Below are positions 1 through 64,000 of a stretch of DNA of 64,000 nt, piece by piece; positions within the stretch are counted from its first letter, which is position 1, and each line of letters begins with the position of its first letter. Source of the DNA: Iphione sp. A-MEVVRFRX5 (Eukaryota). The notes beneath the pieces were generated by a model, which saw only the letters and a list, made by a program, of their open reading frames with translations, did no database searches and had not been told where the DNA came from. The translations under genes and the position numbers were made by a program. The stretch lies in assembly GCA_976226885.1 (NCBI GenBank), contig OZ320317.1, positions 77,996,001 through 78,060,000 of the forward strand, written 5' to 3'.

Positions 1-149
1 AGAATAGAATACCAACTCTATGAATTATACCATGACATCTGAGTGATCACTTCATCGACAGCTTCGGATAGGGTTAAAGAAAGTTAATGTCATATTTCAA
101 AATGGCTCCTCAAGATTTCAATGGAAACTGTTGTATACGGTGGGAGATG

Positions 150-330
150 TTCCTTGCGCACAAAAGGGGCCGGCATACTTTATTCAAAATAAGAATTAGG
201 ATGGACGTTATATGTTCTTTGCAGCAATATACATCTTGTGTTCTGCAAGGATCAAGACTTGGCGCTCTCCCTTTTTCATTATTGGACTTACCTGAATATA
301 TACAAGGAGAAATTACCTTGTCTCCAAATA
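150..330 (+). mobile_element. Decayed non-LTR retrotransposon RT relic
   Basis: SCVLQGSRLGALPFSLLDLPEYIQ resembles the RT motif SGVPQGS.LGPLLF..YINDLP; short and degenerate. Confidence 0.45.
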
Positions 331-435
331 TCCACACGGTGGAAAACGCTTTGATTAGGGCGACCAGATTGAGAAATTTATTCTCATTCTCATTCTCAAC
401 CTAAACAGTAATGAGGGCTAACGACTGCCACTCAC

Positions 436-1998
436 CTCGCCCCTACGGAGGGCACATAGTCCGCAACCACTCGCAGAACCTGGTCGAAGGTGGCCGTCTG
501 TCCATTCTTGTTACCCAGCACCCTGAACGTGTAGTCCCCGGGACTGAGTCCCGCCGTGTTTACCACCCAGCTGCTGCCCGTGTGGGAGAAGAGGCCCGTC
601 ACTTCCTGGTCACAAGCCGAACCAGCCGGGAAGTGACCCTCGGTAGGGTCGCCAGTCACAACTAGGCCAATCTGACAACAATCATAGGCCTTGGTCAACA
701 GAAAGGACACTCAATGCAAATAAGGTTTCAGGCAGGTTTCGATACGCCGACTGTTTTCTGGCGTTCCATAAGTATAGGAATATACATGTCGTTGAAATAC
801 CCAGAAATATTAAACGTACCCCGAAATGCTGGGGGGGGGGGGGAATCGCCCCGATGCTTTGTAGCATATGTGCTTGCTTCCAATATTAACACTCCTGTAC
901 CAGAAGGAGCCAACTCATTTCTATACCACAGAACATCACCTCCTCGGTTTCAATCTCGATTGAAGTGTATTGTGAAAACAATGCATTTGTATTCATATGA
1001 ACGACCAGGTGCTACGAAATCTAAGATAGAATACGGGTCTGTCCATTACATCAGGGCAACAGTGATATGCTTGAAATTATCCTACTAATTAGTGACGTGC
1101 CGGTGAAGGTTTCAGGAACTATACTACATGCTCGTGTAAAGTAGCTCAATATTGTCGTGAGACAATGAGTCAGTCACATACACACACAGCTTACCTTGCA
1201 GGACCAGGAGAAGGTGATGGGCCCCTTGGAGGAGGTCTTGTCACTCAGGTCAAAGGAGAGTTGGCCTGCATCGAGCAGTTCGCCCTCCCGTCGACCCTGC
1301 TGTACCACCCTCAGGTCACCCCCGCTCAGACGCACCTGAAGCTGAGACTTGAGCAGCCCCATGTACAGCCAGTCGGACGTCTCGTTCAGCGTGCCGAGCA
1401 GCTCGATCTTGAGCTTGTACAGCCCTGGCTCCAGCACCTTGGTATCCTGTGGCCAATATGGTTGAATGAGAGGATCATGGCCAGTGCAGATGGGAGGTGA
1501 GAATGGTTGTAGTTAATGGTGTTTAGGTTTGATAGGTAGAACAAGAAGAACATGGGAATATTTGAACAATTAAGGTCATTGGTCATCAAATCTTGATCCA
1601 TCGAATAATCCTCGTGCAGGAGCCGTTCGGTCTGTGAAGTAACTCTTGTACTCAGGTTATGACTGTAATGGCTCGCTAACAGTATCTTTGTTATGAATCT
1701 ACGTTTACAATAACATAAACCAAAATGTTAACCTTTATTTGTAGAAAGTAACTTCGACCGCCATTGTAGTAGTCGGTGGACAATAGGGTGAGAGCAGTTG
1801 TTTCCGGCTCGGCCCCCGACCCGGACCCGGAGCCGTCCGTTGAAGGTTCGGAGACGTTGGCGATGTACCAGCGATAGAGTCGGTTTGAGCTACATGAGCC
1901 ACTCACCAGGGGTAAAACCTCCAGGTTACCCACACCCATAAAGAGCGGCGTAGTGATGTCCTTGTAGGAATCCGGTAGAGAGAGAGATACGCAGTTTT
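436..1998 (-). CDS. REJ module N-terminal part, exons 1733-1998, 1195-1446, 436-671
   Basis: NCVSLSL..SGSC..YRWYI..|[41 protein letters not shown]|..[28 protein letters not shown], resembling the REJ-region motifs of polycystin-1/REJ proteins. Confidence 0.75.
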
Positions 1999-4900
1999 CT
2001 AAGAGGGGAATAACGACAAAATCAAGAAGAATGAGGTGTGTTAAGCCGGTGTAGTATACATCGAACTTTAAAGACTAGAAGCAGTAGTACCCTACAATGA
2101 ATGGATAATACCGCCTCGGTGATAAGTCTAAAGTCTTTAAGGGTATGGTTCCAATTATAGGGACATACATTTGATAACCCTCAACAGATGTTCATCAATC
2201 TAGAAAAGAGTTGCCCTTAGACAAGGACCGGAGGATTTACTATATAAAAGATGTGAAATTATCTGTATGTACCTATCATCACCACCTTTCGGCGATAAAG
2301 CTGTTTGGCTTCAGGTGGACATTCTCTGTCTTCTTTCACCTCTCACTCTTTTCTCTCTGACCTATTCTTTCTGTACGTAAACAATATTTCCAAGAAGCTA
2401 TCGAAATCTGGTATGTCTTTTGAACGATATGTCTGCCCACATTGGTAAGGATCAACCATTGGGCAGGTAAGAAAATGTAATTTCTGTCTCATCATAATGG
2501 GACGCTGTTTGGTCAGAGGACAGAATGCAAAGGGAGCTCTTCAAACCACAAAATAGATCGTATATACCATCTTACTGTATATTCTCAGAACCAATATATT
2601 TCCTAATGTAAATACCATCCACCTCTATTTTAAATACATGTATGCCAAGGACGTTACCTCTTCTTCAATGATCATGAGCAAATCCTGCCTCAATAAACAG
2701 AGAAAGCGTGTACCTTCGAATTACGAAGCTCCTACACATAACGTTTCCCCACAAATTACATCTCTACGAAGCATAAAATTCTATAAACTCTGAACTACAG
2801 TTGTATACAATGACGCCTCTGACTGTGATCACCTCGTTAATATTGCCAAATTAGTCTGGAACCGAATTTATTCCTATCTAGCCTAATATGAAAACCCTTC
2901 AGTAATTCGGCCACGTTTAGGTGATCATGGCCATTTCCGTCATTCTCTCAGGCTGGAAGAGTTCACTCACTTTTCCGGACTAAGGCCTAAAAAAAGAGTT
3001 CTGTGTTTCCGGTAACAAGCCCAAAAAATATAGGGTTGGTAGGTCGGTGGCATATTTTTTTTTATTTCTCTTTTTTTCAATGTAAAAAAATGCTCCCATC
3101 AACAAATCAATCTGGCAATATATGTTCTAATGGTTAGATCTTAATGAAATATATACCAAATGAAAGCTTATATCATAAGGAAGACAATGGTGTATCATAT
3201 GAGTCTATATCTTTATTCTTTGCTGAAATATTCATAAAACAAGTATAAAATAAAAATTTACATTGACACCAAAATTAGGGTCGGTCGGGTTACCGGAAAC
3301 ACAGATATTTTTTGCTTAGGCCTAATCATTTTAGTACCAATCATAATCAGATTAACAAAAGGGATACTCTATCATTTACAGCATTTATAAAAAGTCCTTT
3401 CAAACTTCAGACAGTAAATAAATGCTGTACACGTTTAAATTGGATTTAGAAAATCTGTGAATAAACTGACCTGTACATTTGAGCGCTCCCAGTGTGACCT
3501 TCGCCTGCTGGGTTCCAAGTAGAATACCCTGGATATCCAAGCCCCTCAGGGGCATGCTCTGGGTGTCGGTTATAGAACCGGTGTCTGTTCCAACGCTTCC
3601 TGACGCCAGGCACCTGCACGATCCTAAGAAAAGAAATTAAACTCACGTAGGAATAACGAAACATCGTTATTTCTTCCAATTGGTTAGATTTAAATCACTT
3701 TGGCCTTTCCCACCCCTGATGTATAGCCGTCCATTTTAGTGCAGGCAGGTATAGTACAGAATTTCCCTAATTATCATTATTGATATTCTTCATGTGATAG
3801 AGCCAACAAAAGCCTAAGGTATCCAGTCCTTGCTATGATAGCAAAACTCAGCGAAGTACAAATGTTTGTTCAAAGAGGGTTAAAATTTCCAAGTGTTTCT
3901 TCCATAGGGATGCACGGACTAAGTTTCGCTATTTGACTGTTCCCCAAACACATTTTCTGTTGCTTAAACTCGCACCATACCTGGCAGACAGAGGGAGCTA
4001 CCAGTTGTCCAGTCACTGAGGTTTGTATTCCCGTAGGAAAACCAGGATATGGACGTCAACGACACTCCGTTACATTCAACTTTAACTGACATAAAACATT
4101 GCTGCGACCTCTCCACCAGCGTTCGCACCTGAAAAGAAGGATTGACAAATGATAATGAAGAACTAGTTGGCGTGAAGCTAAACTTCACGATACGGTGAAC
4201 CCAAAATGCGCCACGCTTGTAAACAATGCAAAATAGATTGCAATGGAAACATTCATGAAAAAGATTTTATTAAAACAAATACGCGATATGATTGGACGTC
4301 ATTGACAGATTGTTGTATATTTCATTTTATTAACATGCTGGCAGATAGCACGAGGTCTAAACATCTTCAGTCTGTATGCGGAACCAGGAATTCGGACAAC
4401 CGGGTACTGTTTACCTTAACCGAAGCACACAGTCCACCCCCCGTTATCAGATAATATACACGAGATTGTTATAAACACTATAATATGTACATATTTGTAT
4501 TTCACAAACATTGGCCTACATGGGACACTCTTAGACCCCTACAACTTAGATTAACGGTATAGTAGCACTCCCCGAGGTCAAAGGGCTTAACATAAATTAA
4601 AACATTTTCTTTACATATTCTTTTTTCCCTACGTATCCATATCTAAAAGTATCAGCCTCACCGTTTCTATGGGAATGTTAGAGCCCCCATCCAGGTAGTT
4701 TATGCCGACTGTGAGTGGCGTTCCAGCCGTCACTAGGGTCGTCATTTGGTCGTGGTTCACCTCCGTGTACAGAGCCCCAGCCTCCATCGTACAGGTGGCG
4801 TTGTAAGGCAGGTCGGGGCCATCCAGACCGTCGGGGTCGATCAGATACACAGACGTGGTCGTGTAGCCCAGGTTGTACCACAGGTCGCATGTATCCTGTC

Positions 4901-5666
4901 CAACTGGCAGATGACAACGGTGAATTATACATGAACATATCTAAGGAGAGTGCACTAGATCGGTTAATTTTGTCTCCAATTTGAACACTGTATGCTTATC
5001 TTCCAGAACGCTCGCTCACTTATGGGCTGCACAAAAAAGACGAAAATGTTGTTTGAAGTCTGTCTTCATTATAGAATTATTAGGAGAACATATTTCTTGC
5101 TCATCATGAACTTCTAATACACTATATGCGAGGCCCGTTCGGGGCTGTTCATATGTATCTGTTTCTTTTCCGAAACGAATGGATAATGAGCCGTAGACCT
5201 GTCTAGGACGGATTTTCTATGGATACGGACACGTTTTCCATAGGCCGCAATGGTGCAAAGACATCTGGAAGGAATTAAGTACACACTCCAAGGAAATTAA
5301 AAACGACTACGGACCCATAGAGATGTCTTTGTACTCATGCATGTGAATAGGGCCATACTGGTACTTTGAGTTGGGGTTTCTGTTCTGGGTAACGTATTAA
5401 GGAGTGCCCTACCGTCACAGGTGTGTCCACTCCAGCCGATCGTACAAGTGCACGTGAAGTTGCCCGTTAAGTCGGCGATGCAGGTGCCTCCGTTTTGACA
5501 CGGGTACGAATTACAGGGGTTGACTGTGTAAATATTTTAAGACATATATATTGAATTAAGTCATAATCATAAAAGAGAGCAACAGATGAACGAAGAAAGC
5601 AATATATGAGAAAAAATTGTGGTAGAAAGAAAGGGAGACAGAAGGACAATAGAGGGAGGAAGGGGC

Positions 5667-5726
<60 letters not shown>

Positions 5727-8700
5727 GTTTCACGTGCAGGATATTTACAGCTCTGGACTTAAGATGTGATTGTAATTGAATTTCTGTGGAGAGATAGTCC
5801 GGTAATCATTCCCAAAGCGCCCATAAAATCACAGTATCTATATATTCGACACATATTCATCAATCAATCAATAAATCACTCACTCAAAATCCAGTGGAAG
5901 TATGAATAAACGCTCTATTACCTACGAGCCCTCCTTCCCGTCCCCCTTTAGTACTGTTTGTACTCACATATTTCACACATGATCCCCGTCCACATTCGGG
6001 TACAGTCACAGTGGTGTTGCATGGAGTCCGTGTAGCGGGGTTGGCAGGTTCCCCCGTTCACGCAGGGGTTGGAGACACAAAAATCCACTGGAACAAATTC
6101 AGAAAACCTAGTCAGTCAGGGAACACACGGCTCAGAATGAGAGCACTTCCAAACGGGAAATATGCTTAATACTAATGTATAGGTGAATGGTATACTTGCT
6201 GATAAATACATGCAGTATGATTTTTTTTTATTTTTTAATGACATCAAGTTCTCATAACTACACTTATTGACAAGCGCTATGAGTGTAACTTCAATTAAGG
6301 ATATCCCTTACCATTACAAAGTGTCCCCTGCCATCCAGGCGTGCAGGAACAGTTGAAGAACTGATTGTAAACGTCTTCGTTACATGTTGCACTGTTCTGA
6401 CAGGGCGACGACGTACAAGGCATGTCTGCAAATGAAATATTCGTAATCTGTGTTTAATCTGTCTCTAATAAATGCAACAAAAAGAAACAGTAAATCACTG
6501 CCATATCGACAGATAAGATGGCCAAGAAAGAACTTGCAGTTAACCTATCGATTATTAGTTTGTTTTCGTGAGTCCACATGTTTGGCTTCCATCATCGTAA
6601 TTTCAAACCAAGTGGTTAACATATTTTTCTGTCCAAACGATCACCCTGGAGAGCAAGACACAGTTTGGATAAGAATGATTACAAGATACTTGACCCAGAT
6701 GGGCAACGTTTGGACATGTTAGATTGAGCACTGGAAACAGAGGTAGCATCACAGGATTATAGCCAAGACGTAGGTTTGTATGGGATAAAAGGGGCGTGAT
6801 TTACTTACTGTATTCACAGTGGACACCAGTTCTTCCATGTGGACATGTGCAGGAGTAGGTTTCACTGGGAGACACATGGAGTGACTGACAGGTGCCTCCG
6901 GCCATGCATGGATTACTTTCACAGTAGGTGACTGCAAGATAGCGTGCAAAGCTGAATTGATGCAGTCATGCAAAGTCAACAATGATCAGACATAGACCCT
7001 CATTGAAAGGCCGTATTTAATTTCTCCATACAGATTATGATGTCACACCCAATGCAAAGATATGCCTTTGGCCAGTTTGTAAAATACCCCGTGGTGCTGG
7101 TTGGTACACATATTAGAGGCTAAAGCTACTCGTTCTAATGATTATATCAATCTGTTATAGAGAGAGAATTATCTGATAACATACATTTAAGGCCCCTCGA
7201 CCCCAGAGAAAGGGCTCTTTTCATAACCAAGGACGTATGGTTTAGAAGGTCTACACTTTGTTTACACTACACTTATAGCTGATATTAAATAGCTGCCAGA
7301 AATGGTCCCGATGCATTCTAATGACTGTGCATGCTTCAATGACAGCTAGCCAATCAGGGAGGCATTTATAGAGATCATGTAGGCCTACTGGGGGGATTTT
7401 CCCATTGATGATGTCATAGAAAAGGGAATCCATACCAGTTTGTATCAACTGCCACTGCAAGCATTAAAGACGCTTGTTTACAGAAGAAATTGCCCTTTAA
7501 TTTCTTATGTAAGGTAATACTTATTATAAGGAATAAATCAGACTACATTGCCACTATTATGTTATAAAAGCTTCGATATAGTTGGGTACTGTAAAAGAAC
7601 TTCTACTAAGTAAACCAATCAGCTTAAAGTACGGGGTTGACTGGTAGAATTTTGTCATGAATTAAAGTTCCGTTTTTTTAGATAGTAGTCAAACATCTCG
7701 AAATTGATATAGCTCTAGTAATTAGTGTTACAATGACTGAAAGATCTTAACTTGATACCGATTAGACATGACAAAAGCATGTTGCTAGAGCAGCAAAGAC
7801 TTCCCAAGTTCGCAATGACTCACATTCGCAAACGTTGCCATAATATCCACTGATGCATGTACAATTGAAATAATCCAAGGAAAAGTCCTCGTAGCAGGCT
7901 CCACCATGCTCACAGGGGTAGGACATGCATGGGAGGACTGGAAGATGAACATTGAAAGTGAATGAATTTATCAATTGTGCTCCAACATACACTTTAAATA
8001 CCTGAGGACAGCTTCTCGTAATACCGTTTGATATGCTGGCATACCATTCTGGTCATATATTCAGGAGGGACTCAAATGAAGGCCAGTTAGTTGACCTTTA
8101 GTTCACAGGTTATTTTTCTTTTCTTCAAATAGACCTCCAGATATAACCAAATGTCTAAATTAGCACAATGATTCGCTCTGTTATATGAGGGCATTGATTT
8201 CATGTACAAGGTCGCTAAAACAGCCCTCTTGCAGAGGAACAGCTTTAGATAGTTCCAGCTCTACATACTATATTCGCAGTGTTCTCCTGTCCTGTCTGCA
8301 GTGCACTGACAGTAGTATGTTTCGTTGTACAGTTGGTGGAGCGAAACGCAAGTTCCACCTCCCTGACAGGGATTCGAAACACAGTACGTGTCTGCAAGAA
8401 AAAAAGGTGATAGAATTGTCACAATCTCTATTTTTTCAATCTCCCCTATCTTAATATCCATATAGTTTTAGTTACTATCTTTTATACCGGTAACATTATC
8501 CAAGTGCAAACACCTAACTTATGATCATGGTTGTATGGACTCCGTCAGCTATCAGAAATCAGCAGTAATATTCATTGCGAAAAAGAGCATTGTGTATTTC
8601 GAGTACATTTGTTTGAATAAAACATGCAACATTTTACCTTCACAGTGGGTGTTTATATAACCTGTGGTGCAGTTGCAGGTATACCTAAAACCAAACTCAG

Positions 8701-11700
8701 GGATGATGCAAAGACCATCATGTTGACACGGGTTACTTATGCACGGGTCCTCTAGAAACACAAATGAAGTGTAAACATGATGATAAGGTCATGAAAATGA
8801 AAATGAAAATAAAGACTGAAAATGTAAATCTGTAAAAACAATGCATCATATGAAAGCTACAAATATGTGTATGTCGATAGTAAAATAGATAAGAAGTAAG
8901 ACTATAGGGCATACCACATACACTGATTGGTATGAAGATGCTGTGTCGTACCAGACACACAGATTAATTCAAAAGATGACCAGTCATAACAGACTAACAG
9001 ATGAAATATAAACGACAGTAGACAGTAAGTCTTGAAGTCTAAATTTTCTTTTTAGAATCTCATTGCATTAATTTTGAATCATCAACACGGCTGAAGGAGT
9101 CATTTTTCATTCTTGCGCCCTTGGGCAGTTTAAATGACAGATCGAATGAATGAGAAGCATCTTGAAACTCACCGTATTCACAGGACTGCCCAAAGAAACC
9201 AGCCGGGCAGGAACAATTGTAGTAAGTGGGAGCCACCTCCGTGGAGCAGGTGCCGTCGTTCATGCAGGGGTTACACAGGCAATAGTCAACTACGAGTAGA
9301 GAAGAGAAGGAGGCAATGATACACTGATAGTTTAATGCAGCATTTTTACTTACAATGTGTATTTACGGATGCCGGGCTCGACCATTACGGTATATTTTTC
9401 GAAAAGCCGCATGCAGAAGATACAACAGGCCAACACTAAGCTGTTGCTGCTGAGTTACCAACTGTATTCTCACTATGAATATCAATACACCAAGTGCCAA
9501 TTGTGTTTACTATAGTAGACTGGAAATGTAAGGCCGTCAGGCCTATCCCAAATCCAGAAATAAAGAAGTGAAAAAAAAGGAATTGTCATAATTTTAATGC
9601 CCATATGATTACGGAAGTATGTAGTTCTAACATAAGTCAATTTTATTTGTATTAATATTGGTTAATTATAGTTATTAAGTCCCGTGCTTTGCATAAAATT
9701 ACCGGAGATCTTGCAGTATGGTATTTGCACTATGTCTTTTTGCATTATGGCGATACTTTGTACTATGTGTCGTTTCCGGACTGATCGCGAAAGCAGTCTA
9801 TTTTTTTTTTCAAATAGCATCGGTTCTAACACTCGGGCCATGCATTCTTTCATGTCTGGGTGTATTTTCATACGTCCATTGTACATGCACATACATTTTC
9901 CTGTTTATTTCTTGCTGTTAGAATGATGTTTAACCATTAACGTCGGCAGGTTTGAGGGACCATTTCTCAAGGCTGGGATAAAACAGAAAAATATATCCGG
10001 GAGGAAAGATGATATATTATAATATGAATTTAAATTCACTTTTGATCAAATAGGCAACACAAAGCATTTCAGTGTACATTTCTACACAATAAGCCTGGCG
10101 TTCAGTCATATAGACAATTTTTAATGTCAAACCGATACTTTTTCTTGTAATAATGCTGTTTGATCTGTTTTTTTTAGCTAATGCCTTAAGACATCATCCA
10201 TCTGCCCTTATAGGGTTAAGTAGACATAGATGTGTCGGCCAACCTCTTTGAGTGCCCATCCTTTCACTCTTTAAGCAGGAGTAGACTGGCAAGACCTTCT
10301 GTGTCTGTGTGTAGTAGGGGTAGAGGCAGTCCTTCTCATCTCTCAGGAGCCACCGCTAAGCATACTACCAGCTCAAGGCCACCCTGCTGTTTCTGTTGCT
10401 GGTGGCAGGGCTTCCCGTTGGTGGATGCACGGGTGCTGGGCACTAGTGCACCACATGAATTCATTGGTCTGCATTATGTATAGGCAGCTAGTGGGCTTCC
10501 AATTGCCCAACCCACCTAGAGGCAATTAGAGGAAACTACATGTTCCAGATTTACCACTTTACTCACCCCCCAGTGCATGGGGATACAGTGGGTGCAAAAC
10601 CAGAAGTATGTGTCTCAACTCATTTAGGCCCAAGATAGGCCACATGCAGGTCACACCAGCTATGAAAGGTTACATACTAACGACCAGCTTTGGACCCATG
10701 ATCAACTGTGAAGACCCTGAGGCTAGGGGTTAACCTGCCTGGAGTCAGCTCCAACAGGTTATAGGGTGGTCAAACCAATGCCCTAGTTTTTCATGGATGG
10801 TCCATGTGTACACTGATGTCCATGTTAGTCTCAGCAGGTCACTTCTCCTAGATCACACTAGTCCCCTTTGAGGTTCCAGCGCTATGAGCCAGCCAGAACA
10901 TGCGTACATTGTGAAGACTCAAGGTAAGGGGTTAGCCTAGCCAAGAGTCAGCTCCACAAAGGGTTACAAGATTGTCATACCAACACGCCAGCTTTACACA
11001 ATAGTACTAGTGCCATGCCTGCCAGACACCTACCTTTCAAGTCAGGCTGTTGCTCCTTTTCTCTGCTGAGACAACTGTTAGACAACTTTTCAGATTCAGC
11101 CATAGGATTAAGCCCCTCTGCCTCTGGCCGATGGGCAGACGCATACTATATACACTTTTGTTGCTTAGGCCATTAGCTTTCATTTTATATCATTTCATTA
11201 AGATTCAAATAGGGTAAGTGGTTTTGTTGGGTTTGGAAACATACATTTGTTGTTTCCAACTCCATTAGAAATGTAAAAATAGAAACAACCCTACCTACCG
11301 ACCCTATATTTTTCAACATGTTCCTAGAAACACAGATACAAAATGTATTTTCTTTAGACCTTAACTGAATGATATCAGTTTTGCATGGTAAGCATGGCAG
11401 GTAATTCTGCATTGTAACATCAGCCCTGCTGATGGACTTGCACTTAGAAGCCTTGGACTAAACATGAACTCCGTGCACTTACAGTGTTGACAATCATCGC
11501 CGTAAGCAGGTACTGTGCAGGCGCAGCTGTAGTGGGGATAATTGTCAGTGCACACTCCTTGATTCTGGCAGGGTGTGTTCGAACAGGCGCTCTCAAAATC
11601 TAGGGAGAGAGTGTACATTTCACTCATATACAATGCTTACATAACAATAAGTGTAAATATGCTATGAGTTTATATGTGCAAAAACTGCTTTCTATAGGTA

Positions 11701-14700
11701 AATTCCTACTTCTAAAAAGGGATCTGCAATCCCTTTTAATACATGTACTTTTGTTCCTGTATGACATATTCCACGTCTCTTCTAATAAGAAACATAGTAC
11801 CAAGAGTTACCTCATTGTTATAGTCAAAATTTGGCATTTTGACATGCATATGTATATGTTTATCCACTTTAGTTTATCCACAGTATCCCCTGGTCATGCT
11901 TGATAACGCGCTGATTTGACCAGAAAAAAAGAAGCGCCCGCATTATTGAAGGTGCAAGAAGAGGTCAGATAAGAGGCATTTTGAGTAAGGAACTTATGAA
12001 GCATGGAAAGAAGGTGCACGGAGGGACAGGATAGGCATGTCAGGGATGACCAAATGCAGCAACAGGGAGTTATCGCAGGGTGAGGGAACTGGTTAAAAGT
12101 TAAAAAGCAAAGTTGCGAGAAAAGGTGTCAGGAAAGGTCCAGACATCCAAAGGAACCAAGGAAAGGTTCAAACAAAGCCGCGATCAAAGGTAAGTTTATA
12201 TCCTAGTCTGAGAGAGGGGGTGCGACAAGCAGGTAACTAAGGGATGACTGAGGGAAGATATGAATTAAGTTCGGGTGTCAATTGATAAAAATAACGATGT
12301 GGCTGTGACCGTGAGGTGGGCCGAGGAGTCACAATTTAAACAATCTATATATTTCTTTGAGATTTTTTAGGATAATTGTTCTTTACGGGGGAATATATAT
12401 GGTCTCAGTGCTGGCGTTACACGCGCCCCGTTGTCGGTGAACCCCCGACTCGATCCGTCCCCGAAGGCGGAAGCTGATGGAATCAACGTGCGAGAGAGGG
12501 CGCCAGCAGTGTAGCCCTGGCCCGCCGCAGTGGCCAGTGGGACCACCCAGTCGGCAGTGGCGGCCCCTGCGTAATCAAGCCCAACTACCTGGCCGGGCTG
12601 TACCTGAAATGAGATTGATGTGCATGTGCATATCACTGATCTGCCAATTGAACGCATCCAACAATTATGGATAATCATAACGAACTAACAGCTACAAACA
12701 GGCATGTAGGGCGAGCTTAAAATCGAGCTGGGATATAACCATTTGGATCCACTTCATAAGCGTGGGTCTCGATCTTTTTATTCTTTTTATCGCCAACGCA
12801 AACCAGTTACCATGCGAGGAGTAGTCTTAACCATTAACAAAGTATAACTTACCCAGAACCGTTCGCTCTGGTTCACGGGCGCATACGTGATATTGTCCAG
12901 CGGAAATCCACCACCGTCGCCGTGGATGTCGCCCGCTGTCAGGTGACTGGCGCCCACCATGTGGTACTCTCCACTGACGCCGGTGCTGGCCTGCCAGAGG
13001 GACGCACGGAAACTTCCGGTCTGGAGTGGATAGTAGCCCCAGCCCGCAAGGACGCCCTGCCCGGTCGTCCCGAGGTCGGCGTAGAGGCGAGCAACTCGGT
13101 CCCCGCTCCCTCCAAGTTCAGTGAGCAACAGGTCTTTCGGAGAGAAGTACTTGGCAACTGGGGAGAAAGGATTTACAAGGCACGTATAGAGCAGTACACT
13201 CGGAGAACAGATTAAGTTCTTTATTAAAGAGAAAGATCCTCCCATTAAAATATATAGGAAGGGGTATAGACAAATGTGAATAATAATACATAACAGATTG
13301 AGTAAAGGATGTCGATTATATACGTATAAAGATAGGCACCAGAAGAAAATGTTGATTAAAGAACCAAGACCAAGAAGAGTTTCAAAACCAGTTGTATGCA
13401 TAATTTTGTTTATGGAGTAACTTACGAGAAATGGGCATTACATCAATATACCCTGCTGCCTATGTAAAGTACAAAACTCTAGCATAATACCTTTATTGCC
13501 GTTACTTGTAATTATTATCGAAGTAGGCGAGAAGCAGGACAAGATTAAAAGAAACAGACAAACACGGAGAAACAGCCAGACAGAAAGATAGGCTTATGTT
13601 CGTACGGAGAGGCAGAGACGAAGATAAATTGTCACACTTCTGGTAGAATCCTTAAAGCTTGTGTGACTTTTTTCATGTATGTTTAATAGGTAAATTCGTA
13701 TATATATATATATGATTTACCTGGTGGAGCCCTGTATATACAAGGGATGCCAGGGGCCACCCAGGTGGAGAGAAGGATACTAATGGCATCGTTTTGAGGC
13801 GCCTCAGTAGTGCCGACTTCGTTGGTTTGACAAGGGTCGATATATGTGGTCGTGATTTCTGCGATTTCTGAGTGAAAGGAAACAAATAGAAACCACAGCC
13901 AATATAACGGTTATTTAGTTAATTTCTTTTCTTAAAAAAATAGATGTAGTATGAGCCAAAATGAGGTGAAAGATGATATAGGCAACGCAATGTAAGGCGC
14001 AAAAACGGCATTGTTTGTACTTGCATACATTAACGTTAAATAAGTTATTTTAACTGTGCTCGTTTACAAGTCATATTTCGGATAACGCTCTCTTTACCCT
14101 TTTACTGTTTTTCGAATGCTAATTTTCATTAGAATACAAAGAGGTTATCTAAAAGTCAAGAGGCCATGCAACAGAGACGACTCCACTACATGAGTTCATG
14201 TTTCTTACCGCCTCCTGTTACAGTTTCCATGGTGCCGGTGTACACCTCTTCAGTATACAGAGAGGGTGTGGCTAGCAAAACAGAGAGAACATATTCTAAT
14301 TCATATTCAGGCATTGTTTGCGTGCTGGGCTCTCGATGTAACCATAACTGCACTACGATATTTAAAGGAGTACACAAGTAATAACGTGATACCACTACAT
14401 TGATGTATTGGCCTGACTTGCCAAAAATTCACATTACTATTTACTAAAATTCCCTACATATTCCAGAGTGGGACAGCTATACTATTACAATTATCATAGT
14501 CTACTCTTGATATCTGACTTCACCTGTGTGTGTCTTTTTTGGTATCCTTTCTCTGCTAAAAATATATTTTGTAATGAAGCCAGCGTGACCAAAATGTGTA
14601 GGATATCGCAAGGTATGCAAGGTGAAGTAAATATAACAACTAGCTCTCAAGCAAATGAAGTAGTTCTACCTGCTCGTGTGGTCCTCGATGTTGCATTAGT

Positions 14701-17700
14701 GTAGAATCTCCCTATTTTAAAGAATGATAAAGATATTAATTTAGAACCGGTTAAAATGTCATTAGACCCACGTCAAAACGTATAATCATGTAATAATACC
14801 ACTCTGGAATTTTGCCTTTAATGTGAAAATATCTTATAATTCATAAATGTATTCAATCACCTTCAGGAATAAAATACTACAGTGGTGAAACCCCATTATC
14901 AGTATTTATGCTGATGAGCGAAGTTGAAAAACTATTGGTTATGTATGAGGACTTCTTCTCTTACAGTTTTATGGCAGTGCGAGATTAAGACAAGTATTAT
15001 TTTATGTTTTGCACTTAATGTAAGGAAAATATATACCAGACATGGAAGATGATGAGGTGTGTTTTTTCTCAAATGCACGTATCAAAACTATGCTTTACCT
15101 GCTGTTGTCATCTTTGCCACACCTAAAAGGTTCAATCAAAGACATCTTTCTTATTTTGTTCATATGGTTTTCTTAAATATAAAATTCTGTTCACATTGTT
15201 GATGGCAATACTGAGCAAGTTATTTAAACAATACCATTGTGAGACTGCATGTATACTTTGCACTTAATATAAGCAAATATACCAGAAGTGGAAGGTGGTT
15301 AAGCGTGTTAGTTCAAATACATGAGTTGAGATTATAGTTTACCTGCTGTTGTCATCTCTGCCAAACCTGAAAGTTTGAATTGAAGGCATTTTTCTAATTA
15401 ATTATTATGGTTTACTTACATTTAAAATAGGATTCATCTTGCTGATGGCAAAAGTACTGCATAAATAAATCATTGCCTGAAAATAGTTTCATGGCGGAAA
15501 TATTGTCATATTAGGCCAGATGTGTATTCCTACACCTCCTTTTTGGACGCAAATGCCCATATGCACTAAACCAGAAATTGCAAACGTAAACATTTATACC
15601 AGCTTGGTTGCATATTTTCTATAACGTATCTTCTAAACAGATGGATTAAAATCCCTCAGAAAGATATTACTTCAGCTAAATTATGATCAACAACCTTGTA
15701 ATTTTGAGTAGATTTTGGTACAGCAGATACTCGCCAATGTCTACCAAAGTGTAACTGTCCCGTTTCTAAATGAAAAAATCAAATAAAGGCAGCCAGTTCA
15801 AGTGCTGAAGGTGCTTGTATAAATAATACCAGTGTTAGACCTACATAAGTATTTATTTACATTTTTCACTTAGGGTAGGCAAATATATGAGAAATATAAG
15901 GTCATAATTAAGTGTGTTAGTTCAAATATGTTGATTGAGATTATGCTTTACTTGCTCCTGTCATCTCTGCCAAATCTGAAAGGTTCAACTCAGGGCATCT
16001 TTCCTATTTTGTTCACATGGGTCACCTATATTTAAATCAAGACTCACCCTGCTGATGGCAATGATACCACAGTATTTTCAAACAGCATGATTGTGAAAAG
16101 CATTTACGTTACTTACATTATGTAGGCAAATATACCAGAAATGAATGTTGGTTTAAAATTGTTCGGTTGAATACATGCATTGAGATTACCCTTTACCTGT
16201 TGTTGTTGTCTCAGCTGAATCTTGGAGGTCTTTAAAAATAAGACAAAAAAGTCTTTTTCATTATAGGGAGATGGATGTAACATCATTCAAGTGCTGAAGG
16301 TGCTTGTATAAATAATACCAGTGTTAGACCTACATAACTATCTATTTACACTTTGCACTTAAGCTAGGCAAACATATCAGAAGCATAAGGTCCTTAAGTG
16401 TGTTAGTTCAAATTTGTCAATTGAAATTATGCTTTACCTGCTGCTGTCATCTCTGCCGAATCTGAAAGGTTCAATTCAGGGCATCTTTCCTATTTTGTTC
16501 ACATGGGTCAACTATATTTAAAACAGGATTCCACCTTGCTGATGGCAATGATACCACAGGATATTCAAACAACATGACTGTGAAAAGTATTTAAATTACT
16601 TATTTTATGCAGGCAAATATACCAGAAATGAATGTTGGTTTAAAATTGTTTGGTTGAATACATGCATTGAGATTAAGCTTACCTGCTGTTGTTGTCTCAG
16701 CTGAATCTGGGAGGTCTTTAAAAACAAGAGAAAAATGTCTTTTTCATTATAGGGAGATGGATGTAACATCATTCCCCATCTCTAATTACAGTTATCTATG
16801 CTTTCATAGTCTTCTGTAAATGTCTGGTAGATCATTCTGAACAGAATAATTGATACTGTGAGACCTGTAATAGAAAACTTACCCAGCGGAAAACCTTACT
16901 AGGAAGGTAACTTTAAAAGTCAGGGCAAGGTTGGCTGGTCCCAACATTAAACACTGCATGAAAAAATTGCAACTCTGTTAACAAGGAAAAGCTAAGCTAC
17001 GGGCAGAATTGACTAGTCCCTCCGATGGCCGCACCCCAGGTTTTCCCTTGTAGTACGATCCCATAGAATCGTTCTATAATAATTATCAATAATTATAATA
17101 ATCATTGTAAAAATTATGATAATTATAATTATTATAATTATTATAATAATTCTATTATAATTCACTGCATCGATGTATTGGATGTAAGACATGTCAGCGT
17201 ACCCATAATCCCACAGGAAGGATCGGCGTTGATGACCCTGAAGACGCTGTAACCCAGTGAGTCTGTCGTCACGTTGACGTCACATCTGCTCGTGCAGTTG
17301 AGCACCTCACAAGTGCCGCCGTGGAAGTTAAATGCATTACCACAGATGTCTCGTGTCCTGTTGGCGCATGCGTCTATGTTGTGATTTCCGTAGATTATCT
17401 CCAGTATAGGGCATTGAGAGCGAACACCGTCCCGCACTGTGTACAAACGCTGGTAGTTCTCCGCCTTGAACGCTGGAAGGACAGACGTTTATGTCTGGTG
17501 TCAGTTGATATGCGGAGATGCTCACAACTGTCTGTGGTAGAAGGTAGACTTCCTGCAAGAACTCTAATCCTGGTGAGAGGACGTCCAGGCACCCTATATA
17601 GCGAGACATTTATTACTTGCTTTCCAATGGACGCGTACTAGGTCTGAATCTTTCTGAAAAAAAACATTTCTGAATCTTTTAGAAAAAGAAAACATATCAT

Positions 17701-20700
17701 ACAACAAAGCCCATTTGGATATTGAGTCTTGGTTGTACGTGTTTTTCTCTTGAATGGCTGCTTACCGGTATCGATGAGCCGGTGGATATCTAGGCCGGGG
17801 TCGGGAGCAGTCTGGTGCAAGTGGAGGTCCATACCGTAACATCGGCGACCCGTGCAAGCCTTGGAGGTTTGGCTGTAAGTCAGATAGTTTCCGCCCGCCT
17901 CCCACGTGAGCATCTTGCAGGTGCCCAGACTGGCATTGGTGGCCAGGAGCTGCTCACACGCCATATCTAAACCTTCAGAGGCTGAGACGATTAGCTCTAG
18001 GTCTGCCTCTGCGTCCTCTGCGGTAAGGATATGTTATGACCTCCATCAGCCATAAAGGATTAACCATTAAGGAATTCTATTTGTCAGCTTGGAGAACTGC
18101 ATTAACTATGTTCTTCCATGTTAACGGTAAAGAAGTATATCAGTCGATGGAAAATGATAGAACTACTATACAAATATATGAAGGTGTAACACTGGGAAGG
18201 GTCATTATAATTATGGCTGATAAAATCATTTTGGTATCCATCAAGAATGTATCTTCATCATACATTTTTCTCTTCATGGATGAGGTTCACTGCTCATGAT
18301 TATCGTGTTCTTCAGATCCGTCAAAGAAAACTACACCACCCATCAAGGACAAAATGCACAGCATTCTTCTTCAGGTGACACATACATCATGGACATGTCA
18401 TGGATATATTTATAAGGTATATGTCAAACATCTAACAGATGCAAAAAAGCGTACATAGACCGAGGCCCGTAATGCATATCGCATCCCTTACACATTGATT
18501 GTAAACCTTCAGGTTACTGGGTATTGAGTCGAGGAGTTTGTCCCCTCTAATAGTGATTATCTCCAGAACCAAGTATTTGTTTGCACATTACACATTAATA
18601 GCGCCACCAGAACGAACATATGACATGGCTGAGCGAAGTTGAAACCCACAGTTAACACTAAATATAAATTGTAAAATATACGAGAGCCACGATGTGCTAT
18701 CGAAGTGGTTAGCCATCTATCTGAAATGAATTGCCAAACTTTTCTGGCCTTTACCCTCAGGAACCGAACGTATTTTTTCCAGCCCATATCAGGGGCCCTT
18801 TTGAGCTTCCCATTACTTACCATAAGTAAACTCGTAGTTGTTACCTGAGCTAAATAGCCATACTTTTCTGGTCTTTTCATTAGAAATAACCCATGCCGGT
18901 ATCATTCTCAGAGAGCGAACTCATTTTCCCAGGCCATAACAGGCGCCCTTTTGAGATTCCCACCACTTACCATAAGTAAACTCACAATTGTAGCCGGTTG
19001 TCCAAGGATAACAAGAACAGTGATGGATATAAGTACTGCTCCAGCATGTTCCACCATTCATGCAGGGATTGCTCATGCAGTTATCTGGACCAACAAAAAG
19101 GGAATACTTGATGGAAACAGCATCAATACAGAAAAAGGACAATTTGTGATTGTTGCGCCGGGTTCTAATGTCTTCCACACAAAGAAACATGGAGACAGGC
19201 AAGTGATAGAGACATGAACAAGAATTCTACCAAAGCTTTCTAACCTTACAAAACAGGTAATTGAGGAACAATGTGGTTCTGCAGCGCCAGCCATATATTC
19301 CCCTGCTATAACAATGAATACGCCTAGTGTGGTATGCATACATCTTTAACTATGCCCAGTTTTGCCTTTCATATCAATATAACTCCGAAGCTACAGTACA
19401 CCTTCATAAATTGATTCTTATCATTTTCCTTGTCCGGCAGAAATAAGGTTTTAAACATTCCCTGCTAAAAAGGGTCATCTACTTCCTGTAAACAACATGC
19501 TAACATGGAACAAGTGACGGATGATGTTTTTGCAATATATACTTTGAATAGTGTTCTACCTTTTTCACTAAAGAGCTTTCACCACGTGGGAGACTTTGAC
19601 AAATACACATATTATTATTACTTACTGGGGTAATACTCTCACCTTCCTGAGCCCTGAAGTCACAGACCGTCAAGGACCCTTTGTCCCTCATCATGATGCC
19701 CACATAGCGCCCGGACAATCCGCTGGGGACACACTTGTAAATTCTCTTAGAGGAGGTAAACTGATCGGCGTAGTTACACGTCACGTGACTGTACCACAAT
19801 GCCTCTGGCTTGAAAATGTCCTCGTTATTGGACAGCCCAACGTCGATCTTTGCCATGCTACTGACAGCTTTTGCAACAGAAAAATCGGTGCCGTTGTAAG
19901 AAAGCATAAAACAGTGGTGTTGAGCGTGAGATGCATATTTGAATCTTGAGTTTAGATTTTTGTATTACTTTCATTTTTTCCCTAACGTTCTGGTAGGCAA
20001 TAATGACATATACCTCCGGTGCATATATAGTTGGACTCTGATTTCTCTTCCCCCTTAAACCTCGCAGTAACTATGCAAAGAATGACTAAAAGTGGCATTT
20101 AAATGTACTGAAAGAGATCATGATGCATTTAAGAGTCTATTTCACTGCTTACTATAATTCAAACACTTACATGACCTATAATTTATACAATCCAAAATTT
20201 CAAAATTCTGCAAAATGGCAAAGGGATTCCCTCTACGTAAATTGTATGATAAAACTTTAGTACAAAAGTATAGTCCTACATCCTTGCTGCCACTGCCCAC
20301 TAAAATAATAGAAAAGGTTGACATTTAGAAACATACAAACACAACACAGTGAGTAGAGCTTTGAGTTGGTTTTAATATCCCAACATTTTGAACAATGTAG
20401 AGTTCTTATTCAGCAGTTAAATTATCTGATTAGCTAACTGCAAATGAATATTGTACTGTGTCTTAGTATAGAGGAGCACTGGCATATAGTAGATTTGAAC
20501 AAATGACAAAATAATGAGTCTGGTTCACTCCAAATGCACGAAAATAGTTGTGCATGGGTGATCTCTCTCAAGAGTGCGAAGGGGTCTGTTTATTCAGAAA
20601 AACACATTTACTTATATACTCCATGGTCACATAACAGTTGCTAAAATTAGATACAATGTCTAAACATATGTCTAAACTGGAAGAGATTGCATAATCATTA

Positions 20701-23700
20701 CATAACTTGTGCCAAATTTAACTACTAACTCCTGTTGTGCCATAGGTATATATGTCGCAGTTACCCATCTACCTTTCTACATCCTACATTCTCAACCAGA
20801 TCGCTTGACGCAGATCGCCCCAGTTTTATCTGAGCCAGAGTGTTCCCCTATCCATATACATGCACATATTACAATATGATTGAATGTCTGGTTAATAAAC
20901 TCCTTTTTCAGAGATCCATCTCTGAAATATGTTGTAACATGAGCCTGGTCCTGAAGGGTGATGGTTACCTACATTGACAAAGTCCACAATGAAATATCTG
21001 GCTCACTCCAAGTGCAGAACTCTGCTGACTATAACTCTCTCAAAATGTAGTGAGAGAATGTCTGTTTATTCAGTAAAAGTATAGCCTTTACATACCACAT
21101 AGGTCACACAATAGAACTATTCTCAGAGAAAGTTGCATAAGACAACCAATATTGTTGTTCATTGTTGGCATCTGTCTGTCTCAAGAGACAATGGGGGATT
21201 TGCACCTTGGCTTGTCTGTATGGCAGCACCTGCTGTTGCTGTACAGGCCTATTTTTAAATGGCATAGTTTCTTACAGTTACTGCAGGCAAAGCCTGCAAC
21301 TGTCTCTGTCACCATTGATTGCACTCTCTGTTTTCTGTGATCTCTCTTTACTTTCTAGTTATCTTCTCACTGAGCTCAACATGGGCCTTAACAGCATGTC
21401 TCCAAGCATTACAATCAAGAGCTGTAGTTTTGAGGTCAGCCAGGTGGATGTTGCCGGCCTTCAGGTAATGCTTGCAGACATCCTTGAATTGCAGGGCTAG
21501 CCTGCTGGTGGGCCTTCAGCCATGGACGAGCTCACTATATAGGGTGTCCTTGGGGATCTGGCCATCTTGCATGGATATGACATGACCAAGCCAGCGAAGA
21601 CATCTCTGTGAGAGAAGGGCAAACATGCTGGGCATTTTTGCTTTTGTAAGAATGTCCTTGTTTGGGATATGTCCTGCCAGGTGATATCCAAAGTCCTCTT
21701 CAGATAGCACAGATGAAACGCATTGAGTCTACACTCTTGGTGAGAGTATAAAGACCATGATTCACTGCCATAGAGCAAAGTGCTCAAACTGCAGGCCTGA
21801 TATACTTTCATTTTTGTATTCATGGTCAGCATAGATTTGTTCTAGACTCTCTTTGTCAGGCAGGCCATTGCTGTTGCTGCCTTGCCAATCCAAATATTCA
21901 GCTCAGGGTCCAGGGAGAGTTTGCTGGAGATGGTGGAACCAAGGTAGGTGAAGTCCTCTACCTCCTAAAGGAAGTGTACTTCGATGGATATGCATGGGGT
22001 ACTGCTGATATCTTGACCCAAGATGTTGATCTTCTTGATGCTAATGGGTAGGCCAAACTCACCACTTGCATGTTAGGCAGAGTCATTGAAGTGTGCCCTC
22101 AGTGTGTGTACCCAAGGCAGCATCATCTGCAAACAGCATTTCCCTCAGAAGGACCCTGTGCACTTTGGTCTTTACACAGAGTGAGCAAGGTTGAAAAAGC
22201 TTCCATCACTTCTTGTGTGGATGTAGATGCCATCCTCAGACTAGTTGAAGGCATACTGCAGCAGAAGACAGGAGAAGATACCAAAGAGTGTTGGAGAAAG
22301 GACACATCCTTGTTTCACACCATTATGGATTGGGAAGAGTTCTAAAAATGATATGTTGTACCGGACAGCACCTCTCGTGACTTCATGGAAGGAAATAATC
22401 ATTTTTAGGAGCTTGTGGGGACATCCTATCCAGTGCAGTAAGGTGAAGAGGCCACTCCTGCTGACCATGTCAAAGTGAATGAAGTCTGTTCAGGACTACA
22501 TGGACAAAGACCTTGTCAACAATGCTGAGAAGAGAAATCCCATGGTAGTTGTTTCAATTACTGTGGTCTCCTTTGTTCTTATATAGTGCTGTGATGTTTG
22601 CATCTCACATGTCCTGTGGGACTGTTCCTCCATCACAATACTGTAATAAGAGCTCATAGAGGTGGCTGAGGAGCTCAGGTTTATTCACAGCTTTGATGAC
22701 CTTGGATGGAATGCTATCACTTCCTGGTGCTTTACCACAGGCTAGGGTATCAATTGCCTTTGTGAGTTCTTGTATGGAGGGTGATTTTTCAAGTTCTTCC
22801 ATGGTTGGTAGGGGTTGGATATGCTCGACTGCTGAGTTAGTGACAACCTTTCTCATGAGTACAGCTGCTGGTAGTGTTCTGCCCATCTCTCCATCTGCCT
22901 GCTACAGTCTGTTATGATTTCCCTAGAGACAGACATTAGAGGTGCAATCTTTGTGACACTTGGGACAAAGGCCTTTTTCATGCCCTCATACATGGCATGC
23001 ATATTCTCACAATCAGCAGATAGCTGGATGTTCTGGCACAGGTTCAGCCAGGTACATTTCATAGTGATCCTCTGGATGTTGTTTCTGGCCATCCTTAGTG
23101 TTGTTAGTGTTTTCTTTGAAGGTACCCTCTTATAGCCTAATTGTGCTGTGCATTTTGCTGCAAAGGCTGGCTTGAGTTTTGTGATCCCTGCCTTGAACCA
23201 ATCTGAGTTCCTCCTCTCCTTCTTGCCAAAGATGTCTATGACAGAGTAATAGATAGCCTCACAGATGTGTCCCCTTGAGGGCCTTTTGGATGGACTTTGC
23301 AATGGTTGCTTGGAGACTTGGTTCAGAGACTATGGCAATGTTGATACATGGCTGCCCTTTATGATTGGAGGTGTGGATCTGCTTTGGTCATAGGTACACT
23401 TTTGCCTGAACCAGTGAGTGATCAGTGTCACAGTTGGAGCTGTGGTAGCTGTGGGTTATGCATATGCAACTCAGTGAACTTCTAGTGATAATGCAGTTCA
23501 GCTAGTGCCAGTGGAGGGATCTGGGGTGATGCCAGGACACTCTATGGATGGGCTCTGTCTGCAAGAAAGTGTTTGTGATGCACAGATCATGATATAGAGG
23601 AAAGTCAAAATCCAAACACTAGAAAACCAAATTTTCTGAATTCCAAACGATTTTTCTTGGGATGGACCATTTTCTGTATTTAGTTACTCATATATCCGAA

Positions 23701-26700
23701 ATATTCACTTTCTGAATCTGAACGGTGTTATTTAGTATCAAGACATTAAAATAATACTCAAAAACTGAATGCTCATCGAAGCATTTGCACCTCCAGGAGT
23801 TGGCTGGTGTTCACTGTTCTCTCACCAGTTAGGTATGAATCAAAGGGTTTAGCTACTCATTGCATTTTTGCGCCTCCTCCAGGTGTTGGCCCCCAATCGC
23901 CACTCTCTCACCAGTTCACTATAAATCAAAGGGTTAAGCTACTCATTGAATGTTTTGCACCTCCTCCAGGTGTCCACTACTGATTTTCAGATGAATTTGA
24001 CTAAGTTTTGCCGATTTTTGGATCAATTTGGCTGAGTTGCACCAATTTGCAGACGAATTTGGCTGTATTTCACCAATTTTTGGACAAATTTGCTTGAGTT
24101 TCACCAATTTTTGGATGAATTTGGCTAAATTTGGCCGATTTTTTGACGGATTTGGCTGAGTTTTGCAACTATTCAAAATCCAAAATATCCGAAATCCATA
24201 CGTTTTTGTCTGAAACAGTCTGTGTTTGGATTTGAATATCCACTGTATGAGCATAGTTCCAGTAGTCTCTGTCCATTTTCATTCAGCTTGCCAGTCCCAA
24301 AGTGGCCAACATAGCAGGGTCAAGAGACATGGTCAGTTCCAATCTAGGCATTGAAGTCCCCAAGTAAGTGCAGACATTCTTTGGCTGGGATTTCCTTGAT
24401 AGCAGCTTCCAGTTCCTCATAACATTGGACCTTTGCCTCAGTGCTGGACCAGAGTGTAGGAGCATAGACATTCAGGATGTTCACATGGCCTGATGAGCTG
24501 GAGAGATGGAGGGAGATGATTCTTGCTGATCCTCAGGATGGTGGTTCAAATGCAGACAGCAAGGTATTCCTCACTGTGAATCTAACATCATGTATGCAGG
24601 GCTCCTGTGGCTCCTTTCCTAGCCAGTAGTATGTGTAGTCCTGTTCTCTGATGCTGCCCTTTGATGATAGCCTGTTCTCTTACAGAGTGGTGATGTTGAT
24701 GTTGAGCTTCTGGAGTATATTAATGATGATGCCTGTTTTCCTTGTATTGTCAACTTGTTGCAGGTCATCAGAGAGGCCAGGGCACTGGCAGTTTAGTTTG
24801 CTGTTTTGTTGTTTTGCCTGGTGCATGTGTTTTCAGTTTGCTCTTCAGTGTTTCCCTAATCCCAAAGCACCCATTGGAGCATGCAGACTGTTATGGGTCA
24901 GCACCTTACTGGCTGGGGGCTGCCCAGCTTGAAGTGGGTGATAGCTGACCAGTGGGACACAATGATCCCTCCCACCATTGGAGACAGCCCGTAGCATCCA
25001 AGCTCACACTAATATGCTCTAGACTTACAACTCCTAACTGCTGCCTCCCATGTTATTTCTGTCTTTATGGCAGTGGCACTGAAGTGACCTCCCTAGAGTG
25101 AAAAAAGCCTGGGTAGTGTGTATGGCAATCCTGGGGTGCCAAGCCATCAGGATCCCCCTATTGGCCTCACTGGTGAAGTCCAAAGGAGTGCAGAGCAATA
25201 CATTTGGCACCAGGTTGGCTGCAGGACTTGACAGAATGATGCTTGTGGACTGGCAGTCATCTGCCTACATAGCTCCACTCCTGATTTGAAGGGTTTACTC
25301 CCCTACACTTGGCCGTTGGATCAGTTGAAGATCTCCCCCGTTCTTTAGCTGTTGGCTGCAAAAGCGGCTCCTTCACCTAGTGGTGCTTGGAGCCAGCACA
25401 TGAGAGATTTAGGAGATGGATGAAGACAACTAATAACACTCAGATAAATATAGCAGCTCCTTAGTCTCTGATTGGCTTAATGGAGTGGATACCGGAGTAC
25501 CTTAACAGAACAATCATATGACCTGCTCTGGTGCATATCAGGGTGCTCAAATATGCATTACCAATTGTCTTGAACTGATAGTCCAGGGTCACGACCCCTA
25601 GCGGGATAGGACCTATCTCTACTGCACTGTGATAAATGGTTGTTAAAAACGTCCATTTCTAGAAATAGGAAGAAAGAAAATCTGAAACATTGGCTTTGCA
25701 CTGAGCCTATAGCGTAATAGTAATGTGTTAGATAATTTCTGGTCAAAAAATTATCTGTGTAAGGGAGTATAACAACACTAACAGGCCCTCTGACTGCGGT
25801 CAAACTGGGATAGAGTAATGGGAAAGACAATTGTCAGAATATTAGGTAAATGTTAAATGTAAATCAGAATTATCACGTATGTATAGGTACAATTACATAA
25901 TCAGTTGGATATTGATATTTGGCTTAAAGATCACAGATCACAAGTCTTATGGCAGGTTCATACATATCAGTTATGCTTGGGGCTGATTAACCCCTGGCAT
26001 ATCATGTCGGCTTCCATTACATTCACTATATCTTAAATTTTTGAATAATTATCCAACGATCAGTGAGAACCATGCTAGGTGGAGATGCCCATGGTCCCCA
26101 CTACACTCAGGTCTGGATGGGAGTATTCTCTACCACCCTTCTGTCTTTGCTCTTGTGTTGTTCACCAATCCTGGGGTATTTAACCCTATCCTGGCAGTTG
26201 ATGCCCACAGGCACTCCCAGCCGAATGATGGGTGATGCCCACGGGCACTCCGGGCGAACATCAGGTGATGCCCATGGGCATCAAATGCACTATTTTATTT
26301 CACATAGTGATTTAATATAGAAATAATACTATGAATTTAATGATTTTTGGAGAGAATAAAGACAACATATTATGGGATAATTTAAAATTATAGGTGAGCA
26401 TTGATTTTTAGAATGAATGAATATTATGATGTACTTTCAAACGAAGTGCGCTTTCTGCAGTGTTCACATGGCACATCTTGGAATAGGCAGCTGACAACAT
26501 TGGCGCCCTGAGCTGAATGCATTCAATAAGGCTTCAAAATGGACTCAGATGATGGTTTTTCAACTGCCAACACTGATTGGGTGGAGGAATTAGATCTTGC
26601 TGCATTCAAGCTACTGAACAATGGAGATTCTGATGAAAGTGATCAACCAGAGACATTAGATGAAATGAACAATGAAAAGAATGACATGAACAACAATCCT

Positions 26701-29700
26701 GGCTCTTCAGACAAAGACAAGCCACTTGGAGCAGTGGTGAAGAGAATATCAAGAATGAACAATGGTTGGTTCAAAGTCCATCAGAAAAAAGGTCCTATCC
26801 CTTCAGAAAGCTCATTTACAGAGAGGACATGCATATCTGAAGAAGTGGATCTGACAAAAGTGAAGAAGCCCTCAGATTTCTATGGTCTCTTCGGGAACAG
26901 TGATTTCATCTCGAAGATTGTCACCAACGTGAACAAACGGGCAGAAGTTGAGAGAGAGAAGACATATGCAGGACACAGGGCCAGGTGGATACCATTCACT
27001 CTATGAGATATTGTCAACTTCATAGGATTATCTATCATCATGGGCATCATAGTGAAGTCCACCCTGCAGATGTACTGGACAAAGTTGGAATACCTGACTA
27101 TGCCAGTTTTCTCTCAGTTCATGTCGATATCCCATCATTACCTGACAATACATAGTACACTGTTGATGATACCATAATTCAATATTCAATGTGAAATTCT
27201 GACAATTTGGTGTTTTCCATGATAATTATTGACTTATTTCTAATTGCAGCTACCTGAACGTATGTGAGGATACCAAGGGGGCCAACCAGGCAGACCAAGC
27301 ACCACATCCATCAGAGAAAGTCAAGTGGCTATTTGACTATTTCAACCATATGGCAAGGAAGCTCTACACTCCACGACAGCAGGTATCAGTTGATGAAACA
27401 GTAATAAAGCACAAAGGATGACTACGATTCAAACAATATTTGTCCAATAAGCCCAATAAGTGGGGAATAAAATGCTGGGTGCTAGCAGAAAGCTCAACAG
27501 GTTATGTGTGTCGATCAGATCCCTATTTTGGAGAGAAGATAGGGGTGAGCTGTCACTCTCAGAGCATGTTGTCTTCAATTTACTCAAAAAGGCAAAAATT
27601 CTTGGTAAACACTACAATGTATACATGGACAACTTTTTCAGTAGTGTACCGCTGTTTAGAAAACTATTGCAATATGCTACCTATTGCTGTGGAACATTGA
27701 GGCTGAACTGTTCTTGGCTTCCCAAGAATCTGATGAAGAAAAAAATGAAATTCTTGAAGGATACAGGTTCTATGTGTTTTGCCAAAAAAGATGATCAATT
27801 GCTGTCAATTTGGAAAGATAAACGCTTGATTCATGTACTGTCTACAATTCATGGTGCCTTCACCTCAACAGTTAGAAGAACTGTCAGAGATTCTCAATCG
27901 GACAAATGTATGAAAAGGGAGGTGGTCTGCCCTGTTGCAATTTCAGATTATTGTTCATTTATGGGTGGTGTAGACAGGCCAGACCAGTTGTATCAGCATT
28001 ACAATTTCTGCCGCAGGTCTAGCAAATGGCCAGTGAATATGCTATGGTACTGCCTAGAGGTGATGAAAATAAATGCAATGATTATGTACAATGAAACTGT
28101 TGCCAAAAAAATGAGTCTATTGGATTTCACTGTAGAAATCATTCACAGTCTTCTCACTACCCCTGAATCAGTCAGTCAGTCTATCGTAGCAGGTGAAGAA
28201 AAGAGGCTCAAAGTAGGTGTTTTCCCTCAGATCTGGGAAATAAGAGTTTTTGTAGAGTCTGCTACAAACGATTTGTCAATGGAGTCCAAGCAAGCAAAAG
28301 CCAAACTAAATATGGCTGCAATGATTGTGGTGTTCATCTTTGCATGCCTCATTGCTTCACTGTATACCACACTGTCAAAGACTATGCAAAGCATTATGTT
28401 GAGGAATGAAGAGTGAAGTGAAGCAACACCTACCGGATTATGAAAAAAAAGAAAATTGAAATAAATGTGCATGACTTACCTTGATCATGACTTCTTGTAT
28501 ATTGTTTAATCCAATTAATGAAATATCCTTATTTGTTTCATAATCCATATTGTATTTCCTCGTCATTACATCCAAACGTATATATCCTCATGTGAGTTTA
28601 CATCCAGTATATGATGTAACATGTAAATGATCCATAATGAATGTAAATCCAAATGACACTCCACAAAAATCCATATTTATCATCTAAAAGTTATTTAAAA
28701 GAAGACTCCCTAACCATTTTCCCCTAGGCAATTGAATAAAAATAATTTAGAAGGCTTAGATGTCCCCGAGTTGGCCGCGCGTATAATCCGTTATGACGCT
28801 CCGCTATGCCCCCGCCACCTAAAGAGAAGTGTCAAAATTAACCCGCTGCATGAGTGCATGACGTACCATCAGGTGCCGCATGGATAGGGTTAAGGGGGAT
28901 AAACTCGCGGACATAAGTATGATTTAGATGATGAGTCACTCCGTTAAAACTTGATAGGTATGCCACATTGTGAGAGTTACTTGGTTGTGACTTACGTGTA
29001 CTGGGGATTGCCTTGTTCTCACCGGACAGTCTGGTTGTTGGCGCAGTGGTTTACAAGTGATTATTCTCGGTATACCTGTAGATTTCACCTTCATTTGGTG
29101 TGAGGGAGCCTTTTTGCAGTGGAGATCAGTGGGTGGATTCCCCTCTAAAGTTTTAAGCATCGAGGGCATGATCGAGTTTTGCTTAAAGCATGCTGCACTA
29201 TTCGTTTCAGAGTCACTATTGGAGTAGCTCGATACCTTGTGTTCACAGCATATATTGTCATCACAACTGAGTTCAGAGTCACTGGGCAGTAAGCGTGTCT
29301 TGATGCGATGGTGTGCAGTTTTCACTTTGGTCTGGTTGTCGTCAGATCTAGTGTGTGCTGTTCTGTTCTTGTCTAACTGCACTAACGGATGCACGTCTTG
29401 GATTTGTGCATTTTGCCTGGTCCGGTGTTTGCTGTGCCTTCTCCTCCATGCTCGTCTTTCTGGTTGAAGTCTTGGGAGTGTATGGCATGTGTGATGGTGG
29501 TGTTGTGGTTGATTGTTGTGGCTCCTCTTCGGCATGGGCGGCAGTCGCCTCTGTAAATGGGAAGCATGTTAGCTATCTGAAATATCACATTGTTGGGTGT
29601 TATCACGTGTTTGTTGGTTTATTGCTTGTAGGTTTAGGTTTATATTTTGGCGACAAGCTGAATTTTTTACTGCAAAGGCAAAACCATGGTAGGATGTTTG

Positions 29701-32700
29701 GTGGCAAGGAAAGTTGTACCTTTGGAGAAAGTCCTCCCACAAGAACACGATAGCTTCAAGCTGCTTTACATACCTATTTACTGCATACCTACAGTACCCT
29801 CTCAAGGGATCTCTTTCTGCTTCCACCTTATGCTCGTCCCTGTAGGTCCTTCATATTTCCTAGAAGCCCTGAGCTGCTGTTTTGTCCGTTTTACTGGAAA
29901 AATGAAGGATATACATGTACAAATAAATACATTATCGTCATAGTAAATTAAAGTTTTTTTGTTTTTGTATTTGTCTTTATTGTCGCATCTCATTGTACAA
30001 TGAGGTATTAATTAGACATTTACATGAAAAATGTAAAATATTACAAGTTGGATACTTCTAAGATATACAAGGCAAACAGTTACAAACGTATTGACTTTAA
30101 GATACACTGAGCACTGATCCTCTGATGTCTTTTGATAGAGCTTGGTAGCCTATTCCAGCCACTGATTCCTTGATAATAAAAACTGTTTCTTATTAACGTC
30201 GTTCTGGGCCTGTTTAGCTTCAGCTGTCTTGACATCCCCAGTCTTGTCCTTCATTGTCTCTTTGCTTCCATCAATCCCAGCATCTGCAATCGGTGAACCA
30301 ATATGATACTTCTTATTAGTGAATGTTCTTTAAGGGGTAGTAGTGCTAATTTTTCCCTTAACCTCTTTGCAGATATTTCCCTCCTTGTGTTTCTGTCCAA
30401 TACTAGGCGTTTCAATGCATTGTTATATTCAATTTGGACTAGCTGGTGTGTTTTCTTTGAAGAACCTATTATAAAGGCTAGACCATAGAGGAATATAGGT
30501 TCAATAAAGCTCCTAAAGATACGTACCCTTGTGTTAAATTAAAGATTATAGACTAATTTTGCCATCATCATGCTCCTCCCCCTAGCCACTTTTCTAATTT
30601 CCTAGACGTGTCCAACCCAACTTAACTTAGTGTCTAGCTTGTAGCCCAGCAATTTGGGACTACAATCTAGCTTTAACTTGTTGTCATTTAAGTATAAGTC
30701 CAGATCAATTTTACCTCCCCTCCCTATGCCCATATACACTGTTTTCTCCTCATTTATCTTTAACCCGTTCACTTTTGCCCAGGCCGAAACATCCAGTAAG
30801 CTTTCGTCATGCCTGTGTAGACAATTTGAAAGGAAACATTTCTAACAGCAGCCTATATAATCCTATAGGAAATTATCATCATTTGGATATAATTTTTATG
30901 GACACTAACAAGATAATCCATTCACAGACCCGCCCTGATTTCACCAGCGATGATAAAATATCTGTTTTTCAAAGAAGCGGGGAGTTCCTTATTAAACCGC
31001 TATGGGGACTGACTTAAAATTGTCCACCTTACGAAAAATAGCTGAAAGAATGGTAACAAAATATGTATAGACTGTATGCATATGTAACAATATGGACCCC
31101 GTGTCTTCTCTATTATGACTGCGGCTGGTACATCCACTATGCAAAAACATTTTCTCTTTGAGAACATTACTGTATGTATCCTCCATGAAATATATCCCTT
31201 ACATTTGATAATTGAATTAAATTTTTAAAACCTTTAGTCTCTTTTTCAAACTTCGTGGCTCTCGTTTCATCATGTTCACAGTGTTTCTTACCTGGTATGC
31301 TTTCCACATGACTCAAACAGCTTAGTATCCACTTCCTCGCCTTTTCTTGTAGATACTGCTCGAAAGCAATGTCAGTTTTCGTTTCTTGGGACTGCATAAC
31401 TTGGATGATGTGCTGTTCGAGTTGTCAAAACCCAACTTTGACTCTCTCGGAATTCAACCTTTTTCCAATACATCTTATTAGAGGTACAGGGTTTCTGTCT
31501 CTCACATTCAGCATAGTTATTTGTGAAATCAGCGAGGCACATCACGAAAGTTCAAAGTTCCAAGTATATATATATATATCCATGGTCATGTGAAGATTCT
31601 TTGACATGTCACACTAGACGTGGAACGGCAAAAGCATTGGAGGTCATCTCAAAAAATCATTTTTTTCTAAATGACCATTCGCCTGTCTCGTTGTCCAACA
31701 TCAAAAAAAATAGCTAATGGCGGTTCTTCCTTCTTAATTCCGCAATTGTTCACAGTCTTTAAAATCACTGCCCTGTTCAGGGGTATAGCTACAGATATCG
31801 GCTGCCACTTCAATTAGAGTGTACATATACTTGTTACATTGGAAAAGAAAGAAGTCTCCGCTGTGCTTTTGACACAGTCAACCCACTTAACATGGTTCTT
31901 AAGGATGCATCTACTTGTGCTGAGATTGCATGGTCACACCAAACGATGCTCATTTAACGTGTATACCACACATGGTAAGTTATCAATATTTTTTACCTGT
32001 CCCTTTGGTGTAGACTACCACACGAGAAATGTTCTTTACTTCGCCAAGGTCAACGACGATCCAAGGATCTTGCTCGTTTTTGGTTTCAAAACAAGTGGAT
32101 TTGGAGGTATCTGTAACCACCTCAGGACCCCTGCTGCCCTTCTGAGAGCTGGCGACGACTGGCTGAGATCTGGTGTACATGGTCATTGCTGTAGGGTAGG
32201 GTATATTAGCTAGATAAAACACAGCTAATGTAGACAAATTATACCAAAAACATGCATTGCTACCCGACTGCAAAGGAGAAATTACTTCAGAACTGCTGAA
32301 AAGCTGGTTTGGGCCAGTGATGTTGAGAAGAGTTCTACCATATGTATATAGTTTATTATTTAAAAACTTATAGAAGTAGTTCAAGACCATCACTATCCTG
32401 TTACACCTAATACACTGACCTGTACCTTGTAAACTTCTGAACCAAACTTTGGTAGATACAGGCAAGTACAAGACACGACCTTTACTGCCTCTCCACCACT
32501 GAAATGCTTAATTGGACTATTGTGATCAAATCTTATGACAACAAGTCGACTTAAGTATGCGTCTTGCAGGTTCTACCAGTGATCAATGTCCCAATACTCA
32601 CGTGATTCACAAAACGGTCCTGCAAAGGTACCTCGACATTCACATTTATAATAGGTGGGCGGTGTTTGCGCCATACAGGTGCCACCATTCTGACAGGGGT

Positions 32701-35700
32701 CACTGGCGCAAGGATCTGCATAAAAAATATCCCATCGTGTGATATTACGGCCTGAAACTTGTTGATATATCCCTATCGATATGCATAATAAATTACTTAA
32801 GTAGACATTTATGTTACGCGTTGTCTAATAATTCGTTGTAAGAACTGGTGTTAAATTTCAAATATAGTACGATACAAAGTAATAAAACTGAGTAATGAGA
32901 CTACATTTTCTCATAAAAGGGTATATAGGTGCACCTATTTGGATCTACACAAAAGCACCATTACATACAGTGAAAACTCTATTTCCGACCAGTGGTAGGG
33001 TCCGACCAAAAATGGTCGGAATAGCAAGTTTGATTGGAAATAGATTATTGTTAATTGATTATTGTATATAGATGTACCCGTTTGGGAGTTATTTCAACCG
33101 GGAATCAAGGATGAACACGTAGAACACTGCATCTGCTTACTTTGTTCACAGAAGTTTCCGTACGTGCCGTTATTGCACAAGCAGTTAAACGTTCCAGAGT
33201 AGTGGTTATACCGGCATGAAGCGCCATTTTGACAGGCATTGCTAAGGCAGGGGTTATCTGAAAGTAACAATACTCTGAGTTTAAATCATGCAGAACAAAA
33301 TATTAAGGTCACTTGTTTGCACATAAGCAAGGGTTCATCAAAAGTCATGCATTATATTTTTTATGTAAAGTGGCTAGCGTTGTAGTATCATAACAGGGTA
33401 AAACAATATATTCAAAATTTGTTTTTGTAAAATATATATCTACTCTGACCATACATTAGTCTATCAAATGAATGGTATTCAGTGTAAATAGGATTGCAGT
33501 CACCAGCCAAGAAAGAAAGTTGGATACCAATGATTCTGTTTAGATACAAGGTGTAGTCGAACAAAGGAAATTAAAATGAGTGAATATGGTGCACTGTTTC
33601 CTGTATGATACGTTTCTAGGTAAACTAATGAAATGTAGGTTGACTATTATTAATCTAGTTATGTAAGTGATGTCATTTTAAGGTATGAGTTGTGTGTAAC
33701 CCAGATATAATTTGTATTGTTGGTATCTGAATACAGGCCCTATTGGGTTGGGAGGTAAAGACCTTAGTCTTCCCAGAGTGGTCCCTTGGTATGACCCTTG
33801 GGGGGGTAAAAACGTCCCTTAGGGCAAGCTCTTACCCTCAAATCGAGGCCCAGGTGCGTGGATCATCACCTAAGGTAGTAACTCAAGCATTTTTTTGTGC
33901 CCCTAGATTCACGTTCTTGAGTGATCATAAGTCAGCAGGCATGTCCTCCAAGCTATGTTAGGACTTATCCTGCCTCCATTTTATTCACCTGCTTTGTTCA
34001 GACTTTGCTGTATCCTCCAGGTATATTCTTAGCCTCCACCTATAGTAGGCTTGTTGGCCCTGGATACCCCAGAGCTCGCCACTGGTCCAGCCTGTGTCCT
34101 ATGCTCCAGATGTCAGTATGCTGTGAGTACATTTTTGGTTCCTGGGCCTGAATTGGCACAGTGGCCCTCGGTTGCCATCAAGTTGGGTGTGGGTCCCAGT
34201 TGGTAACCTGCTCCCAAAGTGGATGTTGGTATCTTCTCTGTAAAATGTTATGTGTGTAGCCTTGGTCTTGCCTGAGGTACGTCTGCCAGTCCTCTTGTTG
34301 GTCAGAATTCATAAGAAAGACATTTGGCTCTCAAAGCAAAAGAATTTAGTTGTGAGGGGATTTAAATCAATCTCAGGAGAATAAGTTATATTTAATGATA
34401 CAATATTGCATAACAGATCCATGATCAATTGTATTGATAACTCGAAGGTTATAATTTCTCCTATAATTGCTGTCTACTGTTACAATAAAAGCCCAAAGTT
34501 ATGGGTATCTATAAGACCACTAATCAAAGCCTAAAAGCGATAAAAGCTAGTGGTATCTGTATGTAAATATGTTTGTTTAGAATGTGCACAAAGACAGTTT
34601 GGGCTGTTGAAACTAAATGAAAATGACATTTGATTTTCAACAGGTTTTCGTCACTTCAGTCAAACAAGTTTCAAATGTTCATGGGAACCAGGCCAATGGT
34701 ACTGACCAGACTCTAAATTGCCGAGGGCTGACAATAGCAAGAGGGGACCCGGCTACCCAGAGTTTCCTCACACCGTGTTCGTGTATACTAAGCCTCCTAA
34801 AATAACCTGTAACCTTGAAAGGAGAGCTGGACATGATGGAAAGTGCCCAGACGTAGTTACTTCTGGCACTGAGCGTCTGTCCTTGATCCTTGGTCCTGAA
34901 AAGCGTTGTTTTGATTCTTCATACCTCCCAGAGCAGCATTCGGGACAGGACCCCAAGAAAACAACACAACAGTGTTCCAGAAGTGAGTGGCGTGTTTCAC
35001 ACTATTTCCAGTACACAAGGCTGGTTCAGTACAGGAACGGTCTGTTTAAAAATAGAAGATCATTGATTGATCTTTTACATTTTCCCCTTTGTTCTGCATT
35101 TGATAAAGAAACTTATTTTTCCACACTTTATTTTTTCAGTTCTTTTCCATCTGGTGGGAGAAACCTGCCAACATTGGTCCTAAAACATTATCTATATCGT
35201 TGTCAGTTTTACACAAACAGTGATACAGTGGGGAATCATGTAATAATACTGTTACATGTCTCTGGTCTTGGATGAGTGAAGGCTTCATGAAATAAAAACT
35301 GTCCATACAAGATATGCATTTGGTGTCACTCTCTTCAAGTGCAGTGAAAGTCTGCCTTTATTCTGAGAACCAACTGGCTTTATATACAAAGTCTGTACAT
35401 TTTTCGTCACTGGAGTCGGAAGAAGCTTATTATCCAACTCAAGCGAAAAACCACTACACTCTCCCCTGCCCAGAGGCAAAACTGGGGTTTTCGCAATATA
35501 ATTTCCTCTTACTCGGCTTGGAGATAATCTAGCTTAAGAAATTAATTTTTTGGACATGACCCCTTTTCCCAGAGGTCTTTCAATTCCAAGATATGGTTCA
35601 AAAAGGGCTGCTTTTTTACAGCTACCTCTCAGAAGTAATAATATCTTTTAGTTTTTTTCAATAACACAGGCCGGGATGAAGAGAGTTGGAAGGGCAACAT

Positions 35701-38700
35701 AACATTCATCAAGTTTGAAAACCTCTGTAACAAGGTGGAGATCGTCTGTTAGGGTTACTTGCACTTAATATGCAAATTTATGTAAAACATCTATGGCGCA
35801 AAAATAGACAATACCAGTTTGTTCGTTGGCTTCATTCACCCTACTATCTCATGAGCAGATGTATAATGGGTTGCGAGTTTGGTCATACAGCAGCCAGAGA
35901 GGTCCCCTCTTGTTTTTTGATGGTTTCTTCAGTGAGGGCTACCAACACATCGAGTTCTGCCATGGACGGAGACTGGAACCACAGCTGTTCCTACAGGGCA
36001 CGGATACACGACACCTTTACATTGTGTCGCTCCAGCTCCATGTCGTCGGCCCTGACGGCCCAATTTTTGGGTTAGCCCAGTTGCATATCCCCGGGCAAAA
36101 GCAGATGAGGCCTGTCTCTGAGGTTCTCCAACACATGGCCACTTGTCATAGTGCTGATGGCCATGGCCTCCATCATTGCCAGGCTCAAGGAGGCAGTATC
36201 ATGCTGCTGAGCTGGCCACTGCTCCCATGCAGCCAGCGGCCACTCTACCAAGAGGGGGATACAAATGGGAGGAGCTGGAGTTGTTCGCATCACTGCGGCG
36301 AAAGGACGAACGGTTCCTTTGGGGATAGAGTCCAGCCACTGTAGGGCAAATCGAGCTGCCTCATCCTTGCCTTGATCGGCAGCCAGGGCTGCCTGGCCTG
36401 GCTAGACTCCAGTAGTCTTAGCCCCAGGCAGCTCCTGCAGCTCATCATCGTCGCTGGGATTGTGGTGCTTGATTCCGCTGAGGTGTGATGCTCATCATAG
36501 AGGGCCTAAGCACGCCTCTCCAGCAACGGGGTCTCGAATCGGCTGACGCTGACACCTGAGGGGTCAAACCAGCTTCTCCCTTCTCCTCATCGCTGTTAAG
36601 TTAGGCTTGCTTGGTGGCTGCCTCAGCAGCCATGCTGGCAGGATAACCAGATGTCCTGGTGGGATCACTAGATAAGCTGGCAGGATGATCAGATACACTG
36701 GCAGGCATACCAGATGTTGGGGCAGGGATACCAGATGTACCTGGTTCGGGGTTGGCCTCCTCTGACTCGTCTTCCTCTGCCAAGGCAATGGTCGGTGAAG
36801 ACTGGGACTCCTCCGAGTCAACAGGGACCCACTTGCCTCTCTTCTTGACACAACAGGACTGGCTCTCCTGACTGATTCCTCCTAGTGTTCATCAGGTTCG
36901 TTGCTTCAACGATGGCTGCCAGCAATGCAGGAAATTCGGGGAGTTGCTAATGGGCAGCATCCACAGCAAAAATGTGGTGCATGTTCATCTCACACAGATG
37001 CCTGAAAACGTTTCACATGAGCCTCCCAACTCATATAATCAGCAAGGTATGTTTTTCCCGTGCACCAAGAGCTGGCCATATGACTGCAAATTCCTCCGAT
37101 ATTCATCCCATGCTCGGTTACAAGATGACATTTCAAATAATATTTGTTGGCAAAATCAGAAGAGCAGAAAGAGTACCGAGGCCTCCTCTCCGTACAGTGG
37201 CAACGGGTACAGACGACAGACGCTGTCTTCTGAGATGTTCTGGTCCAAGGCATGGTAGGTTAGTGTCACTTCCATAGCAAGCTGTCCAAAACCTGCCCCC
37301 ATTCTGTCTCGTAGGTTAGTACCACCCCATTTCACACCCTTTTCCTCATGCCCGAATCCCATTATTAATGAGAATTTTCATTTCAGGCTCAGTTTCATAT
37401 ATAAAGCCCATTTTCTGAATCCTTCAGTACATTTTCAACTTTCTCGCTGACCCGTTGTCATGCTGCCTTGATTAAAGAAGTTACCTAGTCACTATTTTCC
37501 ACCTCACATTGATGTTAGTGGAATTTTCCACTTCACCTCAACATTGAGCTACAGTTCGTAACTACTAGGTAAAGTTTGAAATTTCATAAAATATCTTTTA
37601 ATTTTCTCTTTGCTTTATTTCTTTTCCACAGGGCATCTCATCTCCCATGGTACTGCTTCCTTGGCACCTTTTGTGATGCTGGGGGTAGTTGTTTGCTACT
37701 TAGGCGTTACAATTGAGGTCTACCGACTCCTTCACGAGAACACTGAGCTGGCCCTGGTGGATACAGGTGTCAGTGTACGGGTCAAGATCATGGCTATGTC
37801 TGCTCAGAACCAGCCCAAGTGCACACCCCTGCCAACCCTGATGACTTATCCCAGGTACCACGAGTGTTTCGTCCTGGCATCTTTCACTGGGGAGCCATCT
37901 CTATGTACTGTAAGGCAGAATTACATTCCTCACCCAGAAACAGTGACAGGGCTTGGATCTGACTTCCAGGTCATGATCCATATATGTTTGATTCCTCCAA
38001 TCCATGGCCCACCCAACACTCCACATTCCTTGTTCTTGCACAGCAGCTTTCAAAAGTTGATTTACAGTTTGAAAGTTTCTTTTTATGAAACCATCACTCT
38101 GCGAATGGAGAGGGATAGTCCGGGTCTTTAAAATTTCAAAAGTTTCACATAATTCTTGATATAATTGACTCTCAAACTTCCAGTCCTGATCAGTGTGTAG
38201 TTCTCTAAAGGCCCTATAAAATGGCAAATGACTTCCTTAATTGTTATATCCACTATGGCCTCAGCTCATTGATCAGGTATGCAAAATTCTTCAAGCCATT
38301 TAGTAAAATAGTCACTGAACATAAAAATATATTTTTTACCCTTTGAAGTTTCCGGGAATGGTCCAGCAACATCTACAGCCCAACACTCCATTGGTTCACC
38401 CATGAGATATGGATGTAGCAGCTCGGTAGGACTCACTTTCATCAGCAACTGAGAACATAAGCACCTGGAGATATACTGCCGTACATCCTCAAACATTCTT
38501 GGCCAGTAGTAAGATATTCCTAGCAATGGTTAGGGCTATTCCAAAATTAGCACCAGAAGGTCCAGAATGAACTTCATTGAACATTTGATTGATCCTCAGC
38601 TGGCAGAATTTCCTGTAGATTTGTACTTTCCTCTTCAAAGTCATACCAGTCCCAAAACAGAATCCCATTTTCTACTTGTAACTGGTTCCATGGCTTGCAC

Positions 38701-41700
38701 GGGGTCTTATAATCCTCAGGGAGATGTCTAACCTGTGCCCAAGTTGGTTTCTCTTCCTGCTTTTCATATAGCTGCAGTATAGGCCCTATAGACTCTATCT
38801 TGTAGCTGTTTACTACATTTCTCCTTAAATAGCGTTAGAGGATTACCAGCAGTATCGAGCTGTGACCTCGTCACAACTCGCACAGTCATGTGTTCGTCAT
38901 GTTTACCTCCACATTGCTTACAAGTATTGTCCTCCTGCCTGAGGAAATCCCAGCACCCTTTTCAAGCTGTTAAATGCTGCCTCTTGCCCTCCAGTCCATT
39001 CAAACAGCCGACTTTTGTTGATCAGCTTCCTGAGTGGGACTGACATTGTAGCAAAATCAGGTGCATAGGTCCTGTAATAAAAACACATTCCCAAGAATGT
39101 CCTGATTCCTGTTAAATCAGCTGGTGGTGGCCATTCTTCAATAACTTGGATTTTCTGTGAGTCAGTGGATATCCCTTCCTCCCTCACGATATGCCCCAGG
39201 AAATTCATGTGCTTCAAGAAGAAGTCACATTTCTTAGGTTTCAATTTCAACCCAGCATCCTTCAGGCACTGTATCACTCTCCTAAGTCTAGCTATGGTTT
39301 CTTTAAACGTCTTCCTGAAAATGCGAATATCATCTAAATACACCAAGCATCCTTCCAGGTCAAACCATGCAAAACCACATCCATTACTCTGTCAAATGTG
39401 GCTGGTGCATTCACCAGTCCAAACAGCATCACCATGAATTTAAACAGTCCCAATGGGGTCACAAAGGTGTTTTTTTGAAATTTCCTTAGGTTCCATCTCC
39501 ACCTGCAAAATATCCACTGGCAAATTCCAACAAACAGAAATATTGAGCCCAAAGCACAGCGTTGAGTGAGTCATCTATATTATGCAATGGATAGGCATCC
39601 TTCCAAGTTACCTCATTCAGCCTATGGTAATCAACACAAAACCAAGTTGTTCCATCCTTCTTACTCACCATCACTACAAGGCTGGCCCATGGGCTAACGG
39701 TTTCCCTTATTACCCCAGCCTATAACATCTCCTGCACAAGCTTTTGTTCTTCCTGTCATTTTCTTAATGGCAGGCACCTCACCCATTGCATAATAGGTGG
39801 ATGTCCTTCCACATCAATTGGATGTTTTATGATCCCAGTCTTTCCTATGTCAGTTCCACCAGTGGAAAAGGTGTCCTTAAAGTCTAATCATATTTGTCTG
39901 AGTAAAGCCCACTGATCCTCCAACAGGTCTTTCTGGGAATGTTGATACAGGTCCTGCAGGTGTAATCCTTACTTACTTTAACTTCACCTACTCTATTGTC
40001 AATTTTCAACATGATTTTATGGACATTTTGTTCCAACTCCACCTCCTTTCATGAATAATTGATAACAGCCCCTTTATCCAACAGGAAATCATTTTCCAAA
40101 ATTGAATCTTCTTCCACATCAGTGAAGATGACTGGGGCCTCATAAGTTTGTCCATTAGCCTTGAATTTTACCATCCCTTGCCCTAGAGTTGGAATTACCC
40201 GACCTGTAATACTCATCAGTGGAAGCCGTGTTCTTTGGACTTGAGCTAGAGGAACTTCTTCTTTAGCCAATGAAACCTCAGCTCTTTCGATTATCAATCT
40301 TTGCCAGTAAATACAATCCAGTTCCTGCTACTGTGCCTATGCATCTGTCTGGCCTGGTGGCTACTTAGTGTTTTCCAATTTGTTAACCTCTTTCTTTTCT
40401 CTCCGACTTCAACTTAGGGCAGTCTTTCTTAAAATGTTCCTCAGAATCACAGTACCAACAATCGAATTTCCCGTCTGCATTTCTGCCCTTTACCACTTTT
40501 TCCTCGGCTTGATTAGCCAATTTCTTTTCATTACCCTTGTGATTCTTACCCTGCTTCACCACTTTTTGAACTGCCAATTTCTCCTCATATTCCTACTTTA
40601 AGATCTTAACATGATCAGCAAAAGCAGCTTCTGTCTGAGTGGCTCGAATCTTCTTTGGACTGGCATATCTTTCTTCCTTTTCTATGATCCGAACTCCCTG
40701 TTCAAGTGTATTAACATCACTGAATATACATTTGAGTTCCAATTTGTCTCCGAGGGCTTGCTGCAAGAAAGCTACTGAGAAAGAATTTCATGTCTCTCTA
40801 TCCATATCAGGGTAAATCCCATGCATACATTTGTGCACCTTGTCTGCCAACTCCTTAGGACTCTGGTTCCTTCCTCTCCTCAGCACGGTGAGTTCCTGAA
40901 CAGCTCGGACTTTCTCCCATCCCCTCCCAAACCTGTCCAGAAGGGTCAGCATGCACTGCTGGTTTGTAGAGGTCTCCACAGAGATCAAATCACTGGGAAA
41001 GATTGTACTGCCCCTGTCAAAGACAATATCAACATGCTTTTCTTCATCTCTTTGTCCCAGTTGCTCACCCATGCCCATTCCTCAAACTGTGAATGCCAAC
41101 CTTCCAAAGGCCACTTTTCCATTGTACGGTTCCAGCTTGATCAGCCCAAAACAAGAGGACGGATTCAGTTCTTCCAGGGCAGATTTTCTCAGTAATCTGA
41201 AATGTCTCCTCTAAGGCCACGAAGGCTTGCTTGGTTTGAGTGCCCACTTCCCTTGTTTACGTTGGATGCACATGAACTCACCAAATTCCTGAATCATCTC
41301 ATCCCAGGCTGAGCTTGGTTGTTCTTTCTTGACCTACCAACTGGGACTTGCCATCGGGGCTGTCTCACTCAGATGAGCAGGGTCTGAGGTAAATGTGGAT
41401 TGATGGGCAGCATCTGCTGTCCTCCAACTCCTCTCAGATTCTCTTGTGGGCACCTGCCTTCATCTATGTGGAATGTTCCCTCTCTGACTCCTCCTGGATT
41501 CACTCAAGGGTGTTGTGGCACTACCGGAGGTCAGTATCCCACTGGGTCCATCCCTGCAGGGCCAGGGGTGATTGGCTGAAAAGGAGTTCTACAGGGATAA
41601 ACCCATACTGGTCTTGCAGGTGGAGGGTAATTTTCATCCTCTTCCGTGTCCTCAGAAGGAGGTGGGGTAGGAGCAAGATGCTCTCCAAGCCCTTGTACAG

Positions 41701-44700
41701 TACCCGACCCTGCACAGGGTGCAGGGGCAGGTGTTTTTTCCTGGTCGTCCTCTGAGCCTAAGTCTGAAGGATCGCCCCAACTTGTTCAACTACCTCATAT
41801 CCCTCCTCAACCTCATCCTCTATGGTTGTATAGTCCAAATCTGATCTTTTCCACCCCTTAGCTGAGTAAGTCTCCCACTCCTGACAGGGGTAGGCTCTCT
41901 GCTATTAACTCCATCTCCGTCTCAGTGTCATGTTTCCATCACTCATTAGAGGCTCTGGATCTGCAAAAATGTGAAGATTCATCCTCTACTTGAGTGAAGA
42001 GGATCTCACTGCTACCAGCTAAACGTAACATGTCTCTGGTCTCGGATGTGTGAAGGCTTCGCAAAATAAAAACTGTCCACACAAGATATGCATTTGGTGT
42101 CACTGTCTTCAAGTGCAGTTAGAGTCTACAATACAGTGTACTTACCAAACTCAGCAGACTGGCCAATGTAGGTACTACCACTGCCGCCGCCATAACACCA
42201 ATAATTCAGTGGCGCATTCCTGTTATGACAGGTACCATGGTGGCATGGATTTCTTATCCCGCAGTAATTCACTAAAAATATAAACGTGTTTTACATAGAG
42301 TGTTCTACTGAAGAATTTACTAATGTATAACGTACCCTGCCTATGCATTACTAGCTTGCGTTTTGTTACTAAAAGTGCGATAATGAAACGAAATCAGCAA
42401 ATGGCATCGGTCCCATTTAGAAATTACATACGGAATACTGGATGCATTGTGCAATATATAGTTCTATTGACTGGTTGAGTCAATGATATGACATTCACTT
42501 AGATCCATCATATTGAAGTCACTTTACAATACAAGTGCCGACAAATTACCAAATTTTTTATTCAGTTAATCCACTAGGACCAGTGTGTATCCTCATGAAT
42601 GCATCACACTTTCCACATTATATTTATCGCAAAGGGTATATGCATGCATGGAAATGTAGACAATGCCATTCATTCTTATTAAAATATTTTATATTATATG
42701 ATTATTTTATTAAAATAAAGATTATGTACAGTTCATTCTTAGGAATAATTTTGTGAGATCAAATATTCCTAGGGAACGAATGTTTAAGGTGCATCACATG
42801 ATCTCTTTCGGGGCTCTTATCAGCTGGTCTTGGAGTAAATACTGATATACTGATAACATTTTTTTCCCATCTGCTATCCAGTATATATGGTACACTGGTA
42901 CTTTTGGGGATCCTAGCGCAGTTTTTACTTCTAAAACTTCATTAAACAGGTCTGAAGTAGACTTTTGGGTTCTTACCGCGTTCACATGTGGCACCATATG
43001 CCCAAGGAGGACACTCGCAGAGGTAGGAACCGTCAGGCTTCAACTCGCAGGTTCCGTTGTTCTGACAAGGGCTCGCATCACAAAGGCTGGAGTGAGCTGA
43101 GAAATAGAGAATAACTAACCTCTATAGAGGCAACAACTAATATATGAATAATTCGCGATGTGGAGATGGTGTATGTGACATGTTAGCCTCTGGCTCAAGA
43201 GACATGGTTATTGAGGGTTGTGTGGATCAAATATATTTTAAAGGGATCTATTAATGCATAGCACCGGAAGCCCTAAAAGGTTAGATAACTTTATCATAGA
43301 AGGGAATAATTATGTAAGATTTGACTGTGTAGAATGAGCTTCACTGTCCTTATACTTCAATTAGGAATTGTATTGGATAGAATCAAACCACAAAGTCTTT
43401 TATTATGTCCTTATGTAGTTGATATATTAACATGATGATGTACGAGACAGGCAATTCATGTGAATGTAAAGCATGGTGGAGTGATCAAGTGTTCGTGAAC
43501 ACCCAACGAGGACTTACCCTAATTCAAAGTACCATCATTTCAAATGAACAATGTGCCGACTATGCCAAGAGGGTTAGATCCCATGAATCAACAGACAAGT
43601 GTTTTTTTGAATAATGAACACTGCTTGATTACATTGTCAGTTAGGTCGTCTGATTCTAAATTTATGACAATTTTACATGTTGCTGGAGGTTATGCTAAAA
43701 ATTACTCTGATTCTTGGAAATACAGGGAAAAGGAAATCGCAAAATTAATCTTCTATTATACTCAAAGAAACTTGAAAGTGAGTACCAAAGCCATTATTTT
43801 CTTTTAAATTGATTATAAAAGGATACAAAAATAGAAACCTAGGAAATATGGCAGGAATAACATACTGTCCTAATTTTGTCTACCAGTTTTGTAATATAAT
43901 GCCTTGTAGGCTTATTTAATTCAAAACAGGTATCTCGGCCTCATATAATACATGTACTTCAGCTCTACACCCTCTAGTTATACTGTGCGTGTATGTAACT
44001 ATTATTACATCAATGAAACATGAGGGATGCTGAGCGCGACGCCTGAGTCTAAAACCATCTAAGCATGCCTTCTTCATGACAAAACTACTTAACTGCTAAA
44101 ATACCCTTTCCTTTGATACGCGAATCTCCGCCAACTTACGTTCGAGAAGCAAAGGCTTAACTGCCAGGGACATGAGGTCGGCGCTGGAATCGAACTCGTA
44201 GATGTTCCCCACTTTGAGATTATTGATCGCCACCTCGTTTTTGCTTACGGTCCTCGAAAGGTCATCAGAGGTCAGACCGGTATCCGTCAGTGATCCGTCT
44301 GCTTTGAGGCCGGCAACGCAGTATACGGTATTGTTGGCGTAGTAATGGATGCCAACGATATGTCCTTTCTGCACTGGTGTGTGCGCTATGTAAACAGTTC
44401 CTCGGGTCCACCGGTAATATGTGGCATGTGCCAAGGACACCACGCGATAGCGGTTAGCTTCTTCCAACGGCTGCCAGACGCCTATGGAGAAGCTTCCGCA
44501 GTAGCCTCTAGAGCGGTACTCCCAACCGACCAGCGTGGCGCTAGTAGCGAATGCCAAGTCTAAGAAGAGGGTGCTCTTGACGGGGCCGTAGTACTGAGGG
44601 TTGCCGGAGAGGTAGGTGTAGGGGAACTGCCACCCTGTTAGAAGTAGCAGACGGAAAATGTATTCAATCTCGTCTTGTTCTTTGTCATATTGAGACTCAT

Positions 44701-47700
44701 ATATATTCTCAGGATGTACAATGTAAAGATATGAGTATAACATATGATCAAAGAAAGATGACATAAATTAAAATTGTTTCATCCAAAGATGTGACAAGGG
44801 TTAAAAGTTACAGTGTGGGAATATATATTTAGACAATCTTTGTATAATGTATATGGTTTATTGATTTAGCTTTAGATAGGATTAAAAAGTTTGAAAAATA
44901 GGTACACCTATTAGGAGGAAGCTAAACAATATGCCCTTGAAATGCCAATATGTGAGCTGTGTTGTTTGTCAAATTCTTGGAAAACTCTTTATTGAGTGAT
45001 GGTTCTGACAATAAACAATTTCAATTCAATTCAATTCAACGGCGAATATGTCCAACAACTTCTTTAGCCTTGTGCTGTACAATCTTTGAAACTGGACACG
45101 TAGTAGAGTTATGATCTACTTTGACCATACTCCTTTCCATTTGCTAGAAGATTTTGTTTATAAAACGTCCAGTGGAGAGAGACACCGTTACCGTTACACC
45201 TACCTGGCTCAATTACCCAGTAGGTGTCGTAAGCATGTGTGGATGCAGTATAGCTCATTTCGGTGGGTGATGAGCATCTGTACACGAGGCAGAACCTACT
45301 GGACCTGAATAGGGATGTCTACATTAATCTGGCATTCAATAATGAATTCACTGATGGAAAGTCACTTAATGTTGCCTATTGTAGAAATGCTCCTTGATAA
45401 TGGTGGAACCCTATAAAAAAAAATCTATGTACATAACTGCATGTCTATGCAAGAAAATGTAAGCCCACTGTACAGGTTGTCTGTCTTCCTGCTTCGATTT
45501 CCTTCGCCGTACAATATGAATTACTTGCACTGTTATGTGTGTCTAACGACATACACATGATATTGATGAGTTATTATCACACTTGTGATATACCTACCCG
45601 AAGGAGAAGACGTTGGAACCAGAGTTAGCGAAAGCAGCTTCATAGCAATCTCTGAAGTATTGTTTCGTACCCGAATGCATGGTAGTGCAGTTTGACGGCA
45701 CCTTTTTCTCTCCCCCTTTTACCAGGTTATAAAAGCGAGGCTCTGGAAAGCCAACATAGACAGAGACACAGGAAAATATGTAAATTCACATGGTCTACTT
45801 CTTTTAACGTGCATTTGAATTAGCATTACTATCCGATATTTTTTTCAACAAGGATAACCACAATCATGTACGAGGAGGTCGGTGCAGAAAGACCATTCAA
45901 CTATAGGTCGGCAACCCCAGGGAGAAGGTATGTCTTCTTGAACTCAGTAAAATATAACACAAGTATCGAGGAAACACACCTCAGGAGGAAGGGCAACAGT
46001 TCAGCTCGATCAGTACTAGCCGCTTCAGTAAATGGCATCAAAAGACATCTACAGTCAAACGCCTATTTGCGACCGTACCAAATTTCAACCATTCTCGCTA
46101 ATACGACCACCTGAGCGTGGACCAGAAGTGCTAGATTGTCATATATCTTTGATCAGTACGCGACCATTCCTACTAATGCGACCACTTGAGCTCAGACCAG
46201 AGTGTTGGTTGCAAATAGGAGTTCGACTGTAGTCAAAACATGTCAATTTTTCACATTTGCACGTCATTGCGTGCAGTACAAGTAACTGTCATTGCATTCA
46301 ACAAGACTCCCGGGATGGGGGTGGGGTGGGGGGGGGCGCGGGGTGGTTCCTACTGCTAATATCACTGATATTACAGGAAATGTCATGTCTATTTGCACAC
46401 CCTCTCTCCAGGGCTGTCTTTTGGTTCTTCATATATGACTCTACATGATTGCATACTGTTAAAGGTCATTATAGGAGCCGATGATGGATGTATCTAGGCA
46501 AAACTTATATTTTATAACATTTATATGTATTTGTTAAATGGAACACGCAAACCTCTAACTCAATCGTTTACTGGATCTCAAAACAGGTTCTTGTGAAATA
46601 ATACAGAATCTTTGAAAACCATCATCTTTTCAGCACTCACCGTTCTCACAGTTAAAACCATTGTACTGTAATTGACAGGAACAGTAGTAGGAGTAGCCCC
46701 CATAGAAGACGCACGTACCACCGTGTAAACAGGGGTTGCTTTCACAGGGATCTGAGAAGGAAGGACAATCAGGGGTGAACATTTTCAAAGGCAAAGGTCG
46801 ATTATTCAATTATTCGATGTGCAATTGATGTGGTTAGTAGGTATAGCTGCATAGAGTAGTGCTTCCCCCAGTTGCTGTCTGTGTCATATCATGAGACCTT
46901 ATCATACCCACGGTTACATGAGAGAAAGACAAATATATTTACGTCTTTCAAAGACCTATCATTAACAATGTTCAATATTAACCCTAGCTAGGAAATGCAT
47001 AATGGTAACCATTTTCCCAATTTGTATACGCTAATCAGGCTTAACCAAAAAATATCTGTGTTTCCAGTGTCCTGACAGACCCTGATTTTTTGACCTAATG
47101 GACCTTTTATTGTTTTGTGAACATCTTCATAATCGATAACGCTACAGATATATGTAATACACCATCGTATTTCTTGTTGACTTTCACGTGATATAGAAGT
47201 GCTGGGGTCACTGAAATCCAAGCATGGACCTACCAGAGCTGTACACCTCCACCTCGCAAATCTCCATGCTCACATTCAGGCCCGACGAGTTCACCTTGAT
47301 CCCCACGAACTTTCCCAGCAAAGGCATGTTACATGTGATGTCATGAGGAACATCGGAGCTGCTGGAGAACTCAAACAACCCGCATAGCACAAAGGATTCC
47401 ACCTGCCATGCGATCTGGTTGAAGTTGTTGGTTACCACCACGGAGACGGTGAAAGGTCCGGCGGTGGCTACAACGAAAATGCGAAATGTGCTCTGAAGGT
47501 TCCCTCCGACCAGTACGTAGATGTTACTAATAGATATATGATGCATCCTCGCTTTTGGACAGTGTCGCTTACATTGTATATCCCCTTTTACCACCGTACA
47601 AGCAAAATATCGAAGTACTTCAGGTCGTATAAGAAGCTAGATATATTGGATGGCTATGTATCCTCGACTGCATTGCTACACATGCATAAGTAAGATTGGA

Positions 47701-50700
47701 GTGCGTGCTTAAAATCAAAGCATCTGTTTCAATTGGATTTCTTGTATGAGCAAATCCTGGTTGTAAAACCTGTCAACAAGAAAAGTTATCTTGTTTAAAG
47801 GCAGTCTTTCCCGAAGATGTAAAATTCATATTGCATGTGCTTTCTGCTCCCCTCTTTACATATCTGCTGACTGAGATGGAACATACAGAAATGCTTTTAT
47901 AAAAAATGCTTCAACTTTAAAAATATCAAATAGAGATATTATAACCGACAAGAGGGAGCTAAAAAGAAATTACTGATAGGATATACACGTACTTAACAAA
48001 GATAAACAAAGATGCGTAAAGGGAAGCACGCCGTCATCGGAATTGGGTTCGGAAAATCTCAGAGGATGTTGTAGATGTACTCACCCTCGAACTCATCTCG
48101 AATATCCAGCCCGTTGATCCTGACCAGGGTGGGTGCTACATTCGTTCTGAGGTCAACAATCCACCAGGGGTCTACCTCCGTATTGGTACGCGCGCATGGC
48201 ACACACAGCTGGGCCGTGCGGGCGCCGTCGGTGGCGTACTGAGCCAGGGTCGACCCGTTGGTACTTTTCTGGTAGACTTTGATGTTTGACGTCGATCTAA
48301 TGAGGTTGGTGCTCTCTGTCAGTAGCACAGAGGGGGAAATACAGAGATTATTAGATAAGACGAGTCTGAACGTTAACCTGTTTCAAGTATTTTTTACCAA
48401 ATGTAGACCTAGATTATTAGCACTATAACCAGCTCGCCCCGTCGCTGATTCAAGCAGTAACCAACTCAGAACATGAGCTCCTCAACGCTGCCTACCTCCT
48501 CGAAAGCTTTATAACCGCTGCGGTATTCAATATGTGCTCCCTCCACATAAATAGGTATAGGTAACTTCAACTCGCAAGAATAAAATTACAATCATTTAAA
48601 TCGCCAACAGTGCAAGATGAGTAGTATATGGTGGAAATCATCAATGGAACAAGTTGGCTATTGAGTAAACCACTCTGTACCTCTCTGGGATACGAATTTT
48701 ATGTAACAGATATATCTAAACGTGATACAATAGCACATGGATTCCGTGCATGTAGACTTATATTCACATTCTTACAAAACTTCAATTAAATCCGTCTACA
48801 AATCACCAATATTCCACATGGGTAACATGGTAGAAAACGCAGGAAAGTGCCAGAATAATTTGAACTCAAATAGATGTGCTCTGACGTTAATATGGCGTAC
48901 TATATCTGGCTACCTACCTATCTCACAGAAGCGTCCGACAGCCCCCTCAGGACAAACACACTGGTAGGTACCGAGATCCGGGAAACCAACACAAGTACTG
49001 GAGGCATTGCAAGCAGCGCTATAACAGGGATCTATAGGAGAAAACAGCATCAATTGGGCACTCGGATAATAATAATTGTCATAAAGATATAGAGAGAATT
49101 TGTCGGACAACATAATATGCAGTGTACTTGTAAGGCGCATATACATGTGCTTATATAGGCTTATATTGAGTTGCTTATATTGAGGCCTTAGCTATACATT
49201 CAGTATGTACATGGTAGATATAATATGTGCATGCCGGCACGTGGAATATAATCCAGGCTACTGGATTACTGAGACGGAACAAGGTACCCATCTTATTCAG
49301 TCGGTTTTCTCAGAGCCAGTTCAGCTGTCAGAAGTCTGTTTGTCAGTAGTCTAGTAGTCCAGTTTTCAGTAGTCTATTAGTAATCTAGCCTTCAGTAGTG
49401 CAGTAGTCAGTAGTCCGGTAGTCTAGCAATATCAGTGGAATAAAAGTCTAGTAGTCAGTTAAATAACAGTCAGAGGACATGTGACCTTGACCTCCCGATC
49501 ATGACCTGCACGGCGTGTTTTTTCATTAATGAACGAGCGGGCATACCGACGTTAATGTGTGGCTGCAGACCAAAGCCATAGAATAACGATGGCTGCCAGT
49601 TAGCGGTGACGGTGGTGCCCTCTGTCAAGTCACTGTCCACCATGCCGATAGTCGCCATGGAGGAGTTAGTGGAGGAGCCCTCCGAAGATATGGGGATTAC
49701 TACAGTCGAGCTCAATGAGTCGTAGTGGACCCCGAGCATCTGACCACTGTACACCTGGTTATAGTAGAACAAAAGCAAGGATTAAATAACTCTGGGTGAA
49801 GGAAAATATGAATTGTAACTGTCAATTGGAACCTATTGGCATAAGGATATGAAATTCAAGAAGCTACCCTACAGGGTAGGGTGAGCATGAACATTGTAAA
49901 CACACATACATGTGCACAATCACACACATATGTATAAGTATGCACATGCAAATATATCCATAGGAACGAACACATTTATAGAAGACACACTTCAAACACC
50001 ATCTAACCTGTAAAGGTTCATATGTAACAGCATACACTATACCGGTCATAAGGACTCACCATGATGCGTTCAGATTCCTCAAACACCCGGGTATTTAAAC
50101 CCGTAGTCGTTGCCTCCACTTTCACCTTGTTTGTTAAGTTAAGAGTATCCGCTACTCCTGCTGAGCCATCCATTTCTGTGATATTAGACCACAGACCCAG
50201 CCAGAAGCTGCCGACGTTGAGAGCGTAGAAGGAGAGTCCCACCAGCGCGCCGCCGGACGTTACCGCTTGGCTCGTGATGGTCAGCTGAACGTCTCCCGTT
50301 CCATCCAGGGCGGTGAGGGTCTGCGCCGGGTACCCATAGGCTACGTTCCGAGATATCACCGGCGGTTAGTTCAAGGGAGAAAGGTATGTTTCTGCTTTCG
50401 CGAATATTCGCTTATGCACAGCCAGATTTTTCATTTTAGTGGGTCCATGTCATTCTCACTGTTGTACAAAACCGCTGCTACATTGCCCCTTTCTTTGATG
50501 CTACAGTCTAGTACAATATCTGACACAGGTGAGCAGAGGAGCATACCGACAGCTATGGGTTGGACAGCAATGGACTTACCTGTTTGACAATATTTGCCGA
50601 AGGACCAGTAGTGGCAGTGGCAGGAGTACTCGGAGTAGTCTTTCATCACACAGGTGCCATTGAAGAGACATGGTTCACTGAGGCAGGGGTCTAGAAATCA

Positions 50701-52081
50701 GACATACAAATAAATGCATTACTTGGACGTCCTGCACCATGTCCTCCATGGACATCTTGACTGGGTTTTATAAGGTGACAGGTATAACTCGAGTTGATAA
50801 ACGAGCTGGGTTTCATATCTACAATAATAGCCTGATAACCACAATTCTGATTTATTCAGATCCCGGCCACGATTCTAGTCCTCTCCGATACAATGCGAAT
50901 GTTTGTGATTTCAACATTTGCCAATGATCGATGGCGGATATGCATGCCCCGAGTGCCATTTCTTATATAAATGGTTTCTTATAGCTTCAACCTGTTCCCA
51001 CATGAGGTATACCCTCTGCGTGTTGATGCTTGACTGTATTCCTGTTGTCTACATGTATATCACTTTTCATATCACAAACGAAGCAACCACAGGCTGAGGT
51101 GGCCATATATTTGAGCTGGTCCCTTCCTGGATGTTTCCACATGCAATATTATACGTGTGTAAGCAAATGATCTGCACGGAGCAAATTCGATCCGTAATTG
51201 CCCAATATCGGTCCATTTCAGCTGAGCACATCAGGGGGTTTCTCTGTGTAATGTAAGCGCGTGTGTTAGATTGCGAACAAGTGAGGACTTGTACGTGATA
51301 TTAGCGAAGGTGCACCTGAACTAATTTCAACCCAGATACATGTCAACTCTAATCTAACCCTTGTGTGACCATCAGAACAGGTAGGGGACGCCTATACTAA
51401 ACGAGATGAAGAGGCATGGAAGAGGTAACAAGCAGTTACACTGAATGGGCTAAGAGGCATAGACACCTAAACAATATTAGATATTGGGACTTGAGACAAG
51501 GGCTGCTTGCCACTCAACAATATTAATCAAAAGGGGTTACTGTCTAGACGCAAGCCATCCTTCGTCCAATATTAGGCTATTGTTGGGGAACATTGGTTGC
51601 ATTATCAGGCTGACAAACCATTTAGACCCGGTTTCCTTGTGCACGGATTTTGTCTCCAGACCACGGACTACAAGGTCCGGAAAAAAACGATCTCACTGAT
51701 TTTAGCCGAGGGTGTTCCATGTGTACAGGTAAGTAGTCTGTGGTCCGTGGTCTGGAGACAGAAAACGAGCACTGCTCATTTTTTTTCCGGACCACACATG
51801 CACAGACCAGTAGGATAGAGAGATGGGGTTTAGGCCTGGTTTCCAGGGGTGTCCTCTGTCTCTGGGTGTCTATCAAATGATAGATATTGTGAATTATTTT
51901 GTGATTTACATATCATTTGCATTTAAAAAAACTCACCATTTACACAGACTCAGGCAGAATTACTTCTGATCAGCACAAAAAACTTGACATTTACACAGAT
52001 ACACAGATTTGAGTGGAATTCCTTCCTATCAGCACAAAAAACTCGATATTTACACAGATTCAGGCAGATTTCTCTCCAATC

Positions 52082-52130
<49 letters not shown>

Positions 52131-55100
52131 CATGCACTATGGAAAAAAATCTATCCACAAGGAAACCGGGTCTCTGTGCTTGTCCAGAAAATGGGTTGTT
52201 TTCTGCACTTAACATACAGTCCAGAAAAAAAAGACATACACAAGGAAACCGGGCCTTAGTCAGTGGTGCACCATTAGCTGTCAGCAATCAAGGAACTGAA
52301 CCAGGTTTGGGCCATTATCTGGTGTCAATGGTCAGGTTGCAGATCTGAGACCAATTAGAGGACAATATCGTTATATTTGTATCGAATACAATTTAACTGA
52401 CTTACATAATCTAATTTGATAAGTAAATATACAGTTCTAATAAAGAAAAGTCAATAGCCGTTTGTTTAACCCATTAAGAGCTGGACCCCTGCCACTACAG
52501 GGTGAGGACACCTAGCTGAACAACCTTCGATAGGAGGAGGGGCATTTATATAATGATGCCATTCAAAGCATGCTAAATATAAGGTGTGCAAATAAAAATG
52601 ATTTCTTGGAGTTCATAAAGAAAACTGAACTTATTTTAATTGCTTTACATGTGTTCTTTATGGGAAATGCCACAAAATTTAGGAAACAATATAACAACAT
52701 ACTTTGTTTGCCCTTTACATGGGAATGCCTTCATGCATCATCAGGATTTTACCTGGGAATGTCTTCAGGCATTATCTGCCCTGTTAGGATTGATCAGTTA
52801 TCAGGATTGCATTATGATACCGATACTGAGGTTGACAATAATTTCTCTTTCTCTTCCTTCACACTATACTGAAGGCCAATAACAATTTATATCTTAATGT
52901 ATGGTTCTCCCAACGACCCTGGACAACTCGCTGTGGAGATTATTGCCTTTTCACTGTGATTGCCAAGTGCCAAGATTATTTGAAGACAGATAAGGTAGGT
53001 ACCTTTCATAATGAGAGGCCGCATCATGAGACGAGCGGTGTAGGCGGCCGTGGTGGCCGCCACCTCTGTGTCTATGCCTAATGCCCCCGTTGTGGTGTAC
53101 GTGGCTATCTGTTTCAGGTCGGAGGACCCATAACCGGTGCCGGAGATTGACTTCCGCGAGTCCATCATGGCCACCAACCCGTAGGCGGTGACATCAAGAG
53201 ACGGTTGCTGCGTCACTGCAGGGGCAACTATGTTGTCTGCAGCTTCGGTTGTGACGTCTAGAGCAGATTGTGTGGTGTCGGCTGGGTGGGCTGGATGGGG
53301 GAAGGTGATGAGGCTAGGGTTCCAGATGGCATCCACGTAGTGTATACCGAAGAAGTCGCCCGTGTCTACTACTAGGTGGCGCCGCGGAGGCAGATTCGAG
53401 GCGAAGAAGCCATAGCCTGGGAGGAAGCGCAGGGTGGTGACGTGCACGTAGTCAGTGAGGAGGAAAGTCGAGCCCGATGTGTTCCATATTCCTAGTATAA
53501 ACTGGCCACCCTACAGAGAGGAGCACTACGCAATATAATCGGAAATGGGGACTGGAAATTTTTTTCAGCCTAGCTACCTAGATATACATGTACTGCAAAA
53601 CTGGTACTTGTTGAAAGTAGAACATATAAGAATAAATTCATTATGAAGGTTTAAGGAACAGCTCGGTCTTTACTCCCGGGCAAGTGGTTCATCGCGTAAA
53701 AGGGCTGATATATTGAAAAGTGCCTGAACGGGAAGACCTGCGTATCTTTCATTCAATGAGAAGTATACGGGTCTATATGGGTAAAATTTCCAAGTTGTTT
53801 TGATATTTTGCAGTACAAACATATTCAAAGTCAAGCACCTTTCTAGGTACGTCTACTGGATATAGCAAATTGAAATTGTATAAAGAAATACGCCGGAGAG
53901 GAAGTAATAACAGGAGTAATCTTTCCATAGAATTTCGACTATTTTCGACTATTTGAAGGCTAAAGCAGAATCGTCTTACACACCATAGTCATGAAATAAC
54001 TATTGCTGATTTCTTGACGTCTGGACAAAGATGGCCCACTGAATTCGACAATATGGATTTTAGCCCTAATCCATGTTTGTTGGTTATGGTTCATTGAATT
54101 GTCTTCAACGTTAAGGATAGAGTTAGTTTTAAAACAATTTATCCCTTAAAATGTTTTAAATCTACATGCTTCTTACTTCTCAACCACAGGGATATTCATA
54201 ACGGCACTTCAATTGTGGTGTTTGTATTAAAATACATGTATGCATTGCTTGTATACCGAGAATCGTTTTTCTCGGTTATGGTTTCTGTTCTTTACTGAAC
54301 AATTTCACACAGCCATACAAACTATGCTCAGTCCACCTTTACTAGTGATAGCAGGATAAAACACTCTCAAGAAGAGGATCAGTAAAAGGTCACCCGACTT
54401 ACGTTATATGCCAAGTAATCGAGTCCGGCCAGGTATCCCTGACAGGAGGTGGGTATGCTTTCCTCAATTATCAGTTCCCTTCCAGGTACTTCCTCGTTTG
54501 GTGTTACATCCAGAGAGGTGGAAAGGATGCCGCAGTCATCTGCAGAGATTCGGTCAACAAGTTAAACATATATTTGCTGGCAGACACTAAGAAAATCCAG
54601 CAATAGGCAAAACCGTTATAACATGAGAGACTCTCAGGTATTCAGGGGTCATGCTTTACATGTATTTGATGGTCATGCTCATGGATGTAGCGGCGGAACT
54701 GAGTGAATAAGCCAACATAGATTGATAACTGACTTGTTCACGTGTGTGCAGTCTTCCCGCTTAAATGTCTGCGTTTGTGCAAAGTGAATCAGTTTGGTGT
54801 AGATTTTTACAGAAATGGATTCATGAACATAAAAACTTCAACATCTGCTCCAGTTTGGATATCTGGAAGTCGTTCAGTCGTGCATCCTTGTGTGGGTTGC
54901 ACATAAAATGAAGCGATTTCCATAAAAGATAACATATTCATGTAAAGCCAGCATACACCTATCATTATAGTGGGAAGACCAACAGTTGAACAGTTGACAT
55001 TACGCTAACAGTTGTTTATGAGTGGATCAGTTATTACCTAATTGCTAGAATATGTTTACAAATGGTAGAATCTCTTACAAGAATCGTTTAGAGCTGGCTG

Positions 55101-58100
55101 ACATGTAGAGGTTCATAAAGGTTTCTGATATTTCTTGTTACTTTGTGTATGGTGCTCAAATTATATGCAGCGCACAATGTTCACCCATGCCCTTACTATA
55201 ATATGCAAAATCCGTTCATTCGTACGTTATATATTACAAATCTGTGTAATGTGTGAGTAAAACAAATTCACCTAAATGGGTTTGATTTACGATTCTTATA
55301 TTTAGTTCATCATATATGGATCAGGACTTTATATGTCTTCATATCTAATTTATAAATGCTTGCCATGAAAATGTACCATCAATACATCTTGTCTAGAAAA
55401 TGACCTTTTATCATACAGTCATGAAACATCGTATGACGCATAAAATATAATAGATATTTTACTGATACCACATGTACACAGAAAGGATATATTGTCTGCA
55501 GAATATTATTCAAAATATTATGTCAATTCAGGTGAAAATACATGTACCCTGCCTACATCCTAACGGACCTTCGTAATCACAATGAATTCACGATAAGGCC
55601 AGAGCAAAAACTGTGTCCTCTTTGTAGAATAAACCAATCTTCTGTACATTAAACACAAATCATGTGGAGAGAACTATCATAGATAAAGAATTGAGCCTAG
55701 TCGCGAGAGTGCACCGCTGTGAGTGTGTAGTCCACCTACCAAACACCATGTCCACGTAGAGCTGGCGGGCCTCGTAGTCTGTCAGCCGGCGGTCCCAAAA
55801 GACCAGGTCGGCCACGCTGCCCAGACCATACTTGCTGTCCTCATCTGTTGGCTTTCCTATGAGCAATGCGGCCTGGTTGACAGACATGCTGTAGGCCGTG
55901 CCGTTCTTATCTAGATCCACCAGAATGCCATCGATGTACAGGCTGACACCACGTGACTGTGAATAGGTTGTGAGGACGTGGTACCAGCGTGACTGGCTCA
56001 AGGGATGGGAGAGGGGGCCATATTGGCGGTTGCCGTCCCGGACCTGCAGAGTAAGGAGAAGTGTTCGTGAAAAGTGCATATCTGCTGTGTATGCAAGATG
56101 CAGTGCAAATGAAAGCCACCTTACAGACTGATGTCTCATGCACATAAGAAGACGTATCAATAGACTTTGGCTAGTTGATGGGCATAATAGGGAAAATGTT
56201 TTAGGGATGTGTGAGGACCATAAAAATTGCACTGGGAGAATTCAGAGAGACTATGGAAGATAGAAAGTGACAGTGAGGAAATACATAGTAAATATGGGGA
56301 ATGGATAGTAACAGTACCTCAAGGAATAGAAAGAATCAACTTTCCCTTTTTCTGTCTTGGTCTTTGCATCTGTCTCTATCGTTCTTTTTCATCAGATGAT
56401 GGACAATGGGAAAGAGAAAAGGTTTTGTTCTGAGGGATATTACCCATAATAAGCATTTGAACGTCTAACTAGTCTAACTGTAACCTGAGACTCGCGCTGC
56501 ACATAGTAACATCTCACCACATCTTATATTTTCTTGCTCATAATATGAAATGAATAGTGCATAGTAGATCAAAGAGGGCACACCACATACATTTCCTAAG
56601 ATGGTAGCAATTCAGCAAGACATCCTACCTCCAGTGTAAGACGAGGGTTCGAGAAGGAGACCGCTATTCCCTTGCCGACTGATGACTGCCCTCCTGAGGA
56701 CAGGAAGAAGCTGGTGGCTAGCACCTCCTGCGGTACCAACTTCAGCCAAATTCCATAGGTAGCGCCACTATTGCAGACCGCAAAATCATTAAAGCATCCA
56801 CTACCCACCCCGGCAACTTCCAGCCACTGGGATTGCCCGTCAAGTGATACGAAGTCAAAGCCATCATCTGCTTTCACTTCTGGTGAGCCGTTCAGTGTTG
56901 CAGTACCGCTGTTCCCTTGAAGGACATTGCTCTGTCCCCTCATGGGTATATGCACAGTCACGGCTGAAATGAAAGGATTCTTTATCACCATTCATCCATC
57001 TACGACCCTTGATGCATTCAGATTATTTTCTTTCAAAGATAAGAGTACCTATTTGATGAAAGATATTTAACTGCATAAGAAAAGGGAAGGTCAAAAATAT
57101 TGACGAATTGCTTAATGTAGATGATTTCCTTGCGAATCTTACATGAAGCGTCTCGGAGGTATTTGGTATTACAGGAAATGGAAACACAATGCTTACCTGT
57201 TTGGCAAAGTTTACCCAGATAACCCGCGCCACACGTACAAATGTGACCATCAGGTCTTTCTGCGCATGTCCCACCATTTAGACAGGGGGAACTATCACAG
57301 GGATTGCATACCGCCAGTGGTAGAACCTCAGAAAAGGGATTAAGATAAGGTAATTCATTCAAGCTAAAAGGATTTAATTGTTGTACCAATGTGCTATATT
57401 GGTAATTCATATATATAATATATAATTTTGTCAACATAATATAATACAGTTTGAATGGTGATTAGAATAATAAATCTGAAAGGTGCTATCACATGAATGT
57501 ATAACAAGGTTTTTTCAATGTGATACAGAGCAATTGCATTGTTAAGAGCATTTCAACTGGTTCGCAGCCAAAGGACGGATCTCTGGCGTATACTCACAGA
57601 TAATAAAGCAAACCTTGTGTACACTTGTAGAAGAAGATCTCAAAAGGAACTTTGGATCAAGATCACTAGATGTTTAGCTCCCCCCCCCCTTTCCAATAAA
57701 CTCACACAAATCATTCGGTGGCTGATGCATATGAAATCTCTACTTCAGTTGAAATTCCCTCTGGTACCATACGCCATTCCCTTTGACAAGGGCAACACAT
57801 ACATTGTTTTGTTTAAATTCAATTTAGAATTTGGTGTTACTTCTCCTTTAATTTGTCTAATGGAACTGGATTGAAGAGGAGCTGAAAACATATTGGCCCC
57901 TGGTGCAAGCTGATATATGCAAAAAGATTATCATCCAAACCTTTGGAGGTTGATATACATTGCTACCGTATCTCAGGTTGGTGTTTCCTCTGGGAGACAA
58001 TACGAAGGGTTCGGATATAAATAACCCTATTCAATAAATTCAACTACCATCAGTCACTGTCTTACTAAAATTGCTAACTTCGAGCCAGAAGTCTCATCCT

Positions 58101-59046
58101 CATTAGAATAGGCCTGTTCATTTGATAAATAACGAATAATGTACTTGTTATAGTACAACTATATATGAATATTTGATTTTTAATTCAAAATGATATAAAC
58201 ACTCTTCCAAAAAGATGTTGTTTAATGCTCAGTGCATTCTTTGACACTCTATTGTGTAAAATATATAGATGCTGTTAATTATGTAAATTAATGTTAAATT
58301 CTAATTATTTTACAGAATCAGTTCTAGAAAAGATATCTTTGAAAGGGTTTCTATATATTTCTATCGTTATATAAATATTTTTTCCTCAAAATTTTTTTCC
58401 TTAAATTTTATTACTATAGTATTCTAATGTTTGTATCAATGTAAATTAGTTAATTTACACATCCAAAGACATGACTTAAAGTTACTTTATTAGAATACAA
58501 ATTTTAGCAGAACTAATTTTTACAACAGATTCTTCACTAGATGTTCATTTCCTTCGTTTTTAGGTTGCTAATATGGGTATTTGACATTCTTACTGAACTA
58601 CATTGGATACCCCTGTTCCCATGGCTGCCCACAGGTGTATGTTATGCTACAGTTTTTGCAATGATATCAGTCAGGAATGACATGAGCAGTTTATATTGCA
58701 GGTCGTCTTGCATCCATCCTGTATATATGTTTAGCATGTCAAAGAAATCAGTCAGGTTATTGACGTGAATACATGTATTTGTTGTTATAAACACACGTGT
58801 CTAGACTGTGCTCATTAGACCTGCGTTAACAGCATATAGACAGTTTATCCTTGTGGAGATATTTTGGGAAAGGCTCCCATTCACTATGGTAAATTGATGC
58901 AATGTGCAACATAACTTATGTTTCATTAAACAATACAAATAGAAGTAACTATGTATGAGTACGGTACTTGGCTACGTCAACGAAAAGACCTTAAAGTCTC
59001 CTACCATAGCAAAGAGAAAGACGACGTGATGTGGGCATATTTCCAT
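436..59046 (-). CDS. Large multi-exon gene (3' end outside window): polycystin-1/REJ-family-like receptor with EGF x16, LamG, unnamed domain X x4, FTP x2, PAN x3 and fibrinogen-like ectodomain
   Basis: 42 exons with AG/GT boundaries and compatible phases, no in-frame stop, 7856 nt: 59005-59046, 57197-57326, 56629-56963, 55740-56043, 54403-54539, 53003-53510, 50580-50690, 50060-50340, 49547-49754, 48918-49031, 48085-48315, 47234-47467, 46641-46751, 45598-45742, 45204-45304, 44140-44634, 42977-43096, 32602-32715, 31997-32188, 19643-19867, 18971-19084, 17766-18017, 17203-17472, 14209-14271, 13721-13867, 12853-13157, 12387-12603, 11483-11599, 9173-9289, 8638-8751, 8269-8391, 7824-7937, 6809-6931, 6312-6425, 5968-6087, 5413-5523, 4662-4903, 3981-4128, 3471-3623, 1733-1998, 1195-1446, 436-671. 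The family call rests on the REJ-like last three exons; GAIN/GPS, PLAT and TM segments are not in the window. Confidence 0.85.
2984..3322. mobile_element. MITE, PIF/Harbinger (Tourist)-type
   Basis: TAA target duplication at 2981-2983 and 3323-3325; imperfect TIR GGCCTAA..AAAA..TCTGTGTTTCCGGTAAC at both ends. Confidence 0.8.
3471..4903 (-). CDS. Fibrinogen/COLFI-like domain of Caspr/neurexin-IV type, exons 4662-4903, 3981-4128, 3471-3623
   Basis: [30 protein letters not shown]..|[22 protein letters not shown]|..[24 protein letters not shown]. Confidence 0.8.
5413..11599 (-). CDS. Nine tandem EGF exons (EGF8-16)
   Basis: 11483-11599, 9173-9289, 8638-8751, 8269-8391, 7824-7937, 6809-6931, 6312-6425, 5968-6087, 5413-5523; each 111-123 nt, phase 1-1, C-x4-PC-x5-C..C-x-C..G..C spacing. 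Confidence 0.92.
5667..5722. repeat. (GA)n microsatellite
   Basis: Direct reading. Confidence 0.95.
11168..11360. mobile_element. Degenerate MITE related to 2984-3322
   Basis: TTA on both flanks; shares accctacctaccgaccct (inverse of the internal agggtcggt motif) and a gaaacacagata..G(G/A)CC end; left TIR eroded. Confidence 0.55.
12387..13157 (-). CDS. Unnamed domain X copy 4, exons 12853-13157 and 12387-12603
   Basis: ..[32 protein letters not shown]|[18 protein letters not shown]. Confidence 0.85.
13721..14271 (-). CDS. Thr-rich linker exons 14209-14271 (63 nt) and 13721-13867 (147 nt)
   Basis: [21 protein letters not shown] and [49 protein letters not shown]; strong splice sites, phase 1-1. 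Confidence 0.75.
14670..14711 (-). CDS. Candidate 42-nt linker exon ([14 protein letters not shown])
   Basis: tctttatcattctttaaaatag| ... ACCACACGAGCAG|gtagaa; phase 1-1, open, Thr-rich, contains an NAT sequon. Confidence 0.5.
15099..15122 (-). CDS. Candidate 24-nt microexon A (GVAKMTTA)
   Basis: ccttttag|GTGTGGCAAAGATGACAACAGCAG|gtaaag. Confidence 0.65.
15343..15366 (-). CDS. Candidate 24-nt microexon B ([G/S]LAEMTTA)
   Basis: actttcag|GTTTGGCAGAGATGACAACAGCAG|gtaaac. Confidence 0.65.
15952..15975 (-). CDS. Candidate 24-nt microexon C (DLAEMTGA)
   Basis: cctttcag|ATTTGGCAGAGATGACAGGAGCAA|gtaaag; weaker donor. Confidence 0.55.
16197..16220 (-). CDS. Candidate 24-nt microexon D (DSAETTTT)
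   Basis: acctccaag|ATTCAGCTGAGACAACAACAACAG|gtaaag; AAG acceptor is weaker. Confidence 0.55.
16438..16461 (-). CDS. Candidate 24-nt microexon E (DSAEMTAA)
   Basis: cctttcag|ATTCGGCAGAGATGACAGCAGCAG|gtaaag. Confidence 0.7.
16683..16706 (-). CDS. Candidate 24-nt microexon F (DSAETTTA)
   Basis: acctcccag|ATTCAGCTGAGACAACAACAGCAG|gtaagc. Confidence 0.7.
17075..17160. repeat. AT-rich (TAA/ATT)-type simple repeat
   Basis: Direct reading. Confidence 0.8.
17203..18017 (-). CDS. PAN/apple-like domains 2 and 3, exons 17766-18017 and 17203-17472
   Basis: ..[36 protein letters not shown] and [47 protein letters not shown]; both phase 1-1 and alignable by eye to PAN1. Confidence 0.75.
18971..19084 (-). 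CDS. EGF7 exon
   Basis: [38 protein letters not shown]; 114 nt, phase 1-1. Confidence 0.9.
19643..19867 (-). CDS. FTP domain 2, second half (after a 12.1-kb TE-rich intron)
   Basis: [44 protein letters not shown]; 225 nt, phase 1-1. Confidence 0.85.
21151..25422 (-). mobile_element. Full-length, decayed RTE-clade LINE
   Basis: APE endonuclease ([30 protein letters not shown]), RT ([18 protein letters not shown]), C-terminal C..C..GL.SH.RC, 3' tail CCATTGTCTCTTGAGACAGACAGATGCC(AAC)n. 12-bp TSD aagacaaccaat (21139-21150) / aagacaactaat (25423-25434). Many stops and frameshifts. Confidence 0.9.
23595..24245. mobile_element. TA-flanked MITE (Tc1/mariner-like ends) nested in the RTE, carrying ~90-bp and 31-bp tandem repeats
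   Basis: Imperfect TIR (C/T)AG(T/A)GGA..TCAAA(A)TCCAAACAC, TA on both sides; removing it restores RTE codons C-S-Y-H-D-L; 31-bp units such as gaatttggctgtatttcaccaatttttggac at ~23993-24170. Confidence 0.8.
26184..28889 (+). mobile_element. piggyBac-family DNA transposon, pseudogenised (PGBD4-like transposase)
   Basis: Catalytic DDD motifs VSVDET (~27392), YMDNFFSS (~27628), GGVDRPDQ (~27973); KPNKWGIK; frameshifted C-terminal [31 protein letters not shown]|CCCTATCC ... GGATAGGG|TTAA ends. Ends uncertain: alternative left end at 25991 (TTAA|CCCC). Confidence 0.85.
30000..31200 (-). mobile_element. Highly decayed CR1/L2-like LINE RT fragment
   Basis: [13 protein letters not shown] (RT D..KAFD.V.H-like), [39 protein letters not shown]; boundaries approximate. 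Confidence 0.7.
31997..32188 (-). CDS. FTP domain 2, first half
   Basis: [52 protein letters not shown]; 192 nt, phase 1-1. Confidence 0.85.
32602..32715 (-). CDS. EGF6 exon (not in ORF track)
   Basis: [38 protein letters not shown]; 114 nt, phase 1-1. Confidence 0.9.
33695..34484. mobile_element. Possible solo LTR
   Basis: ~790-bp segment bounded by TGTAAC...GTTACA; no TSD found and no second copy in the window. Confidence 0.3.
35250..35458 (-). repeat. Gypsy 3' LTR
   Basis: TGTAGTGG...TGTAACA termini, polypurine tract GGGCAGGGGAGAG immediately upstream (35459-35471), TATATAAA (~35385) and AATAAA (35357-35362); ~105 bp shared with 42024-42127. Confidence 0.8.
42024..42127 (-). repeat. Gypsy 5' LTR, U5-side half
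   Basis: About 11 mismatches over ~103 bp against 35250-35353 (hand count); adjoins the PBS. Confidence 0.8.
42977..43096 (-). CDS. EGF5 exon (not in ORF track)
   Basis: [40 protein letters not shown]; 120 nt, phase 1-1. Confidence 0.9.
44140..44634 (-). CDS. Unnamed domain X copy 3 (single 495-nt exon)
   Basis: ..[48 protein letters not shown]; phase 1-1. Confidence 0.85.
45204..45742 (-). CDS. PAN/apple-like domain 1, exons 45598-45742 and 45204-45304 (not in ORF track)
   Basis: [49 protein letters not shown]|[33 protein letters not shown]; phases 1-2 then 2-1 match. Fold assignment is from Cys spacing only. Confidence 0.7.
46641..46751 (-). CDS. EGF4 exon (not in ORF track)
   Basis: [37 protein letters not shown]; ttctcag| and |gtgagt; 111 nt. 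Confidence 0.9.
47234..48315 (-). CDS. F5/8 type C / fucolectin-like (FTP) domain 1, exons 48085-48315 and 47234-47467
   Basis: [29 protein letters not shown]..|..[23 protein letters not shown], the typical FTP start and end motifs. Confidence 0.85.
48918..49031 (-). CDS. EGF3 exon
   Basis: [38 protein letters not shown]; 114 nt, phase 1-1. Confidence 0.9.
   Translation of the reverse strand: MPVIALLAMPPVLVLVSRISVPTSVFVLRGLSDASVR
49330..49460. repeat. Degenerate (C/T)AGTAGT-type simple repeat
   Basis: Direct reading. Confidence 0.7.
49547..50340 (-). CDS. Unnamed domain X copy 2, exons 50060-50340 and 49547-49754
   Basis: ..[25 protein letters not shown]|[16 protein letters not shown]; acceptor at 50341-50342 is weak but has a CTAAC branch point 25 nt upstream. 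Confidence 0.8.
50580..50690 (-). CDS. EGF2 exon
   Basis: [37 protein letters not shown]; 111 nt, phase 1-1. Confidence 0.9.
51625..52254. mobile_element. Composite Harbinger-type MITE with internal (GA)n at 52084-52128
   Basis: TTA on both flanks; TIR G(A/G)CCCGGTTTCCTTGTG; second internal TIR pair at ~51833 and ~52172; internal hairpin gtctccagaccacggac / gtccgtggtctggagac. Confidence 0.75.
53003..54539 (-). CDS. Unnamed domain X copy 1, exons 54403-54539 and 53003-53510
   Basis: ..[14 protein letters not shown]|[27 protein letters not shown]; the 54403-54539 exon is absent from the ORF track in the coding frame but has ctgcag| and |gtaagt sites. Confidence 0.8.
55740..56963 (-). CDS. Laminin G-like (ConA-like) domain, exons 56629-56963 and 55740-56043
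   Basis: ..[26 protein letters not shown]..|..[34 protein letters not shown]; phases 1-0 then 0-1. Confidence 0.85.
57197..57326 (-). CDS. Exon: signal peptide end + EGF1
   Basis: [43 protein letters not shown]; 6-Cys EGF spacing; donor G|gtaagc. Confidence 0.9.
59005..59046 (-). CDS. First coding exon (signal peptide start)
   Basis: aaccATGG start, [14 protein letters not shown], donor ATG|gtagga in phase 0. It joins the phase-0 acceptor at 57326 to give [25 protein letters not shown], a hydrophobic signal peptide directly before EGF1. An acceptor-like tacttcttcag lies 10 nt upstream of the ATG, so a non-coding exon may precede it. Confidence 0.7.
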
Positions 59047-62000
59047 GGTTACTTTCCTGAAGAAGTATCCTTGTCTTAGAAGATAACCATAGCTCTTTCA
59101 GTTGATCTGTCGCTCCATTGTTCCCCTTCCTGCCTATCTCCTCAAAAGCCGCGATCTGGTCCCCAACTGAACACGTCAGGTTTCAGTCCCCTCTAACCTT
59201 CACCCATGTCCAGGTGGCAATATATATGCTGTGATGAAAGCGCAAAGATTAATACGACCAAGGAGGATTAAAAGCTTTATTAGGACAACCTGTTGACGGG
59301 TCGCTAAACAAACATTGCAGGACTAGAAGGGAGTCAGCTGCTTATACTTTTCATTGTGGCTGGTTTGAGATCTCGTAATCGGAAATCTTTGGATTTGTGG
59401 CATACTGATTAGTCTTGTTGAGTTGTCTTTCGTATTTTGAGGGCAACAACCTGGTTATGAGACCAATGTGTTAAGTCCCCTTCTAAAAATCACGATCTCT
59501 AATCTTAATTTAACTTATCGAATATATCCCTAGTATAAACCACATGCCTCTAAAATTCTAGTTTCCATAAACTCTCCTCCTTTTCTTATTCCCATCCAGC
59601 CAGGCTACAAAGTATGAGTATGCATGAGTAGATCAAGGACTAATAATATACATAATAGATGACGGATACGTCCATCTCACACCTTTAGCTCCGGCCCATC
59701 TGGAGTCGATGGAGTCGCCGAGTCTTACACTCTCATGAGAAGTAAATAATTTATATAACAGACACCCGGCGAGATGTAAGTGCCGTTTACTGACCCCGAC
59801 TATTGGAAGGTTTGAGGAAATCATTAGACCGCCCAGCACGTTACAGTATCGATCGTTGAACGATGCCTGCCTAGGGGTCCCACCCAGAAGCTGTGACCAC
59901 TACGGACATGGTGAGTTTGTGTGCCAACCCTTTGAAATGGGATTGCTGTTTACACAATCTCCTGCTTGTACCAGAAACGGGACAACAATAATCCCCCAGG
60001 CTTTTTTCTTGCCCATTGCCCCCATTCAAGAAAACTTCAACCCTCTGTCTTTTGAGGGATATTGCTCACTCAACTCTCAATAGATGGGTTTAACATAAAG
60101 ATATAACAAGGAAGCTGCAGGGGACGTTACTAGAAGTACAAGCAATGCCATATTTCAACTACTTCCCTTAGAAATACACCTTCTGCATGGTCAGAGTTGT
60201 GCAATTGATCGCGGTAAGTCTTGGAAGGGAACAGTTCGAAGACACTCTATGATTGGAAGACAGCGTAATGGAATGTGAAAACAATACCTCATATTTTCAC
60301 CGTATAAGTGTACACCTCCTTTATAATATGAAAAAACGGGCAAATACAATGGTTACATCGCCTCAGTGATAATGGCATTTAACGTATGGCGGCTATCTTC
60401 CATGCGATCTGGCTCAATGCTAGGGAGTACATGTACACTTATTCTACGATACCTTCTGTTACCAACCAGAGAAACAGGTGTTGTTGGTATAAAGAAACAC
60501 TATTCATCGATACTGCTTGTTGCTTTTCAAGTATTGTATTATGATGTGTGTGTGTGTGCGTGTGCCCGCTGGTCGATACATGATTACGGATGTGGTCCTT
60601 ATTATATGCAATTCAATCTGTTTCAATTTGAGATTAGTGTTACATTTGGAACTTCCTTCTAGGAAAAAACTCTTCCTCTCTATTCTTATTCCCTGCATTA
60701 CAACGTATATGAGTGGAAATTGTAAACATCATAGAGGATACATTTCTACATGTGCCCATATGTCAAATGCGATTGTTAACAGTTTTTATGCATAGTTTAG
60801 GATACGAAGAATGGAATACAGTAACTCTGTCACGGGGGGTGTTCCTCGCTCATGAAAACTGTCTGCACGTCTCAGATCCTGAGAGTATGAATCTGTAGTG
60901 TTGAAAAGTAGTTCTGACTCTGCAGTTTGTCAGATTCTAAAAGTAACAGTCAATGGAATTCCCTTGTTTGTCCATTAAAGTCACCACAAATAAAGTGCAA
61001 GCACTGGTCTTTAATTCAGATCTACTGTTCTTTTATACACCTGTTCCTTAATAACTTCATCCAACCAGGTCTCAGATTGATATTTCAAGATGTTGTGAAA
61101 CATAGTACTCAATTAATCAATTGCTCAATATGCAAGATGACATCAACCTGAGGTACAGCGCACATGTAACAGGGACACAGAGAGCAGGGCCAACATGTTG
61201 CACCAATAAATATAACATTTTTTATTTAGTTCAATGAAAAACGTTTTATCAAGTGCAGAGTTGTTGTTTTTTTCCTTAACATGGCAGCCTTGTCAATGTC
61301 ATATGCCAGATCCTCTGAGTTAACACAACCACTGACTGGATTGCTTTTATTCCCTGTGTACCAGGCGGGTCTGTTAATTAGAATACTCTAAGTGGGCTGA
61401 GCTAATGTCTGATTATCTTTGATGGTTTCTCATTTGTCATCCTTATTTCCAGTTACGGATCTGTAGGCATTTATATGCTCAATGAACTAAACCACCTTCC
61501 AGTCAGATCCACCCTGATTATTGAAGGGCGTCTTCCTGAAAACCTGTTTGTACGTGGTTCTTTTGTACCCAATGTAGAACTACAGCTGGTGTTCTCTTAT
61601 CCTTTTCGTGCTAGTAGCCCTCTGTAGCAGGTTTATATTTTGGGGGTATTTATCAACCAACACAAGTAGTTTACACGGTATGGAATAATAATCTACGCTG
61701 TTTTCACGTATTTTTATACATCTTTTCCTATGGAGCAATTGTTTCTACAATATTATTCTTGTGAAGCTACAGTTTCTTAAGGGTATCAATGCAATCTTAA
61801 TATATACTATTTTGAGGCAGTTACTTACTTCAACAGGAATAACATTGGTTCATTGTTTGGACACAGCATGACTGGGAGCGTTATATTATTCCTAAACTCT
61901 AATGCCTAAACTACTTGATTAATTATGCCATAATACTGGTCTTAACAGACATATTCCAACATTTTGTTTGTAAGTTTTGTATCTATTAGGATATATTATT

Positions 62001-62186
62001 TGAAATGTACAGAAAACATCCTTATTTTAAGGCATACAAGATATATATTCAGAGATTTATACAGAGTTGATATGCAAAACTGTAAACCTTTTCTTATTCA
62101 TAAAATCCTCGACGATGTACCAGAAGTTTAGTGTTAATGAATATTTATTTCCTTCTTCAAAACACAAATTACTTTTTGGTGACACT

Positions 62187-63690
62187 ATTTTTTTTTATAA
62201 CTTTTATTTCAACTGGAATTGACATACTGAAAAGTACTTACATCCAAATATACAGGTTCTCTCATATTGATGAATACATGACAATGAAGTTATAGTGATA
62301 TGAAGATGACAGTACTCTACAAAACTCTTTCATTCTCAAATTGTGTGCCTATCCTTGCTTAATACTCGAACCTTCATACATTCATAATTCTGCAGTTGGC
62401 CTCAGATAAACCCTCGGCTCTAGGGTACCTTCAATGATAAAGTGTGCCCTCTTGTTAACTTTTTAATCTGGAGTTGAAATGCCTTATGATTAAGGCAAGT
62501 AATTTCATTTGATAGTGCCTCCCATAACTTACTACTAACATACTCAGGGGAACACTTATAGGCCTCAGTTTTTGGTCTCTGTACCACAAGTACTTTCCTT
62601 GAAGATCTTCTTGTAGGTAGACCGTCCTGTACTTTCCACGATACCTTTGGATGCGTCAACATGTATAAAATTCTTGGTAACATGCAAATTATTAACCTTC
62701 TTATAACCATAAGCACAGTTAATTATGGCCTTCCTACAGGTCATTAACCTCTTAAATGTTAATGAGTTTGTGTTTGCATGCACAGACAAAGCATAATCTC
62801 CAACTGGCAGTATCATAGTCTTTGCCACGTTGACAGCGTTTGGTCTGTCTATATAATGCCTAATCACCCTCAAGTGAGCTAGTTTTTGGTACAACTTCCA
62901 TGTCAAGAAACATCTGAATTTGGTCAGAGTCAGCTTATCATCCAAAGTTACACCTAGATACATTACTTCTTTTACAACTTGTATCCCATACCTTTCGACT
63001 GCAATGACTCTCGGTATTTCTTCGCATACATGTCCATAATGGAAATGTATAACATATGTTTTCCTCAAGTTAAGCAGTATATATATCTTTCTAGACCATG
63101 CAATGATTGCCGATAAATCAGCAGTCAATTTCATTTGAGCATCAGACACGTCTGTACCAGAGGTAATGAGGGCAATATCATCTGCGTACATAAATACATC
63201 CGAGTACTTCACACACGAAGGCAGAGAATTGATAAAGATGGTAAAGAATAATGGGCCTAAAATGGATCCCTGTGGTACGCCACACTCAACTTTGATTCGT
63301 GGAGACAAAGAACCATTACATTTAACTGCCTGAACATGACCTGTTAAGTATCCTTCAAACCATCTCATGTTCAGATTGGACATTCCCAGTTTACAGAGTG
63401 TTTGTAACAGTACGTCATGCTTAACTGAGTCAAACACCTTTTGCAGGTCAATGAATGCCCCCAAGACTGTGCGTTTTTGATTGAGACCAACATGGATTGT
63501 GTTTATTACATCTAGTATCGCCATCTCTGTGGAATGTCCTTTCTGAAAACCATATTGCCTGGGGGTAAAAATTTCATTTTCCTCAATATAGTCATAGAGG
63601 TTAGTATGTACTACTCGTTCTTGAACCTTTGCAATAAAATTTAAAAAACTGATTGGGCAAAAATCCCGAGGTTCTTTAGCATATCTCTTT
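62187..63690 (-). mobile_element. 5'-truncated CR1/L2-clade LINE (RT plus 3' end)
   Basis: QYGFQKGHSTE, FIDLQKVFDSVKH, GVPQGSILGPLFF, MYADD, YLGVTLDDKL; frameshifted C-terminus; A-rich tail near 62187-62200. Confidence 0.9.
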
Positions 63691-64000
63691 TCAGGTCACG
63701 TAACTCAGAATGAAACACAGAGCTTAATTACTGGAATAGTTTCATTCTTTCATAACTTTAATCTTAGGTATAGTCGTTTTAGAGACACGTCTGTTAGTAA
63801 AGGCCTGCCTGTATATCACAAAGAAGATACATAGCATGACATCTACAGGGGATATACAGTCTGTGAAACGATCGCAAAATACCACCAGTTAAGGGGACTG
63901 CTTTTCCGTGCAGTGGTTGAACATCCAGGCTCCGAGGTGTGGTTTGCAATCATGGGCAGGAACTACCCTGTTTGTATGCTTACATTGGGGTATTGTACTG

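What the first reader, a model, noticed from the sequence alone, without database searches (positions are those of the whole stretch)
436..59046. Polycystin-1/REJ-like receptor with an unusual mosaic ectodomain of about 2,600 aa or more
Seen: signal peptide, 16 EGF, LamG, 4 X, 2 FTP, 3 PAN-like and a Caspr-type fibrinogen-like domain precede REJ-like sequence; nearly all domain boundaries are phase-1 introns. Established: polycystin-1/REJ proteins (PKD1, sea urchin REJ, LOV-1) have variable N-termini followed by REJ, GAIN/GPS, PLAT and TM segments, and act in fertilisation and ciliary sensing; phase 1-1 modules are the signature of exon shuffling. Inference: I do not recognise this domain combination from a characterised family member, so it may be a lineage-specific adhesion or carbohydrate-sensing polycystin. 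Novelty is unverified.
Basis: partly seen in the sequence, partly recalled or inferred. Interest (0 to 1): 0.7.

Follow-up and report, generated by a model that had tools for sequence, protein, structure and literature searches.

The report
Giant mosaic polycystin-1-like receptor gene
The window holds most of the outer part of one very large polycystin-1/REJ-family membrane receptor gene, probably from an annelid worm, whose extracellular region is an unusual chain of shuffled adhesion and lectin-type modules. It is a new variant of a known receptor family, not a new kind of system.

Summary
On the minus strand, 40 AG/GT exons with matching phases and no stop give 2,550 codons (59046 to 436).

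Module order: start exon, EGF, LamG, X, EGF, X, EGF, discoidin/FTP, EGF, X, EGF, a degenerate EGF, 2 EGF, discoidin/FTP, EGF, 2 Cys-rich modules, X, 9 EGF, an unassigned module, REJ.

- There are 17 EGF plus one degenerate, not 16.
- One "PAN-like" exon is the second half of the second discoidin/FTP domain.
- "Fibrinogen-like" is not statistically supported.

The gene continues left of the window. There I found the rest of REJ, a GPS-like motif, TM1, a PLAT-like domain, further TM segments, Polycystin_dom and PKD_channel. The span is about 80.5 kb and roughly 6,000 aa.

The nearest paralogue (28% identical in the channel exon) has the same order: EGF, FTP, EGF, PAN, X, 11 EGF, REJ. Its last EGF exon lies 368 bp from its REJ exon. 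This argues for one fused gene rather than two neighbours.

No close orthologue exists in 1.84 billion representatives. None of the 150 best relatives carries an EGF array. The ten sea-urchin REJ proteins lack this layout. No RNA run was listed, so splicing and expression remain untested.

Verdict: new variant of a known kind.

The parts
59005..59046 (-). Start exon: ATG at 59046, 14 codons, short hydrophobic run (putative signal peptide start), donor phase 0
   Evidence: not verified by a signal-peptide predictor or by RNA
57197..57326 (-). EGF1 exon (phase 0 in, phase 1 out)
   Evidence: Pfam EGF 1.1e-6
56629..56963 (-). LamG exon a (1 in, 0 out)
   Evidence: Pfam found nothing on this exon alone, it is assigned as the N-terminal half of the domain hit in exon b
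55740..56043 (-). LamG exon b (0 in, 1 out)
   Evidence: Pfam Laminin_G_3 1.7e-10, profile positions 57-149 of 151
54403..54539 (-). X1 exon a (1 in, 0 out)
53003..53510 (-). X1 exon b plus a Thr/Ala-rich linker (0 in, 1 out)
   Evidence: z 6.7 against X3
50580..50690 (-). EGF2 (1-1)
50060..50340 (-). X2 exon a (1 in, 0 out); a CTAAC branch-point-like motif lies upstream of the acceptor
   Evidence: z 10.1 against X4a
49547..49754 (-). X2 exon b (0 in, 1 out)
48918..49031 (-). EGF3 (1-1)
48085..48315 (-). Discoidin/FTP-like domain 1, first half (1-1)
   Evidence: F5_F8_type_C_2 at E 0.018; z 9.3 against FTP2a
47234..47467 (-). Discoidin/FTP-like domain 1, second half (1-1)
46641..46751 (-). 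EGF4 (1-1)
44140..44634 (-). X3, a complete X module in one exon (1-1)
   Evidence: no Pfam hit; profile A2 scores 1.5e-33; AF2 pLDDT 54, all-beta core
42977..43096 (-). EGF5 (1-1)
42146..42271 (-). Degenerate EGF-like exon with 4 of 6 cysteines (1-1); inclusion in the mRNA is uncertain
33141..33257 (-). EGF6 (1-1)
32602..32715 (-). EGF7 (1-1)
31997..32224 (-). Discoidin/FTP-like domain 2, first half (1-1)
   Evidence: F5_F8_type_C_2 3.6e-8 and F5_F8_type_C 2.9e-6
19643..19867 (-). Discoidin/FTP-like domain 2, second half (1-1), reached across a 12-kb intron full of transposon remains
   Evidence: z 4.1 against FTP1 second half
18971..19084 (-). EGF8 (1-1)
17766..17972 (-). Cys-rich module A ('PAN-like', unverified; acceptor choice uncertain) (1-1)
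   Evidence: no Pfam hit
17203..17472 (-). Cys-rich module B, PAN/Apple-like (1-1)
   Evidence: Atlas: PAN_1 clusters at 0.91-0.92, and all ten best named hits are PAN; homologous exon in the C4 paralogue at E 1.5e-5; no Pfam hit
12853..13157 (-). X4 exon a (1 in, 0 out)
   Evidence: profile A2 2.3e-31
12387..12603 (-). X4 exon b (0 in, 1 out)
11483..11599 (-). EGF9 (1-1)
9173..9289 (-). EGF10 (1-1)
8638..8751 (-). EGF11 (1-1)
8269..8391 (-). EGF12 (1-1)
7824..7937 (-). EGF13 (1-1)
6809..6931 (-). EGF14 (1-1)
6312..6425 (-). EGF15 (1-1)
5968..6087 (-). EGF16 (1-1)
5413..5523 (-). EGF17 (1-1)
   Evidence: Pfam EGF 1.1e-8
4662..4903 (-). Unassigned module, exon a (1 in, 0 out); its N-terminal motif resembles the start of fibrinogen-like and collagen C-propeptide domains
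   Evidence: only E 1.5 to the MFAP4 fibrinogen-like domain; no Pfam hit
3981..4128 (-). Unassigned module, exon b (0 in, 1 out)
3471..3623 (-). Unassigned module, exon c (1-1)
1733..1998 (-). REJ exon 1 (1 in, 0 out); no in-frame ATG upstream of the acceptor
   Evidence: homologous exon and acceptor position in the C4 paralogue
1195..1446 (-). REJ exon 2 (0-0)
   Evidence: Pfam REJ 1.9e-6, profile positions 46-131; tblastn to a crinoid PKDREJ-like protein at 6e-4
436..689 (-). REJ exon 3 (0 in, 2 out); the gene continues left of the window
   Evidence: Pfam REJ 0.0074, positions 152-206; the next exon has a phase-2 acceptor at L002 9909

Best explanation
One intact gene of about 80.5 kb lies on the minus strand at G000:C11:77,974,540-78,055,046. 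It encodes a polycystin-1/REJ-family (PKD1-like) multi-pass membrane receptor of roughly 6,000 residues.

The window holds its first 2,550 codons, an extracellular chain built by exon shuffling. The order is: start, EGF, LamG, X, EGF, X, EGF, discoidin/FTP, EGF, X, EGF, degenerate EGF, 2 EGF, discoidin/FTP, EGF, 2 Cys-rich (PAN-like) modules, X, 9 EGF, an unassigned module, then the start of REJ. X is a roughly 165-residue all-beta module without a Pfam family.

Left of the window come the rest of REJ, a GAIN-like region with a GPS-like motif, TM1, a PLAT-like domain, more TM segments, the polycystin (TOP) domain, a PKD-channel-type block and a repeat-rich tail. One TM-flanking loop holds about 1,400 residues of acidic repeats.

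Inferred mechanism, from what is established for PKD1, suREJ3, LOV-1 and Platynereis PKD1-1: the protein sits in a sensory cilium or sperm membrane and pairs with a PKD2-type channel subunit. Its long ectodomain binds matrix, cell-surface or glycan ligands, or bears mechanical load. That state is passed through REJ/GAIN and the TOP domain to the channel complex.

Shown here: the exon chain, the domains, the family membership and the conserved fusion. Inferred: expression, topology, partner, ligand and tissue. The confidence given is for the single-gene PKD1-like reading; the mechanism itself I put at about 0.5.
For: - Exon chain: 40 exons, all AG/GT, phases compatible, no stops, 2,550 codons. 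The chain continues across the window edge with matching phases.
- Domain hits: EGF, Laminin_G_3, F5_F8_type_C and REJ. REJ positions 207-259 and 272-413 (7.2e-20), Polycystin_dom 7.1e-21 and PKD_channel 2.5e-10 lie downstream.
- Collinear tblastn of PKD1-like proteins to the REJ, GAIN/GPS, PLAT, TM and channel exons. The matched parts of P0058 and P0049 are their Pfam PLAT and GPS regions.
- Open frames of 1,499 and 858 codons, with repeat periods that are multiples of three.
- One gene rather than two: the first REJ exon has a phase-1 acceptor and no in-frame ATG upstream.
- The nearest paralogue (C4:60.838-60.891 Mb, 28% identity in the channel exon) has the order 3 EGF, FTP, EGF, PAN, X, 11 EGF, REJ. 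Its REJ-exon acceptor is at the homologous position and phase, 368 bp after the last EGF exon.
- Background on function: PMC1934368 and PMC6294549.
Against: - No transcript evidence. No RNA run was listed. Every splice site rests on consensus, frame and homology.
- Pfam does not detect GPS or PLAT on the single exons. In my alignment the GPS cleavage tripeptide reads H-E-S rather than H-L-T/S, so autoproteolysis is doubtful.
- The signal peptide is weak.
- No orthologue was found anywhere. The best match is 30% identical, so conservation or purifying selection of this exact gene could not be measured.
- Ligand, partner and tissue are pure inference.
Confidence: 0.8

Rival explanations
1. Two adjacent genes on the same strand. 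The upstream gene would encode a secreted EGF/LamG/discoidin matrix protein ending near 3400. The downstream gene would be a separate PKD1-like gene whose coding region begins with the REJ exons.
For: If the donor at 3471 is not used, the frame of the 3623-3471 exon runs on into a stop at about 3403. Phase-1 modules join to anything, so phase compatibility alone is weak evidence. No RNA data are available. In corals, EGF/LamG proteins and REJ proteins are separate gene products (PMC4890752).
Against: The first REJ exon has no in-frame ATG or signal-like sequence upstream, and it has a good phase-1 acceptor at 1998. The gap is only 1.47 kb. The C4 paralogue has its last EGF exon 368 bp before a REJ exon whose acceptor is at the homologous position and phase. 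Its module order matches the proximal half of this ectodomain. A relative in another organism also carries kringle and EGF exons directly before REJ.
Confidence: 0.07
2. A decaying or silent copy: an unexpressed relic of a once-functional PKD1-like gene, or a gene whose real mRNA uses only a subset of these exons.
For: No RNA run was listed. Large introns are full of retroelement remains. One EGF-like exon is degenerate. The channel region is very divergent, at most 30% identical to anything known. The GPS motif is non-canonical.
Against: Forty window exons plus the downstream exons keep frame, splice signals and cysteine patterns without a single stop. Open frames of 1,499 and 858 codons survive, with repeat units in multiples of three. 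That is not expected of a neutral relic.
Confidence: 0.08
3. The gene is real, but it is not a channel-associated sensor. It would act mainly as a giant adhesion or matrix-anchoring protein, with the shed ectodomain as the functional product, as proposed for the coral skeletal REJ protein. The PKD-channel-like block would be only a membrane anchor.
For: The ectodomain is made of adhesion and matrix modules. The coral REJ protein is found in the skeletal organic matrix (PMC4890752). The huge disordered acidic loop and the repeat tail are not typical of channel subunits.
Against: The GPS cleavage motif looks non-canonical, which argues against shedding at that site. Polycystin_dom and PKD_channel are retained with significant scores. 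The genome keeps many PKD2-type and PKD1-type loci.
Confidence: 0.15

Closest known systems
Polycystin-1 family, 11-TM members (human PKD1, PKD1L1-3, PKDREJ; sea urchin suREJ3; C. elegans LOV-1; Platynereis PKD1-1)
   Same: REJ domain, a GAIN/GPS-like region, TM1, PLAT, a TM bundle, the polycystin (TOP) domain and a PKD-channel-type block, in that order. The N-terminus is long and variable.
   Different: The ectodomain has none of the usual modules (LRR, WSC, C-type lectin, SUEL, PKD repeats); none was hit on the scanned exons. Instead it carries 17 EGF, LamG, 2 discoidin/FTP, PAN-like modules and 4 X modules. The channel exon is at most 30% identical to any known protein. The GPS tripeptide reads H-E-S. 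There is a loop of about 1,400 residues of acidic repeats and a repeat tail.
Sea urchin REJ proteins SpREJ1-10 (PMC1934368)
   Same: PKD1-family members with lectin-type or EGF modules ahead of REJ. SpREJ1 has one EGF.
   Different: According to the paper, EGF is found only in SpREJ1, as a single domain. The text does not mention LamG, discoidin or FTP. The SpREJ proteins use C-type lectin, SUEL, PKD repeats and WSC.
Paralogue in the same genome, C4:60.838-60.891 Mb (+)
   Same: Same module order next to the membrane: FTP, EGF, PAN, X, an EGF array, REJ. The intron before the first REJ exon has the same position and phase.
   Different: It has 15 EGF in all and lacks the distal LamG, X, X, FTP, X part and the unassigned module before REJ. 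It is only 28% identical in the channel exon.
Caspr/neurexin-IV-type and fibropellin/Crumbs-type mosaic ectodomains
   Same: They use the same toolbox: discoidin, LamG, EGF and possibly a fibrinogen-like unit, joined as phase-1 shuffled exons. This comparison rests on my own knowledge of those families.
   Different: Those are single-pass or secreted proteins without REJ, GAIN or a channel block. No sequence-level relationship beyond the shared modules was tested or found.
Relative in another organism (ENA ERZ25767047, contig ctg38661; P0004)
   Same: REJ, GAIN/GPS, PLAT and the channel exons are clearly homologous. An EGF exon lies just before REJ.
   Different: Its ectodomain, as far as I walked it, is at least 4 kringle domains plus one EGF, in a much more compact gene. 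So the shuffled part differs between lineages.

Membership tests
Polycystin-1 / REJ (PKD1-like) family | REJ domain (PF02010) | tested here: met
   Collinear exon hits. Window 1446-1195: positions 46-131, E 1.9e-6, 27.2 bits against a cut-off of 25. Window 689-436: positions 152-206, E 0.0074. L002: positions 207-259 and 272-413, E 7.2e-20. The whole-genome scan gives 74.1 bits just left of the window.
Polycystin-1 / REJ (PKD1-like) family | GAIN domain with a GPS motif just before the first TM segment | tested here: inconclusive
   No PF01825 hit on the single exons. tblastn aligns P0058 residues 36-159 to L002 2326-2694 at 2e-4; that stretch runs into P0058's Pfam GPS at 148-186. A C-x2-W-x6-W motif is present, and a TM segment follows in the next exon. 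In my pairwise alignment the cleavage tripeptide reads H-E-S instead of H-L-T/S. The motif is split by an intron, and I did not scan the joined sequence.
Polycystin-1 / REJ (PKD1-like) family | PLAT/LH2 domain after TM1 | tested here: met
   Pfam PLAT itself gives no hit on the two exons or in the genome scan at this locus. However, 21 PKD1-like proteins align to L002 1088-1276, best at 1e-6 and 42% identity. P0058 also aligns at residues 305-348 to L002 843-959. These stretches lie in their Pfam PLAT domains: P0058 258-363, P0049 1147-1261. The feature is met by homology to relatives, not by the profile.
Polycystin-1 / REJ (PKD1-like) family | Polycystin (TOP) domain and PKD-channel-type TM block at the C-terminal end | tested here: met
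   PF20519 at 7.1e-21 and PF08016 at 2.5e-10 on the last exon. 1,499 library proteins match at E up to 0.001; the named ones checked are polycystin-like.
Polycystin-1 / REJ (PKD1-like) family | 11-TM topology and pairing with a PKD2-type subunit | not testable with these tools
   Hydrophobic segments are visible in the expected places.
EGF-like domain (PF00008) | Six-cysteine pattern and a profile hit | tested here: met
   17 pattern hits on the minus strand against one junk locus on the plus strand. Pfam scores 1.1e-6 and 1.1e-8 on EGF1 and EGF17.
Laminin G / ConA-like (PF13385) | Profile hit above the curated cut-off | tested here: met
   41.7 bits against a cut-off of 27.6, E 1.7e-10, on exon 56043-55740.
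F5/8 type C (discoidin) / FTP | Profile hit, and for a true F-type lectin the His/Arg fucose-binding residues | tested here: inconclusive
   FTP2 first half: PF22633 scores 34.4 bits against a cut-off of 27.8, and PF00754 scores 27.9 against 28.2. FTP1 first half scores only E 0.018. The second halves are recognised only by mutual similarity. By eye, and from memory of the motif, the fucose-binding His is not in place in either copy. I therefore call them discoidin-fold modules, not proven fucolectins.
PAN/Apple (PF00024) | Profile hit | tested here: not met
   No Pfam hit at E up to 0.5 on either Cys-rich exon. The protein-language look-alike search puts module B next to PAN_1 clusters (0.91-0.92, ten of ten named hits), which is a lead only. 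Module A has no support.
Fibrinogen C-terminal domain (Caspr-type) | Profile or sequence match to a fibrinogen-related domain | tested here: not met
   No Pfam hit. The best solved-structure match is the MFAP4 fibrinogen-like domain at E 1.5, over 36 residues of exon a only. Exons b and c match nothing relevant. By eye, a collagen C-propeptide-like reading is equally possible.

The most novel reading that the evidence does not exclude
X would be a previously undescribed extracellular beta-sandwich module that recurs specifically in the ectodomains of polycystin-1-like receptors of this lineage. There are four copies here and one in the C4 paralogue. A tandem array of at least five lies upstream of another REJ gene at C11:58.92-58.94 Mb.

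On this reading, the gene belongs to an old subfamily of 'adhesion-type polycystins'. Their exon-shuffled ectodomains would serve as diversified ligand-recognition surfaces, for gamete, larval-settlement or chemo/mechanosensory cues, coupled to a TRPP channel.
Probability: 0.3. Interest if true: 0.65.

Novelty: new variant of a known kind. Interest (0 to 1): 0.5.

Why it matters
Polycystin-1-family receptors are central to kidney disease, left-right patterning, sperm-egg signalling and ciliary mechanosensation. What their huge ectodomains bind is still largely unknown.

This gene shows a member in which the usual LRR, WSC, lectin and PKD-repeat ectodomain is replaced by a different, well-delimited set of adhesion and lectin-type modules. 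The set includes a module with no family assignment.

The membrane-proximal layout is shared by a very divergent paralogue, so the fusion is old and presumably functional. If expressed, the protein would offer separable single-exon modules (X3, PAN-like B, the discoidin domains) for ligand screens. It would also be a natural test of how different ectodomains drive the same REJ/GAIN/TOP/channel machinery.

It does not change the concept of the family.

Tried and rejected
- RNA evidence. The look-up of sequencing runs listed no run, so read laying was never used.
- Orthologue search with the channel exon. The best hit was 30% identical. The 155 retrieved proteins gave no tblastn hit to the window.
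- Word-based search with X3: nothing.
- X3 as a single sequence against its own genome: only itself.
- Reverse-transcriptase ORF search to place the organism: only 30-42% identities and no informative names.
- Earlier-findings look-ups by several words: empty.
- AF2 of X3 alone gave pLDDT 41. With a 9-row alignment it gave pLDDT 54 and pTM 0.57.
- Pfam on the PLAT, GPS, PAN-like, X and fibrinogen-like exons: no hits.
- My idea that the pre-REJ module is a fibrillar-collagen C-propeptide domain got no tool support.
- An echinoderm or amphioxus origin was rejected. All mitochondrial genes lie on one strand, in an order I recognise as the annelid pattern.
- Joined model. I did not hand the joined spliced protein to any search or fold tool. 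Everything was done exon by exon, by reference, so domains split by introns are under-detected.
Full report
**Place and strand.** The window is G000:C11:77,996,001-78,060,000 of a 1.18-Gb assembly in 89 contigs. All coding signal for this finding is on the minus strand. Large introns hold retroelement remains.

**Checking the observation.**
- A six-cysteine EGF pattern gives 17 genuine hits on the minus strand, plus one low-complexity false hit. The plus strand gives a single junk locus.
- Pfam on stop-free exon translations gives EGF (1.1e-6 and 1.1e-8), Laminin_G_3 (1.7e-10), F5_F8_type_C_2 (3.6e-8), F5_F8_type_C (2.9e-6) and REJ (1.9e-6 and 0.0074, at collinear profile positions 46-131 and 152-206).
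- Using simple acceptor and donor scores with frame constraints, I assembled a chain of 40 exons from the ATG at 59046 to the donor at 436. Every exon is flanked by AG and GT. Every junction is phase-compatible. No codon, split codons included, is a stop. The total is 2,550 codons.
- All boundaries between modules are phase-1 introns. The introns inside LamG, X1, X2, X4, the pre-REJ module and REJ are phase 0, with one of phase 2.

- There are 17 EGF exons, plus an 18th degenerate one at 42271-42146 that keeps four cysteines.
- The exon at 19867-19643 is the second half of the second discoidin/FTP domain. It aligns with the second half of the first one at z 4.1, and the two first halves align at z 9.3. 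A 12-kb intron separates it from its first half. Only two Cys-rich 'PAN-like' exons are left.
- Neither Cys-rich exon is hit by Pfam. Module B sits next to PAN_1 clusters in the language-model look-alike search. It also has a homologous exon in a paralogue.
- The 'Caspr-type fibrinogen-like' unit (three exons, 4903-3471) has no Pfam hit. Its only match is E 1.5 to the fibrinogen-like domain of MFAP4, over its first 36 residues. I list it as unassigned.
- The start exon encodes only 14 residues with a short hydrophobic run. A signal peptide is plausible but unproven.

**The X module.**
- The four X copies are related to each other, with shuffle z-scores of 3 to 10.
- X has no Pfam family and no word-search relatives in its length class.
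- The look-alike search places it among unnamed eukaryotic clusters (Porifera, Annelida) at 0.96. PHR, lectin-like and DUF4082 clusters are the nearest named ones, below 0.9.
- A four-row profile finds more copies in the same genome. These are one in the C4 paralogue, five tandem copies at C11:58.924-58.938 Mb, and single hits at C1:7.314 Mb, C11:77.313 Mb and C22:52.24 Mb.
- The C11:58.9 Mb array lies upstream, on the same strand, of REJ hits at C11:58.903-58.906 Mb and a channel exon at 58.831 Mb. X therefore recurs next to PKD1-like genes.
- AF2 with a nine-row alignment gives an all-beta core at pLDDT 54 and pTM 0.57.

**Downstream of the window (L002-L004, L008).**
- The chain continues with a phase-2 acceptor that matches the phase-2 donor at 436.
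- REJ positions 207-259 and 272-413 follow, the latter at 7.2e-20 (74.1 bits in the genome scan).
- Further exons align collinearly with PKD1-like proteins from the large library: a GAIN/GPS region, a PLAT-like domain in two exons, TM regions and the last exon.
- The last exon carries Polycystin_dom (7.1e-21) and PKD_channel (2.5e-10).
- The aligned parts of P0058 and P0049 are their Pfam GPS and PLAT domains.
- Pfam itself does not reach threshold for GPS or PLAT on the single exons.
- In my pairwise alignment, the position of the H-L-T/S cleavage tripeptide reads H-E-S.
- One exon is an open frame of 1,499 codons. It starts with a TM segment and continues as acidic tandem repeats with periods of 96, 63, 117 and 129 nt.
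- The last exon frame is 858 codons and ends in about eight repeats of roughly 45 residues.
- The gene spans about 80.5 kb. By rough addition the protein has about 6,000 residues.

**One gene or two?** No RNA run was listed for this sequence, so there is no transcript evidence. Three observations favour one gene.
- The first REJ exon has a good phase-1 acceptor at 1998. Its frame has no ATG between the preceding stop and that acceptor, and nothing signal-like lies in the 1.47 kb upstream.
- The nearest paralogue in the genome is only 28% identical in the channel exon. It carries the order 3 EGF, discoidin/FTP, EGF, PAN-like, X, 11 EGF, REJ on one strand. No EGF lies further upstream in 58 kb. 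This order matches the membrane-proximal half of the present ectodomain.
- In that paralogue the last EGF exon (phase 1) lies 368 bp before a REJ exon. Its phase-1 acceptor is at the homologous position. Two loci this divergent sharing the arrangement make chance adjacency very unlikely.

A relative from another organism (ENA ERZ25767047; 30% identity) has kringle exons and one EGF directly before REJ. In this clade the part ahead of REJ is evidently a shuffled, lineage-specific cassette.

**Organism.**
- Contig C89 is a 15,544-bp mitochondrial genome with all protein genes on one strand.
- The gene order is cox1, cox2, cox3, trnQ, nad6, cob, atp6, nad5, nad4L, nad4, rRNAs, nad1, nad3, nad2.
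- One-strand coding and a conserved order are described for annelids (PMC4505326). That this specific order is the annelid ground pattern is my recollection.
- An annelid (or close ally) is therefore the likely source. It is not an echinoderm or amphioxus.
- Neither this gene nor a reverse-transcriptase ORF in the window has a close relative in the protein collections. The species and its near kin appear to be unsampled there.

**Comparison with what is known.**
- The gene meets the profile-tested defining features of the polycystin-1/REJ family: REJ, TOP domain and channel block. PLAT is met by homology. GPS is inconclusive.
- Its ectodomain differs from every characterised member I could check.
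  - The ten SpREJ proteins use C-type lectin, SUEL, PKD repeats and WSC, with one EGF in SpREJ1 (PMC1934368).
  - None of the 150 best channel-domain relatives has more than two EGF-pattern hits, and none matches the window.
  - A full-text search for REJ domain with EGF, laminin G and PLAT returned only the coral paper, where these are separate proteins.
[quoted passage not shown] That is the nearest functional precedent.

**Mechanism.** By analogy, the protein is a sensory-cilium or sperm-membrane receptor that pairs with a PKD2-type subunit. Its modular ectodomain would bind matrix or glycan ligands, or carry tension. The REJ/GAIN and TOP domains would pass this on to the channel complex. 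All of this is inference. The domain anatomy is what is shown.

**Limits.**
- All searches and folds were done exon by exon, by reference. The joined spliced protein was not submitted to any tool, so domains split by introns are under-detected. These include the N-terminal half of LamG, the second halves of the discoidin domains, the pre-REJ module, GPS and PLAT.
- Splice sites are predictions.
- The acceptor of Cys-rich module A, the inclusion of the degenerate EGF exon, and possible small exons in the 17203-13157 intron remain open.

**Verdict.** This is a real, apparently intact, very large PKD1-like gene with a new ectodomain architecture, shared in its core by a distant paralogue. It is a new variant of a known kind, of moderate interest.

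Noticed in passing
window 62568-63695 (-): A 376-codon open frame encoding a reverse transcriptase lies upstream of the gene. Library hits all carry PF00078, and the best is 35-42% identical. It is a LINE-like element with no close relative in the collections.
   Followed up: partly
window ~37700-41250 (-) and ~21500-24700 (-): Retroelement remains sit inside two large introns. One is a gypsy-like element with RT (YLDD motif) and integrase-like frames. The other is a LINE-like element with endonuclease and RT-like frames. Both were seen only in translations.
   Followed up: no
window 15797-16774: A 486-bp unit is repeated twice (90% match) in the intron between Cys-rich module B and X4. It overlaps the stretch another note reads as an array of 24-nt microexons. 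I saw no coding signal there and could not test splicing.
   Followed up: partly
L003:4618-9114 (-) = C11:77,980,618-77,985,114: A single open frame of 1,499 codons within the same gene. It begins with a TM segment and continues as an acidic, disordered-looking region with three families of in-frame tandem repeats (32, 21 and 39 residues). Such an insert is unusual in a polycystin TM bundle.
   Followed up: partly
L008:2540-5116 (-) = C11:77,974,540-77,977,116: The last exon frame (858 codons) ends in about eight tandem repeats of roughly 45 Ser/Thr/Asp-rich residues after the channel block. No coiled coil was looked for.
   Followed up: no
G000:C4:60,838,500-60,891,500 (+) (L015-L017): The nearest paralogue, with the order 3 EGF, discoidin/FTP, EGF, PAN-like, X, 11 EGF, REJ and then the channel exon. 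Several of its EGF exons are near-identical tandem duplicates.
   Followed up: partly
G000:C11:58,924,387-58,938,336 (-) (L040-L044): At least five near-identical tandem X-module exons, each an open frame of about 207 codons. They lie upstream, on the same strand, of another REJ gene (REJ at 58.903-58.906 Mb, channel exon at 58.831 Mb).
   Followed up: partly
G000:C89 (15,544 bp; L010, L013, L014): A mitochondrial genome with all genes on one strand, in the order I recognise as the annelid pattern. TGA is used as a sense codon (12 in cox1).
   Followed up: partly
G000:C4:89,642,397-89,642,808 (+): Three short COX1-like fragments lie in a nuclear chromosome. They are probably a nuclear copy of mitochondrial DNA.
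   Followed up: no
L024-L027 (ENA ERZ25767047, ctg38661, 1,352,327-1,398,459): A compact PKD1-like gene of an unidentified organism. Its ectodomain, as far as I walked it, has at least four kringle domains and one EGF before REJ.
   Followed up: partly
window 5570-5800: A (GA)n/(TC)n microsatellite in the intron between EGF16 and EGF17. It reads as long Ser-Leu or Arg-Glu frames and is not coding.
   Followed up: no

What the first reader, a model, noticed from the sequence alone, without database searches (positions are those of the whole stretch)
15099..16706. Array of six 24-nt in-frame microexons hidden in an intronic-looking tandem repeat: a candidate splice-tunable mucin-like stalk
Seen: each of six ~245-bp repeat units contains on the gene strand an AG|24 nt|GT cassette (16683-16706, 16438-16461, 16197-16220, 15952-15975, 15343-15366, 15099-15122). 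All are phase 1-1 like the flanking exons and stop-free: [48 protein letters not shown]. Every cassette ends in G or A, so no skip combination creates a stop or frameshift (64 combinations). Cassettes look more conserved than their flanks (A vs B 22/24 nt; flanks about 60% by eye) and include synonymous changes (TCA/TCG, GCT/GCA). The downstream 147-nt exon starts with a related octapeptide, [11 protein letters not shown] occurs about 20 nt upstream of acceptors B, C and E. Established: symmetric microexon arrays generate isoform diversity (e.g. Schistosoma micro-exon genes), Thr/Ser-rich linkers are typically O-glycosylated stalks, and UGC near the 3' splice site is the SRRM3/4-type microexon enhancer. 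Inference: tandem duplication of an exon plus intron unit built a variable-length spacer between the PAN and X domains, adjustable by splicing and by repeat copy number. The ORF track and standard gene finders would miss it.
Basis: partly seen in the sequence, partly recalled or inferred. Interest (0 to 1): 0.88.

Follow-up and report, generated by a model that had tools for sequence, protein, structure and literature searches.

The report
Six repeated 24-base exon candidates
Inside one intron-like stretch of a large worm (annelid-type) cell-surface receptor gene, a small exon-plus-intron unit has been copied several times, giving six in-frame 24-base exon candidates that would lengthen a threonine-rich linker between two protein domains; they look selectively kept, but there is no RNA evidence that they are used.

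Summary
The six AG|24 nt|GT cassettes are at the stated coordinates on the minus strand. All are phase 1-1 and stop-free, and they give the stated peptides.

**Structure of the array**
- It is four old units (A, B, E, F; 60-78% alike) plus a younger 486-bp duplication (90% identical) that turned A-B into A-B-C-D.

**Evidence for real exons**
- Among the old units, the cassette plus its GTAA donor is the conservation peak of the repeat.
- Only 2 of 187 control windows keep four equivalent columns without gaps; none keeps all six.
- Splice-site scores fall within the range of this gene's own exons.
- Phase 1 is the only frame open in all six copies, and it is the frame the flanking PAN/apple-fold exon and downstream exons need.

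**Evidence against or missing**
- Since the young duplication the cassettes have diverged as fast as the intron, and every cassette change is non-synonymous.
- Codon usage is uninformative.
- No homologue, transcript or ortholog could be found.
- The UGC "enhancer" is one inherited trinucleotide in three copies.
- The peptide contains no proline, so "mucin-like" is a loose description.

**Verdict:** most likely a tandem exon-intron duplication that extends a Thr/Ala/Glu-rich linker. This is a new member of a known kind. Use of the cassettes in splicing is unproven.

The parts
17203..17472 (-). 270-nt phase 1-1 exon encoding a PAN/apple-fold module (ends ...PSCGIM + G)
   Evidence: The only open frame is phase 1. 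Codon log-odds +34.7 in phase 1. AlphaFold model pLDDT 79. Foldseek top hits are plasminogen N-terminal PAN, factor XI apple, SML-2 and the HGF N domain. No Pfam PAN hit.
16683..16706 (-). Cassette A, 24 nt, (D)SAETTTA. An alternative acceptor at 16715 gives a 33-nt exon, (D)[10 protein letters not shown].
   Evidence: AG|24|GTAAGC. PWM acceptor 7.4 and donor 9.1 bits; the 33-nt acceptor scores 10.0.
16438..16461 (-). Cassette B, 24 nt, (D)SAEMTAA
   Evidence: tttcag|24|GTAAAG. PWM acceptor 4.4, donor 7.1.
16197..16220 (-). Cassette C, the young copy of A, (D)SAETTTT. An alternative acceptor at 16229 gives a 33-nt exon.
   Evidence: Differs from A at 1/24. PWM acceptor 3.0 (6.9 for the 33-nt form), donor 6.6.
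15952..15975 (-). Cassette D, the young copy of B, (D)LAEMTGA. Ends in A, so its donor is CAA|GTAAAG.
   Evidence: Differs from B at 3/24, all non-synonymous. PWM acceptor 3.8, donor 4.5, the weakest donor of the six.
15343..15366 (-). Cassette E, an old unit, (G/S)LAEMTTA
   Evidence: tttcag|24|GTAAAC. PWM acceptor 1.5, donor 6.3. 21/24 identical to B and 22/24 to F.
15099..15122 (-). Cassette F, an old unit, (G)VAKMTTA
   Evidence: ttttag|24|GTAAAG. PWM acceptor -2.1, the weakest acceptor; donor 7.1.
15797..16774 (-). Young tandem duplication, 486-bp unit x 2 at 90% identity, holding A-B and C-D
   Evidence: TRF period 486, 2.0 copies, 90% matches. 48 differences in 493 columns. Cassettes plus splice flanks differ at 10/104, the same rate.
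15481..15796 (-). Unique ~320-bp stretch interrupting the array, inside the 585-nt D-to-E interval
   Evidence: No similarity to the repeat unit or to anything else in the window.
14670..14711 (-). Doubtful 42-nt phase 1-1 exon, [14 protein letters not shown]
   Evidence: AG/GT and phase fit, but the acceptor scores -3.6 and the codon log-odds are -1.6.
14209..14271 (-). 63-nt phase 1-1 linker exon, [21 protein letters not shown]
   Evidence: Acceptor 4.2, donor 8.6. Codon log-odds +7.3 in phase 1 only.
13721..13867 (-). 147-nt phase 1-1 exon starting EIAEITTT..., the octapeptide related to the cassettes
   Evidence: Translation. Codon log-odds +13.4 in phase 1 only. Joins in frame to the next exon.
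12853..13160 (-). First exon of the 'X' beta-rich module (VAKYFSPKD...SERFW)
   Evidence: Acceptor ccccag| in phase 1, donor TGG|GTAAGT. About 35% identical to 50132-50317 in the same gene. No Pfam hit and no database homologue.

Best explanation
The array is a local tandem duplication of a complete small exon together with parts of both flanking introns, inside a large modular extracellular gene on the minus strand. That gene carries LamG, F5/8C, about 17 EGF modules, a PAN/apple module, 'X' modules and a REJ domain, so it looks like a PKD1/REJ-type receptor of an annelid-like animal.

Four old copies (A, B, E, F) arose first. A later 486-bp duplication copied A-B into C-D.

Each unit keeps:
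- a 3' splice site;
- a purine-rich body of 24 nt (33 nt is possible for A and C);
- a strong CAG|GTAAR 5' splice site.

The units are separated by introns of about 220 nt, which is the normal intron size in this gene. All units are phase 1-1.

Most likely at least some of them are spliced into the mRNA. Each would add 8 (or 11) residues of the type D/G-x-A-E-(T/M)-T-x-A. Together they would add up to about 48-54 acidic, Thr/Ala-rich and probably disordered residues, possibly O-glycosylated. These would join the Thr-rich linker that already separates the PAN/apple module from the next domain.

Shown: the sequence anatomy, the phase fit, the retention of the splice sites and the conservation peak. 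Inferred: that the cassettes are actually spliced in, which of them are used, and any glycosylation.
For: - Cassettes and phase are confirmed.
- Each unit contains acceptor flank, cassette and donor flank, and the cassette plus GTAA is the conservation peak among the old units.
- AG...GTAA at exact spacing is kept in B, D, E and F, whereas only 2/187 control windows (4 columns) and 0/187 (6 columns) do as well. Invariant columns are 77% against 45-54%.
- Donor scores are 4.5-9.1 bits against 6.7 +/- 2.6 for this gene's own exons. Acceptor scores are -2.1 to 7.4 (10.0 for the 33-nt form of A) against 5.5 +/- 5.2.
- The only frame open in all six is the one the neighbouring exons need.
- The neighbouring 63-nt and 147-nt exons have clear coding signal and are also Thr-rich, and the 147-nt exon starts EIAEITTT.
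- The introns made by the cassettes (217-221 nt) match the 224-421 nt introns between EGF exons.
- The only distant homologue of comparable architecture, P0003, has a PAN-like module followed by a Thr-rich stalk and a hydrophobic stretch that looks like a membrane anchor.
- The array is local and is not a dispersed element within this window.
Against: - There is no transcript, protein or orthologue evidence of any kind.
- Since the 486-bp duplication, cassettes plus splice flanks have diverged at the intron rate (10/104 against 48/493). All four cassette changes are non-synonymous, and D's change weakens its donor.
- Across all copies the non-synonymous to synonymous ratio is near neutral, so the peptide itself shows no purifying selection.
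- The codon-usage score is only +0.4 to +1.3, the 82nd-89th percentile of intronic 24-mers, and phase 2 scores as well or better for B, E and F.
- Pseudo-microexons of similar splice-site quality occur about 5 times per strand in the window.
- Identical splice sites in a tandem repeat can stay silent, as in the human F7 IVS7 minisatellite (PMC1557585).
- Other unchecked notes on this genome report many intronic arrays of amplified exon-intron junctions.
- The conservation test uses overlapping windows and only three to four independent lineages.
Confidence: 0.57

Rival explanations
1. The array is a pseudo-exon ladder. It would be an intronic minisatellite that arose by duplicating one real or former small exon with its flanks. 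At most the first unit (A) would be spliced. The other copies would be silent decoys, a neutral by-product of a tendency of this genome to amplify exon-intron junctions.
For: - Young copies diverge at the intron rate, and all cassette changes are non-synonymous.
- C and D have weaker sites than A and B; F has a TAG acceptor scoring -2.1.
- Codon usage is uninformative.
- Silent identical splice sites in tandem repeats are documented for F7 IVS7 (PMC1557585).
- Four unchecked first-stage notes describe decoy splice-site arrays elsewhere in this genome.
Against: - The old units B, D, E and F keep AG, GTAA and the exact 24-nt spacing far better than control windows of the same alignment.
- The conservation peak lies on the cassette.
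- Each unit has both splice sites, not just one junction.
- The length is a multiple of three, and the single open frame matches the gene's phase.
Confidence: 0.3
2. All six cassettes would be independently skippable microexons, regulated through an SRRM3/4-type UGC enhancer. They would give up to 64 stalk lengths of an O-glycosylated mucin-like spacer, further tuned by changes in repeat copy number.
For: - All cassettes are symmetric and any combination stays in frame.
- Splice-site strengths are graded, which is what alternative exons tend to show.
- A and C have two in-frame acceptors 9 nt apart.
Against: - UGC is present in only B, D and E, at one homologous position. It is TGT in F and absent in A and C. 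A trinucleotide within 30 nt is expected by chance about one time in three.
- There is no proline in the 48 residues.
- The two 486-bp copies are 10% diverged, so this is not a fast copy-number-variable locus on present evidence.
- There are no expression data.
Confidence: 0.2
3. The repeat is non-coding and has another role or none. The conserved 24-mer would be a protein- or RNA-binding element, for example a splicing regulator or decoy exon that controls removal of the long PAN-to-linker intron. The in-frame property would be coincidence.
For: Conservation is at the nucleotide level rather than the amino-acid level, and the cassette body is purine-rich, like a splicing enhancer.
Against: - No Rfam family matches.
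- Multiple-of-three length, the single open frame equal to the required phase, peptide similarity to the next exon's EIAEITTT and both splice sites being retained are all unexplained by this reading.
Confidence: 0.07

Closest known systems
Tandem exon duplication (own knowledge: Kondrashov and Koonin 2001; Letunic, Copley and Bork 2002) and internal tandem repeats that change exon number (De Grassi and Ciccarelli 2009, PMC2812944)
   Same: Adjacent homologous exons with homologous flanking intron, equal length and phase. Copies often lie unannotated inside an 'intron'. They can add amino-acid repeats or create alternative splicing.
   Different: Here the exon is only 24 nt and there are six copies. 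They would be additive, extending a linker, rather than mutually exclusive. Use in mRNA has not been shown.
Titin PEVK exons and the spider flagelliform silk gene (own knowledge): iterated exon-intron units encoding disordered repeats
   Same: Repeated small symmetric exons, each with its own copy of the intron, encode a low-complexity spacer whose length can vary through exon skipping or copy number.
   Different: Those exons are about 75-90 nt or larger and their splicing is documented. The array here is tiny, young and lies between two globular domains of a receptor-type protein.
Schistosoma micro-exon genes (MEGs; 10.1101/2023.06.21.545858, PMC4015677)
   Same: Symmetric micro-exons, multiples of three, whose skipping keeps the frame and could diversify an extracellular protein.
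   Different: MEGs are small secreted proteins built almost entirely of micro-exons with long introns. Here a local array with 220-nt introns sits inside a giant modular gene whose other exons are 100-300 nt. There is no sequence relationship.
Human F7 IVS7 37-bp minisatellite spanning an exon-intron boundary (PMC1557585)
   Same: A tandem repeat copies a splice site many times within an intron.
   Different: F7 copies only the donor, and those pseudo-sites are silent. Here each unit carries acceptor, in-frame body and donor.
SRRM3/4 (eMIC)-dependent neuronal microexons (own knowledge; PMC13174390 for the 3' splice-site mechanism)
   Same: Exon length of 27 nt or less; a UGC about 20 nt upstream of three of the acceptors.
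   Different: Those are single, deeply conserved microexons in neuronal genes. Here the UGC is one inherited site in 3 of 6 copies, and neither conservation nor tissue data exist.

Membership tests
Tandem exon-plus-intron duplication array | Two or more adjacent exon candidates that are homologous to one another together with their flanking intron sequence | tested here: met
   Six units. 486 bp x 2 at 90% identity, plus units E and F at 60-78%.
Tandem exon-plus-intron duplication array | Copies keep the same length, the same phase and both splice sites | tested here: met
   All are 24 nt, phase 1-1, AG...GTAA. The empirical retention test gives 2/187 and 0/187 control windows.
Tandem exon-plus-intron duplication array | Copies are present in mature mRNA | not testable with these tools
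   There is no RNA data. Protein libraries hold no product of this gene.
Schistosoma-type micro-exon gene (MEG) | Most of the coding sequence consists of micro-exons, in a small secreted protein | tested here: not met
   The gene spans more than 57 kb, with about 17 EGF exons plus LamG, F5/8C, PAN and REJ exons of 100-300 nt.
Schistosoma-type micro-exon gene (MEG) | Micro-exons are symmetric (multiples of three), so skipping keeps the frame | tested here: met
   24 nt (or 33 nt), phase 1-1. No junction creates a stop.
SRRM3/4 (eMIC)-dependent microexon | UGC-containing enhancer just upstream of the 3' splice site | tested here: inconclusive
   TGC lies at -22 to -20 in B, D and E only, at the same homologous position. 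It is TGT in F and absent in A and C. This is compatible with chance plus descent.
SRRM3/4 (eMIC)-dependent microexon | Neural-specific inclusion and conservation across species | not testable with these tools
   No expression data and no orthologous locus were found.
Mucin-like (PTS) domain | High Ser/Thr content in tandem peptide repeats | tested here: met
   13 Thr and 4 Ser in 48 residues (35%), as octapeptide repeats.
Mucin-like (PTS) domain | Proline-rich | tested here: not met
   No Pro in the six 24-nt cassettes, and one Pro if A uses the 33-nt form. Ala (12) and Glu (5) dominate instead.
Mucin-like (PTS) domain | Dense O-glycosylation | not testable with these tools
   This needs glycoproteomics.
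PAN/apple domain (upstream exon 17203-17472) | PAN/apple fold: a beta-sheet packed on one helix, with conserved cysteines | tested here: met
   Model pLDDT 79. The Foldseek top hits are dominated by PAN/apple modules, TM up to 0.63, with E-values only 6e-3 to 1e-1. Four Cys are invariant in the alignment with distant homologues.
PAN/apple domain (upstream exon 17203-17472) | Match to a Pfam PAN profile | tested here: not met
   No Pfam family at E <= 0.1.
PKD1/REJ-type receptor (the host gene) | REJ domain | tested here: met
   Pfam REJ scores 25.5 bits (cut-off 25) at 1177-1437. The next profile segment matches at 435-710 and is collinear.
PKD1/REJ-type receptor (the host gene) | GPS site, PLAT domain and transmembrane region | not testable with these tools
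   The 3' end of the gene lies outside the window.

The most novel reading that the evidence does not exclude
An annelid PKD1/REJ-type receptor uses a young exon-intron minisatellite as a combinatorial length dial. Six independently skippable 8- to 11-residue microexons would set the distance between a PAN/apple lectin-like module and the next domain. That would be a micro-exon-gene-like diversification mechanism outside flatworms and embedded in a giant modular protein.
Probability: 0.2. Interest if true: 0.55.

Novelty: new member of a known kind. Interest (0 to 1): 0.33.

Why it matters
If the cassettes are spliced in, this is a clean, datable snapshot of how a protein linker grows by duplicating an exon with its intron. 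It shows four old copies and one recent two-copy step. It would also be a case that gene finders and ORF tracks miss.

The array would give a simple test system, because a single PCR amplicon reads out every inclusion pattern. That could show whether newly duplicated symmetric microexons are constitutively used, alternatively used or ignored.

If they are not spliced, the array is one more intronic minisatellite with decoy splice sites. Its main value would then be as a caution for annotation.

Tried and rejected
- **Annotated or transcript-derived product of the gene.** phmmer of the PAN exon against 1.8 billion representatives gave only three weak hits at 31-38% identity. Word-index searches with the X exon and the F5/8C-like ORF gave nothing. 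Exact look-ups of two window ORFs gave nothing. No comparative or expression test was therefore possible.
- **Codon-usage log-odds trained on this gene's exons.** Decisive for the PAN, 63-nt and 147-nt exons but uninformative for 24-nt cassettes.
- **Dispersed repeat or transposon.** No other copy exists in the window, and the unique insert 15481-15796 is also single-copy. The genome-wide check could not be run.
- **Known RNA families.** None found.
- **Pfam for the PAN and X exons.** No hits. The PAN fold was recovered only by structure prediction.
- **Single-sequence model of the X-type ORF.** It failed, with pLDDT 34.
- **UGC enhancer and 'synonymous changes' as evidence.** Rejected as arguments for the reasons given in the report.
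- **The 42-nt exon 14670-14711.** Its sites and coding score are poor, so it should not be treated as an anchor exon.
Full report
**What is there**

- With one base carried over from the preceding exon they read (D)SAETTTA, (D)SAEMTAA, (D)SAETTTT, (D)LAEMTGA, (G/S)LAEMTTA and (G)VAKMTTA.
- Phase 1 is the only frame open in all six. Phase 0 has TGA in B, D, E and F, and phase 2 has TGA in A and C.
- The neighbouring exons are all phase 1 at the relevant ends: 17203-17472, 14670-14711, 14209-14271, 13721-13867 and 12853-13160.
- Every cassette ends in G or A, and no following exon begins with AA, AG or GA after a T. No skipping pattern can therefore make a stop.

The core observation is confirmed.

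**Corrections**
- A vs B is 19/24 identical, not 22/24. The 22/24 pair is E vs F.
- The UGC about 20 nt upstream is in B, D and E, not C. F has TGT, and A and C have none.
- The array is not six equal units. Tandem Repeats Finder reports a 486-bp unit present twice at 90% identity (15797-16774), which gives A-B and C-D. About 320 bp of unique sequence follows (15481-15796), then two older units, E and F, which are 60-78% identical to the others.
- A and C also have an acceptor 9 nt further upstream (tttttaaag|ACCTCCCAG|ATT).

**Is it more than chance?**

A bare AG-N24-GTAA occurs about 20 times per strand in the window. Pseudo-microexons with splice scores like the better-scoring cassettes occur about five times per strand. 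One such motif in a 245-bp unit is therefore unremarkable, and the six copies exist by descent. The informative question is whether the motif was kept as the copies diverged.

1. In a MAFFT alignment of B, D, E and F with 110-125 nt of flank, the most conserved 24-column windows among B/E/F all overlap the cassette and its donor. Identity is 0.86-0.94 there against about 0.6-0.8 in the flanks.
2. Invariant columns are 77% in AG+24+GTAA, 45% over the rest of the alignment and 54% over its well-aligned core (Fisher p 0.0016 and 0.027).
3. I used every other window of the same alignment as a control. Only 2 of 187 are gap-free with four columns at the 'splice' positions invariant, and none has six. 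The real window has all six.

The windows overlap and there are only three or four independent lineages, so these are rough figures. They do point to constraint on the splice sites and on the length.

**Splice sites**

I built weight matrices from 19 acceptors and 14 donors of this gene's own domain exons.

| Site | Cassettes (bits) | This gene's real exons, leave-one-out |
|---|---|---|
| Donor | 4.5-9.1 | 6.7 +/- 2.6 |
| Acceptor | -2.1 to 7.4 (10.0 for the 33-nt form of A) | 5.5 +/- 5.2 |

- A is the strongest unit. F has the weakest acceptor (TAG) and D the weakest donor (CAA|GT).
- The introns the cassettes would define are 217-221 nt, with one of 585 nt. That is similar to the 224-421 nt introns between neighbouring EGF exons.

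**What argues against use**
- The two 486-bp copies differ at 48 of 493 columns. The cassettes with their splice flanks differ at 10 of 104, the same rate.
- All four changes inside the cassettes are non-synonymous, and one of them weakens D's donor.
- Across all copies I count about 2 synonymous and 8-9 non-synonymous changes, close to the neutral ratio.
- The conservation is at the nucleotide level. That fits splice signals, an exonic enhancer or a loosely constrained low-complexity peptide.
- Codon log-odds trained on 1842 codons of this gene are clear for three exons in phase 1 only: PAN (+34.7), the 147-nt exon (+13.4) and the 63-nt exon (+7.3). For the cassettes they are only +0.4 to +1.3, the 82nd-89th percentile of intronic 24-mers. 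For the 42-nt exon they are negative.
- Identical splice sites in a tandem repeat can be silent, as in the human F7 IVS7 minisatellite (PMC1557585).
- Four unchecked first-stage notes on other parts of this genome describe intronic arrays of amplified exon-intron junctions. This raises the prior for a by-product. In this window the array is the only large tandem repeat in the gene.

**Context**

The host gene runs on the minus strand across most of the window.
- LamG/pentraxin-like exon at 55.7-56.2 kb and F5/8C-type exons near 32 and 48 kb.
- About 17 EGF exons.
- Repeated beta-rich 'X' modules without Pfam or database relatives.
- Two collinear REJ-domain exons at 1177-1437 and 435-710.

It therefore looks like a PKD1/REJ-type extracellular receptor. 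Earlier scan notes place the genome among annelids; I did not test that.

The exon upstream of the array has no Pfam PAN hit. An AlphaFold model built on a four-sequence alignment reaches pLDDT 79. Its Foldseek hits are dominated by PAN/apple modules, including plasminogen N-terminal domain (TM 0.61-0.63), factor XI and prekallikrein apple domains, Sarcocystis SML-2 and the HGF N domain. E-values are weak, 6e-3 and above.

One of its three distant homologues (P0003, 32% identity) has the PAN-like module followed by a Thr-rich stalk and then a hydrophobic stretch that looks like a membrane anchor (read by eye). A Thr-rich spacer after this module is thus a natural arrangement.

**The peptide**

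The 48 residues contain 13 Thr, 4 Ser, 12 Ala, 5 Glu, 4 Asp, 4 Met and no Pro. I would call this an acidic Thr/Ala-rich low-complexity linker. It is 'mucin-like' only in the loose sense. O-glycosylation of the TTT and TTTT runs is possible but was not tested.

**External evidence**

None could be obtained.
- phmmer of the PAN exon against 1.84 billion representative proteins gave three hits, the best at E 6e-6 and 31% identity.
- Word-index searches with the X exon and with the F5/8C-like ORF 2.8 kb upstream gave nothing.
- Exact look-ups of two window ORFs found no contig.
- No Rfam family matches the region.
- The available collections hold no eukaryotic genome DNA that can be searched by sequence. 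The orthologous locus and the genome-wide copy number of the unit remain unchecked.

**Most likely mechanism**

A small phase 1-1 exon with parts of both flanking introns was duplicated in tandem several times, and two units were duplicated again later. Each unit is a self-contained splicing unit with introns of about 220 nt.

I put the following probabilities on the readings:

| Reading | Probability |
|---|---|
| At least some units are included in mRNA and lengthen the Thr-rich linker between the PAN/apple module and the next domain | about 0.57 |
| Largely silent pseudo-exon ladder | about 0.3 |
| A purely non-coding role | below 0.1 |

**Comparison with known systems**

This is tandem exon duplication, with precedents in titin PEVK exons, iterated silk gene units and internal tandem repeats that alter exon number (PMC2812944).

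It works somewhat like the symmetric micro-exons of Schistosoma MEGs (10.1101/2023.06.21.545858), but it fails that family's defining architecture. It is also not shown to be an SRRM4-type microexon.

I rate it a new member of a known kind. Interest is moderate to low until RNA data exist. A single RT-PCR across 17203-13867 would settle it.

Noticed in passing
window 435-710 and 1177-1437 (minus strand): Two collinear exon ORFs match consecutive parts of the Pfam REJ domain (profile positions 50-131 and 152-206). The large modular gene is therefore probably a PKD1/REJ-type receptor whose 3' end lies beyond the window.
   Followed up: partly
window 12853-13160 and 50021-50359; probably also 44099-44764 and 52890-53447 (minus strand): A beta-rich 'X' module is repeated in the gene (about 35% identity between two copies). 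It has no Pfam hit and found no homologue in a database search. A single-sequence AlphaFold model failed (pLDDT 34). It may be a lineage-specific extracellular domain.
   Followed up: partly
It would add three residues (LPD or LQD), so there are two candidate acceptors 9 nt apart.
   Followed up: yes
The 63-nt and 147-nt exons downstream are much better supported.
   Followed up: yes
window about 20500-42000 and 62568-63524: A block of transposon remains lies inside the gene. It includes a piggyBac-type transposase (DDE_Tnp_1_7, 27460-28413, plus strand), a reverse-transcriptase fragment (38921-39346, minus strand) and another reverse transcriptase at 62568-63524.
   Followed up: partly
window 23983-24163: A 31/62-bp tandem repeat (about 3-5 copies, 73-76% matches) lies in the transposon-rich stretch. 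It is unrelated to the array studied here.
   Followed up: no
window 52890-53447 (minus strand): A long open exon-like ORF contains Thr/Ala/Glu/Asp-rich linker segments (for example DVTTEAAD and [10 protein letters not shown]) within a single exon. These resemble the cassette peptides in composition, so similar linkers occur elsewhere in the same protein.
   Followed up: no
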